64,000 nucleotides of DNA, taken from contig NC_057718.1 in NCBI RefSeq assembly GCF_004010195.1, positions 10,134,044 to 10,198,043 of the forward strand, given 5' to 3'. Positions 1 to 64,000 of the stretch are shown piece after piece (the stretch's first letter is position 1; each line of letters opens with the position of its first letter). The notes beneath the pieces are model-generated. The model saw only the letters and a program-made list of their open reading frames with translations, was not told the DNA's origin and searched no databases. The DNA is from Chiloscyllium plagiosum (lineage: Eukaryota). Position numbers and translations under genes: made by a program.

Positions 1-525
1 AGACTCCACACACAAGTTCCCTATGCTATCCCTGATCGGCCGTACTCTTTCTTTGACCATTCTCTTATTCCTCACATAAGTGTAAATGCCTTTGTGTTCT
101 CCCTAATCTGTTCTGCCAAGCCTTTTTCGTGCCCCCTCCTGGCTCTCGTCAGACCATTTCTGAGCTCCTTCCTTGCCTGCCAGTACTCATCCAGATGCCT
201 TTTAAATGCTGTCATTGTACCAGCCTCCACCACTTCCTCTGGCAGCTCATTCCATACACGTACCACCCTCTGTGTGAAAAAGTTGGCCCGTAGGTCCATT
301 TCAAACCTTTCCCCTCTCACCCTAAACCTATGCCCTCTAGTACTGGACTCCCCCAACCCAGGGGAAGAACCTTATCTACTTTACTTATCCATGCCCCTCA
401 TGATTTTGTAAACCTCTATAAGGTCACCCCTCAGCCTCTGACACTCCAGGGAAAACAGCCCCAGCCTATTCAGCTTCTAACTATAGCTCAAACCCTCCAT
501 CCCTGGCAACATACTTGTAAATCTT
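1..525 (-). mobile_element. Two abutting CR1 LINE ORF2 fragments (C-terminal piece ~181-525 joined to a mid-ORF2 piece 1-180)
   Basis: ORF 72..356: TRGHRFRV...FFTQRVVRVWNELP (CR1 C-terminal motif) runs directly into ARKELRNGL...HEKGLAEQIRENTKAF. Confidence 0.8.
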
Positions 526-1099
526 CTCTCCGTGTACATTCTGTTAGTGTGTTTAGTTCAACCTTCAGCTTTCATTTTTCGAGACAGGAAGCCCAACCTC
601 CAGGTAGTATTATTCCTGTAAATCTTCCTATTTTTCCCTCTCCAGTATCACTTTTATAAAACAGCAACTAGAATTGTTCACAGTCCTCCAAGTATGGTCT
701 GATCAAGGTCTGATACATGTTTACTGCAACTTCAATGCGCTCTCCTCAGAAATAAACCCTTGCACTTGTTTTGATTGGGTTTTTTTTTAGTAAGGCTTTG
801 TTAACTGGAGAATCGAATGAGTGAGGTGGAAGAGTATGGAGTTATCTTTAACGTAATCTGCCGACTAAGAAAGTGATGGGAGAGGGTACAACTGGTTTTA
901 CACGTTAATGGTACATGCCATTGAAGGCAATGGTGGAGTGGGTAATGAGACCAAGAAGCTCCCTACACCCACCCAGTGAGTTATTTTCACAGTGCCCCCT
1001 GAAGCTGGGACAGAATGAGGGAGAAAAGCCCAGTACATTCTGTAATGGCCGCCACTGACAGGAAGGGTTACAGGAACAAAGAGAGCAAGTTTGTAATCG

Positions 1100-1636
1100 A
1101 TCCAAGATGGTGGTGCAGCAGGATGCTTCAGCCAGAGCCCGTCTGCTCCATCCATTTTGTTTTCTTTATTTTTCTCTTTTCTTGTTTGTGTTTTTTTTTC
1201 TCTTATCTCTCTTTTATCTCAGAGAAGATGTCCTGAGCTTTGGCCTTAGCACAGACCCAGCCTGATGGTGATCTCCCAGCCTGGTGTAGCGGTCTCCTGC
1301 CCCCTGTAGTGATCTTTGTGCCCAGCGTTATAGTCCTGGCCCATAGTGAAGCCCTGAACATTCTGGAGTCAAGGCACGGCATGGGCTGGACGCTCAATGT
1401 CAGCTTGGACTGGATTGGAAGGACTGGTGTGTGGACTTCTTATTTCCCCATTTTCTAAGCTACTGCTGCGCTCTGCAATGCTGGACTTCTTATTTCTTTA
1501 TCTTTTTTTCCCTAAGAACTTGTACTGTAGAATCTGTACCTATTGCTTGACCTTATACCTTAGATGGTGTTGTAAGTGCTGACTTGCAAGCCTTTCACTG
1601 TACTCACCTGAATATGTAACAGTAAAGCTAATTCAA
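1100..1636 (+). mobile_element. Non-LTR/SINE-like repeat with a Rex-Babar-like 3' end; related tails at ~23900-24055 and ~46800-47335
   Basis: Shared motif 'agatggtg...ttt(c)actgtactc...acaataaa-like' in three places; family assignment is from memory. Confidence 0.4.
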
Positions 1637-2219
1637 CCCCCCAGTTGTGCATAAGCGCTTGTTACAGACTGCACCACTGCCAGCCCATGAGCAACTGTTC
1701 CTGATGCTGGTGGCAGGATGAAATTTTCCTACATCTGAATTACTAGAGAAGGAAATGTGGACTTTAACGACTTGTTTGCATCTGTGTTTGATTATGCTAG
1801 TCTGATCACCGATCCTTCTTTATTGCTTGACTGAGGAACTAGTGAGTCAGATGTTATCTTTACTCCACAAAGGATCCTTCAAAGATATACATATAAGTTC
1901 TAAGATGTTTAAATTTGTGTGAGTAAACTGCTTAAGTTTAGAACTACGGTTATCTTTGTCAAAAACAGAAATTGCTGGAAAAGCTCAGCGTCTGTGGAGA
2001 GAAATCGGAGTTCACATATCGGGTTGAATGACCCTTCCTCTGATCTGAAGTAAATTGGGTGAATAAGGTATATCAAAATCCAACGCAATTTTATCAGGCT
2101 CAAACCCCCTGCATAAAGTATCAGCTAACTTGCCACAATTTATATTAAATGAGACCATGAAAATAAGCAAAATAAATATGTCTTACATGGCACTGTCTTA
2201 TGAAGTTTACGCGTGCACC

Positions 2220-2962
2220 CACTAGAGCTTAGAAGGATGAGAGGAGATCTAATTGAGGTATATAAGATGGTACAGGGGATTGACAGAGTTAATGTAGAGA
2301 GAGTGTTTCCTTGTGGGGACATCTAGAATGAATGGACATAGTTTTAGGATAAGGGGTAGCAGATTTAAAACAGAGATTAGTAGGAATTACTTCTTTCAAA
2401 GGGTTATGAATCTGTGGAATTCACTATCCCAGAGGGTAGTGGACATTGGGGCATTGAATAAGTTTAAGATGAGATCAGATTACATTACCTACAGTGTGGA
2501 AACAGGCCCTTCGGCCCAACAAGTTCACACCGACCCTCCGAAGAGCAACCCACCCAGACCCATTCCCTTACATTCACCCCTGACTAATGCATCTAACACT
2601 ATGGGCAATTTAGAATGACCAATTCACCTGAATTGCACATCTTTGGACTGTGGGAGGAAACCGGAGCACCCGGAGGAAACCCACGCAGACACGGGGAGAA
2701 TGTGCAAACTCCACACAGACAGTCGCCCGAGGCAGGAATGGAACCCGGGTCCCTGGCGCTGTGAGGCAGCAGTGCTAACCACTGAGACACCGTGTTACAC
2801 AGCACAAGATCAAAGTGCCGCTCTCAGTGGCACGGTGGAGATAGATTCTGGAGAGCTGGCAGCAAAGTGGAGTTGAGGCCAAGATGAGATCAACCATGAC
2901 CATACTAAGTAGTGGAGCAGTTTTAAGGAGCTGAATTGCCTTCCTCTGCTCCTAGCTCTTAC
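2220..2962 (+). mobile_element. CR1 3' fragment interrupted by an HE1 SINE
   Basis: SRMNGHSFRIRGSRFKTEISRNYFFQRVMNLWNSL motif; the 3' UTR resumes at ~2835. Confidence 0.75.
2476..2793 (-). mobile_element. HE1-type (V-SINE) tRNA-derived SINE
   Basis: Reverse complement has a tRNA head (cagtggttagcactgctgcctcacagcgccagggacccgggttc), the V-domain (gtggagtttgcacattctccccgtgtctgcgtgggtttcc) and a (taatc)n tail. Confidence 0.85.
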
Positions 2963-3483
2963 GTAAATGTTAGACTTAACCCCAGACTGTCAAGGCTAAC
3001 CTGACACATAATCCCAAGGACAGTGCTTTGAATCCTACATGATATAATACGCCTGTGTTAGGCCCTTCTCAATTCACAACACTTTTTAAACTGATTTTTT
3101 ACCAAAAAAAGTTTATAATCAATTCTCCATAGCCTTGAAAGTTAATAGAAATTTGGTAATCTCAATGACTGAAATTTCTTGATTATACCTCTTCAATATT
3201 CACTGAATTGTCACAGACATACTTGAGGGAAATGTTGAGAAATTATAGGCAAAGTGGAAACAGGAACATGCATTTGGTTAACAAAATTGTTAGTCTGTGT
3301 CAAGTCCACGTGTTCCCTGCACATTACAGATGTGCAGTAAGAGCTCCCCCTAGTGCTGTAGCACAAATAAACTCAAGCCTCAAGATTATTGTAGAAATGG
3401 GACAAAGAGACAGGGGGTGGTGGTGTGTCCTACAAATGAACTCAGTGGAGGTGCCAAGTTAGGTGAAGTCTCCCCATTCCTAC

Positions 3484-3598
3484 CTGATACATGAGCAGCC
3501 AACTCGGGAGATTGTTTCGGTGGGTTCTGCAATGCAGGACACAAGGAGCTTCAGAAGGTCTTTCAGCATGGAATTGATGCTGCTCTCGTAGCCAATAT
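3484..3598 (-). CDS. ARFGEF3: ARFGEF3 exon 22 of window, DIGYESSINSMLKDLLKLLVSCIAEPTETISRVGCSCIR
   Basis: 115 nt, ttgtag|...|gtagga. Confidence 0.94.
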
Positions 3599-6500
3599 CT
3601 ACAACAAATCAGAAAAGAAAAAAAAAAATTCTGTGATGGCAGTAAAAGAAAAGTCATCCATTTTGGTCTGTTTTAACCTCACGCAAGATGAGGCACCAAG
3701 GGAACGGTTTGGCTGGAATCCCCGCACGCAAGGATCAGTCTTTCTAATTCAAGAAAGAAGGGAGATTTGCATTTATAGATAACCTCAGTACGTTCCAAAA
3801 TACTTTACAGCCAATGAGTTATTTCTGACATGCCCTAACTCTTTGTTTTGTATCTTCAAAAACATTTGTTCTGTTTGGAGAATAACAGGGAAGTGTCAGA
3901 AGGAATGGTATCAACTGTTTGCACCATGTTGTGCTCCCTCTTTCCCTGGTCAACAAGCTGGATTGGGATTTGAGCCTATATTGACAACTGAGAAATACTG
4001 ACCAGTCACCTGAACCTCAGTTGATGTGTTTATTAACTTATGACGTGCATCAGCCAATTTGCACACAATAATCTCCTACAGCGAGATGAGATAATTTGTC
4101 TTTTAGTTCAACCAGCAGAAGGATATGAACTAAGAGTATTCTAAAGGTTCACCATCATCTGAGTGGAGCAGTTGCTCCTGATAGCAGCCCTAAATGGCCT
4201 GCTCCCCAATCTCAGACCGTGTTAGTGATTCTCAATCTCTCAGCCAGGGGATACGTCCCTCCTGTAGCCATCCTGGTGAGCTCTTTATGTGCTTACGAGT
4301 GGCACGAGAGCGAGCTTAAAATTAAATAGTGGGGGGTGGATGGGGTTCAATTGCACGGGCAATTATAGAAAAAGTTAAAGTAAACAGGGCTCAGCAGAGG
4401 TTATTAAAGGTTCTAGAACAAGTAATAGGACACAGAGAATGGAAAGGGTCAGGAGAATGGGATTGGGAAACATATCATGAATGGTGGAACAGACTCAATG
4501 GGATGAATGCTTAAAAATGTGTTGCTGGAAAAGCGCAGCAGGTCAGGCAGCATCAAAGGAATAGGAGAATCGACGTTTCAGGCATAAGCCCTTCTGCGCT
4601 TTTCCAGCAACACATTTTTAAGCTCTGATCTCCAGCATCTGCAGTCCTCACTTTCTCCTCAATGGGATGAATGGTCTAATTCTGCTCCTGTACCTTGTGG
4701 TGTCATAACCAGTTGTAGCAGTACCAGCCCTATGTTGAAGTCAGCTTAGAGAATTAAATCTGAAAATGTGTTGCTGGAAAAGTGCAGCAGGTCAGGCAGC
4801 ATCCAGGGAACAGGAGAATCGACGTTTCGGGCATAAGCTCTTCTTCAGGAATCCCACATTCCTGAAGAAGGGCTTATGCCCGAAACATCGATTCTCCTGT
4901 TCCCTGGATGCTGCCTGACCTGCTGCGCTTTTCCAGCAACACATTTTCAGCTCTGATCTCCAGCATCTGCAGACCTCACTCTCTCCTCCTTAGAGAATTA
5001 AATGCAAAACTTGCTATAATAAACAGTTACTAGGCACAGAAACATTCAGGAAGGTCATTATTGCAAATGCACTGTAGGATAACATGATAATTTGCAAGCA
5101 TTATTGGCTGCTTTCTCTTTTGTAACTTATCTACCCAAATGATGCCTGTTCCACCAGCAAAGTCCTACCTGATTGGATAAAGCAGTGAATATGCTCCATC
5201 ACCAGTTCCGAGGACAGTCCAATGGCATGCTTAAAATTGGCAGCAGCCATTTCCCAGTACGATTGGTCTCCATGGTTACGTTGAAGCCAGAGAGACATCA
5301 CTGGAAGGAGGAGATGGGTGACAGCAAAAATCCCAAATCCAGGACCTACAGAAGTCAACAAGACATTGTCTTACAGTCAGGACAAGGTTTGTAAGTATTT
5401 CTGTGGCAGACGTAGGCCTGAAATCTTAGTAGGTATTACTCTAATCACAAAGCGGAGCCGTTGTCATGATCATAAATGAGAATACAGAACTTCGGCGCTC
5501 ATCATTTATAAAGCACCTTGAGAGTTTTGAAATCTGTAATTGTGTATTATTTCCTGTAGTAAACTTACTGAATTAAATGCCATTTACACAATCCTACACA
5601 TGGCCATAGAATCCCCATAGTGCAGAAAGGGGATATTTAACCCATTGTGTCTGCATCATCCCACAGAAGAGCATCCCATCCAGACCCAACTCCCCACCCA
5701 ACAGAACATAGAACATAGAAAAGTACAGCACAGAGCAGGCCCCTTGGCCCACAATGTTGTGCCGAGGTTTAACCCTGATGTAAAATATAGTAACTTAACC
5801 TATGCACCCCTCAACTCACTGCTATCCATGTGCATGTCTAGCAGTCGCTTAAATGTCCCCAATGACTCTGCTTCCACCACCACAGCTGGCAATGCATTCC
5901 ATGCATTCACAGCTCTCTGCGTAAAGAACCTATCTCTGACATCTCCTTTATACCTTCTTCCTAATATCTTCAAACTATGACTCCTCATATCAGTCAATCC
6001 TGCCCTGGGGAAAAGTCTCTGGCTATTGACTCTATCTATTCCTCTCATTATTTTGTACACCTCGATCAGGTCTCCTCTCTTGCTCCTTCTCTCCAGAGAG
6101 AAAAGTCCAAGCTTAGTCAACCTTTCTTCAGTAACTTTGCATTTCCCACAGCCAGTCAACCTAACCTGCACACCTGTGGATTGTGGGAGAGAACCGGAGC
6201 ACCTAAAGGAAGCCCACACAGACATGGGGAGAATGTGCAAACAGTCACCCAAGGATGGAATTGAACCTAAGTCCCTGGCATTGTGAGGTAGCAGTGCTAA
6301 TCACCGTGCTGCCCATGCAACAAACACCAAGTTATAAGGTAGGGCTGTACATGCAGGAGGATGAAGGAGCAGATTGTGAAGGTGGGAAAACGAGATTTCT
6401 ATTCGAATGAGCAAATCAGTTGCCCCTTTGTGGCAGTGCAGGAGTGCCATTTCTCTCACCCCATTCCCATCTTATCCTCACTACCTGGTACTTTCGTGAC

Positions 6501-9500
6501 TTCTCGCAGCAGCTCAAACAGGAGGTCCAGTGTGGGAGGTTGGTGCTGGCGTGGACAGTTGGAGATGGCTGTGGTGAGCTGCTCCAGCAGCAAAATCCAG
6601 ACTTGAATCAAACCTGCAAGAGAATCACCACCCACTCATTCCTTTGCCAGAAGCCCAAGAAACTTTACAACAGGAGAAAACGGAAAAGGCTTTTTAATCA
6701 CAGCGACTTCATAGTTCCTCGTGTTTGCTGGACAATGTTTAACACTTTTAAAACATAATGCCTTTTCATAATTATACACTGGATAGTTATGAGATTAGAT
6801 TCTCTACAGTGTGGAAACAGGTCCTTTGGCCCAACAAGTCCACACCGACCATCTGAAGAGTAATCCACCCAGACCCATTCCCCTACATTTACCCCATCAC
6901 TAATGCACCTAACACAATGGGCAATTTAACATGGCCAACTCACCTGATCTGCACATCTTTGGATTGTGGGAGGAAATCGGAGCACCCAGAGGAAACCCAC
7001 ACAGACACGGGGAGAATGTGCAAACTCTACACACAGTTGCCCGAGGCTGGAATCAAACCCAGGTCTCTAGTGCTATGAGGCAGCAGTGCTAACCACTGAG
7101 CCACCGAAATGGGGACAATTCTAACTTCCTCTACCTAATATTAATAAAGTGACAGTGCTTCAAAATATATTATTTCATATTTCCTAACGGTGGTCATTAA
7201 AGAGAAAGGCATATATTTATATAACACCTTTCATTAGTGAGCCTGTGCCTAAGTTGTTGCACAGAGTTTTGGTCCACATACTTGAGGAGGGATGTAATTA
7301 CACTGGAGTTAGACCATAAGACCATAAGACATAGGAGTGGAAGTAAGGCCCTTTCATTAGTGAGCCTGTGCCTAAGTTGTTGCACAGAGTTTTGGTCCAC
7401 ATACTTGAGGAGGGATGTAATTACACTGGAGTTAGTTCAGAGGAGATTCACTAGATTGATTCCAGAGGTGAGGGGTTTGTCTTATGAGGAGAGTTTGAGT
7501 GGTTTAGGCCTATACTGTCTGGAGTTTTGAAGGATAAGAAACCTAATTGAGCTATATAAGATGCTAAAAGGGATTGACAAAGTAGACATGGAGAGGATAT
7601 GTCTTCATGTGGAGCAATTTGGGATGGGAGGTTTAGAATAAGGAGTAGCAGATTTAAAACAAAAATGAGGCGAAATAACTTCTCACAAAAGTTGTGAAGC
7701 TGTGGAATTAACTTCCTCAGAGTGTGGAGGATGCTGCAACATTAAGTAAGGAGGAGATAGATTTTTAATTAGTAATGGGTTAAAGGGTTGTGGAGAATGG
7801 GCAGGAAGGTGGAGTTGAGGCCGAGATGAGATCAGTCATGATTGTATTAAATGGTGGAGCAGGCTCAGGAGGCTGAATGGCCTACTCCTGCTGCTAGCTC
7901 TTATGTCCTTGTGTTCACAGACACCAGATAAATTATAAAGCACTTCACAAACTATTTGGTACTTTTTTTGAAGTGAGGCAAACATAGCAGCCAACTTCCG
8001 CACAGCACGTTCCTACAGACTGCAATGTGATGAGATCCAGGTATTCTATTTATAATGACGTTAAAGCATGGATTAGAGAGGCGCAGCTGGGGTCGGAGGG
8101 AGGGGTAAGTGGAGAGAGGAGGCAGAGAAGGAGGGAACAGGCAGAAGGAGAGAGAGGGAGCAGGTTTGGTGGAGGTGACATGAGGAAAGACATCTTTATC
8201 CAGGGAAACACTGTATTCTATAAAGGGTAATACAAGTATTTTCTTATATCAGGAAACTTTAATGAGTAGATGTAGTGTTTAGAGACTGAAAGCAGATGCA
8301 GAACCAACTTTCAAAGGAGAATGGATGAAAATTTGTAAAGGAGAAAGCTGCAGGACGAGAAGGAAAGAGCAAGTGGAGTGGATCTAATCAGGTGGCTCAG
8401 TAAAGGCAAGATGGGCAGAATGGTCTCAATCTGAACAGTGTTATTCTGTGAGCTTGAACATGAACATGGAAGAGCATGGAAGTGTCCAATATGTGTTCTT
8501 TTTAATTATTAGGGAGCACAATTTTATAAAGAGAGTCGAGCTCTCCTTTACCTGTGTCATCGTCGAACTCATTGAGGACTGACTCAATCCCGTCTTCACT
8601 GCTCAGCGATCTCTCGGGGCCTCTGAACGGTAAACTGGCGAGCTGCAGCCCGTGGAAGATCGGCTTCGAAGGCATCTTGTAGATTTTGGCAAGTAACTAA
8701 GGAAGTACAACCAAATACGTAAATGACCAAAAACAGACTGGAATGTCACAAAGAAGCCTCCTTACACAGAGAGCGGAGGAAATCTGGAACCATCATGCTG
8801 TTGAGGCTGGGAGTAAATTGAACATGGTTTAAAACTAAGCCATCATTTAAAAAAATGGGCAAGGATATATTGGAACTGGGGTGGGTAACAGAGTTGATCA
8901 GCCATGATGTCGCTGAATGACAGAATAGTTTTGAGAAGTTGAACAGCTTTCCCCATTGTGCTACACTCCCATTACCATTAAAAGGCAAAGAGCAGCAAAG
9001 TGGAGTTGAAGATTATCAAGTCAGCCAAGATCTTGTTGAACAGCAGAGCTGATTATGCTGAATGGCTTACGTCTATGGTAACGTTTTCACTAATTTTGGT
9101 CTTTTCTCAACGGAAGCTCAAAAATGGGAATTCCCATTTTTCCCTGGACATCATTTGCCTGGTGTGGCTGAAGGTTGTGCATTTCTGAGCAAGGAGGATA
9201 CTGTGGGTAATGTCCCTGCCTCTGAGCCAGGGACTCTAGGTTAAGTTCCACTTGATGGCCAAGGAAGGTGTGCTCAGAACAGGGTCAAAACCTGCAAATC
9301 CTTCTAACACAACCCAAGGGCAGGTGGTAAGGACAGGAGAGATTCCTGGTAAAACACGTGTTTAAACAAATTGGAGCCTGAACCATCAACACCCAAAGCT
9401 CCAGATTACAACCTGTATGTAAAGGTTTACATAACCACCAGCAACTCAGGTTTCCTGAGTCAGCTGTTACACACTGAACCAAGACAGCTAGGGATTATGA

Positions 9501-12500
9501 CTCAACACCCCTAAATCAAAATCCCCCCTAAACATGCTGATACGCTAGCGCCGGAGATGACTGTATATCCAGGAATAGCTGATTCCAGTCAGTGTGTAGA
9601 GCCATTTCATTCAGGGCCAGAGAGTGGACAGATGGACACGACACTCTACCCTGCTAACGCTGAGCATGTTCATACACACTAACTCCGGTTCTTCCTCCGT
9701 ATGCACAGCCTTCTCCAGCATTCGCATTTTTCATTTGATATTAGGGTATTCCTGCTGGAATCATCAAACAATCTCCAGGTCCATTGATTTAAGCAAGGAA
9801 CTCAATCTAAATTGGCTATCTTTCTTGAAGCAATATTCGGGAATAGTCTTTACCTGCGAACACTTCCTGAGGTAATCAAGGGCGGGAAGGCACAAGTCTG
9901 TTGAACTGGATCCCAAACCAGTATAGCAATCTCCTATTTCTTTACAATCCTCATCACCTTCAGATGTATTAAAAAAAACAGTATTAACTTCAGTACTCCA
10001 CAATCATTTGAAACACACACTATCAATTATTTTGGTTTCTTTCCTAGTTTTCCTGAAGATGTTAATTCTTTCCCTACATTCAAAGGATCGGTGCTGGGTT
10101 CATTGCTGTTTGTTAGCTATATCAATAATTTGGATGAGAATGTACTAAAATAGATGATACTAAAATAGGCGGTATCATGGACAGTGAGGAAGGTTATCAG
10201 AAATTGCAGCAGGGCCTTGATCAGCTAGGGAAGTGGGCCCAGAAACAGCAAATGGAGTTTAATACAGATAGGGTGAGGTCTGGCACTATGGAAAGTCAAA
10301 TGAAGGTAGGAGTTTCATGGTCGAGAGTGTGGTGCTGGAAAAGCACAGCAGGTCAGGCAGCGTCAGAGGAGCAGAAAAATTGACGTTTCGGGCATAAGCC
10401 CTTCATTAGGTATCGGGACGCTTATGCCCGAAATGTCAATTCTCCTGCTCCTCTTTTTCCAGCATCACACTCTTGACTCTGATCTCCAGCATCTGCAGTC
10501 CTCACTTTCTCCTAGGACTTCCATGACAAATGGTAGGGCTTTAAGGAATCTGATGGAACAGAGGGACCTTGGAGTTCAGGATCACAGTCCTCTGAAAGTA
10601 GCGTCACAGTAGACAGGGCAGTGAAGGCGGCTTTTGGCACACTGGCCTTCATCAGTCAGGACATTGAATATAGAAGTTGGGAAGTTATGTTGCAGTTGTA
10701 CAGGACGTTGGTGAGGCTGCACTTGTTCATTAGGGAGACACAACTGGTGGTAGTTTAAGCTGAGGGTGAGCACACCTCAGGCAAGGGGAGAGGTTGAGAA
10801 GGAGAGTCCTTCATGGTATTGAATACATACAGGAGGCACCATTCTGTATCACAAACCAACCGTTCAGCCAACTGAGCTAATCAACTGGCCTGGATCAGTG
10901 CTGTAAAACTTTTTAATCATTATATAGATAGTCTTAATTTTCCATAAGAGCAAGCTTACCCAAACCCTTGACAAACTTCATAAGGCACATTATGTAGTCA
11001 GTGGCTGCGTTAGCAAACACTTGAATGTTATCCGTGTTCAGGAATGCTTCAAAGACATCAAAAACTGGAGCCTGGGATTTTCCTGCCGATGAACAAAGTG
11101 ACTCAGCACATGACAGTAAACATAGTCCGTCTACATCTAACCACACCCCTTCACAGCCAGACATTTGGCAGCAAGTCCCCAAGGGAGTTACAATCTCTTT
11201 CTGGTTCAGAGTTCCACCATCCCTAATTGCCTCTTGGGACAACTGAATGCATTCCTAGGCCAGTTCAAAGGACAGCTAAGAGTTGACCACATTGCCATGG
11301 GTTTGGAGTCACATGTAGACCAGACTGGGTGAGGAAGGCAGATTTCCTTCCTTAAAGGGGCATTAATGAACCAGATTACAAAAGCACAGTGGTTTCATTT
11401 TTTACCATTACTTTTTTTCTAGATTTTATTAATTGAACTAAATTTTCCAGCATCTGAGGTAGGGGTTGAACTAAAGTCATTGGATTATTAGTCCAGGTTT
11501 CTAAATTGCTAGCTCAATAATAAATTACATTTATTCACTGCCTTCCTACAATGAAACATCCCAACGTGCTTCATATAACCACAATGCTACCGTAGCCCTG
11601 TTTTGGCAGTAACATTGCTGATAATACAGCACAAAATGTTTAAAGGTCAGGTCAATTTTAGACTTTTAATAACAATACACATCCAGAACTGAGAGGCTAT
11701 TAATTAGCACTAGACTTCTCACAAGGGCATTATACAAACTGGGTGAATGTTAGACCAAACACAAAAGTATTAGACAGTATTATAACTGACAGCATTATAA
11801 AGAGAGCGAATGATTGTCTAGTAATTGCAATCCTCATCATGAAGGAAGTGTATCATAGTGCTATGATAACCTTATAGCTGTAATGTCATTTAATGGGAGG
11901 AAGAGCATCAAATACAGGGTAGTATAAATAAATGAAAGACTTGCATTTACAGTATATAGCATTTGTCACAACCATTGGATATCTCAATGCAGTTTACAGC
12001 TAACAAACTATTTTTCAAATGCAGAGCTGAAAATGTGTTGCTGGAAAAGCACAGCAGGTCAGGCAGCATCCAAGGAACAGGAGAATCGACGTTTCGGGCA
12101 TAAGCCCTTCTTCAGGAAGCTGTATTTTTCAAATGTAGTCAATATTACAAATTAGGAAATGGGTTCAATGAGCTCCCACCAACAGTGGGAGAACCAGGAT
12201 GTGGGAGACCCGCGCATTAGAGTAGGCAAGATTAGAGATAATAAAAGCAAGAATTCAGCCACAATCGAGCTAAGGCAGTGTTGGACAATGAGACAGAGGT
12301 GGGAATATTTGCAGATATGCAGTTATGAGTTCATTTAGGGGTCAACCATGGATCTAGGGTTGCCAAGAGTCTGGGTCTGTTTCAGAGGAAAACCAGGCAA
12401 AAAGGATGAAGCTGGTGGCTAGGGAGTAGAGTTTGTGACTGCGCACTGATGGCTGTTGTTATGACAGGAGCAATAAACTATTCACAGAAGCTTATGGCAG

Positions 12501-15500
12501 CAAGGAATGGGATAAAACAGGGTCAGTGAGAGATAGTTAATGACAGTTAATGACAATGTAGCAACTGCACGACTTACAATAATGGAATTCGTGGCATAAG
12601 ACAAATGGAACAATACCTTTGAGATAAATAATTACGAGTGATTGTTAAACATTTCAAAAATAAATTAATATTGCTTATTATTTCCCTTAATGAAACAGTG
12701 CTGTATCAATGACTCAGATGAGACAGTACAGTCAGTGCAGGTTGTGCAGAGTCCCCATTACCTTACTCACCCATTGTGTAGTCACCAATCAGATATTCCT
12801 TCACATCGGACTTGTTACTGTGCACGGTTTTCAATGCACTGAAGAGTGGTCGCCAACCAGACTGGATCTGTGGGGAACAAACCTCCACCAGCTCTCCAAT
12901 CGATGTGATCACCTAAAAGTTAGAGGCACGTATATTTAAATGTCTGTTTTCATCGTGATGGCTACCCCATAACCTCCACAATCTTCTTTCCTCACCTTCT
13001 AAATTCTTACACTGAAGAATGCCAGAAGAGGCCGTTCAGCCCCTTGACCCCTGTTTTGCCATTCATTTTAAGCACTGGTTGATCTGCATTCTAACCTCAC
13101 CCACTCAGCTTTCGTCCATCACCCTAATACCTTCAACAAAACAAGAACTGACCAATCTCAGATTTGACCAGGCTCTCAAGGCATGCTTCACTCCAGAAAT
13201 AAAAGAGAGAAAGAAGCAAACAAGAAGGTTGAAATAAAATTACACCCCTCAGGCCTGTTCCATCTCTCATTTACAATTTACTGCTTGAAATATGCAAGGT
13301 GAAACATACAAGGTTGTTGGAGGAAAAACAACTGAAAGAACTGCAGATGCTGGAAATCACAAACAAATAGAAAATTTGCTGGAGAAACTCAGCAGGTCTG
13401 GCAGTATCGGTGGAGAGAAATCAGTGTTAGTGTTTCAAGTCCAGTGACCCTTCTTCAGACCCTGTCGGTAGCTAGGAAGAGATTGTTTTTTATGTATTAG
13501 CCTCAAAGACTTCCTGGGAAAAGCAATTTCCGAATTCCCTTCATTTAAAGAGGTGCTTCCCAGCAATACCTGAAAATGGCCCAGCTCTAATTTTAAGGGT
13601 ACACCCTCTTATCCTGCTCATTTTCTACCTTCCATCACTAAGTGCCTCAATCAGATCAAACCCATGACCTCCTATACTTAGAGATTAATACAAACATTGT
13701 TTTTGCAAACTGTCCTAATTTAAGCTTTACAGTTTGTGTTGTGACTTTCTGAAGTAATTATTATCTTTCAACTTTGTGGATCACAAAAAGTCACCAAGCA
13801 TTGAAGAAGGTCAGGGTGGGTTCTAGGGAAGGGAGGCTCTTTCTCCCATATGGGCCTCAACTAAAACGAACCATTTTAGGGCCTCAATGGGCCCAAAGGT
13901 GACGGGCTATCTGACAGCTCCTCCTGCTCCCTCTCCCCCGCAAAGCTCAGACAGGTTAGATAATGGTGGGGAAGTGGGCAGGTAGCTGTCAAGTTCACTG
14001 ATGAGAGATCATAAAACTCAACCCAGTGTCACTGGGAGTCAGTAAATGACTAGGCCTAGGGCTCATGGTAACTAGGAACCCAGGAATCACACCGGCTAAG
14101 GCCTGACAGCCTTGAGAATCACAGGCCTGGATCCTTCATTGCTTGGTCAGGGGAACAGACAAAGGGAATTGTGGCTGATGAGATATTTACCAGACAAAGC
14201 TGATATTGTATCCTACCTGATCTTGCACATCATCGTCACACAGTTCCAACTGCATGATGTGTTCAAATGGTCGGAAAAGGGCCTCATTGAAGTGAAAATG
14301 TGGCAGCTCATTCCAGTCAGTTAGAACTTCAGTCAGGATATCATGGATAAAGGAAACAGCTTTCTGGGAAACATGCCTCTCCTTGTGACAGGCAGCCTGG
14401 ACAAAGCAAAAATCCTTATTTAGTTCCAATACAAAAAAAACGAAAGGGGAGAAAAACACATTTTATAAAAATCTACTTTAGTTCTCATGAAGAATTTCCA
14501 GAAGTCATCTTTTGCCAACATTAAAATAAGAAAAACATTTCTGGAAACATTCAATGGATCCAGGAGGCAAAGAGTTAACGTTTCAGGTCAATGATCTTTC
14601 CTCAGATCTGGCAGAAAGTTTATGACCAGTCTGTTCAAAGTGATGACAATTTGTCCATCGAACTTTGAGTCTAAATGCCTTAACGATGAGGCACAGCGGC
14701 AATGGAGAAGGAATGCAAAGGAGGTAAATCCTGAACTCTGGGTCCCATTACCCCTTGGGGCATCCAATTTCCCCAGCCCTCTCCCCAGCAGCAGCATCGC
14801 ACGATCCTGAGCCAACACCTTCCGCAAATTTAGAGTTTAGCCAACATTTGTTATGTGCCCAACTTAGCCAGAATGTTTTTAATGATCAGGTCACTGATAT
14901 TAGATAAGGAAAAAACCATTGATCAGGAAACAGGGGAGAGCTCCCCCACTTTCCTTCTGGATATGTGCACCCCAAAGAGCAGATAGTGTCTCAGGTTAAT
15001 GTCTTATCTGAAAGCAAACAGCCTGACAATGAAGCACTCCCTCAGTCCCACACTCAGGGTGGATACCAAAAGCCAATGATGCCTGATACCAAAGGTCAAT
15101 GATGCCTGATAGTGGGGAATACAGGAATGGAATTCGGTGCTTACCTCTGCTAAGTGAGGTCCAACTACACTCCAGGTCTTCATGAGGTGCAACAGGGGAC
15201 GGGACCGGCTCCGAACAATTCGGAGCATCACATCACCAAGTCGGAAGAGATGCAGAGCGCTCCTCCGCTCGTGGGTGGATCTAGCGTCTCCTGTCGACCA
15301 AAGCAGAAGATGAATTAAAACGTAACCAAATCCATTCCTATCAATGTCACAAATGGCAGGTCGTGTGACTGTGACTAAGGGTAAACTTCTCTTCCTCATC
15401 CTTCTCAATCCGACATGGAAGATTCTGTATCCTTATTTATAAAGACCAGCATTTCAGATTCCTTTCTCAACCTGCCCTGACACACTTTACAAGCTCATGC

Positions 15501-18500
15501 ACATCTTCCCTGCCAAGGAGAAAAACACACTGACCACAAGTGGAGGTCACACAGGCCACAGTTCTGTCTAGTCAATGCACCTCACTATAGCCTCAATACG
15601 AGGAGGTCATGGACCAGGAACCAGCCAACAGGAAGCAGATCTTGTTGCCCTCAAGAGCCCAAGCCATCTTTGTGATTGCTCAGCCTGGCCTCCATGGGGC
15701 ACAGTCCTGCCTATGAGTTGTGACTTTCTACACAGGAAGCCCAGAAAGTAAACCATGACAGGTTTCTGGTGGGTTGGGGGTCCTCATTAAAAGGTATTCA
15801 GTGTCCAATCTGACATTGTCCCACTGAAAGCCACCCCCTGAATCTGCTCCCTGTGAGCTACAATCCACTGCAGTACAGCCGGCATTTCTCTCCTGTATTT
15901 GGATCCATCAGGAATCTTGGCCCTTGTGTGGATGTAGTACTGACAGCAGCCACTGTCTTCCTGGTGACATTGGTAAGCCTCCAATTGGCAAACATCTCTC
16001 CACATGAAGGAACTTGCTCTCTCAATGTCTTTGGTCCCATGAAGGGCCCACCAATGCCCAGTTAAAAGCCTAATTGGCACTTCATCCAGAGGGTCATGTC
16101 AGATACAGACAACGTTTAGATTATCTCCAGTTGCTGGGTAAGACACTGCTCCGTCCCCAGGATTGACTCTGTCATAGACACACTCTGTGATAAAGACTGA
16201 TCACTGTCACTAATCAGCATCTCTAATATTAAGTACTATGAGACTGCCTGGCTAGGCAGGTGTGAATGATTTGGATCTTGTCACACTTAGTAATTTATAG
16301 AAAATAGGAGCAGGAGTAGTCCATTCAGCCCTTCCAACCTGCTCCATCAATTGATATAATCATGGCTGATCATCCAACGCAGTCCCGTGTTCCTGCTTTC
16401 TCTCCATATCCTTCACCCATTCAACTCTAAGAACTATATTTAACTCCTTCATTGAATCACAGAGTTTCAGAAGTGTCACAGCAGAGGAGGAGGGCATTCG
16501 GCCCATTTTATTAGCTAGTGCCAATCTCCTGCCTTTCCCCATGAGTACGCTCACCATTTCTGTTCAATAATCACCAATGCCCTGTTCCATGCACCCCAAT
16601 TGAACCTGCCTCCACCAAATTTCCAGGCAGCGCATTCCATACAGTAACTATTCACTGTGTGAAAAAAGTTTTCCTTATCTAGTTTATCCAGCCCCCTCAT
16701 GGTTTTGGAAACCTCTATCAAATCTCCTGTCAGCCTTCGTCTCGACAAGAAGAACAGACCCAATATCTCCATTCTATCATCCTTCTTAAAAGCATTCAAT
16801 GTTTTGGCCTGAACTGCTTTCTGTGACCAAGAATTCCACATGCTCAAAGTTTTTGGACAATACAAAGATTGAGGGAGCTGGGGATATTGAGGAAGATTGT
16901 CAGCGGATACAGCAGGATAAAGGTAGGAACCTTGGATGGAGAAATGGCAGATGGAATTTAATCTGGACACCTGTGAAGTGATGGATTTTGGAAGGTCTAC
17001 TGCAGGAGGGAAGCATACTGTAAATGGTAGAATCTTTAAAAGCATTAAGGTACTGAGGGATCGAGGCATTCAGGGTCCACAATTTCCTGAAAGTGGCAAC
17101 ACAAGTGGATAAGGTGGTTGAGGACAAAATGGATCGTCCACTTGACTCCCCAGTTATTGGGAACATCTTTCCTGCATATACCCGATCTAGTCCTAACTAA
17201 TAGGCGGCATGGTGGCACAGTGGTTAGCACTGCTGCCTCACAGCGCCAGAGACCTGGGTTCAATTCCCGCCTCAGGCGACTGACTATGTGGAGTTTGCAC
17301 ATTCTCCCCGTGTCTGCGTGGGTTTCCTCCGGGTGCTCCGGTTTCCTCCCACAGTGCAAAGATGTGCAGGGTCAGGTGAATTGGCCATACTAAATTGCCT
17401 GAGGTGTTAGGTAAGGGGTAAATGTAGGGGTATGGGTGGGTTTCGCTTCGGCGGGTCGGTGTGGACTTGTTGGGCCGAAGGGCCTATTTCCACACTGTAA
17501 TGTAATCTAATGATCCAATCTCTCATCAAGCATCAGTTGTACCATTCCAGGAATCAGTCAATTGCCCTGGGCCTACATATCTTTCAGGGTGGCCATTTCT
17601 GTCTGTGCTACGTTTGGCCTTAAAAACCTGTTGGTCGCTAGAGTATAAACAGATAACCTAGCTGTTGCACCGTAGTGAGTGGTAGAAGGTTAGAACCGTC
17701 GAGTGTTACCTGGCATTGCTAGTGAGTAGTCCACAGTTTCTGTAATAGAGTCAAAGAGTTGAGCCTGTGACACTTTCCTCAGCTGATTGAGAAATCCCAC
17801 CAGAGCGTTGAGATTCAGCTTCACAGCAGCATCTTCAAACAACCTGTGAAAGAGGGGAAGCAGAGGAAAGAGGGGAGAGAGAAAGAAGGAGTGAGACAGA
17901 TTGAAGAAGAAAGAATTAAAGAGTAAATTATGAGAAACATCAGCTCTGAGAATGGGTTGAAGAGGTTGGGACTGTTCTCCTTGGAGAGAAAAAGGCTAAG
18001 AGGTGATCTGTTAGAGATGGAGAGGGTAGATGGACAGAAACTGTTTCTGTCTGTAAAAAGAACAGGAGGGCATCAATTTAAAGTGACTTGCAAAAGAAGC
18101 AAGTGCTGAGTAAGGAAAAACCTATTCACACAGTGAGTGGTTAGGGTACAGAATATACTGCTTTGAAATATGGTGGAGGCAGGTTCAACTAAGATATCCA
18201 AGAGGGGCATTGGATGGTTACTGGGATAGAAATAATTTGCAAGGGTATGGGGAAAAGGCAGGAGATTGGCACTTGGCAAAGACGTTCATTTGAAAAGCTG
18301 GAACAAGCACAATGGGCCAAACGGCCTCCTTCCGTGCTCCAACACAATCTGTGAAATTGCAGAATCACAAAATCACACAGAATTGTTACAGTATGGAAGG
18401 AGGCTATTTGGTCCACTGTGTCTGCACCGTCCCTCCGAAGGAAGAGCTCACTTCATACCATTCTCCTGCCCTCACACCGTATACCAGAAAATGATCCAGT

Positions 18501-21500
18501 TCCCTCTTGCACGCTCTCAGGCAAACACTCGCTGTGTCGACTAGTTTTTCCTCCATCTCAATTGTTTCTTTCGCCAATAACATTTGATCTGTACCTGTGC
18601 TATTTGATCCTTAGACCAGTGGGAACGGTTTGTCCCTATCAACTCATGATTTTAAGCATATCTACAGGAGAACAGTCCCACCCTCTCCACTCTATCTCTG
18701 CAACTGAGATTTTTCATCTTTGGAACCTCCTTCATGAATTTATTCTGCACTCCCCCTAATGCCACCGCATCCTTTGAAAAGAGTTGGTCCAAATCTGATT
18801 GCAGAACTCCAAAGTTCTGTACATGCTTTACACAACTTGCTCTTGTACTCTGTGCCTTTCATATTAAGCCCAAGGAATTATATATTTTATTGGCATCCTG
18901 CACTATCCCATGAAAGATTCATGCAGGGAGCATTGCAGGGAGGTGACCACAACAGTGCTCGTTGACAGAAAGGTGAGATAGTTCACAGGGTCCTATATTG
19001 CCGTATTTTCTGCAGCTTAGTGGACTCTGTGTTCCCTGCTCTTTCAGCTAATGTCAGGTTACTGTCCTCCTGATTTCTTTATTTGAAGGGGCTCCCCCTT
19101 AATATATTCAGTGGCAGTTCAGCTCCAAAAGTCTGATCTTTAACCACCCGGTGCAGATAGTTTGGAGGGTCCCCTTGCGGGTCAGCTCCTGGGTCTACTC
19201 CATTGTTGCCATTAACAGGTCCAAGTAGTAGGCCATTGAGGGTGTTATTAGACCCGACTGTCTGCCTCTGTTCCATGGCTATGTCCATGCCCATGTATCT
19301 CCGAGGTAGAAGTGTCAAAACGTGTGGCACTTGAAAAGCACAACTTGAAAGGCAGCATCTGAAGAGCAGGAGAGTCGCCATTTCAGGTATCAGCCCTTTA
19401 TCAGGAATGTTGGGGGGGCGGTGGCTGAGAGATAAATGGGATCGAGTGGGGCTGGGGGGAAGGTAGCTTGGAATGTGGTAAGCACCTCTATCAGCATTCC
19501 CTCCGCGAGACCATTCCCTCCGCGAGACCCTCGTTAGGTCCCCCACCAACCTACCCGCCACTCTCAGCACCTTCCCCTGCAACAGCAAGGGATATAAAAC
19601 CTGCACCCACACCTGCCCCCCTCACCTCATTCCACATCTGGCAGAGATTTTCCTGCATATCCAAACACCTCATCTATTGTGTCCGTTGCTCTCAATGTGG
19701 TCTCCTCTGCACTCGGGAGACAGGACGCCAACTTGTGGAACATTTCAGAGAACATCTCTGAGATACACGCACCAACCAACTCCACCGCCCTGTGGCCAAA
19801 CACTTCAACTCCTCCTCCCACTCCGCCAAGGACATACAAGGCCTGGGCCTCCTCCACCGCCAAACCCTTACCACCCGATGCCTGGAGGAAGGCACCTCAC
19901 CTTCCACCTTGGGACTCTATAACCACACATCATAAATGCAAACTTCTCCAGTTTCCTCATCTCTCCTGCCCCCACCTTATCACAGATCCAACCCTCCAAC
20001 TCGGCACCGCCTTCATGTCCTGTCCTGTCCTACCTGTCCATCTTACTTCCCACCTATCCGCTTCACCCTCACCTCCATTGACCTATCGCATTCCAAGCTA
20101 CCTTCCCCCCAACCCCATCCCCTTCCCATTTATCTCTCAGCCCCCTTGGCCCCACCCTCAACATTCCTGATGAAGGGCTTATGCCCAAAATGTCGATTCT
20201 CCTGCTCCTCAGATGCTGCCTGACCGACTGTGCTTTTCCAGGGCCACACTTTTTGACTCTGACTCTCCAGCATCTGTAGTCCTCACTTTCCCCTAGATAG
20301 GCATCACAAGGTGCCCAATGGTATACTCAAGGTCTTCTGCAACCAGTGGACTCCACTGGGGAAGGAGTGCATCATCTCCCCTCAAAGTAATATTTTAATT
20401 CAAATTTGATTTTAAATTTCCTTTGGATTTCACATTTTTTTTACTTCAATACAAAGGGCTGCCTCTTAAGTTAATTGATTAATTTGATTTTATTGGCTTT
20501 TCAAAAGAATTTACCCTTTCCCCCTTGCCCTGGTTCCTTTGCTCCTGCACATCCTTTAGAATTGTACTCCTTGCTTAATCCTCTCTCTGTGTTCTTCCTA
20601 CCAAAATTAATCATTAATTATGATTACGAATCCTTCAAGTGATGAGGTCTGTCCTGTTCTGATTTTGTTGGTGTTTCCCACACCTAGATTTTATTGTTTT
20701 ATCTTCGGGGTTTGAGCTGTCGGGAAAGACTAAAAAGGATGGGGCTGTTTTCCCTGACCGTCGGAGATTGAGTGCTGAACTTGTAGACGTTTATAGGAGG
20801 TAAATAGATAAGGTCTTTTCCCCAGGGTAGGGCAGTCCAACCCTAGAGGGCATAGGTTTCAGGTGAGAGGGGCAAGACATTAAAGGGACCTAAGGGGCAA
20901 CTTTTTTTATGCAGAGGGTGGTGCGTGTATGGAATGAGCTGCCAGAGGAAGTGGTAGAGGCTAACATAATCACAACATTTAAACGGCATCTAGATGGGTA
21001 TATGAACAGGAAGGGTTTAGAGGGATATGGACCAAGTGCTGGCATACGGGACTAGATTATCTTAGGAATCTGGTCAGCATGGACGAGTTGGACCAAAGTG
21101 TCTGTTTGAGCTGAAAATGTGTTGCTGGAAAAGCGCAGCAGGTCAGGCAGCATCCAGGGAACAGGAGAATCGACGTTTCGGGCATAAGCCCTTCTTCAGG
21201 AATGAGGAAAGTTTGTCCAGCAGGCTAAGATAAAAGGTAGGGAGGAGGGCCTTGTAGGCGGGGCGTCGGAATGTGATAGGTGGAAAGAGGTCAAGGTGAG
21301 GGTGGTAGGTCAGACTGGGGTGGGGGCGGAGCGGTAGCTTCTTCAAGGAAGGCATCCTTGTAAGAGGATTGTCTGTTTCCCTGCTATACAATTCTATGAC
21401 ACACGGTTCCCTTTTGATTAGATTAGATTACTTACAGTGTGGAATGGAATTAGGCCCTTCGGCCCAACAAGTCCACACCAACCCTCTGAAGAGCAACCCA

Positions 21501-24500
21501 CCCAGACCCATTTCCCTCTGACTAATGCACCGAACACTATGGGTAATTTAACATGGCCAGTTCACCTGACCAGCACATCTTTGGACTGTGGGAGGAAACC
21601 GGAGCACCCGGAGGAAAACCACGCAGACACGGGGAGAACGTGCAAACTCCACAGACAGTTGCCTGACCCTCCCTTGCTCAGACTTTGTGTCATTCTTTCA
21701 CAGGATTTTACCAATAGTTCTCTCCACGTGGACCTTGCTGGCAAACATTCACTTGCTTTCTTTTGTGCATCAGTTTGCCCCACCTGTCAGTCCCATATTC
21801 TGAAATTCCCATTGGTTCTCATCTCTACCCCCCCCACCATTCTTCCGATGCTTCTGAACAACAACTTCTATTTACATAGAACCTTTATCATAATAAGACA
21901 TCCCAAGGTGCCCAGACGCATGGGATTGAGAGTGATTTAACAGTTTGGATTAGAAACTGGCTTTCTGAAAGAAGGCAGCGAGTGGTGGTCGACAGAAAAT
22001 ATTCAGCCTGGAGTCCGGTTATTAGTAGTGTGCCACAAGGATCTGTTTTGGGACCACTGCTGTTTGTCATTTTTATAAATGACTTGGATGCAGGCATAGG
22101 TGGATGGATTAGTAAATTTGCAGATGACACTAAAGTCGGTGGAGTAGTGGACAGTGTGGAAGAATGTTACAGATTGCAGGGGGACTTGGATAAACTGCAG
22201 AATTGGGCTGAGAGGTGGCCAATGGAATTCAATGCAGCTAAACGTGAGGTGATGCACTTTGGGAAGAATAACAGGAAGGCAGAGTACTGGGTCAAAGAAA
22301 AGATTCTTGGTAGTGTGGATGTGCAGGGGGATCTTGGAGTCCATGTACACAGATCCCTGAAAGTTGCCACCCAGCTTGATAGTGCTGTTAAGAAAGCAGG
22401 AGAAAGTGAGGACTGCAGATGCTGGAGATCAGAGCTTAAAAATGTGTTGCTGGAAAAGCGCAGCAGGTCAGGCAGCATCGAAGGAGAAGGAGAATTGACA
22501 TTTCGGGCATATGCCCGAAACATCGATTCTCCTTCTCCTTTGATGCTGCCTGACCTGCTGCGCTTTTCCAGCAACACATTTTTAAGCTCTGTTAGGAAAG
22601 CATACAGTGTGTTAGGTTTTATTGGTAGAGGGATTGAGTTCCGGAGCCGCAAAATTATGCTGCAACTATACAAAAAGCTACTGCGGCCACACTTGGAATA
22701 TTGTGTACAGTTCTGGACCCATATTTCAGGAAGGATGTGGAAGCATTGGAAAAGGTGCAGAGGAGATTTACCAGGATGTTGCCTGGTCTGGAGGGAAGGT
22801 CTTATGAGGAAAGGCTGAGAGACTTGGGTCTGTTCTCATTGGAAAGAAGAAGGCTAAGAGGGGATTTGATAGAGACATACCAGATGATCAGAGGATTAGA
22901 TAGGGTAGACAGTGAAAGTCTTTGTCCTCGGGTGATGACGTCAGCTTGTACGAGGGGCCATAACTACAAATTGAGGGGTGATAGATTTAAGACAGGTGTC
23001 AAAGGCAGGTTCCTTACTCAGAGAGAGGTAAGGGCGTGGAATGCCCTACCTGCTAATGTAGTTAACTCAGCCACATTAGGGGCATTTAAACAAAACTTGG
23101 ATAAGCACATGAATGAAGATGGAATGGTGTAGGGGGGCGAGCTGAGAATAGTTCACAGTTTAGTGCAACATCAAGGGCCAAAGGGCCTGTTCTGCGCTAT
23201 ATTGTTCTATGTTTCATAGTAGCATTATAAAACAAAACATGGCACAAAGTCGCAAAGATCAGCTGTTAGCAGAGGTGGATATCACTGTGGCCAAAGGTCA
23301 AGAAGATAGAAAAATGGACAGGTTTGGAGAGAGAATTCCAGGGCTCCGTGTGTAGGCATTGCCATCAATGGTGGAGTGAATAAAATTGGGGAAACTCCAG
23401 AGGCCAGAATTAAAGTAGCGCAGGTATTTCAGAGAGTTAGACAGCTGAGGGAGATTCCAGAAATTGGGATGAGAATTTTAAAATCAGGACATTGTTTGAC
23501 TGCGAAACAATGTAAGTCAGCGAGCACAGGGGAGTGGGACTTGGTGGGAGAAAGGGCAAGGGTAGTAGAGTTTTAGATGACCTCAAGTTTATAGCGGGTT
23601 AGAATGTGGGAGGCCAGGCAGGAACGTGTTGGTCATGACCAGAGGTAGCTCTGTTCTCAACTGAGCTCTCAAGCACCTTCCTTAATGTCATCATCTTTCG
23701 CCGAGCATCCATTTTTGTTTGATTTTGAAGTACCTATGAATAGCACCATAGAAACATAAGCTGTTGTACCACAGTTCTTAACAGCCTTCTGGGCAGTAAA
23801 TGCTGGCCTAGCCAGTGATGCCCATATCCTGTGAATGAATAATAATAAAAAAAATGCTGGCCTCAAAATATCGAGTATTTATGCAATACATCATCCATTT
23901 TTTAAACTCTCATTGCTCTTACTACCTTGTATCTATGCTATTTTTTGTATTGAGGTGTTTCATACCTTAGATGGTGCCGTGTATGGAGACATTACACACA
24001 TTTCACTGTACTCCTGTACTTGAGTATACATGACAATAAAATCTAAAATCTAAATCAGGGTTACAGGTCCAACATTAATTAACATTTTGCCCAATGGTGC
24101 TTGATGTGCCTGAGGAAATCGGAATAGAAGGCAACCCATTTAGTTACTTTTAAATAATTTTCCTAACGTTATGCATAGAAGAGGCAGGATTTGGGAATGA
24201 ATCTTTTTACAGAGCACGTGGTAATGAGCTGCAACTCGCCGCCCACTGTGAAAGCAGAGATGGTCTATAATTTGCAAAGGAAACTGGATGATCACTTGAA
24301 CGAAATCAATTTGCAAGGCCAGAGGGAATTAAGAGTTAACATGGACTCGGTGGTCTGAATGGCACGCTTCAGTGCTACAGTGACGCTATGAAACTTATGA
24401 ATATTTTGAATTACAGAATATTTGCAGTTGTTATGACCCCAAGTGATGGCAATACTAGACACGTCAGATCCCAGAGTAAAACCTGGTTTGATAGACCATC

Positions 24501-27500
24501 ACTTTTACTTCTGTAATTTGATTATCATGGTGGCCAGTCACTGATCATATTCACAAGAGGCTGCCAATGTACTTTTAACAAAAGAACATATTACACAAAG
24601 AATAAGAAAAACAATATTAGGCAACTTTTAAAGATATCATAAATAACTGTATTCCCAACAATATCCTTTACAGATACTCAACCTCAGTGAATTATCAATC
24701 TAATCTTCACCCTTTAATATCTTACTAATCTGACAAGGTTGCAAGTGTTTGGTTTTGGTCAACTTTTACACACTCAACAGGAATAATTCTTTCAGTCTCT
24801 TCTGCAGAATCAGAAACACAGGCTAAATCACTGGCATCTTTCTTTGAACTCTGAGGGGAAAAACTCAGGGCTTTCTTCCAGCTACTTTGAGAATGCTTAT
24901 TAGCAGATCTGCTGGTTTATATCATTTCTTCTTAACTAAACCTGCCTCTGACCTTTGTTTCTGAGTTGTAAAAGTTCAACTTTGTACACAGTTCAAAGAT
25001 TACCTCACCAGGTAGCTTATCTAGTCATTTAGTTTAAGTCACTTAATTTCTTGGAAATGTTATTGTGACTCATTGCTTAAAAAATGAGATTCTGACCCTT
25101 TATTAACAAATAAACAAGTTACCATCTCAAAAGTGAAAACAAAAAAAAACATTTATAACCTAAATTTCTAACCAAAAATAACATAATCTAAACTTTTAAC
25201 CACAGGACAGACATGGAGCATTTGACCAACAGGTAACAAGTTCCATAGTTACAGGAAGTGATACCACACCACATGATCCTGCACTCACATGGAGACCACA
25301 TATGGCAAAGTGAAACAACTGTCAAATGTTCCTGAAATAAACGTGAATCTTCTCCTTACCTCAGCAGATTCAGCAGGGCCTGGGAGGGTCATTGAGACTG
25401 GCAACCCCACAACTTTTAAAAAGGACTTGGATGAGCCTTTGACACCCCCCAATATTCAAGGCTATGGGCCTAGTGCTGGAGAGTGGGATGAGTGTTGATT
25501 TAGTGCAGCTTTGTCGGTCCAGTCTTTATGGGTCAAAGGGCCTTCGATGTTCTGTATGATTCTATGATTGTTTAGCAGCACCACAGGAAAAAGGACCTGC
25601 ATCCTCACTCTGCCAAGATTGGACAGAGATAGCAAACCACTATTGACTAAAACAGCCAAGAGAACAGCTCAGGATGATGCATCAGGGACAATGAACCAGG
25701 GAGCTCCTTGTGGGCAGAGTCACACATGACTGACTGATTCTGAGACCTACAGGCCCTGGATTCACCCACATGTATTAACATATTGGACATGTCTTTCGGC
25801 TTTCCCATGGGAATTTCGTGAAAGGTACAGTAGACCTTAACTCGACCTGATTCCCAAGGCTCCCATATTACTTACTTGTCAGCCATTGTGGAGAGTGTGC
25901 AGACAGCCCTGGCCGCATTGTTCCCGTTCAGCACGCCTCCTCCTCGGAAGTCAAATGCCTTCCCCTTGCAGTTCTCCTTGATCAGTTCCTGAATGGTGAC
26001 CGCCTGAATGACGGGATTGCCGATGTTAGTGTCCAGCTCAGTGCTGGGGTTCCTGATGGAGCTCAATGCTATGTCCGCAGGTTGCAGGGAGCTGGAGGCT
26101 TGCTGTGCCTGTGTGATGGCGATGGGAGGCTGAGAGCCTCCGTCACTGAAGTGACTGTGCTCCAACGTACTGATGTACTCACACACTCTGCGGAGAGACA
26201 TGGAAACCCATTTACAGCCCGTTCCCCTGATACCGAACCACACTGTAAACCATACAGTCAGAGAGAAATACAGTACAGAAATAGACCCTTTCAACCAACT
26301 CATCCATGCTGACCAGATGTCCTAGTCTGATCTAGTCCCATTTGCCAGCATTTGGCCCATATCCTTCCAAACCCTTCCTATTCATATACCCATCCCGATG
26401 CCTTTTAAATGTTGTCATTGTACCAGCCTCCACCACTTCCTCTGGAAGCTCATTCCTGTGTGAAAAAGTTGCCCCTTAGGTCCCTTTTAAATCTTTCCCC
26501 TCTCACCCTAAATGTATGCCCTCTAGATCTCGACTCCCTCACCCTGGAGGTAAAAATAATGACTGCAGATGCTGGAAACCAGATTCTGGATTAGTGGTGC
26601 TGGAAGAGCACAGCAGTTCAGGCAGCATCCCAAGAGCAGTAAAATCGACGTTTCGGGCAAAAGCCCTTCATCAGGAATACAGGCAGAGAGCCTGAAGGGT
26701 GGAGAGATAAGTGGACCCTGGAGCCTATCCATGCTCCTCATGATTTTATAAACCTCTATAAGGTCACCCCTCAGCCTCCGATGCTCCAGGGAAAACAGCC
26801 CTAGCTTATTCAACCTCTCCTTATAGCTCAAACCCTCCAATCCTGGCAACATCCTTGTAAAGATTTTCTGAACCCTTTCAAGTTTCACAACATCCAACCA
26901 CTTGTTATTTCACAAGCTTTTGTGAAATTGGATATTGATAATTCATTTCTTTAAAGAAATTCTCTAACATACAGGGGTGTGGTGGTAAGTGACAATGTCA
27001 CCTGGCTAGCGATCCAGAACCCCAGGCCAATATTCTTGGGGATAGTAAATTTAAATCCCACAAATAATCATGATGAAATTTGATTTCAGTAAAATCTGGG
27101 AATAAAGAGCTGGCCTTAATGGCAATCATGTAATCATTGTCAATTGTCGTAAAAACCTTATCCGGTTCCCTAATGCCCTTTAGTGAAGGATGTCTGCCAT
27201 CCTTATATGGTTTGGCCTACATGTGACTCCAGACCACAGCAATGGACTTGACACTTAACTGTCCTCTGACCAGTTAAGGAGGGGCAATAAATGCTGGCTC
27301 AGACACTGATTCGCATAACCTGAATAAATAAAAAAAATTATTGCCCATTCTTAATTGTCCTTTAACTACAACGCTAGATAGTCCACTTCAGAAGGTGTTA
27401 AAAAGTCAAACACATTGCTGTAGATCTGCAGTTACAAATACTGACAAAATGTACAGGTCCATGCCACCATTACTGAGGTTGGTTTTCTATTCAAAATTTA

Positions 27501-30500
27501 TTCAGTTCTGCTGGGGCTTGATTCCCAAAGTCTAGATTAGAGTGGTGCTGGAAAAGTTCAGGCAGCATCCGAGGAGCAGGAAAATCGATGTTTCAGGCAA
27601 AAGCCCTTCGTGAGCCATTTATCTCTCCACCCTGCAGGCACTCTGCCTCTATTCCTGATGAAGGGCTTTTGCCCGAAACATCGATTTCTCTGCTCCTCGG
27701 ATGCTGCCTGAACTGCTGTGCTTTTCCAGCACCATTCTAATCTAGAATCTGGTTTCCAGCATCTGCAGTCCTTGTTTTTACCTGTTTTTACCTAGTTGAT
27801 TCCCAAAGTACCTGGGCCTCAAGGTTCCTGCTGGAGTGATGTTACCACCAGGTCAGTGTCATCTCCTTTACAGGCCTGGGTTTTCCTGCAAAGTGGTTTC
27901 ACTTGCCATTATGAATTTAAAGTCAGCATTGTCTTACCAAACCATAAGGCTGCTCTCTCATCAGAGAGAGGGACAACTGGTGGCGGTTTAACCTGTGGGT
28001 CACCACGCCACAGGGGAGTGAAGGGGTTGAGAAGGAGATGGCAACCTTAGCCACTCTAGGATTTGAACCCATGCCTTTGGCACCACTCACCAGCCAATTC
28101 AGCTAATCTGACTCCATGGCACCACATGCACAAGAGTGTAAGTAAGTTAATTTTTAGAGTCAGTCCAATGATTTGAACACAGCAAGGATGCAGCTACACA
28201 ATGCCAGAGAAGCCAGTGATCTGAAAGGTGCCCTAACATCTGGGGGAAGAGCCCAACTGAAGACCCCTGCTCTACCTTGTGGGACTTCAGCACATTATGT
28301 TCTGGGGTCTTGGCTTGGGGAATAGAATTCCCAGTTGGGTCAGTAGGCCATGGTACTTTACATGGTAGGCTGCTCCTCAAAGTCTAGTCCCATCTAGCTG
28401 CTGCTTTCTGTTCCAGCTTCTCTTTCCCACTATAGTTTCATTCTTTACTCCTGCGCTCTGGGCCCTGACCCTTCAGCAAGTCTTCCCATGCCTTGCGAAG
28501 ATTTCTGCTCCACTCAGGGGGAAACGTGGCTGAGCGCCATCTGGGATCACATGGTGGACCATACCTGAAGACATGTTGCCAGCAGTCTGCATTGTGACTG
28601 CCCATCTCCAGCCCCACACTGAGGATGGCGTCCATGCAGAGAACGTGGGCCGTGTGAAGCTGAATACCCTGCGGCCGCCCAATCTGCTCCAGCTTCTGCT
28701 CCACTTTCTGTTTCACTGTTGGGGATACAACAGAAAATCAGCCTCCACGGCATCAGTAAATGACCCTCTCTCACTCTGAGCTCATGGCAGCACCATGGGA
28801 AGCCCAGACAGATAAATATAGGAACATAGAAACATAGAAAAAAGCAATGATAGGCCATTCAGCCCATCAAGCCTGCTCCACCATCCCATATGATCAAACT
28901 GATCATCCTACTCAGTCTCCTGTTCCCGCTTTCTCCCCATACCCTTTGATCCCTTTAGCCCTAAAAATCCACATCCAACTCCTTCTTGAAAACATTCAAT
29001 GTTTTGGGCTTAACTGTTTCCTGTGGCAGAGAATTCAACAGCTCACCACTCTCTGGGTGAAGACATTTCTCCTCATCTCAGTCCCCAGTGGCCTAACCCG
29101 TGCCCTTAGACGGTGACCCCTGGTACTGAACTTCCCAGTCATCAGGAACATCCTCCCTGGGTTTACCCCATCTAGACCTAGTAGAATTTTCTAGGCTTCT
29201 AGGAAATTAACCCCTCATTCTCCTAAACACCAGTGAATATAGTCCTAACCGACCCAGGCTCACTTCATATGTCAGCCCTGCCATCCCAGGAATCAGTCTG
29301 GTAAACCTTTGTTGCACTCCCTCCATCACCATCTCCTTCCTCAGGTAAGAAGACCAAACCTGCACATGGTCACACGAAGAAACGATATTCCTGCCGTGCG
29401 TGGGTCCTCAGTACCTTGTGCAATGGGGTCAGTGGTCTCAGGGACTTCTTTGTCCTCCTTCTCATCCTGGACACATGATGCTGCTGACATCTGTGCAAGG
29501 GCTGAGGCACAATTGGCTGCAACACCTGCAAAAGAAAACTTAAATTTCAATGAGTGAGCACAGGTATATACGAGTGTCTGTGTGTGTGTGCACACGCGTG
29601 CGTACGTGTGTGTCTAGAATTCTGAACAATCTCTATCCTCATTTTTCTAAGAAGAATTTCTCTTTACCAGAGTGTGATCCCACTGTTCCCAGTCTCCATA
29701 GAGGCTTCACATGTGATTTTTGACAGGTAATCTCTTGACACCCTGCCTGAGTTGCGCATCTCAAGTCACCCCATTGTTAGCCTTCCGCAAACTAACCCCA
29801 TTGTTTCACATTCCTCAAACTGACCTCAGATCGTTTAACCTTCCTCACATTGACCCCTATTGTTCAGTCTTCCTCACACTGAACCCTATTAGTCATTCCT
29901 GAAACTGACTGCTTTGTTTAATGTTCCTCACATTAACCCCTTTGTTTAACGTTCCTCACACTGACCCCTTTGTTTAATGTTCCTCACACTGACCCCCTAT
30001 TGTTTAATCTTCCTCACACTGACCGCTTTGTTTAACCTTCCTCACATTGACCCCTTTGTTTAATGTTCCTCACACTGACGCCTACTGTATAACCATCCTC
30101 ACACTGTGGAACATCTCTGGGATACCCGCACCAATCAACCACACCGCCCTGTGTCCCAACATTTCAACTCCCCCTCCCACCATGCTGAGGACATGGAGGT
30201 CCTGGGCCTCCTTCACCGCCGCTCCCTCACCACCAGACGCCTGGAGGAAGAACGCCTGGAGGAAGAACGCCTCATCTTCTGCCTCGGAACACTTCAACCC
30301 CAGGGCATCAATGTGGACTTCAACAGTTTCCTCATTTCCCCTTCCCCCACCTCACCCTAGTTCCAAACTTCCAGCTCANNNNNNNNNNNNNNNNNNNNNN
30401 NNNNNNNNNNNNNNNNNNNNNNNNNNNNNNNNNNNNNNNNNNNNNNNNNNNNNNNNNNNNNNNNNNNNNNNNNNNNNNNNNNNNNNNNNNNNNNNNNNNN

Positions 30501-33500
30501 NNNNNNNNNNNNNNNNNNNNNNNNNNNNNNNNNNNNNNNNNNNNNNNNNNNNNNNNNNNNNNNNNNNNNNNNNNNNNNNNNNNNNNNNNNNNNNNNNNNN
30601 NNNNNNNNNNNNNNNNNNNNNNNNNNNNNNNNNNNNNNNNNNNNNNNNNNNNNNNNNNNNNNNNNNNNNNNNNNNNNNNNNNNNNNNNNNNNNNNNNNNN
30701 NNNNNNNNNNNNNNNNNNNNNNNNNNNNNNNNNNNNNNNNNNNNNNNNNNNNNNNNNNNNNNNNNNNNNNNNNNNNNNNNNNNNNNNNNNNNNNNNNNNN
30801 NNNNNAGCCAGAGAGTGGTGGGCCTGTGGAATTCATTGCCACAGAGTGCAGTGGAGGCTGGGACGCTAAATGTCTTGAAGGCAGAAATTGATAAATTCTT
30901 GTTGTTACAAGGAATTAAGGGCTACAGGGAGAATGCGGGTAAGTGGAGTTGAAATGCCCATCAGCCATGATTGAATGGCGGAGTGGACTCGATGAGCCAA
31001 ATGGCCTTACTTCCGCTCCTATGTCTTATGGTCTTATGGTTTAATGTTCCTCACACTGACCCCTATTGTTTAACATTTCTAACACTGACCCCTATTGTAT
31101 AACCTTCCTCACACTGACCCCTATTGTATAACCTTCCTCACACTGACCCCCTATCGTTTAACGTTCCTCACACTGACCCCTATTGTTTAACCTTAACGTT
31201 CCTCACACTGACCCCTATTGTTTAACCTTCCTCACACTCACCCCCTATTGTTTAACGTTCCTCACACTGACCCCTATTGTTTAACCTTCCTCACACTGAC
31301 CCCTTTGTTTAACGTTTCTCACACTGACCCCCTATTGTTTAACGTTCCTCACACTGACCCCCTACTGTTTAACATTCCTCACACTGACCCCTATTGTTTA
31401 ATCTTCCTCACACTCACCCCCTATCGTTTAATGTTCCTCACACTGACCGCTATTGTTTAATGTTTCTCACACTGACCCCCTATTGTTTAATGTTCCTCAC
31501 ACTGACCCCTATTGTTTAACCTTCCTCACACTGACTCCTTTGTTTAACGTTCCTCACACTGATCCCTATTGTTTAATGTTCCTCACACTGACCCCTACTG
31601 TTTAACCTTCCTCACACTGACCCCTTTGTTTAACATTTCTCACACTGACCCCTATCGTTTAACTGTCCTCACACTGACCCCCTGTTGTTTAATGTTCCTC
31701 ACACTGACGCCTACTGTATAACCATCCTCACACTGTGGAACATCTCTGGGATACCCGCACCAATCAACCACACCGCCCTGTGTCCCAACATTTCAACTCC
31801 CCCTCCCACCATGCTGAGGACATGGAGGTCCTGGGCCTCCTTCACCGCCGCTCCCTCACCACCAGATGCCTGGAGGAAGAACGCCTCATCTTCTGCCTCG
31901 GAACACTTCAACCCCAGGGCATCAATGTGGACTTCAACAGTTTCCTCATTTCCCCTTCCCCCACCTCACCCTAGTTCCAAACTTCCAGCTCAGCACTGTC
32001 CCCATGACTTGTCCGGACTTGTCCTACCTGCCTATCTCCTTTTCCACCTATCCACTCCACCCTCTCCTCCCTGACCTATCACCTTCATCCCCTCCCCCAC
32101 TCACCCATTGTACTCTATGCTACTTTCTCCCCACCCCCACCCTCCTCTCACTTATCTCTCCACCCTTCAGTCTCTCTGCCTCTATTCCTCAAGAAGGGCT
32201 TTTGCCCGAAACATCGATTTTACTGCTCATCGGATGCTGCCTGAACTGCTGTGCTTTTCCAGCACCACTCTAATCTAGATCTTGGATGAGACCTTGAAGT
32301 GACATAACATTCAAGGCTATGGACCTAATGTAGAAAAGTGGGACTACTGTAGGTAGCAGTAAGTCTTTGGTGACACAGACTTGATGGGTTAAAACATCTT
32401 TTATGTACTGCATGATTCTATCATCCTATGAATAATGGCAGCCATAATTCCCACAATCCTCTGCACATTAGAGTTTGCTCTATCACCTTCAGGTCTTTTG
32501 TGTTCAGAGGGTTCTTGTCCATTTGCTGTGCAGCCGAGATTTGATATGAGTTGCTCCGAAACTGAAGCAATCCCAGTTCCAGTAGGAGGCTCCTGGGAAG
32601 CGACTCAGAACAGAAATCTGAAGATAAGCAGCACATCAGGGATGATGAAGGGCTTATGACCGAAATGTCAGCTCTCCTGGTCTTTGGATACTGCTTGACC
32701 CGCTGTGCTTTTTCCAGCGCCACATTCTTCGACTCTGACTCTCCAGCATCTGCAGTCCTCTCTTTCTCCAAGATAAACAGCAACAGTTGAAGTGCCACTC
32801 TCTCTGAGAACAGTGAACCCACTGTCTCCTGGGGAATTCAACCTAAAATTGAGTGGCTCAGTCAATCATTGGTGAAACCACCAATCCATTTAGTGAAGCT
32901 CACGTCGGGCTTTTTTTACTGACATAAGAACGAATTGCGACAATGGGACCACATGAATCACGTTGGCCCATTTTGACGTGGTAAGTTTCAAAATAGTTCA
33001 CTTGTTGGAGTCACTCACTGTGAACCAGTCTGACAGGAAAAATGGTCGCAGATGTGGGAACTTAGAATTTAGACCAGATGCAGAAGGTTGAAATACATAA
33101 GATCCTGAGGAGACTTGACAGGGTGGATGCTGAAAGGTGTTTCCTCTTTGGGAGCGACTGGAATTAGGAGACACACCATAAAAAACAGAAGTCTCCTATT
33201 TAAGAACAGGATGAGGAGGAATTTTTCTCTCTGGGGGGTTGTAAGTCTATTGAATTCTCCATCCCCAGGCACTGGTGAAGGTAGAGTCATTGGATATTTT
33301 TAAGGGTGAGGTGCATAGATCTTTGACTGCCAAGGGAGATTAATTCAAATGGATGCACCAACATACGAAATAGGAGTTAAAGGTTAATGGAGGTTGGCAG
33401 GAATGTACCACAGTCATGATCTCATGGAATGGCAGAGCAGACTGGAGAGGCTGAATGGCCTACTCCTGTTCCTCATTCACATTTCCACATGTTGCTTCTC

Positions 33501-36500
33501 TTTCCTTCTCCCAACTTTGGAAAGGAAAGTAGTTCAGAGCTGCCACAAAGCGAGGTAAAGAAGGATGACAGCCAAAGAGAATTTTTTTTTCTGAGTTTCG
33601 TGACAAGGTTTTGGTACAGTTTGATCTTCCTGACTCAATGGAATGAATCCTGTGCCTTCTAATCGAGGCGCATGTCTGACAGAAATTAATAGGTGGCACA
33701 TGACATCAGATAAACTATAAAGTGACCTTGAGGCAGGCTGACAGACCTGAGGGGAGCTTCCAGCCTGAGTACCTTGGTAACCTTTCAGTTGGGCTCCATC
33801 AAGTGATTGACATGGGATAGGTGCCTAGGATTAAGATCTGTAAACAGCTCCTCAAGAGGGCATTGTGCACTTTCATCGAATAGAGCGGAATCAGAGAACA
33901 ACCTAACACGGTGTTAAGAAAAAGAAGGGGCTCCTGCCAACAGACATTGAGTCCAAAGACATATCTATCCATCCTCCGAGGCCAGGGAGTTATATCTGTT
34001 ATGGGGTTTGTGTATCTTTTACATTCATTTAGTTAATGCACAATATTTAAACTGTTGCTTCTTAACAAACAACTTTGAAATCATTTATGAGTTTTATCCC
34101 CTTGACTCTCAAACTCAAATCTAACAGCAGTACTGGGCAAGTGCTGGACTCTAGGTGATGCAGTCTTCAGATGAAATGTAAATTAAGCCATATCTCAATG
34201 TAGAAGATCGCACAGCATTACTTTTAGAAAAAGCAGGGGAGATGATTCAATCTCTTATTTCACTGTAGTTTATGGGAGCTTGCTGTGTGCAAATTGTCTG
34301 CCACTTTCCTACAATATCACAGTGATTATATTTCTATAGGGCCTGAAAAGCCCTTTTGAGGCATCCGGTGCTCAGAAAAGGCACCATACAAATGTAAATC
34401 TATCTTTAATTACAATGGTTATCCAAATACATTCCTAAAACTTCTGCAAATGCAGACATCTGTGTGCAGGAGTTTCACTCCCTGCCATGCTGATTTTTCA
34501 GTCTTGCTACATTACATCACTGTCCAGCATTGGAAATGCCAAGTGATGAGGCCAAAGTGCCCCTCGAATTTTAGATCGTGACCACCAGGTGGCAGTGTGG
34601 CCTCACTTCTTCCTATTCGTTTATGGTATGTGCGCGGTGTGGGCTGGACTAGGATTTGTTGCTCATCCCTAATTGCCCAGCAGAGTAGATCAGATTGGAA
34701 CAGTCAACCCCACTGCTGTGGCTCTGGAACCAAATGTAGGCCAGACCAGGTTAAGGGTGACAGATTTTCTTCCTGTAATGACATTTCGGCGTCATTCAGT
34801 GTAACAACACATCAGCTTTTAGAAGCTGTTGCCACACATCACCTTTGGAGTTCCATGCAAGAAAAAGAGAGGAACACTGTTACCTGGTTGCCATTAGGTT
34901 AGCTCTAACTATGGATCTATTTCATTAACTCAAATTTCACCATTTGCAATTCAAACATCAGACTGAGGTTCCAAATTACAAGTCAAATGATATTACCATG
35001 ACACAAACACTGCCTCCCCATTGACACCATGATATGAGCAATGACACGTGGTATCTGCTTGTTACATGATATCCCTCCATCTCCAGAGCAGTTTGCTTTC
35101 TATGTTTGACTCTTAACATCTCTTGGCCTGTTACAGCTGCTCTTTTCCTCACTCTCTCACTCACTGCTCCTTTCGTAAAGGATTAGTTCTCTGTGATTTA
35201 TGTTTAAGCTTTAAATAAAGGGAAATATTAATTGAAAGGAGGACAAATTCCTGGTTTACCAAGCAGGGAGTATTTCTCCATCAGTGACTGAAATCTCCGA
35301 CCAACTTGACATTGCTGAAATCACTTCACTGCTCATAGCAAAAATATGAGAGTTCCCTTCCACATTGTTATAGTGGCACAATTGTAATATCATTGGACTG
35401 GCAATCCAGAACCCCAGGCTACTGTTCTGAGGCTTCAATTCAAATACCAAATAGCAGAGCATCAAATTTTAATTTAAAACAAGTCTAATGGTAATGATTT
35501 CCATTAAACAGTTATTTAATTCTCTCCTTAGGGGAGGCGGTGGCAAAGTTGGAATGTTACTGGACTAGAACTGCAGGCCAATTGCCCTGGGTACATGGGT
35601 TCAAATCCCACCAGGTCGATGGTGCAATCTGAGTCCAATAGAAACTTGGAATGAAAAGCCCACCCTACTAGTGACTATGTAACCATTGCTAATTCTTGAA
35701 AATCCCATCTGATTGACCAATGCCCTTTAGGGAAAGAAATCTGCCCTCCTTACCAGGTCTGTCTACATGTAACCACAGTAAAGTGGTTAACTCTTAGCTG
35801 CCCTTGAAATGATCTAGAGCAATGATCAGTTCAAGGGCAATTAGGGATGGACAACCAATGCTAGCCTTGCCAATGCCAGCTAAATCCCACTTAAGAATAA
35901 ACACAAACACTTGCTCTCTCCACCCTCTCTGTTTACTCTCTTTTTCACTGTATGCCATCTACCTTGCTCCATCCCTCATCCCTCCCACCCATAATGCACC
36001 CATCCCATCCTCCTCATTGTCCCAATAAACACAAGACAGCCCACATTTTCCTTTACGAGACCAACATTTGTTGTCCAACGCAGTAAAACATAAAAACATG
36101 GAAGATAGGAGCAGGAGTAGGCCATTTGACCCCTCACGCCTGCTCTGCTTTTTAATATGATCACAGCTGATCATCAAGCTCAATACCCTAATAAGCAATA
36201 GTACTGCAGATGCTGGAGATTGGAGAGCCAAGGGTGTGGTGCTAGAAAAGTACAGCAGGACAGGCAGCATCCAAGGAACAGGAAAATTGACGTTTCAGGC
36301 ATAAGCCCTTCATCAGGAATGAGGCCTTGATACCCTAATCCTTCCTCCATATCTCTTTAGCCACAAGAGCTTTATCTACGTCCTTCCTGAAAATGTAATG
36401 TTTTGGAGTCAACATCTTTCTGTGGTGGAGAATTCCACAGGCTCCTCACTGCCCAGGTGAAGATATTTCTCCTTATCTCAGTCCTAAAAGGTTTACCCCT

Positions 36501-39500
36501 GATCCTTAAACTGTGACCCCTCCACCATTGCGAACATCTAACCTGTCTAGTCCTGCTAAAAGACTTTTATAAACTTCTGTGAGATTTCCCCCCTCATTCT
36601 TCTAAACTCCAGTGATAAAGCTCACCACAGAATCAGCTATCAAATGGAAATTTGAACCACACGCAACATTTTAAATTTTTTTTTCATGGGATTTGGCAAG
36701 AGCACCATTTATTGTCCATGCCTAATTGTCTTGGAGTGAGTGGCTGGCATTCTAGAGTCAGTCACATTGCTGTTGGTTTGGAGTCACATGTAGACCAGAC
36801 CAGGAAAGGACAGCACATTTCCTTCCCGAAGGGTGTTGACGTTTCTTTCAACAAAATGACGATGGTCACCATTTCTGAGACTTTCTCGATATTCCAGATT
36901 TATTAATTCTAGCTGAATTTAAACTGCTTAAGATGGAACGGGGACTCGAACCCACGCAGCAGAGATTAACCTTGGGCCTCGGTTAGCCCAGTGTTGTTTC
37001 CCTCACACTTCCAAGCACCCAAAGTTAGATCTAGGGGCCACGAATATATGGCAGGTATTCATAAAATCAATCAGAAGGGAAACTCAGGAGAAACTGCTCA
37101 GCCCAGAGAGTGATGAGAATGTAGAATCCTGGACATAAGGAATGGCTGAGGTGATTAATCTCAACAGGGGAAGCCAAATGCACAAAGAAGAAAAGGAAGC
37201 AAACTTTGAAGGGATTTGCTGGAGTTGGAGAGGGGTGTAATGTGGCTCCTGTGGAGGATCAACACTGGTATGGACCAGTTGGGCCGAATGGCCTCTTCTT
37301 TACATAAAAACACAGACAAAACAGCCACAGAAGCACAGATGAATTATGGCGCGGGAGGCTATTTGGCCCATTGTGCCTACCCTCACACTGCAAAAATGTC
37401 TGAGGCATTCAAGCTGCTTCAGTGATCATGGATGGTCATCAAGATCAATATCCTAGTCCTGCCCTCCTCCCATATCCCTTTAGCCACAAGAACTGGATGT
37501 GGCAAGTATTTTCATCAATAAATATAACAGTGCGCACTCGATTCAGATATACTGACGACATCTAGTGGAAGATCAGCAAGATTGCATCAAGTCACACTTC
37601 GAGTCATAGAAATGTATGGCACAGAAACAGAACCTTCGGTTCAATTCGTCCATACCGACCAGATATCCTATTTAAATCTAGTCCCATATGCCAGCATTTG
37701 GCCCAAATCCCTCCAAACTCTTCCTATTCATATACTTATCCAAATGTCTTTTAAATGTTGTAATTGTACCCACATCCATCACTTCCTCAGGAAGTTCATT
37801 CCACACGCGAACCACCCTCATGTCTTTTATAAGTCTCTCTCCTCTCACCTTAAAAATGTGCCCCTAATCTTGAAATCCCCCATCCTAGGGAAAAGACAAC
37901 TAACATTAACCCTATCTCTATCCCTCATTATTTTACGAACTTTTGTAAGGTCGCTTCTCAACCTCCTACACTCAAGTGAAAAATGTCCCATCCTACGGTA
38001 GGTTTGTAATGTGATGTGAAAGTAATACTTACAGTGCAGTTCAATTCCTGTATTAGCTGAGGTCACCCCTCACCTGGGGTGTGGTGACCCTCAGGTGTAA
38101 TCACCACCAGACGTCTCTCTCTATCAAGAGAGCAGCCCTCCGGGACTATGTGACTCTCTCTTTATGGACAGGTTACGCGAATGGGCAACAACTTAACAGA
38201 TGGAATATAGTATGGGAAAAGATGAGGTTGTGTACTTTAGCAGGAAGAACAGTGCAGCTGAATATTATTTGAATAGAGAAAGACTGCAGAAAGCTACAGT
38301 GCTGAGTGATTTTTGGGGCGCTTGTGCATAAAATCACAAAAAGCTAGCATACAAGTTCAGCAGGTAAAAGGGAAGACAAATGAAATGTTGACCTTTCTTT
38401 CAAAGGGTAAAAATATGGAGGACTTGCTAAAATTATATAGACATTAGTAATGGTACTTTAGGTCGTATCATGAAGTATATGGATTGGCTGCAGGAGTGAC
38501 CAATCAGCCCTGCCAGAGAACAAGGAAATCCCAATTAGTAATGGAGTACTGTGAACAATTTCCTCAGGAAAGATATACTGGCATTGGAGGCAGTCCAGAG
38601 AAGGTTGACTAGGTATGAACTGACTTTGTGTAGATTGGGCCAGATACTCATTGGAGTTTAGAAAATTAAGAGATGGGATTATTGAAATATATAAGATTCT
38701 TCAGGGGCTTGCCACAGTAGATGCAGAAAGGTTCTTTCCTCTTGTGAGAGAGTCAGAGTAAGAAGGAATTTATTCGAGACAGAGATTAAGATGAATACTT
38801 TCTCCCAGAGAGAACTGATAATATGAAATTCTTTGCCTCAGACATTGACGATACTGGACCATTAAGTACATTCGAGGCTAATTCATCAAAGAGGGAATCA
38901 AACATTATGGGAGAAGGGCAGGAACCTGGAACTGAGGATTATCAGAAGTACTATGATCTTATTGAATGGCGTAGGATACCTGAGGGACTGAATGGCCTAC
39001 TTCTAATGCTATCCTATGGTGTTATGGAGGGGGTTGAAATCCAATGCAAATCTTTGGAACTGCTGAGAATGACATTGGCACTGGTTGCTGGCCATGGTCC
39101 TGAACTCAGCCGGAAATGGCTGGCCCGGGTTTCTCTGCCAGTGGTGACTGATGTTTAAATGAGAAAACAGCAATTATGAAAAAAGACTCAATGACTGTTC
39201 CCACCAAACTCCACTTCTAAGACAAGACACCTGTAAAACAAGGGATGCTTTGGCCAGACTTCTGGAGTCAACTCTGTTATAAACCCCCCACTTTTAAGAA
39301 GGTAGCTTAGCCACTAACATTTTCTTATTTTGAAGGTAAATGGAAAGTGCTGTGTTCCCGATGAAGTTTGACTGGTCAAACTACTCAGCATTATGCAAAA
39401 CACAACTTATTTAAACATCATAGTTAAAAACAACAAAAGTAAGAACTCAGAATAATAACTCTGTTGGAAAACTTAACAGAATAGTAGCTACAGTAACTAT

Positions 39501-42500
39501 TACTAATATTATTAATTAACTGTTCCAATCCAGTAACATCCCATAAACACACCCTTTGGCAAAAAGGCAAGGTCAGACACAGTTTCTCACATGTAACGCT
39601 CATAGTAGGAAGAGAAACCCCAGCTTCTAGTTGTAACCAAGACAGGGGAAAATAGCTTTAACTTGTTCAAACCTCCAGCAACTCCTGCTGAATCTGAAAG
39701 CTAAAAAAACAACTAGAAATCCTGGTCTGAGAGAGCTGGCCACACTCATCCAGAGTGCTTCTATTGTTCCAACTTTAAAGAACTCCCCTCACCCTCAACA
39801 AGGCCTCACAAGCTGTTTACATCACCACAGACTGCTCAATACTTCTCATTCAATCTTAAAAGAAACTAGGACAAAATATAACTCTCAAGGCCATAGCATC
39901 GTCACAACTTATACATGTGATTGGCTATTACTTGAGTATATATGTTACTTTAGGTAATACCATAAGGAATTAGTATTGGATGTGAGAGTGACCAACCAGC
40001 AGTGTCACCCAGAAAATAAGCAAATCACAAACCAAACAGGCAATGTCCACATACCTAGTGCACAGCTGAGCCTGGCTGCTTTCCGGAGACCATCCAGGCT
40101 CATGCAGATGGCATCCCTCTCCTTCAGGTTCTGCTCTTTAATGCCCTCTGTGCCCAGTATGAATGCCAGTCCCTTGGAACTGCCAGCCACCCGACCAGTC
40201 AGGGGAGTAGAGAGAGTGTCAATCAAGTTCTTCCAGCAGCCAATCAGAATGAACCGTGCGAAACACATTCCTGGTGTAGCAAAGTACAAGAAATAAAAAC
40301 AGCCATTTCAGAGCGGCCAGAGCATGCCCCACAAATTCCTTATAACTGTGGACATGAGACTAAATTACTCGATGAAGGCTTATCACTGACCTAAGCCTTT
40401 AGTCCAATTTCTCTCCCCACAGACCTCTGATCATTTCTGCCATTTTTGGATTTTGATTTAGATTTAAAATACCTGCTGTATTTTGCAGTTGTCTTGTCCT
40501 TTCTTGCATTTAACCTGCTGCCGACTGAAACCACCCCATCCTGTCCCAAGACCTCACATAAAACAGAAAATATCTGTAGCACGGAGTACTTTTATGTAAG
40601 GGCTTCAGGATCCTGGAGCAACCTTGCAATGATGTCACAGATTGGCACATCACTGAGTATAAATAGCACAGTATGGGCAGTGTTATAATGTGCTGGAATG
40701 GAGGAGAATGTTGAGAGGTCATAGAGACATAGAGAAGACAGTAGTTTAGTACATAGCTCATGTGTTTCAGCCTGGTATATCTACAGTGACTGTGCACAGC
40801 AGTATGTGGTATTAATGTATAGTAAATAGTGTTACTTTACAGTCTAAGCTCAAAGTCAGTTCTTGACTTTTCCTTCTTCACAACCAGTCTGCCTTGAAGC
40901 CAATCGCATAATGTGGCATCAAACCACATGATAAAAGAGGACCACTTACTCCATCATGGATCCGCTGGCTAAAAGAATCGCTAACCAACCTCATGGGAGT
41001 TAGTTTATAGATTGCCCAGGTTGTACTGAGTGATGGAACTGGCTCTATGGTCTGTAGCTTTGGGGGTAATAGAGGGAGAGTGGAATGAGGAGCAAACTGT
41101 ACTGGCAGCAAAGTGGGATACAGGACTAATGCCTCAACTACAGGATGGTCTCATGAAATTACCCGACACCCTGTCCACAACACCACAGGGTGTGCTTAGG
41201 AGGGTTATGGTAATGTTATTGAACTAGTAATCCAGAACACAGCAGAGAGGGTTCAGAGGAGATTTAATAAAGGTGATCAATAGTTTGGTACAGTAACTAG
41301 AGAGAAATTGTTTCTAAAGACAGATGAGTGAACAATAAGGGGAACACAGGATCAATCCTAACGTGTCAACTTAAACTCAATTAATAAATCTAGAATATAA
41401 AGCAGATGTTGGTAAAAACGGCTGTGAAATTAACATTAGGAAGAGATACAGGAAATGCTGGTCATACTGTGCTGTGTTACACAGTCACAGCTGATCAAAC
41501 ACTTTGGTGTCTCTTACCCACACTATCCCCAGAACCCTGATAATCAAATATTTATCAACCTCTTGTTTATAAAACCTCAAAGACTGACCTTCCACAGTCC
41601 TCTGATGTACAGAATTCCAAAGATACACAACCCTCTGAGTAAAAATATTTCTCATCTTGGTCCTAAATGTTTTTAGACCCCACAACTAGGGGAACCAACT
41701 CACCTGCATCTATCATGTCTATTCCTTGAAGTATTCTGTTAAGTTTCAATGAAATCGCCTCTCATCCTTCAAAATTCTAGACAATACAGGCCTAATTTGC
41801 CCAATTTCTCTCCATGGAACATGCTTGCCATCTGGTAACGAACCTGATAAACGTTGATACTCATGAAGCCCCATCTGATTCACTAATGTTCCTTTCAGGA
41901 GGTAAACCGGCCTCTTTACCTTGCACATGCCTCTAGACACACAGCAATGTGGTTGACTCTTAACTGCCCTCTGAAACAGTTTAACAAGCCAGTTCAAGGG
42001 CAAATAAGGCTGGCAACAAATGCTGACCTTTGCAGCCATGCCAACATTAGGGAACAAAGAGTGAACAGAAAAAAAAATATAAAACTCACTGCAATAATAC
42101 AATTCTCCTCAACTTTCCTCTTTTCTCTTGAAATTGCCACAAATATACTTCACCCATCTGTCACTAGAAATAGTTTCTCTCCAGCTACTGTAACAAACTA
42201 TTGAGCACCTTTATTAAATCTCTTCTGACCCTTCTGTGCTGTAAAGGCAACAGACGCAGATTCTCCATTGTGGTCTTTTAAGTGAGGTTTTGACAAACCC
42301 AAACTCTCAGTGGTAACTCGAATCTAGTACTTTCCCTGTCTGAATGGCTCCACAGCATAAATTGGGAAGCTCTACCTGCAATCCCATGAGGAGCTAGAAA
42401 GTGAACTGGTTCTTCAGTGTAATGTGGCAAGATAGAGAAAGAGAGGTGATCTTACTGAAACACGCGAGATCCAAAAGTCTTGGCTGATGAAAGGATATAG

Positions 42501-45500
42501 GAGAGACTGGAACTTGGGGACACAGTTGAAAAATCAGGAGCCTCCCACTTGAGATTAATGTAAGGAAAGTTAATTTTCTCTCAGAGGATCTGTAAACTGT
42601 GGAAACCTCTTCCCCCGAGACAAGTGAACACTGAGTCATTGACTCAATTCAAGCCTGGGTTAGAGGGATTGAAGGGTTACTGTGAGACAAGCAGGAAAGT
42701 GGTGTTGAGGTCACAATCAGATCAGCTATCAGCTTCTTTCATGTTGGAGCAGGCTCCAAGGCTCAGTGGCCTAATCCTTCTCCTAATGTTTAAGTCTTGG
42801 GTGCTAGACCATTGCAGTTATTGGACTGGGGCCTGGTGCAGGCAGTCAGACCATTTGATCACTGAACTACTGTAATGTACTGTCTATTTTTTGATGAGAT
42901 GTTTGCTTCCTGTATGGATGAGGAAAAGGGCTGTGGACAGGATGAGCCAGCTGACCCACGGCACCATGGTGCAGAAGGCTATTCAAGAGGGGGGAGCAAA
43001 AAAACAAGTAGTTGTTATCGGGGATTCTATAATTAGGGGGAACAGATAGTATCCTTTGTAAGCCGGATCAGGAGTCCCACATGGTGTGTTGCCTACCCGG
43101 TGCCAGGGTGCAGGACATCTCCGACCGGCTTGAAAGGATATTGGAGAGAGGGAGAAGATCCAGTTGTTGTGGTCCATGTTGGAACTAACAACATAGGCAA
43201 GGCTAGGAAGGAGGAGCTGTTTGAGGAGTATCAAGCACTAGGAAGGAAGTTGAAGAACAGGTCCTCAAGAGTCATAATCTCTGGATTACTGCCCAAACCA
43301 CGTGCTAATTGGCATAGGGATAAGAAAATTAGGGAAATAAACACGCGCTAAGAGATTGGTGTGGGGTAGGGGGATTCCATTTCATGGGACATTGGCATTA
43401 GTTTAGGAACCAGGGCGATCTGTACCGATGGGACGGTCTCCAGCTGAACCGATCTGGAACCAGTGTTCTGGCGAAAAGGATAAATAGGATGGTCACTAGG
43501 ACTTTAAACTTGTGAGTCGGTGGGGGGGGATGGGAAAGGGAAAGCCACAGGGAGTATGGAGTCAAGTAAAAAGATAAGCACAGTTTAGTATGTGTGCAGA
43601 GTTTAAGTTCAAGGCAGACTAGGAATGAAGCAAAAAGGAAGGATAGCTTAGGACAGATTACTAGAGATGTTGGAAATCATGAGGATAAGAAAATCAGCAT
43701 TAAAGCGCTTTACCTGAATGCTCGTAGTATTCGTAACAAAGTAGATTAATTAATGGTACAAATCATCGTGAATGATTATGATGTGGTAGGCATCATAGAG
43801 ATGTGCTTGCAGGGGGTTCAGGACTGGCAGTTAAACATCCAAGGAATTACAATTTATTGAAAAGACAAGGAGGTGGGCAGAGGTTGCCTTGTTAGTTAAA
43901 AATGAAATTAAATCTATGGCACTGAATGACATAGAGTCAGATGATGTGGAATCTGCGTGGGTGGAATTGAGGAAGTACAAAGGCAAAAAAAAACATAATG
44001 GGAGTTATGTACTGACCTCCTAAGAGTGGTCAGAACCAGGGGCGAAAGATATACCACGAAATAGATAGGGCATGTCAGAAAGGCAAGGTCACGGTGATCA
44101 TGGGGGACTTCAATAAGCAAATGGACGGGGTGAATAATGTTGCTGGTAGATCCAAAGAAAGGGAATTCAGGGAGCAGGCTATTCTGGACTTAGTGCTATG
44201 GAATAAGCCAAACTTTATAAAAGATCTTAAAGTAAGGGAACACTTCGTAGGCAGCAATCATAATATGGTAGAGTTCAGTCTGCAGTTTGAAAGAGGGAAG
44301 GAAAAATTGGATGTAATAGTGTTACAGTTAAATAAAGGTAATTATAGGGGCATGAGAGAAGAACTGACAAAACTCGACTGGAAGTAGAGTCGAGAGGGGA
44401 AGACAGTAGAGCAACAATGGCAGGAGTTTCTGGGTGTAATTGAGGACACAGTACAGAGGTTCATTCCAAAGAAAAGAAAGATTATCCAAGGAGGGGTTAG
44501 ACTGCCATAGCTGACAAAGGAAGTCAGGAAGGATGCTGCCTCACCTGCTGTGCTTTTCCAGCACCACTCTAATTTAGATTCTGGTTTCCAGCATCTGCAG
44601 TTCTTACTTTTGCCTAGAAAAAGAGAGAGCCTATAAAGTGGCCAAGAGAACTGGGAAATCAGAAGATTGGGAAGACAACAAAAACAAACAGAACAACAAA
44701 GAAAGAAATAAGGATAGAGAGGATCAAATATGAAGGTAGGCTAGCCAGTAATATTAAGAAAAAGAGAGAGCCTATAAAGTGGCCAAGAGCACTGGGAAAT
44801 CAGAAGATTGGGAAGACTACAAAAACAAACAGAACAACAAAGAGAGAAATAAGGATAGAGAGGATCAAATATGAAGGTAGGCTAGCCAGTAATATTAGAA
44901 ATGACAGTAAAAGTTTCTTTCAATACATAAGAAACAAACGCGAGGCAAAAGTAGACATTAGGCTGTTCCAAATTGATGCAGAAAAGCTGGTGATCGGAGA
45001 TAAGAAAATAGCTGAAGAACTTAATAAGTACTTTGTGTCAGTCTTCACAGTGGAAGACAGGAGTAATATCCCAACAATTAAGGAGAGTCAGGGGGCAGAG
45101 TTGAGTATGGTAGCCGTTACAAAAGAGAAAGTGTTAGAAAAGCTAAAAGGTCAAAAAATTGATAAATCCCCAGGCCCCAATGGGCTACATCCTAGAGTTC
45201 TGAGGGAGGTGGCTGTGAAAATAGTGGAAGCGTTGGTTGTGATCTTTCAAAAACCACTGGAATCAGGGAAAGTTCCAGATGATTGGAAAATCGGCTGTTG
45301 TAACCACATTGTTCAAGAAAGGATCAAGACAAAAGATGGAAAATTATAGGCCGATTAGCCTAACCTCGGTTGTAGGTAAAATTCTACAATCCATCTTTAA
45401 GGATGAGATTTCTAAATTCTTGGAAGTGCAGGTTCAGATTAAAACAAGTAAGCATGGATTTAGTAAGTGGAGGTCGTGCCTGACGCAGCTGTTAGAATTC

Positions 45501-48500
45501 TTTGAAGAGGTAACAGGGAAACCCAGTGGATGGTATCTATCTAGACTTCCAAAAGGCCTTTGATAAGGTGCCTCACGGGAGGCTGCTGAGTAATGTGAGT
45601 GCCCATGGTGTTCGAGGTGAGCTACTGGCATGGATTGAGGATTGGATGTCTGACAGAAGGCAGAGAGTTGGGATAAAATGTTCTTTTTTGGAATGGCAGC
45701 TAGTGACAAGTGGTGTCCCGCAGGGTTCAGCGATGGGGCTGTTCACTTTATGTAATAACGATCTGGATGAATAGACTGGGGGCATTCTGGCAAAGTTTGC
45801 TGATGATTCAAAGTTAGGTGGACAGGCAGGTAGTTCTGAGGATGTGGGGAGGCTGCAGAAAGATTTAGACAGTTTAGGAAAGTGGTCCAGGAAATGGCTG
45901 AAGAAATTCAATGAGCAAGTGTGAGGTCTTGCACTTTGGAAAAAAGAATACAGGCATGGACTATTTTCTAAATGGTGAGAAAGTTCATAAAGCCAAAGTA
46001 CAAAGGGATCTGGGAATGCTAGTCCAGGATTCTCTAAAGGTTTACTTGCAGGTTGAGTCCGTGATTAAGAAAGGAAAGGTAATGTTGTCATTTATCTCAA
46101 GAGGGTTAGAATATAAAAGCAGCAATGTGCTACTGAGACTTTATAAAGCTCTAGTTAGGCCCCATTTAGAATACTGTTGCCAATTTTGGGCCCCACACCT
46201 CAGGAAGGACATATTGGCACTGGAGTGTGTCCAGCGGAGATTCACACGGATGATCCCTGGAATGGTAGGCCTAACATACAATGAATGGCTGAGGATCCTG
46301 AGGATTGTATTCATTAGAGTTGAGAAGGTTGAGGGGAGATCCTCTAGAAACTTACAAGATATTGCATGGCTTAGAAAGGGTGGATGCTGGAAAGTTGTTT
46401 CCGTTAGGCGGGAGACTAGGACCTGTGGGCACAGCCTTAGAATTAGTGAGGGTCAATTTAGAATGGAAATGAGGAGACATTTCTTCAGCCAGAGAGAGGT
46501 GGGCATGTGGAATTCATTGCCACAGAGCGCAGTGGAGGTTGGGACGTTAAGTGTCTTCAAGGCAGAGATTGATAAATTCTTGACCTCGCAAGGAATTAAG
46601 GGATACAAGGAGAGTGTGGGTAAGTGGCATTGAAATGCCCATCAGCCGATGGGCCGAATAGCCTTACTTCCACTCCTATGTCTTATGGTCTTATTTGAAA
46701 TTCTTTACCAGACTGTAACGGCAATCTTTTAACTAATTTGTAACTTTCTTATTTCTAACTTATTTTTTAGACACTCTAAGTAATGCTACTACTTTTCCTT
46801 TTATTCCTCTTTGGATCCAAGATTTGTACCGAGGTATTTGTATCTAAGATGGTGCGATTACAGGCCAAGTAGAAAAGGCACCTCTCCTGCTCCTTAGACG
46901 CCAGTTTCCCAATCCTCCCGCCACCCCTTGCCAGAAGCAGCTTGGCACCGCCCGCTGATCTACCTGTCCATCTTCCTTCCCAACTATCCACTCCACCCTT
47001 CCCACCAACCTATCAAAATCATCTCCTACCTGCATCCACCTGTTGCATCGTAGCTACTTTTCCCCTAACCCCTTCCCCCTAATTACTTCACAGACTCCTT
47101 CCTCCTCCCCAGTCCTGATGAAGGGCCCTGCCCAAAATGTTGACTCTCCTGCTCCTCAGATGTTACCTGACCTGCTGTGCTTTTCCACTCTTTTCTCTTC
47201 TGTGAATTCTATCTACTCTGACTCTCCAGCACCTGTCGTCTGCACTATCTCCTAGTTGCCATTAAGGGCAGGCATTGTAAGGGTTTTAACTGTACTCTTG
47301 CACTGGAGTGCACATGACAACAAAAAGGATATTCTATGACAATTTTCTGTTACCTGCAGTCACGGAATCAGGTGTGTTCTTTTCCTGGGCGAGAGGAGAT
47401 TGTTCTGACGCTGTACTGACCATTTGCCCTCCTACTGCACTGCTTCCCAGGCCATCCATATCTGCAAATAAAACACAGCACAGCATTTCTTTAGCACGTT
47501 TAGTGCAGAGCTCCCACTGACACCATCATGTCTGCCAATCAATTGGAGACTGGGGTGCAAGGATTCATGTAGAACATTCCATTTTGCAGCAAAAAAAAAG
47601 CCTTTATACTCAGCAGGCAGTCTTTTTAAACAGCACACAGCAGCAAACAGTCTACAATCTATGTCAAAATTACACTACAGCAGTCTACAGAATCTAATTA
47701 AGCATTATACCACACCCAGCCTACAGAGTCCATTAAAATACTGTAGTACACTAAACAGTCCACAGAATCTATTTAAACGTTACATTACAACAAGCAGTCT
47801 GTAGGATTTATTTAAAGTAGTACAGTGTAGCCAACAGTCTATAGGATCATTTTAAGCTTTATACAGCCCCAGAATCTACTTCAATACAGCACGAGAACAG
47901 ACTACAGAATTTATTTAAACAGCACATAACCGTAATCCACAGAATTTACTTAAACAATCTAGACTGCAGTCTATTGATTCTATTTGTACCATACACAACA
48001 TCAAACAGGCTGCAGCATCTCTCAGCTACACTTGTTATATTGACTAAAATGAGAGCAATGCCTCCTGATAAAAGCAGGCAGATTTCTAAAGCAAAGGGCA
48101 TGAAGTGAAGATAATTATACTGTACAGGTATAAAGTGAATTCCAGCAGTGCAGGCTCCAGGTATGAAGTGTGACATGTTTATTGAGGTCTTCAGATCTTG
48201 TGCAAAACAGCAAAAGGGGTGGCATGCAAGGAGGTGAAAGAACAGCAAGTGAAGTGTGAGGGGGGCTGGGTAGGGGATAGAGAATGAGGTGGAAAAAGTG
48301 GGGTTCTGAGGTGGGGCAAGTAAATAGATGGAGACCATGATGGTGACATTGCACATATACCTATGGATAAAGTGAGTGCCACGTTCCTGTATCTGGTGCA
48401 CAACAATGATGTGTGTGGCACCAATGTTCTGTTCCAGTGTGAAGGGAGGAGGTACAGTGAAATTACAGCAGGAATATCCTACGTAAACAGAACCAGCCAT

Positions 48501-51500
48501 TAGATGGAACTGTATCCTGTACTACCGTCTCGTCTGAAACAGCAGTGCAGGGCACAGCAGATTATTGCTTTGTTTTTATATTGCAGAAGCCTTTTTTTTT
48601 CAAACTACTCCTGTATATAGCAATAATATGCATTTCTTCATTCTTTTAACATCGCAAATCATCCCAAAATGCTTCCTTCTCAGGGGAAATGAGCAACCAG
48701 AACTTGACATGGAGTAACATAAGGAGATACTGGAAGAGGTGGCCAAAAAGCTGGTGAAAAGTGGGAAGTTTGAAGGAGCATTGTTAAGAGAGGAGGAGGT
48801 AGAGAGGTGGAGAGATTTAGAGAAGGAATTCGAGGATACAATACATGGGTGGTTGAAAGCACATCCACCAACAGGACAAGCAATAAGTAGCAGGGAAACA
48901 GAACTTGCCCATCTGCCCTCCATCATATATTTAGGTGAAGACTCTTTCTTTGTCTTGTTCCATGAAGCTAAGAACGATTGATGGGCAACTCACCAGTTAA
49001 CATAGTGACGAAAGGCAGACCGTGCTCCTCTGCCGTTCCCCAGTACCCAGCTTCTCCCAGCAGGTTCCGGTCAAGCACCTGATGGTAAAGTTCTTCGATC
49101 CAGGCCTGTGAGAGCACCATCAGAACTCGACTGCTCTGCACCTGCCTCACAAACTCCTTCTGCAGAAACACAATGCAGCTCCTCAAAGCCACTGCACAAT
49201 CAGGTTGAGCAACAATGATTATTAATTCCAACCCCTTGATGCATGGCACTTTAAATAAATGGCAGCTGAGAGGGGTCTGCACACAGAGGCTCAGCACATT
49301 CTCTCGAGAGGAATGACTTTAGTGGAGACTTTTAATTGGAGTTTGTGCTATTTGTAGTTAGAAGGAAGCCGACACTTCTCTCTTAGAGCAGGACACTGGA
49401 ACAACCAACAACCACAATAGGATCCAAGATGTAGTTTAATGCTTAATAGCAATTGCGTCCATGTTTCAACAGTTTGTCAGACATCATTACTAAGACTACT
49501 GGGAGACACAGATAATGTGGGTAGGAGCAAGGGGAACTAGGGGGTTGGCAGTTAACATAGCCTATTATTAGACACCCAATTGGAATTTACCCAAAGGCCA
49601 ATTTGAGGAGACTCCCTGTCGGTTAACTGTGTATTCATAGGGTTATTGTCACAGAAGTTTGCCCAGTAGGTTAGAGATCACAAAACACAGCTCAAAGTGA
49701 AATTGACAAATAGCTTATTGCATTCGATATCGCTGGAGGAGAAAACAGACTAGCTGACACAGAACTGGTAGTCTGCACAAAGAATTTGATTTCTCCTCCC
49801 AGAATTGAGGATGAGACCAGTTTTATAGTAATGCTGCACAATGACACTGATTAAGAAATGGGAAAATACAATGTTTCTGAAAATGGAGTAATTTAGTTGC
49901 AAGAGTGCTAATTGGAAAACAGTTTATCGGATGAATGTCCTGTTCCTTCACACAATGCAACATCCTGACAGTATCATGGTTCCTTTCATCTTCACAGGTA
50001 AGTATTAAAGTCTTTTCTGGAGTGGTGAGGTGCTTCCATTGTCCTGTGGTGCCTGTCTGTCCGTCCTGCTCTTTGTGTGGCTTTGCTGTTGCTGGGCTGT
50101 GAAACTGCTCTTAGGGCTTTGAGATCTCTTGTCATGTCCATGGAAGCTTAAAGTGTATTCCATTGTCTGCGGGCTGTGTGACCCAGTTCGTGAGCTGCTC
50201 GGGAATTCTGGGTGTCCTGGTACAATTTGGCCAATTTGCTTTTGTGGGCCTATCGTGGGTTAGCAAATCTTTTCCTACAGTTATACAGCACAGAAACGGA
50301 CCCTTCGGTCCAATCAGTCCATGCTGAACATAGTTCCAAACTAAAGATGCACTGCAGCAATTCACCAAAGATCCTTAGACAGCATTTTCCACAACCACCA
50401 CCTGAATGTCAAGGTTAGCAGCTACATGGGAACACCACCCCCTGCAAGTTTTCCTCCATGCCACTCACCACCATCCTGACTTGGAAATATATCACGGTTC
50501 CTTCACTGTCGCTGGGTCAAAATGCTGGAATGCCTAATGGCATTGTGGGTCTATATACGGCAGCTGAACTGCAGCAGCTCAAGAAGGCAGCTCACCACCA
50601 CTTTCTCGAGGGCACCTAAGGGTCTGATATTAAACGCTGGGCTGACCAGCGATGCCCACATTCCATGAGCACAAAATAACCAGCCCACATCCCATTAGAC
50701 CCTGAAGCCAAGAGGGAAACCCTCCTATCTGGGGTGCTGTTTAATCCAAGGACCAAGTGCTTACCAGTGATGCAGGGACAGGTGCCGGTTTTTTCCGATA
50801 GTAATCACAGGCGATCAGCTTGAGATTGAGTGACAGCGCGTGGAAAGCCACCAGGTACAATCCGTCGGCATTCATCAGAGTCTGGCAGCAGGGTCCCTCA
50901 CTGCTGTCAATGCCTGGAGAATGTAACAGCTCTAGAACAGACATAGACACACACAAGGCTGTCACCACAGTGGCTACTGAGCAATGGCAAGAGACTCGCA
51001 ATCAATGTTACCATCACGAAATAAAATGGGGAAACCATTCCCTCTTTGGAGTGGCTCAGGGCAAGGGAAGGGGATTGGAGGGGCTCAGGGCAAGGGAAGG
51101 GGATTGGAGGATGTTCTGCTGATCTTGCACGGTTCACTATAACACTTGAGTGTACTGCCTGTCAGATGCTGTACCTCAAAAGGTGCATAATTCCCCCTCT
51201 AACATTTCCATTAGAAAGCCAGAACTTGCATTTATATAGCTACCTATGTTTTTTCCCAAGATGCTTTGCAGTCACTTTTGTGGTGAGGTCACTGCTGTCA
51301 TGCAGCCAAGATGGCAATCAATGCATACACAGCAAGATCCTACCACAGCACCGAGATAATGACCAGATCATCTGCTGATGTTGACTGAGGGATGAATATT
51401 GACTAGGGTGCTAGGGAGAACTCTCTCATTCATCTTTAAAATAATACCAGGGGGCTTTCACCTCCACCTGAAAGAGCAGATATGCCTCGGTTTAATGTCT

Positions 51501-54500
51501 CATCCAGCAGACAGCACTTCTGACAGTACAGCACTCCCTCAGTGGCCACACAAACAACAGGAACCTGAACATGTACTCCAGTCTCTGAACTGATGACCTT
51601 TCACTCAGAACAGAATAAATAAACACCACAATAGACAGTTACCAACCTACAACGCGTCAAAGTGATACCAACAGCTTGGAACACTTTACTGCTGGTCTAT
51701 GAACAGCTTTGACCCATTACACAATGAATGAGACTATCCTTTCCTTACAACGATAAGGACTTTAAGGGTTAACGAATGAGTCAGCCACTTATTCAGTAAC
51801 TGCCTCTAACATGATTCTATTAAATCATCTATAGTAAATATCACCACAATCCTATTCTTTCTTCATAGAGAGATGAATGGTGGTGGTTTAACCTGAGAGT
51901 CACAACACCAGAGGCAAGGTTGAGAAGGAGAACCTCAGCCAGTGTGGGAACTGAACCCATGCTCTGCATCACAAAACTGCCGTCCAGCCAACTGAACTAA
52001 CCGACCCCCAATCTATTAGAAAGCATAAGGGGAGTCCTTCACCTGGACCAATAAAGAAATAACTTGACTTTACATTGCACCTGTTATGACCTCAGGAAGT
52101 CCCAAAGCATTCTGCAGCAATTAAGCCGAGAGTTGGAAATGTATGTCCTTCTAAGGCTCAAACAGATCAGCCCCAGAGTTACTTGAGAACAGGCGATGCT
52201 TTGTATTGAAGGGGGGAGCTCTAAGAGGTGGGCACCACAGGATTTGGAGCGCACTACCTCCTCTCCTCTAACTTCATTTTAATTCAAACCCCTCTTTCTT
52301 TCTCATCCCTTCCCTTTTGTTATTGTTCCACTGCCACTAAATGTGATTGCTGGTGATTTCATATAAAGATAAACGATGAGCTCTATCTGTGTGGCATGGA
52401 GGAGTTTCCTGTATCGGCCACCTACACCATCCACTTCTTCTCCTTTACGAGTTGTCCAGACACACATTGGTATTTCCATTCTGCCTACAGGTAGTGAGGA
52501 CTTTTAGAGGAAGAGCTACAGATTCACAGGGATCAATGGTACAAAGGCCCTTCAGCCCATCATGTCCACACCAGCTAAAAGCATCCACCTGTCTATTCTA
52601 ATCCTATTTCCCAGCACTAGGCCCATAGTCTTGTATGCCTTGGTATCACAAGTGCACATCTCAATACTTTTTCAATGTGATGAGGATTTCTGCCTCTACC
52701 ACCTTTATAGGCAGAGAGTTCCCACCACCCTCTGGGTGAAAAAGTCATTCTTCACATCTCCCCTAAAACTCCTGCCACTTTCCTGGAGGTTGTGCCCCTG
52801 GTCATTGATCCGTCCATCAAAGGGAAAAGTTTCTTCCTTCCTCTACCCTATCTATGTCCCTCAAATACACCTCAATCAAGTTCCCTCTCAATCTCCTCTG
52901 CTCTAAGGAAAACAATCGCAGTGTGCCCAATCTCTCTTCATAACCAAAGCTCTCTGGTAAATCCTGCCTGTACTCACTCCAGTACTATCACATCCCCGTC
53001 TCCTCACTTTCCATCAGGGACCTGGGGTACAGTGCCCTGCAAGTGTACAATAAGGCGGTTCGGGGACTCCCAGCCCTACTGTTCACTTTGAGGTGCCATG
53101 GTATCTGTGGGTTGTGGGAGATTGCAACCCCTTTTGGATGTAGGCTTGCTCGCTGAGCTGGAAGGTTCATTTCCAGACGTTTTGTCACCCTACTAGGTAA
53201 CATCTTCAGTGGGCCTTAGGCGAAGCAATGCTGAAAATTCCTGCTTTATGGTCTGGGTTTCTCAACTGCTTGACTTGCTTTTGAGGCCATGTCTGAGCCC
53301 CAGTGTTCTCAGAGAGAAGAGAGCTGAGCGTTCCAGAATCTTTTTGGGTTAGATGGGCATCACAGGGATTGGGGTGAATTATTTCCTTATCCAATGGTAT
53401 TCTGATTTAGTTCCCCTAGTTTTCCATTCTAATTAATGTTACAATGCCTCATGAGCACAGTAGTAGTTTTTAATAAAGGATAAAGTAGAGCTGATCCTTC
53501 CCCAGTGTGGGATGACTCCAGGACAAAGCAGGGACATAGAAGGGAAACTGGGGTCCATGCTACACTACAGAAACTGGTGTCCGTGCTATACTATAGATTC
53601 ACAACAAAACCTTTGTAAATCTAAGGCAGTCTTTTGCTGTCTAATTCAACATATGATGTTCCTTTGCAGTATAATCACTACGGTGGAAAAGTTGGCCAGC
53701 AAATTGTGCACAGCAAACACTGAACAGTAATGAGAGAAATTACCAAACAAATCTGTCTTAGTGATTACAGATAAATATGAACCAGGACACTGGGACGTCC
53801 TCGCCAATTCCCAACCCCAAAAAGATATCAAAATGATGAGAATCAAGAGGATCTTTCCAGATTTCATGGGGATATTTTACGGGAATGGCATGGTGGCTCA
53901 GTGGCTAGTGCTGCTGCCTCACAGTGCCAGGGAACCGGGTTTAATTCCATGCTCGGGTGACTGTCTGTGTGGAGTTTGCACATTCTCTCTGTGTCTGCGC
54001 AAGTTCACTCCAAGTGCCCCCCACAGTTCAAAGGTATGCAGGTTGGGTGGATTGATCATGCTAAATTGCCCATAGTGTCCCTATGTGCAGGCTAGGTGAG
54101 TTAATGCATGGGAAATACAGGGATAGGGGAGGGGAGTGGGTCTGGGTGTGATGCTCTTCAGAAAGTCAGTATAGACTAGAGGGGTCAAATGGCCTGCTTT
54201 CCATGGCTAATTCACTTAGCCTACACATTCTTGGACACTATGGGTAACTTAGCATGACCAATCCACTAACCTGCACATCTGTGGATTGTGGGAGGAAACT
54301 AAGGCACACGGAGGAAACCCACACAGACACAGGGAGAACGTGCAAACTCCACACAGACAGTCGTCCAAGGGTGGAGTTGAACCCAGTCTGGGTGCAATGC
54401 TCTTCAGAAAGTCATTATGGATTTGATGGGCCAAAGGGCCTGCTTCCATATTGTAGAAATGCTATGTCAACCTAAAAAGAGAGCTGGAGCCTTGGTTTAA

Positions 54501-57500
54501 CTCTCATCTGAAAGATGGCACCTCTGACAGTGCAGCACTCTCTCAGCGCTGCACAGGAGTAAGTGACAGCCTAGGTCAAATGTCCAGTCTCAGGAGTGCC
54601 ACATGAGCACCACATGAGCCAAGGCATTCTGCCCTCACATTGGCCAATATGGGAGCTATCTACTCTCATTCCTGTCTTTGCGACCATCTGCTTTTTCAAC
54701 GACAGCTTCAAAACTGAGTTGGCCACAAAGGGCTTATAGATTTCACAGCTTGGCCAGTCAGAAGAGTTAAGGGGTTTGGGTGGGGGTGGAGGCAGTGGTG
54801 TGGGGTACCTGACTGCAGACCCGAGCAAAACGTCGAGGCAAAACTCTGCAGGGATGAGTCGACCTCCTCTGTGTTCTGTAACGACAGGAGACGAGGGAGG
54901 AGCGTGACAAGAGACTGGACAAATATCCGGGCACTGTGCTGGTCAGCCTCCTGGTTCTTCAGGACCTTCAGCGTGAGGGTGGCTCCATGCAGCGACCTGT
55001 GACCCAGGCAGTCCCTGGGCGTTTGCTCCTCATCCGCCAGGGAACAGTTATCGGAGCCGATCTCAGAGACGTCTGACCTGCCAGAGTCTTTCTCCGCTGC
55101 CATCGAGTACTGATCGCAGGAGTCGAACTCAGTCCTGGAAATGTCCTGCTCGTCGATGCTAAAATTACTCTCGCTATACCGGGACCCGGGTGGTTTGTTC
55201 ACCCTGGGGTCGACCGACAAGAAGTTGGCTAAATCCGGATAGGCGTGCATGTTGTTTCGATGGATGCCTTCCAGCGTTTCCGCCTGCTCTAGTCCCAGCG
55301 TTGGCATTTTGCTCAGGGCCTCGTTAATGTCAAGGCCAGCAGAGTAGTCCAAATGGTTTCTCAGCAGAGGGGGGTTCTCCTCCGGGGTGGTCTGCCCCAT
55401 GCCCTCCTCCAGGGTGGTACGCCCGGTGTCCGTGGTGACGCTGATGCTAATGTCGGGGCTCTTCTCGTTGCTGGACTCCCAATGAGCGTGCTCGGCCGAC
55501 AGGATACGTCTCTGCCACCTGAAGTCGGCCTCGCTGATCTCCATGGACTCCCGGGTGGACTCGGTGCCACCCTTCAGCTCCTCCGAGTGCTTGAGCAGGT
55601 GCCGCACCTGCTCCTCACTCAGCCCCTTCCCCTGGCTCAACTCATCGAGGGCCGCCAGCAAGGTGCAGACACAGGACACTGAGGCATAGCAGGCCTCAAT
55701 CCCTCCTTTGATGCAGGCCTCTGTCATTCCGTCCATGATGCTGGTGAGAGAAAGAGAAGTGTAACACTATAAGAGGTCAACCCTCAAGAACCCTCGCGTT
55801 TCTTTTCAGAGAATCATACAGCACGCAAGAGGCCCTTCGGCCCATCCAGCCAAAGCTAACTTAAATCTGCATGAGTCCCACATTCCCACAACGTTCTGAC
55901 ACTTCAGCTGCTCATCCAAGTGCTTTTTAAAGTTACGAGGTTTCCCACCTCAACTAGGTGAAAGTGAGGACTGCATTTGATGGAGAACAGAGTCAAAAAG
56001 TGTGGTGTCGGAAATGCACAGCTGATGAGGCAGCATCCGAGGAGCAGGTGAGTCAACGTTTCGAGCATAAGCTCTTGGAGCAAGAGACTCGACATTTCGA
56101 AGAGCTTATGCTCGAAACATCGATTCTCCTGCTGCTCAGATGCTGCCTGACTGGCTGTGCTTTTCCAGCACCAGACATTTTGACTCTTCCCACATCAACT
56201 ACTCTCCCAGGCAATACATCCCAGATTTCTATTCAGTCCATTAGCCACAGATAGACCCACAACGCAGTTAAAGAGGGAACTCCGGTATTTTGACCCAGTG
56301 GCAATGAAAGCACGGCGATATATTTTTAAGTCGGGATGGTGAGTGGCTTGGAGGGGAACTTGCAGGTGGTGGTGTTCCCATGTATCTGCTGCCCTGGTCC
56401 TCCGAGATGGAAGTGGTTGTGGGCTTGGAAGCTGAGGAGCTTTGGTGAGCGTTAGATAAGCTATTACTTCTGGTGGGGTATCGCAGAACTGAGATAATAA
56501 CCTTAACATTACAATTACTCTTTCACGGAATGTGGGAACCTCTGGCAAGGCCAGTATTTGTTGTTCATCCCTCATAACCTCGAACCGAGGGGCTGACCAG
56601 GGCAGTTTGTGGGTATACAGTCACATGAAAAGGTTTGTTAGACTAATCCCTGGAACAAGTGGACTGACTTATGCAGAAAGAAAGGCTACATCTGTATCCT
56701 CTGGAGTTCATTAGAATCAGATGGTGACTTAATTGAAACATATAAGACCCCGAGGGGGCTGACTGGTGGGGGGGGGGGGGGGGAATGTGGAAAGGATTGA
56801 TCCAGTTCTGGGGAAATTTAGAACTCGGGGCCTGAGTTTAAGATTAAGGCCTCGCCCACTTAAAACAGAGATGAGAAATATTCCCTTTCTCTCAGAAGGT
56901 TCTGAGTCTTTGGAAATACCCTCCTCAAAAAGGCCGTGGATGTCGAATCTTCTATTGTTTTTAAAACCAAGGTAGGTAGATTCCCTATTACTGAGGGGAT
57001 GAAAGATTATCAGGGGTACATAGGAATGTAGAATTAAGGTTAAAATCAGAGCAGCCGTGACCTTATTGAAAGGCGAGACAGGACCGAAGGGCCATGGGGA
57101 CTATTCTTGTTTCTTTGTTCATATGCAGGCCAAATTAAGGACAGCTGAGTTCCTTTGCTGAAGGACACTAATGAACCAGAAGGGTTTTTACACCAATCAC
57201 CTTTACATTCCAGGATTATAACTGAATTTTAGGTAGAGCAAGGGCAAGGTGGTATTTGAATCCTTGTTTCTGGAGCATTAACAGGAGTTTCCGGCCTGCA
57301 GATTATTTGACAAGTGACTTTCCCAGATGGAAATGTGTTGCTGGAAAAGCGCAGCAGGTCAGGCAGCATCTAGGGAACAGGAGAATCTGCCTGACCTGCT
57401 GCGCTTTTCCAGCAACACATTTCCATCTCTGATCTCCAGCATCTGCAGACCTCACTTTCTCCTCAAGTGACTTTCCCATCATACCAAAAGCACCCCTAAC

Positions 57501-60500
57501 ACACGGAAGGGGAAAATGGTGATGAAATAAACCAGTGGCGAAACACAAGTCAGATCCATCGAGTGCGTGGCTTACATTTTGTGAAGATCCAGGTGAGACT
57601 TTCTCTTCTGACTGGACCTTCTCTTGGTTTCCCCTTCATATACAGTCGGGCCAGCGAGATCGTACAGGCGCTGGGGGTTGCCTAGGACCTGTCCCGATAG
57701 ATGTGGATAAGTGTTAATGCAGTTAAAACAAAAGGCACAGTCCTAACTACTCACCACTGGATGCCATCTTGACTTGGAGTCGCTTGGTCATGAGTTCAAA
57801 TCCTCACTTGGGAACTTTGGGCACAAAATTGGAGCAAAGGCTCTCAGTGCCCACACTGAGGGAGTGCTGCATTGCCAGAGATGCCAGATTTCAGAAGTTG
57901 CGTGACCCTCTCAGGCAGTTGTAAAAATTCCAAGTCTACTGTTTAAATCAAGATCAGAGGTGTTCTCCCTGGCACCTTGGTGAATAGGGGTCAAAACGTG
58001 TGGTGTTGGAAAAGCACAGCCAGTCAGACAGCACCCGAGGAGCAGGAGAGTTATATTCCACATCCACTGCCTTTTGAGGAAGAGAATTCCCAAGATTCAC
58101 AAACTTCTGAGAGAAAGAATAATGTTTCTTCATCTCTGTTTTAAATGGGTGATGCTCATTCCTGATGAAGAGCTTATGCTCAAAATGTTGACTCTCCTGC
58201 TCCTCGGATGCTGCCTGACTGGCTGTGCTTTTCCAGCACCACACCTTTTGACTCCAATTTCCAGCATCTGCAGTCATCACTTTCTCTGCCTTGGTCAATA
58301 GTCATCCCTCAACCTAAAGCAGGCCTTCATGAGGTTTTCATTTGGGGGCGGCATGGTGGTTCAGTAGTTAGCACTGCTGCCTCACAACACTAGGGTCCCA
58401 GGTTCGATTCCAGCCTCGGGTGACAGTCTGTGTGGAGTTTGCACATTCTCCCTGTGTCTGCGTGGGTTTCCCCCGGGTGCTCCGGTTTCCTCCACAGTAC
58501 AAAGATGTGCAGGTCAGGTGGATTGGCCATGCTAAATTACCCATAGTGTTAGGTGCATTAGTCGGAGGGAAATGGTTCTGGGTGGGTTACTCTTCAGAGG
58601 GTCAGTGTGGACTGGTTGGGCCGAAGGGCCTGTTTCAACACTGTAGGGAATCTAATCTAAAAAAACTTGGGATGGGGGTGTAGTTCAGAGTGAACCATGT
58701 TGGTGGGGGCCAGGAGTCACATATACAGCCCCAGGCAAAAGGTTGTAGGATTCATTTATTCATTCATGGGATGTGGGTGTCGCTGATGAGGCCAGTATTT
58801 ATTGCCCATCCCTTAGAGTCAACCACATTGCTGTGGGTCTGGAGTCACATGTAGGCCAAACCAGGTAAGGATGGCAGTTCCCTTCCCTAAAAGACATCAG
58901 TGAACCAGATGGGTTTTTCCCCACAATTGACAATGGTTTCATGGTCATCATCAGACTCTTGGTTCCAGATGTTTATTTAAGTCAAATTCCACCGTCCGCC
59001 AATGGTAGGACTCAAACCTGGGTCCCCTGATGAACAATCCAGTGGTCACACCACTAGGCCATCACCTCCAATGTGGAATGAAAGACACCAACACACCTCC
59101 TTCATGATCTTGATAGCCTCTACCCGATGTTGTGGTGGTGGATACAGCAGAAGGCGATGGTAAAGGGACTGCAGGACTGGCCTCAGTGACTCCAGGCAGC
59201 CGACAAGCCGCACCAGCTCCGCTGCTATGTAGTAGATGGTGCGTGCCACAGGTCCAATGAGTGCAGGCGCTGTGGACGAACAGCCTGATCCGCGGCCATG
59301 ATCGGAGACGCCGGTCAAAGAAGCCTCAGTCTCCGTCAGCGAGGCGACATGACCTGACGAGATGGTCTTATCATGGATAGGGTTACCCAGGATGACAATC
59401 AGGGCTGGACAGAGCTGCTTCCTGCAACAACATGGAAAGGGGTTCAAGGAAGAAGCTTGGACAACAATAACTCACATTTAAATAGCACTGTTAACAGAGT
59501 AATGTTACCAGGATACTTCACACAAGGGCATTATCAGGTGACTGAGCCACTTGGTCAACAGCTTGAAGGAGGAGAGAGAGAGTTTGAGAGATTTAGGGAA
59601 ACCTTATCTTCAGCTTGGGGCCTAGCTAGCAATAATTTGTACTTTTATAGCATCTCTTACATAATAATACACTGCCCCAAGGCAGTTCACAGAGGCACCT
59701 ACAAACAAAATATAACATCGAACCACTGAAGGAGAAATTACAACAGATGACTAAAGCATGGACAAAGAGATAGGTTTTGAGGAAGTCTTAAAAGGAGGAG
59801 GATGTGGAGAGATTTTATTGAAGTAAGTTCACACCGAGAGTTGGGCACTAATTGTGTCAAAGTTAGCTGTTAGTTCTTTGTCGCAGAAATAATTGGACCA
59901 ATCAGACACAATAACCTTTACTTAGCAACAGAATTAGTTATGGATCGTGTCAGTGAGGTACAGAGTACATCTGCTCTCCAGTACTGCTGCTTCAGATTGC
60001 TTTCCAGTCTTAGGGACTAATGTTTTGTTGTGGATAATAATTTACACCAGCTTAAGATATGCCTCATTATTGTATAATTAGATTTAGAATTAAATTTAGG
60101 TTTTCATCATGGTGGGATCTGAACTCATGTTCCTAGATAATTAGCCTGGGCCTCCGGATTACTAACCCAGTGGCATCGCTACAACACCCTATCTCCCCCC
60201 CCCCCCATCTGATTGGTCGAATGGTCTTCTGGTCACCTGTCCTTGGGGGAATGTACTATGAAGTACAAAGACAAGTAATCAGGATAGATTAGAATGGACA
60301 GTGAGGCTCTTAAAAGCCAAACAGTCTAACACAATCGAAGTTTTTATGTTAGTTTTTATGCCCTCTTTGATGAACAACCTCCACACTTTCCCCGCACCAT
60401 TTTAGTTGGTGTTTTCTGCAGCACATAACAGAGACACCAAGTTGGCAACAGAAACTGCTGCCAACAGACAGTTGGCAGAGACCTGGCATCAGTGAACATT

Positions 60501-63500
60501 TGACCCAGGTTACAGAATGTTACAGCACAGAAGGCCATTTAACCCACTGTGTCTGTACCAGCTCCTGAAAGAGCTACCCAGCCAGTACCACTCTCCAGTT
60601 CTATCGCTGTACCCATCTAAATTCATCCTTTTCAAATATACATCCAGCTGTCCTTTGAAACCTCTTTTGGTATTTGCCACCGCCTGTCTCCCAGGAAGTA
60701 TATCCCAAACCCTAATGAATCTGAGTAAAGACGTTTCTCTTCATCTCATTCTAGCTCCCTTGCTGACATTCTTGAAATTGTGACTCCTGGTGAGCAAATA
60801 AGGTGCCCAGAACTCAACACAACACTCCAAACGTGGTCTGACCAATGACTTGTACAGGTTGAATAGATTGAGCCTGCATTCACTGAAAAGATTCAGAGGC
60901 AACTTTATTGAAACATAGGAACTTGACAGGGTAAAAGTTGCTTTCTCTTGTGGGGAAGTCTCGGTTCAGAGGGGTCACCCATTTAAGACAGAGATGTGGA
61001 GGAATTCCTTCTCTCAGAGGGGAGTGAACCTGTAGAATTCTTTGCCCTCGAGGGCTACAGAGGCTGAGTCATAAAGATATTCAAGGCTGAGACAGACAAA
61101 TTTTTAATCCGTAAGGGAATGACGGGTTATGGGGAAAAGTCAGGAAAGTGGAGCTGAGAGTTATCAGATCAGCCATGATCGCATTGAATGGTGGAGCAGA
61201 CTCGTTGGGCTGAATGGCCTTACCTCTTCCCCTATGTTTTATGGTCAGCACTTCAAACAATACAGACTGAAATGAGAGACACTGCAAATACATCAATAAT
61301 ACAGCTCACCACAAGAGGTCTGTGAAACCTTTATGACGATGCATGACAGGAGAGGAACTGTTCAGCATGGAGAGGATACACTCCAGGTACAGGAGCTGCA
61401 ACTGTTGGTTATTACTGAAAGGAAGAGGGCAGGAGTTAAAACGCAGTTCAGACAAATTCAACTAGAAATTCTAACAGACAGGTCCTTAATACCACAGGAA
61501 AAGTAGAAATGGGTCCATGCAAGAAGCTAGTCAATAAATTCAAACCTATATGATCTACGGGCAGCAGATAGTCCCCAGAATTCATGGCTAATGTTTGTAT
61601 GCTCACAGTATGCCCACTGGTTGTGATACTCTGGTGGCAGTATTGCATACATTGAGAAAACGTCACCACATATCACCAATTCAACTGAACGAGACAGTGT
61701 GAAATGCAAAATTTCTGCATAGGTGCTTAATCCAGACTCTAACGCCCTCCTCATTCAGGGGATTACAAGAAAATCAATAAACAAAAAGGGAATCGAACAA
61801 TTTATGAAGACTGGGATGCTTCTGTATATGTTTGCATTCACAGCACCTTACATCATCCAACCAAATACAGCCAGTAATGGAAGGTGACAGCAACAGAGCT
61901 ATCAAGCAGCAAAACAATAACCTGCTCAATGATGCTCAGATTGGGTTCCTCCAGGGCCACTCAGCTCCTGATTTCATTACAGCCTGGCCCAAACATGGAC
62001 AAAAAGAGGTGAACTCCATTGTTTGCCATCAACGAGATGTATACTTGCCAACACTCCTTCAACAGCACCTTCAAAACCCATGACCACTACCATCTACAAA
62101 GACAAGGGCAGCAAATACATGGGAACACCTTCACCTGCAAGCTCACTAACTTGGAAATATACCATTGTTCCTGCAGTGTGCCTGGGTCAAAATCCTGAAA
62201 CTGCCTCCAAAACAGCACTGTGAAGTTACCTGTGTCACATGTGTGACACCACTTACAACACTCTCTTAGCCACTGATGCATAATGGCAGTAGTCAAGAGG
62301 ATGGTGATGGAAAAGCACAGCAGGTCAGGCAGCATCCGAGGAGCAGGAGCATAAACGTTTCAGGCAGTTGTGTATATTATCCACAAGATGCATTGCAGTA
62401 ACTCAATAAAGGTTCACCAAGACTTGCACCCTCTGGGGCATCTAGTTCAAGGGCAGGAGATACATGGGAGCACTACCATTTACAAACCAATAAATCATCC
62501 TGACTTAGAGATACATTATCATTCCTTCAGTGTTATTGGGTCAAAATCTTGGAACTCCCTCCCTAACAACATTGTGCTGGGTACCTATGTCATCTGGACT
62601 ACAGTGATTCATGGACATTTAGGGATGGACAGTAAATGCTGGTCTTTCCACTGAGGCTCATATCCTACAAACTAAATTTCAGAGTACTTTAAAGAGTATA
62701 ACATATAGGCAGTTTGGAAACTGATGTTAATGAAAATGGCTAATGGACACGGCTTTGTGGTAGCTGCCCATTCTATATCTCGTGGGACCTATACATTAGT
62801 ACAAATGAACTCTCCATGGGACTGAGAAAGGACTAAATCCCATACCAAGTTGAAAAGCTGAGGCAACCGCGTGATTCCTGATATTGGGACTGTTGGAAAA
62901 TATTTGCGAAACAAAAAAAAAATGAAACTGGATGGACCAACCAGCGTCCACTATCACTGAGGCAAAATGCTGGAACCCCGTCCTATCAGCTCTGTGGGCA
63001 TCCCTATTCCATGGATTGCCACAGTTCAAGAAAGCAGCTCACCACCACCTTCTCAAGTGCAAATAGGGATGGGCAACAAATATTGCCCCAAGCCTGTGAT
63101 GCCTACATCCCATGAATACATCAATCAGTGAACCACATAATGGTTACTGGACAGAGGGAGGCCAATCAGCCCATCGTACAGTGCTGGTTCTCTACAAGAG
63201 CAAACTTAGCCAGCCCCACCACCAGCTTCCCTCTCTTCTCTCTTCCTCCTCAGTCCTTCTGTAGTTAGAACTGCAGTTACATTCCTTTCCCCACTATCAT
63301 CCCTGGGGCCAGCTGTTAGGATGGAGAGGGGAGTCACGCTGCCTCAGACAGACTTGGCAGAGAATTCTAGTCATTGCTGTGATTTCTGAGTGTGTGTGGT
63401 AGTTAGGCCTGAGCTGGACAGGTTTGTGGATAATCTTTAGGGAAATGTCTTAAAGCCTGAACCATGGAGAGTCCACTTACGTCACCACTCTTTGCAGCTT

Positions 63501-63565
63501 CTCGCAAAGGACAGCAAGCACGGAGACCACGTCCTCACACAGCGACTCGACCGGGACTGAGGAGC
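3484..63565 (-). CDS. ARFGEF3: ARFGEF3 (BIG3/KIAA1244), internal part: 22 coding exons, 5' and 3' ends outside the window
   Basis: The spliced translation follows the human BIG3 sequence as I recall it, from ...VESLCEDVVSVL... to ...ETISRVGCSCIR. Exon lengths sum to 4186 nt (2 + 1394 codons + 2) with no frame break at any junction. Confidence 0.96.
4510..4657. mobile_element. Penelope-derived fold-back mini-element
   Basis: Inverted arms; flanked by direct repeat ctcaatgggatgaatg (4494-4509 / 4658-4673); inserted in a CR1 3' UTR. Confidence 0.8.
4760..4988. mobile_element. Penelope-derived fold-back mini-element with hammerhead cores on both arms
   Basis: Arms 4760-4852 and 4858-4950 are near-perfect inverted repeats with a 5-nt loop; TSD cttagagaattaaat (4745-4759 / 4989-5003). 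Confidence 0.85.
5169..5345 (-). CDS. ARFGEF3: ARFGEF3 exon 21 of window, GPGFGIFAVTHLLLPVMS...EHIHCFIQS
   Basis: 177 nt, ctgtag|...|gtagga. Confidence 0.95.
5607..6315 (-). mobile_element. HE1 SINE split by a 5'-truncated CR1 (~5701-6130, minus strand)
   Basis: HE1 tail at 5607-5700 and head at 6135-6315; the middle encodes ERLTKLGLFSLERRSKRGDLIEVYKI...AWNALP and has a (gaacata)n tail. Confidence 0.8.
6485..6613 (-). CDS. ARFGEF3: ARFGEF3 exon 20 of window, GLIQVWILLLEQLTTAISNCPRQHQPPTLDLLFELLREVTKVP
   Basis: 129 nt, ttgcag|...|gtagtg. Confidence 0.95.
6792..7106 (-). mobile_element. HE1-type SINE
   Basis: Same head, V-domain and tail as 2476-2793. Confidence 0.85.
7227..7910 (+). mobile_element. 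Old CR1 3' fragment containing an 86-bp duplication around a 37-bp inverted LINE tail
   Basis: LELVQRRFTRLIP...YEESL motif; 7227-7312 is identical to 7350-7435. Confidence 0.8.
8552..8696 (-). CDS. ARFGEF3: ARFGEF3 exon 19 of window, LLAKIYKMPSKPIF...SVLNEFDDDT
   Basis: 145 nt, ccttag|...|gtaaag. Confidence 0.94.
9854..9957 (-). CDS. ARFGEF3: ARFGEF3 exon 18 of window, GDEDCKEIGDC...LPALDYLRKCSQ
   Basis: 104 nt, ctgaag|...|gtaaag (AAG acceptor, phase consistent). Confidence 0.9.
10075..10725 (+). mobile_element. CR1 RT fragment with a nested Penelope-derived hairpin (10320-10512)
   Basis: GSVLG and KLQQGLDQLGKWAQKQQMEFN motifs; insert flanked by taggagtttcatg / taggacttccatg. Confidence 0.75.
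10960..11082 (-). CDS. ARFGEF3: ARFGEF3 exon 17 of window, GKSQAPVFDVFEAFLNTDNIQVFANAATDYIMCLMKFVKGL
   Basis: 123 nt, cggcag|...|gtaagc. Confidence 0.95.
12022..12122 (-). mobile_element. Single-arm Penelope-derived mini-element with an intact hammerhead core (12086-12118)
   Basis: TSD tatttttcaaatg (12009-12021 / 12123-12135); minus strand reads ttcCTGAAGAagggcttatgcccGAAACGTCga. Confidence 0.85.
12771..12912 (-). CDS. ARFGEF3: ARFGEF3 exon 16 of window, VITSIGELVEVCSPQIQSGWRPLFSAL...GDYTM
   Basis: 142 nt, ttttag|...|gtgagt. Confidence 0.95.
13330..13460 (-). mobile_element. Penelope terminal-repeat fragment of a second subfamily (also ~1958-2048, ~14525-14610 and a decayed copy ~40370-40490)
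   Basis: ctgcagatgctgg...gctggagaaactcagcaggtctggcag; minus strand reads CTGAAGAagggtcactggacttGAAAC. Confidence 0.65.
14217..14396 (-). CDS. ARFGEF3: ARFGEF3 exon 15 of window, AACHKERHVSQKAVSF...ELCDDDVQDQ
   Basis: 180 nt, gtccag|...|gtagga. Confidence 0.95.
15145..15290 (-). CDS. ARFGEF3: ARFGEF3 exon 14 of window, GDARSTHERRSALHLFRLG...VVGPHLAE
   Basis: 146 nt, cgacag|...|gtaagc. Confidence 0.93.
16300..17125. mobile_element. Nested, oppositely oriented CR1 fragments
   Basis: Minus-strand 3' ends (LGLFFLSRRRLTGDLIEV) followed by a plus-strand RT piece (DNTKIEG...EEDCQRIQQD). Confidence 0.65.
17203..17510 (+). mobile_element. Full-length HE1-type SINE
   Basis: A box tggcacagtgg, B box ggttcaattcc, V-domain, aatgtaatctaat tail. 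Confidence 0.9.
17710..17843 (-). CDS. ARFGEF3: ARFGEF3 exon 13 of window, LFEDAAVKLNLNALVGFLNQLRKVSQAQLFDSITETVDYSLAMP
   Basis: 134 nt, long pyrimidine tract then tcacag|...|gtaaca. Confidence 0.94.
17940..18350 (+). mobile_element. CR1 3' fragment
   Basis: RLGLFSLERKRLRGDL-like sequence followed by a 3' UTR. Confidence 0.7.
19312..20293 (+). mobile_element. Penelope-like element remnant: degenerate GIY-YIG endonuclease plus 3' terminal repeat, with an inverted terminal-repeat copy at the 5' end
   Basis: HLIYCVRCSQCGLLCTRETGRQLVEHFREHL...PVAKHFNS; ~19312-19485 is inverted relative to ~20080-20260; decayed hammerhead at 20167. Confidence 0.8.
20700..21400 (+). mobile_element. CR1 3' fragment with a nested Penelope terminal fragment (21108-21369, minus strand)
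   Basis: QRVVRVWNELPEEVV motif; insert flanked by tgtctgttt (21099-21107 / 21370-21378). Confidence 0.8.
21416..21666 (-). mobile_element. HE1 SINE lacking its head
   Basis: (gatta)n tail and V-domain. Confidence 0.8.
21911..23213 (+). mobile_element. 5'-truncated CR1 ORF2 (RT domain to 3' end) with a nested Penelope-derived hairpin at 22399-22588
   Basis: SVPQGSVLGPLLF, KFADD (22117-22128), RPHLEYCVQFW; frameshift near 22718; ttctatg tail. Confidence 0.9.
25876..26187 (-). CDS. ARFGEF3: ARFGEF3 exon 12 of window, VCEYISTLEHSHFSDG...AVCTLSTMADK
   Basis: 312 nt, ccgcag|...|gtaagt. Confidence 0.94.
26260..26896 (-). mobile_element. CR1 3' fragment with a nested Penelope terminal fragment (~26550-26714)
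   Basis: LERVQKIFTRMLPGLEGLSYKERL motif; accctggag on both sides of the insert; intact hammerhead core at 26645-26677 (minus). Confidence 0.8.
26975..27335 (+). mobile_element. tRNA-derived SINE of a second family (other copies ~11270-11520 -, 35530-35900 +, 36680-36990 -, 41870-42075 +, 58755-59070 -)
   Basis: Shared core taatgccctttag..ggaaatctgcc..ccttacc.ggtctggcctacatgtgactccagacc..cagcaatg and tail gggcaataaatgctggc. Confidence 0.65.
27532..27795. mobile_element. Penelope-derived fold-back mini-element
   Basis: TSD ttgattcccaaagt (27518-27531 / 27796-27809); CTGATGAagggcttttgcccGAAACATC on the plus arm. Confidence 0.85.
28565..28715 (-). CDS. ARFGEF3: ARFGEF3 exon 11 of window, VKQKVEQKLEQIG...DCWQHVFR
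   Basis: 151 nt, caacag|...|gtatgg. Confidence 0.94.
28815..29365 (-). mobile_element. CR1 3' fragment
   Basis: (acatagaa)n tail; reverse complement resembles the CR1 ORF2 C-terminus. Confidence 0.7.
29415..29525 (-). CDS. ARFGEF3: ARFGEF3 exon 10 of window, GVAANCASALAQMSAASCVQDEKEDKEVPETTDPIAQ
   Basis: 111 nt, ttgcag|...|gtactg. Confidence 0.93.
29800..30105. repeat. Minisatellite with a ~28-30 bp unit (tgtttaaYBttcctcacactgacccc(ta)t)
   Basis: Tandem copies visible directly, more degenerate toward the left. Confidence 0.85.
30379..30805. other. Assembly gap (427 N)
   Basis: Run of N. Confidence 1.
30806..31040 (+). mobile_element. Young CR1 3' end
   Basis: SQRVVGLWNSLPQSAVEAG...; tail cctatgtcttatggtcttatggt, same family as the 3' end at 46490-46693. 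Confidence 0.85.
31041..31735. repeat. Minisatellite with a ~29 bp unit, over 20 copies
   Basis: attgtttaaccttcctcacactgacccct repeated. Confidence 0.9.
31735..32280 (+). mobile_element. Penelope-like 3' fragment (end of GIY-YIG ORF plus terminal repeat); duplicate copy at 30106-30378
   Basis: EHLWDTRTNQPHRPVSQHFNS...LEEERLIFCLGTLQPQGINVD. Confidence 0.8.
34125..34410 (+). mobile_element. SacSINE1/DeuSINE-like element (other copies ~51215-51545 -, 57770-58315 + interrupted, 14920-15060 -, 54475-54600 -, 11935-12190 -)
   Basis: gggagcttgctgtgtgcaaattg.ctgcc..tttcctaca core, tail ..aaaggcaccatacaaatgtaaatct and the aagatc..a..gca.ta Deu-like block; assignment from memory of the consensus. Confidence 0.55.
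36193..36329 (-). mobile_element. Single-arm Penelope-derived mini-element inside a CR1 3' end (~36085-36615, minus strand)
   Basis: TSD ataccctaat (36183-36192 / 36330-36339). Confidence 0.8.
39275..39906. mobile_element. Possible solo LTR
   Basis: Begins TGTTAT and ends GTCACA; flanked by actc / actt (near 4-bp TSD). Confidence 0.4.
40055..40270 (-). CDS. ARFGEF3: ARFGEF3 exon 9 of window, GMCFARFILIGCWKNLIDTLS...KAARLSCAL
   Basis: 216 nt, caccag|...|gtatgt. Confidence 0.95.
42880..46693 (+). mobile_element. Near-full-length decayed CR1 LINE: ORF1 SGNH/GDSL esterase domain, ORF2 APE endonuclease + RT, 3' tail
   Basis: ORF1 motifs VVIGDSIIRG, CCLPGARV, VVVHVGTNN; ORF2 motifs YLNARSIRNK, IMGDFN, ILDLVL, KSPGPNGLHPRVL, NYRPISL, YLDFQKAFDKV, GVPQGS, FADD (45796-45807); many stops and frameshifts; tail ctatgtcttatggtcttat. 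Confidence 0.92.
44616..44897. repeat. 141-bp tandem duplication inside CR1 ORF2, next to a Penelope terminal fragment (~44531-44615)
   Basis: 44616-44756 and 44757-44897 are near identical. Confidence 0.9.
46870..47255 (+). mobile_element. Older Penelope terminal-repeat fragment
   Basis: cctgatgaagggccctgcccaaaatgttgactctcctgctcctcagatg...ctccagcac. Confidence 0.65.
47354..47461 (-). CDS. ARFGEF3: ARFGEF3 exon 8 of window, DMDGLGSSAVGGQMVSTASEQSPLAQEKNTPDSVTA
   Basis: 108 nt, ttgcag|...|gtaaca. Confidence 0.92.
47610..47990. repeat. Degenerate tandem repeat with a ~35-40 bp unit (cagtctacagaatctatttaaac...)
   Basis: About 10 recurrences of cagtc(t/c)acagaatYtatttaaa-like words. Confidence 0.7.
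48994..49159 (-). CDS. ARFGEF3: ARFGEF3 exon 7 of window, KEFVRQVQSSRVLMVLSQAWIEELYHQVLDRN...VTMLT
   Basis: 166 nt, ctgcag|...|gtgagt. Confidence 0.94.
50765..50931 (-). CDS. ARFGEF3: ARFGEF3 exon 6 of window, ELLHSPGIDSSEG...DYYRKKPAPVPASL
   Basis: 167 nt, ttctag|...|gtaagc. Confidence 0.92.
53130..53250 (-). mobile_element. Short repeat with a distinct hammerhead-like motif (53174-53211), probably the terminus of another Penelope family
   Basis: Minus strand reads caCTGAAGAt gttacc tagtag ggtgac AAAACGTC tg. Confidence 0.55.
53887..54467. mobile_element. HE1 SINE cluster: plus copy 53887-54203, minus copy ~54204-54385, plus tail ~54386-54467
   Basis: V-domain present in both orientations. 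Confidence 0.75.
54809..55740 (-). CDS. ARFGEF3: ARFGEF3 large exon 5 of window, IMDGMTEACIKGGIEAC...SLQSFASTFCSGLQS
   Basis: 932 nt, caccag|...|gtaccc; ORF 54708..55736. An alternative in-phase donor would end the exon at 54821. Confidence 0.9.
55957..56186. mobile_element. Penelope-derived fold-back mini-element
   Basis: TSD ttcccacctcaacta / ttcccacatcaacta (55942-55956 / 56187-56201); stem II variant gagc-ttat-gctc. Confidence 0.85.
57326..57463. mobile_element. Penelope-derived fold-back mini-element (hammerhead region deleted)
   Basis: TSD caagtgactttccca (57311-57325 / 57464-57478). Confidence 0.85.
57576..57688 (-). CDS. ARFGEF3: ARFGEF3 exon 4 of window, VLGNPQRLYDLAGPTVYEGETKRRSSQKRKSHLDLHK
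   Basis: 113 nt, ggacag|...|gtaagc. Confidence 0.92.
57988..58288. mobile_element. Penelope-derived fold-back element with a CR1 fragment in its loop
   Basis: TSD ccttggtgaatag / ccttggtcaatag (57975-57987 / 58289-58301). Confidence 0.8.
58347..58660 (+). mobile_element. Full-length HE1-type SINE
   Basis: A and B boxes (ggttcgattcc), V-domain, aatctaatct tail. Confidence 0.88.
59097..59421 (-). CDS. ARFGEF3: ARFGEF3 exon 3 of window, KQLCPALIVILGNPIHDKT...HRVEAIKIMKE
   Basis: 325 nt, ttgcag|...|gtgtgt; lies inside ORF 59046..59447. Confidence 0.93.
60856..61245 (+). mobile_element. CR1 3' fragment
   Basis: FKTEM.RNSFSQRGVNL-like sequence followed by a 3' UTR. Confidence 0.7.
61310..61414 (-). 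CDS. ARFGEF3: ARFGEF3 exon 2 of window, NNQQLQLLYLECILSMLNSSSPVMHRHKGFTDLLW
   Basis: 105 nt, tttcag|...|gtgagc. Confidence 0.93.
63481..63565 (-). CDS. ARFGEF3: ARFGEF3 exon (window exon 1), SSVPVESLCEDVVSVLAVLCEKLQRVV
   Basis: 85 nt, tgtcag|...|gtaagt, phase 1 in / phase 2 out. Confidence 0.9.
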
Positions 63566-64000
63566 CTGACAAAAGGAGCATAGGACGATCAGCACGACGC
63601 AAACATCTCTGAGAGCTCAATAAAGCCTGACACTGGCTTCAGGAATAACAGGGGGAGGGGAGGGGTACAACATGGGACGAGGAAAGGCAGACTTCAACAT
63701 GGTGTAGTGTAATGGAAACCAAGTCACATGGTGAGACATTGGGATGGACAGCCGACAGCCTGATCAAAGGGGAGTTAAGACCTACCCACTCAGTCCAAGG
63801 TTGTCATGGTGACATCTGTAAGACACAATGGTGGTCTTTTGAGAGACCACCCGAGAGGGTAGTCACAAACTCCATAGGGTGGATGATAAAGGGGGAGGGC
63901 AGGGAGGGTTTGTCCACAATTCACTCCTTGCAAGCCCACACTGAAACCATAACATGCCAAGGCTGGGGCTAAACCAACCAATGGTGGGGCTTCTGGTCCT

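What the first reader, a model, noticed from the sequence alone, without database searches (positions are those of the whole stretch)
4819..58190. Dense family of intronic mini-retroelements carrying a minimal hammerhead ribozyme
Seen in sequence: the motif tc-CTGA(A/T)GA-a-GGGC-TT(A/T)T-GCCC-GAAAC-(G/A)TC-ga recurs, intact on the minus strand at 12086-12118, 21170-21202 and 26645-26677, on the plus strand at 4859-4891 and ~27652-27684, and with point mutations in about 10 more copies. Stem II covaries: GGGC/GCCC becomes GAGC/GCTC at ~56063, ~56102 and ~58170. The flanking tc/ga can close helix I. Established: CUGANGA...GAAA...NUH is the hammerhead catalytic core, and Penelope-like elements are known to carry minimal type I hammerheads with a palindromic, very short helix III. 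Inference: helix III here is only the palindrome ACGU, so cleavage after GUC should need two copies (dimeric hammerhead). Several intact single-arm copies are in the sense orientation of the ARFGEF3 pre-mRNA, so host introns could carry self-cleaving sites. The family looks like a non-autonomous, retrozyme-like system in a shark; I cannot tell whether it is already catalogued.
Basis: partly seen in the sequence, partly recalled or inferred. Interest (0 to 1): 0.78.

Follow-up and report, generated by a model that had tools for sequence, protein, structure and literature searches.

The report
Penelope retroelement tails with minimal hammerhead
The repeated motif is the small hammerhead-ribozyme signature carried in the tail of Penelope-like jumping genes, here amplified to tens of thousands of mostly cut-down copies in a shark genome, which is a known kind of element and not a new one.

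Summary
CTGA(A/T)GA-A-GGGC-TT(A/T)T-GCCC-GAAAC-GTC occurs 12 times in the window at up to 3 mismatches, against 0 expected. Its exact 30-mer occurs 55,661 times in the 3.56 Gb genome.

The copies are not a self-standing retrozyme-like family. They are 5'-truncated, internally deleted or head-to-head inverted copies of the 3' end of an endonuclease-bearing Penelope-like element (PLE). The motif lies about 155 nt downstream of the stop of an ORF that ends in a GIY-YIG nuclease. Insertions show PLE hallmarks: 13-15 bp target duplications, an inverted upstream partial copy, and a 35-bp extension at one end.

The motif fits the published "min-HHR" of PLEs feature by feature (PMC4209133). Cleavage was not tested. 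Non-CpG core positions are better kept than the tail (0.975 against 0.829), and helix II carries one compensated change.

The host gene is ARFGEF3 on the minus strand, so the three fully intact copies are sense-oriented.

One lead is new: copy 5' ends pile up 4 nt upstream of the CUGA box, not at the cleavage site.

The parts
4514..4660 (.). Inverted (head-to-head) pair of PLE tail copies. The minus arm keeps only the 3' half of the hammerhead.
4760..4990 (.). Inverted pair inserted as one event, flanked by the 14-bp target duplication TTAGAGAATTAAAT. Hammerheads at 4824-4848(-) (GAGC/GCCC mismatch, ACGUC kept) and 4862-4886(+) (ACAUC). Only the plus arm has the 35-bp extension.
10328..10513 (.). 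Older inverted pair. The hammerhead at 10385-10409(-) has core G5 changed to A (CUAAUGA).
12022..12118 (-). Single-arm mini copy with a fully intact motif (12091-12115). It starts about 3-4 nt upstream of CUGA and ends at ...TTTTCAGCTCTG. Target duplication CATTTGAAAAATA. Sense to ARFGEF3.
13341..13458 (-). Copy of a different tail family: CUGAAGA-A-GGGUC-ACUG-GACUU-GAAAC.
19317..19413 (-). Old, decayed copy.
20161..20294 (+). Old copy (ATGA/TTAT type) in which G12 is A.
21108..21369 (-). Internally deleted copy. About 35 nt of the element's 5' region, including the ORF start, are joined to the 3' UTR 136 nt upstream of the CUGA box. Intact motif at 21175-21199. Sense to ARFGEF3.
22395..22591 (.). 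Inverted pair whose axis lies in the helix II loop. There is no CUGA box.
26563..26714 (-). ATGA/TTTT subfamily copy with an intact motif at 26650-26674, extending about 40 nt upstream. Sense to ARFGEF3.
27555..27772 (.). Inverted pair of the TTTT subfamily. 27590-27614(-) has a mutated core (CUCACGA). 27655-27679(+) reads ACAUC.
32184..32268 (+). TTTT subfamily copy with core G5 changed to C.
32643..32769 (+). Old decayed copy.
36204..36324 (-). ATGA/TTAT copy. The motif at 36292-36316 has G10.1.U11.1 in place of G-C (CpG decay).
44531..44608 (+). Tail-only fragment downstream of the hammerhead.
47107..47187 (+). Old decayed copy.
55956..56181 (.). Inverted pair of the GAGC/GCTC subfamily. 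Both arms lack the CUGA box.
57325..57464 (.). Inverted pair without a hammerhead. One arm begins at, or 1 nt from, the predicted cleavage site (GUC|GAUUC).
57999..58049 (-). Tail-only fragment beginning within about 2 nt of the predicted cleavage site.
58157..58286 (+). GAGC/GCTC subfamily copy with G12 changed to A and CpG decay.
62302..62366 (-). Tail fragment.
54711..55766 (-). Host ARFGEF3 (BIG3) exon inside a 352-aa open frame. It fixes the host sense strand as minus.
   Evidence: E 1.8e-185, 71% identity, to proteins named brefeldin A-inhibited GEF 3 / ARFGEF3
14190..14462 (-). Open frame holding a host exon with a Sec7-like HDS match.
   Evidence: PF09324, E 7.1e-5, 23.0 bits against a cut-off of 23.5

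Best explanation
The repeats are copies of the 3' end (pseudo-LTR region) of endonuclease-bearing Penelope-like retrotransposons of a shark. The recurring motif is the minimal type I hammerhead (min-HHR) that PLEs carry there.

Shown:
- The motif lies about 155 nt downstream of the stop codon of an ORF whose last ~135 aa hold a GIY-YIG nuclease motif.
- Copies are 5'-truncated at many points, or internally deleted, or paired head to head. They are bounded by 13-15 bp target duplications and carry a 35-bp extension at only one end.
- At least four tail families in this genome carry the same core with different helix II sequences.

Inferred:
- New copies arise by target-primed reverse transcription by the element's own RT/EN. 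Most stop, or their template ends, 4 nt upstream of the CUGA box, which gives the ~95-130 bp 'mini-elements' seen in the ARFGEF3 introns.
- The hammerhead, lacking helix III, could only cut when two copies pair through the ACGU palindrome, and probably does so inefficiently.
- The scattered intronic copies are dead on arrival, many with CpG-decayed cores, and are unlikely to cut the host pre-mRNA.
For: Abundance:
- 12 window matches against 0 expected.
- 55,661 exact 30-mers genome-wide, reversed-pattern control 0.

Link to a PLE:
- In 26 loci fetched with the sequence upstream of the window copy, homology runs upstream to different end points from -136 to at least -445 relative to CUGA.
- L018 and L059 show ...IYCIxCTRCGLLYIGET...EH...HF... 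followed by a stop about 155 nt before the motif.
- Pfam GIY-YIG E 4.7e-4, 20.8 bits.
- Homologues in three orectolobiform sharks, 84% identity to a Chiloscyllium punctatum protein. One of them, P0003, has GIY-YIG at 23.2 bits (above the cut-off) C-terminal to an RVT_1 match.

PLE insertion anatomy, as described in PMC8557442 (passages read) and PMC2377424 (passages):
- Target duplications at 4760-4990, 12022-12118 and L059.
- An inverted partial copy upstream of the long copy in L059.
- A 35-bp segment that starts the unit and also ends some copies.
- In inverted pairs one arm ends near +96 and the other near +60.

Fit to the min-HHR definition (PMC4209133): CUGANGA and GAAA boxes, an unpaired A between positions 9 and 10.1, G10.1-C11.1, no helix III, palindromic ACGU.

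Constraint:
- In 41 old copies (under 90% identity to the young reference) non-CpG core positions match at 233/239 = 0.975. The tail matches at 1507/1818 = 0.829 and N7 plus loop II at 87/126 = 0.690.
- Helix II 2x2 table genome-wide: GGGC/GCCC 7,314, GAGC/GCCC 763, GGGC/GCTC 896, GAGC/GCTC 1,942, giving an odds ratio of about 21.
- Other families keep the core with other stems. CUGAUGA-A-GGAGC-NNN-GCUCC-GAAA-GCUA, with palindrome AGCU, has 6,485 matches. Another has a 7-bp helix II.
Against: - The reverse-transcriptase part of the one long copy fetched (L059 2785-4991) reads N because it is withheld. RT is therefore inferred only from homologues, where RVT_1 scores 22.7 bits, below Pfam's 29.6 cut-off.
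- GIY-YIG in the element's own product is just below Pfam's cut-off (20.8 against 22.6 bits).
- Rfam hammerhead models do not match.
- Helix I is only 2-3 bp.
- The RNAcofold minimum-energy dimer (-24.9 kcal/mol) pairs the imperfect palindrome GAAaCGuCGaUUC. This uses core nucleotides and is not the catalytic helix III register, which scores -18.9 without helix I.
- The downstream tail is also strongly conserved between subfamilies, so conservation of the block is not specific to the ribozyme.
- Copy 5' ends at the predicted cleavage site are few: 111 against 50,015 copies that run through it. About three quarters of the 100 listed share one junction, CAG|GATTC.
- The conservation test uses local BLAST alignments that reach the motif only where it is similar, and its cells are not independent.
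- Published min-HHRs cleave poorly in vitro (PMC4209133). Eight of nine Xenopus dimer constructs did not cleave (bioRxiv 10.64898/2026.07.22.740005, passage).
Confidence: 0.87

Rival explanations
1. One reading: the ~100-220 bp units are a self-standing non-autonomous, retrozyme-like family that spreads through hammerhead-processed (possibly circular) RNAs.
For: - The short form dominates. In the unselected sample (window plus nine random 10-kb stretches), 11 of 18 young copies start between -36 and -20.
- 3,797 of the 30,558 AAGA/TTAT copies carrying the ATTCC prefix have a non-homologous purine triplet immediately upstream, placing the break at -32.
- A 2026 preprint argues that animal retrozymes derive from PLE pseudo-LTRs (abstract and Results read).
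Against: - There are no head-to-tail hammerhead repeats in the window. Pairs are inverted, so one transcript carries one sense and one antisense motif.
- Copies grade continuously into coding PLE sequence.
- A copy that starts at -32 lacks the sequence upstream of it, so it carries no evident promoter of its own.
- 3' ends lie 61 or 96 nt past the cleavage site, not at it.
Confidence: 0.07
2. The hammerhead-like block is kept for a reason other than self-cleavage. It could be part of the core promoter or 5' leader of the pseudo-LTR transcript, or of the RNA signal that the PLE RT recognises. The ribozyme core would then be vestigial or inactive in these shark families.
For: - 5' boundaries pile up at A(-32) inside TCATTCC, which fits the initiator consensus YYANWYY (consensus recalled). 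Counts are 3,797 at -32, against 2 at -50, 194 at -36, 1,014 at -28 and 24-111 at 0 to +8.
- A TTATCT box about 30 nt upstream, and ATTCC itself, are kept in three subfamilies while the sequence between them differs.
- D. virilis Penelope starts transcription inside its pseudo-LTR from an internal promoter (PMC2377424, passages).
- The whole -33..+61 block is conserved, not only the core.
- PLE clades without hammerheads proliferate well (PMC8557442, passage).
Against: - The pattern of constraint follows hammerhead rules. The free position N7 and loop II vary (0.69) while invariant core positions do not (0.975).
- Helix II changes are compensated.
- Unrelated tail families keep the same core, the bulged nucleotide, G10.1-C11.1 and a 4-nt palindrome with different sequences, ACGU against AGCU.
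Confidence: 0.3
3. The family is a SINE or LINE tail of another clade (for example a V-SINE or CR1-type tail) that matches the hammerhead core by chance.
For: - Sharks hold abundant SINEs and LINEs (recalled).
- The window has LINE remains (RVT_1 and Exo_endo_phos_2 matches at 21880-22815 and 44016-45771).
Against: - The upstream sequence of long copies is GIY-YIG coding sequence, not an AP- or REL-endonuclease LINE.
- No tRNA-like head is present. Copies are 5'-truncated at many points.
- The descriptor scan found 84 motifs in 343 kb against 0 in shuffled sequence.
Confidence: 0.02

Closest known systems
Minimal hammerheads (min-HHR) in the pseudo-LTRs of metazoan Penelope-like elements (Cervera & De la Pena 2014, PMC4209133)
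   Same: [quoted passage not shown]
- No helix III, and a palindromic 15.2-16.2.
- Location near the 3' end of a PLE.
- Thousands of mostly solitary copies, with pairs on opposite strands ~100-700 bp apart.
- Consensus families with compensatory changes.
   Different: - Helix II here is 4 bp in the main families, where the paper reports mostly 7-8 bp in Schistosoma.
- The copy number is far higher: 55,661 exact 30-mers, against the ~4,000-9,000 motifs reported for coelacanth and Xenopus.
- In the text I read (parts 1-2 of 4; supplements not opened) no shark is named.
- Activity is untested here.
Canonical EN+ Penelope-like elements (Penelope/Poseidon, Neptune clades), as described in PMC8557442 and PMC2377424
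   Same: - A C-terminal GIY-YIG endonuclease.
- Heavy 5' truncation and partial tandems (the L059 insertion begins within the last ~30 nt of a preceding unit).
- An inverted 5'-truncated upstream copy.
- A 34-37 bp repeat or 'tail' at one end (35 bp here).
- Target duplications.
- A hammerhead near the 3' end.
   Different: - The clade was not assigned, because the RT region is withheld.
- I saw no description in the passages read of the sharp pile-up of 5' ends 4 nt upstream of the hammerhead.
Non-LTR retrozymes of animals (PMC7229834, search listing and abstract only; bioRxiv 10.64898/2026.07.22.740005, abstract and Results)
   Same: Type I hammerheads, small non-coding units, and a proposed origin from PLE pseudo-LTRs.
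   Different: - Retrozymes are head-to-tail tandem repeats with a hammerhead in each unit, and they give circular RNAs.
- The copies here are dispersed single arms or inverted pairs, with 3' ends 61 or 96 nt beyond the cleavage site.
HDV-like ribozymes at the 5' ends of non-LTR retrotransposons (R2 and others; cited within PMC4209133, otherwise recalled)
   Same: If the shark transcript really starts at -32, a self-cleaving motif would sit at the very 5' end of the element RNA and could trim it.
   Different: The ribozyme class is different. The shark motif needs a partner copy. No 5' processing is shown.

Membership tests
min-HHR of PLEs (PMC4209133) | Conserved catalytic boxes CUGANGA ... 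GAAA, with a cleavable H (here C) after the 16.1 U | tested here: met
   Five exact window copies and 55,661 genome-wide.
min-HHR of PLEs (PMC4209133) | [quoted passage not shown] | tested here: met
   A bulged A and GGGC/GCCC. The same holds in the GGAGC/GCUCC and 7-bp families.
min-HHR of PLEs (PMC4209133) | No helix III or loop 3. Positions 15.1-16.1 form a palindrome, so two copies can pair. | tested here: met
   ACGU in copies 12091, 21175 and 26650. It is CpG-decayed to ACAU or AUGU in others. AGCU in a second family.
min-HHR of PLEs (PMC4209133) | Lies in the flanking repeat or 3' region of a Penelope-like element | tested here: met
   About 155 nt downstream of the stop of a GIY-YIG-ending ORF in L018 and L059.
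min-HHR of PLEs (PMC4209133) | Self-cleavage as a dimer | not testable with these tools
   Only folding was possible. The minimum-energy dimer uses another register.
EN+ Penelope-like element | Single ORF with a C-terminal GIY-YIG endonuclease | tested here: met
   The motif is visible in the translation. Pfam E 4.7e-4 but 20.8 bits, below the 22.6 cut-off. Homologue P0003 scores 23.2 bits.
EN+ Penelope-like element | Telomerase-like reverse transcriptase N-terminal to the endonuclease | tested here: inconclusive
   L059 2785-4991 reads N. Homologue P0003 has RVT_1 at E 9.3e-5, 22.7 bits, below the 29.6 cut-off.
EN+ Penelope-like element | Insertion anatomy: 5' truncation, partial tandem (pseudo-LTR), inverted upstream partial copy, 30-40 bp extension at one end | tested here: met
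   compared with passages of PMC8557442 and PMC2377424.
Non-LTR retrozyme | Head-to-tail tandem units, each with a hammerhead | tested here: not met
   No such array in the window. Neighbouring motifs are on opposite strands.
Non-LTR retrozyme | Circular RNA products | not testable with these tools
   No RNA data could be laid.
Rfam hammerhead families | Score at or above the gathering threshold | tested here: not met
   0 matches at gathering, and no hammerhead family among the 21 matches at E<=10. This is expected for a motif without helix III.

The most novel reading that the evidence does not exclude
The hammerhead sits at the exact 5' end of a transcript that starts at A(-32) inside the pseudo-LTR, at the initiator-like TCATTCC with a conserved TTATCT box ~30 nt upstream. 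The abundant ~95-130 bp mini-elements would then be complete cDNAs of a short hammerhead-leader RNA.

In that case the ribozyme would have one of two roles. It could trim the capped 32-nt leader off element RNA. Or, by pairing two RNAs through its palindrome, it could set up the twin, head-to-head insertions typical of PLEs, whose axis lies at the ribozyme's 5' edge.
Probability: 0.2. Interest if true: 0.6.

Novelty: new member of a known kind. Interest (0 to 1): 0.3.

Why it matters
The finding itself is ordinary. It adds a shark, at very high copy number, to the published picture that Penelope-like elements carry minimal hammerheads, and it shows the 'mini-retroelements' are truncated element tails.

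Two things are useful. First, the size and youth of the family (tens of thousands of near-identical copies) make it a good natural data set for asking what the PLE hammerhead does, which is still open in the literature. Second, the sharp 5' boundary 4 nt upstream of the ribozyme, with only a weak signal at the cleavage site, gives concrete predictions: an RNA 5' end at -32 and little cleavage in vivo. 5'-end mapping could settle both.

Tried and rejected
- Rfam at gathering and at E<=10 gave no hammerhead family.
Expression and RNA ends are therefore untested.
Only nine 10-kb stretches were obtained, so whole-genome pattern counts were used instead.
- The p=-4 control pattern got no answer and was not repeated.
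- Test for cleavage-site 5' ends: 111 at position 0, against 33 (+1), 24 (+4) and 59 (+8). This is a 2-5-fold excess, but most cases share one junction (CAG|GATTC) and include a tandem array, so they may not be independent events. I do not count it as evidence of cleavage.
- Cofolding did not return the catalytic dimer as the minimum-energy structure.
- The SINE / other-LINE reading was rejected.
- Earlier notes of this scan held nothing on this genome or sequence.
- Literature searches for a shark hammerhead or PLE description found none. This covers only the held library; Repbase and Dfam could not be consulted.

Full report
**Observation.** The 25-nt pattern CTGAWGA-N-GGGC-TTWT-GCCC-GAAAC has 12 matches in the window at up to 3 mismatches, and none in 100 dinucleotide shuffles. 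A looser core-only descriptor has 10 matches against 0.08 expected.

Reading the copies in register shows that the two plus-strand copies have GAAAC-A-TC. The G of the central CpG has decayed, and the ACGU palindrome is broken. Only the three minus-strand copies keep everything.

The GAGC/GCTC variant is at 56056-56075(-), 56101-56120(+) and 58169-58188(+). The first two are the arms of one inverted insertion and have lost the CUGA box. The third has G12 changed to A.

BLAST with one natural copy gives 29 HSPs in the window. Rfam reports no hammerhead at its thresholds or at E<=10. Its sub-threshold matches are mostly microRNA-hairpin models that respond to the inverted pairs.

**Scale.** The window lies in a 3.56 Gb assembly. 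The exact 30-mer CTGAWGAAGGGCTTWTGCCCGAAACRTCGA occurs 27,896 + 27,765 = 55,661 times, and the reversed-pattern control gives 0. Two young subfamilies dominate. With the ATTCC prefix and CpG decay allowed, AAGA/TTAT has 30,558 copies and ATGA/TTTT has 32,151.

**What the copies belong to.**
- Some copies extend upstream of the motif.
- I used the 141 nt upstream of the 21175 copy as a query. The genome returned 40 scored matches of 386 candidates.
- In the 26 oriented loci, homology runs upstream to different end points: -136, -150, -182 and so on, to at least -445 relative to CUGA. This is the ragged 5' truncation of a retrotransposed long element.
- In L018 the sequence beyond -445 translates to ...IIYCILCTRCGLLYIGET..., and after a frame shift to ...EHFREHL...VAQHFNSPSH...RLEEERLIFRLGTLQPQGMNSDF...*. 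The stop lies about 155 nt before the motif.
- A protein search with that piece scored 150 of 111,209 candidates, all 93-100% identical.
- One locus, L059, has the same C-terminus in frame (P0001). Pfam gives GIY-YIG at E 4.7e-4, 20.8 bits, just under the 22.6 cut-off.
- The middle of L059 (2785-4991) reads N because it is withheld, so I did not see the reverse transcriptase.
- Database relatives of P0001 are uncharacterised proteins of Chiloscyllium punctatum (84% identity), Rhincodon typus and Stegostoma tigrinum. One of them has GIY-YIG above Pfam's cut-off, C-terminal to a weak RVT_1 match.
- RT followed by GIY-YIG is the architecture of endonuclease-bearing Penelope-like elements (PMC8557442, abstract and passages).

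**Insertion anatomy.**
- Target duplications. L059 is bounded by the 15-bp duplication CTTGTCATCACATAG, which encloses both an inverted partial copy and the long copy. The pair at 4760-4990 is bounded by TTAGAGAATTAAAT. The single arm at 12022-12118 is bounded by CATTTGAAAAATA.
- Partial tandem. The long copy in L059 begins within the last ~30 nt of a preceding unit. This shows that the 35 nt TCTGATCTCCAGCATCTGCAGACCTCACTTTCTCC, which ends some copies, is the start of the next unit.
- Asymmetric pairs. In most of the listed inverted pairs (L059 is an exception, both arms ending near +63) one arm ends near +96, with this extension, and the other near +60, without it.
- Published match. Craig et al. 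list exactly these traits for PLEs: strong 5' truncation, partial tandems, an inverted 5'-truncated upstream copy, and a 30-40 bp 'tail' at one end only (PMC8557442, passage). Schostak et al. describe a 34-37 bp repeat at the ORF start and the 3' end of Drosophila virilis Penelope (PMC2377424, passages).
- Internal deletion. The window copy at 21108-21369 joins ~35 nt of the element's 5' region, including its ATG, to the 3' UTR.
- No head-to-tail hammerhead array exists in the window.

**Fit to the known ribozyme class.** Cervera and De la Pena defined a minimal hammerhead for PLEs: the catalytic boxes, helices I and II, and no helix III, so that two copies must pair. They found it in the flanking repeats of PLEs and in thousands of solitary copies in fishes, coelacanth, frog and reptiles (PMC4209133, parts 1-2 of 4 read; supplements not opened).

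They list features that emerged beyond their descriptor:
- the G10.1-C11.1 pair;
- a palindromic 15.2-16.2;
- families full of compensatory changes.

The shark motif has the first three. Helix I is short: C-G, U-A, a U.U mismatch, then A-U.

**Evidence of constraint.** I sampled about 343 kb: the window, nine random 10-kb stretches and the flanks of fetched loci, with the selected central hits dropped. In this sample, 41 old copies (under 90% identical to a young natural copy) gave these matches:

| Position class | Matches | Fraction |
|---|---|---|
| 10 non-CpG invariant core positions | 233 of 239 | 0.975 |
| 58 non-CpG tail positions | 1507 of 1818 | 0.829 |
| N7 plus loop II | 87 of 126 | 0.690 |

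The Fisher odds ratio for core against tail is 8.0. Two cautions apply. Cells share ancestry, and local alignments reach the motif only in 21-27 of the 41 copies, which favours similarity there.

Genome-wide counts in the ATGA/TTAT background:

| Helix II state | Count |
|---|---|
| GGGC/GCCC | 7,314 |
| GAGC/GCCC | 763 |
| GGGC/GCTC | 896 |
| GAGC/GCTC | 1,942 |

The paired double change is commoner than either single change, with an odds ratio of about 21. It is one subfamily, so it counts as one evolutionary event.

A descriptor scan of the sample found 84 motifs, against 0 in shuffled sequence. Three further tail families appeared among them:
- CUGAUGA-A-GGAGC-NNN-GCUCC-GAAA-GCUA, whose palindrome is AGCU instead of ACGU (6,485 genome matches);
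- a family with a 7-bp helix II, GUUACCU/GGGUGAC;
- the 13458 type, GGGUC/GACUU.

Their helix I pairs next to the core also differ in sequence: G-C/U-A/G-C in one and U-A/G-C/G-C in another (read). This is the pattern expected if the hammerhead fold, and not only the sequence, is kept.

**Evidence against, or neutral.**
- The whole block from -33 to +61 is conserved between subfamilies, while sequence upstream of -33 is subfamily-specific. Conservation of the region alone therefore does not single out the ribozyme.
- RNAcofold's best dimer (-24.9 kcal/mol) pairs the imperfect 13-nt palindrome GAAaCGuCGaUUC, which consumes G12-A14. The catalytic register scores -18.9 without helix I.
- Published min-HHRs cleave weakly and only as dimers, trimers or helix III-extended forms (PMC4209133). 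In a 2026 preprint, 8 of 9 Xenopus dimer constructs did not cleave.

**Where copies begin.** I counted, genome-wide, 30-mers of the AAGA/TTAT family preceded by three bases of the wrong class (purine where the family has pyrimidine, and the reverse). These mark a break in homology exactly at that position.

| Position relative to cleavage site | Count |
|---|---|
| -50 | 2 |
| -36 | 194 |
| -32 | 3,797 |
| -28 | 1,014 |
| 0 (cleavage site) | 111 |
| +1 | 33 |
| +4 | 24 |
| +8 | 59 |

For comparison, 50,015 copies run through the cleavage site. The TTTT subfamily also shows the -32 boundary, in 1,225 of 32,151 copies, but I ran no control positions for it.

In the unselected local sample, 11 of 18 young copies start between -36 and -20. 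Two of the 18 are limited by the query.

Many -32 cases are the axes of inverted pairs (...CTTCAGG|ATTCCTGAAG..., or the perfect palindrome GGAATTCC). Single arms such as 12022-12118, and copies in L005 and L007, start there too.

Most cDNAs therefore end 4 nt upstream of the CUGA box. Few end at the cleavage site. About three quarters of the 100 listed cleavage-site cases share one junction (CAG|GATTC), and some sit in a tandem array, so I do not treat them as evidence of cleavage.

**A reading of the -32 boundary (inference).**
- A(-32) lies in TCATTCC, which fits the initiator consensus (recalled).
- A TTATCT box sits ~30 nt upstream.
- Both are kept in three subfamilies, while the spacer between them differs.
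- In D. virilis the Penelope transcript starts inside the pseudo-LTR from an internal promoter (PMC2377424), and the hammerhead lies downstream of it (PMC4209133).

If the shark transcript starts at -32, the ribozyme is the first 32 nt of the RNA, and the mini-elements are complete copies of a short leader RNA. The alternatives are a strong reverse-transcription stop or a favoured template switch at that point. RNA data would decide, and none could be laid.

**Host gene.** The 352-aa open frame at 54711-55766(-) matches proteins named brefeldin A-inhibited guanine nucleotide-exchange protein 3 / ARFGEF3 (61 hits, best E 1.8e-185, 71% identity). An open frame at 14190-14462(-) has a Sec7-like HDS match; for this I scanned 125 of the 183 open frames of at least 75 aa. 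The gene is on the minus strand, so the three intact copies are in the sense of the pre-mRNA, 5.5 and 9 kb apart. Motif-bearing copies are 7 on the minus strand and 5 on the plus strand, so there is no orientation bias at this sample size. Nothing suggests that they cut the host transcript.

**Verdict.** The 'retrozyme-like non-autonomous family' reading is not supported. The element is a new, very abundant member of a known kind. Searches of the held literature found no description of hammerheads in shark PLEs. Repbase and Dfam could not be checked.

Noticed in passing
genome-wide counts, and window copies 4760-4990, 12022-12118, 22395-22591, 57325-57464: Copy 5' ends and inverted-pair axes pile up 4 nt upstream of the CUGA box: 3,797 at -32, against 2 at -50 and 24-111 at 0 to +8. 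A(-32) sits in an initiator-like TCATTCC, with a conserved TTATCT box ~30 nt upstream.
   Followed up: partly
L062:4595(+), L030:2212(-); 6,485 matches genome-wide: A second abundant tail family has its own minimal hammerhead: CUGAUGA-A-GGAGC-NNN-GCUCC-GAAA-GCUA (palindrome AGCU). It is followed by GTGTGCTTCCAATTAAACCTGTTGGACTATAACCTGG... Its autonomous partner was not sought.
   Followed up: partly
L010:2817(-): A third minimal-hammerhead variant has a 7-bp helix II (GUUACCU/GGGUGAC) and a bulged U. Only a single copy was seen.
   Followed up: no
window 4797-4913, 22451-22569, 57321-57432, 56043-56133: The inverted PLE pairs form long perfect hairpins. They draw sub-threshold Rfam microRNA-precursor matches (E down to 3e-8, all far below gathering scores). 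If transcribed, they could be substrates for small-RNA pathways.
   Followed up: no
G000:C16:42817618-42817932: Five same-strand CAR|GATTC junction matches, each starting at the predicted cleavage site, are spaced 47, 93, 95 and 47 nt apart. This looks like a small array built from hammerhead-less tail units.
   Followed up: no
window 12084-12096 and every copy: The cleavage site lies inside an imperfect 13-nt palindrome, GAAaCGuCGaUUC. In cofolding it out-competes the catalytic helix III register.
   Followed up: partly
window 43037-46630 (+): Remains of a LINE with GDSL-lipase-like, endonuclease (Exo_endo_phos_2) and RVT_1 matches in successive open frames. A further RVT_1 frame lies at 21880-22815(+), next to the PLE hairpin at 22395-22591.
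   Followed up: no
window 29768-31735: A 28-29 bp minisatellite (up to ~24 copies) lies on both sides of a 427-base run of N (30379-30805).
   Followed up: no
window 51936-52006 (-): A weak tRNA-model match (25.8 bits, below the 29-bit gathering score). It may be a SINE head or a decayed tRNA.
   Followed up: no
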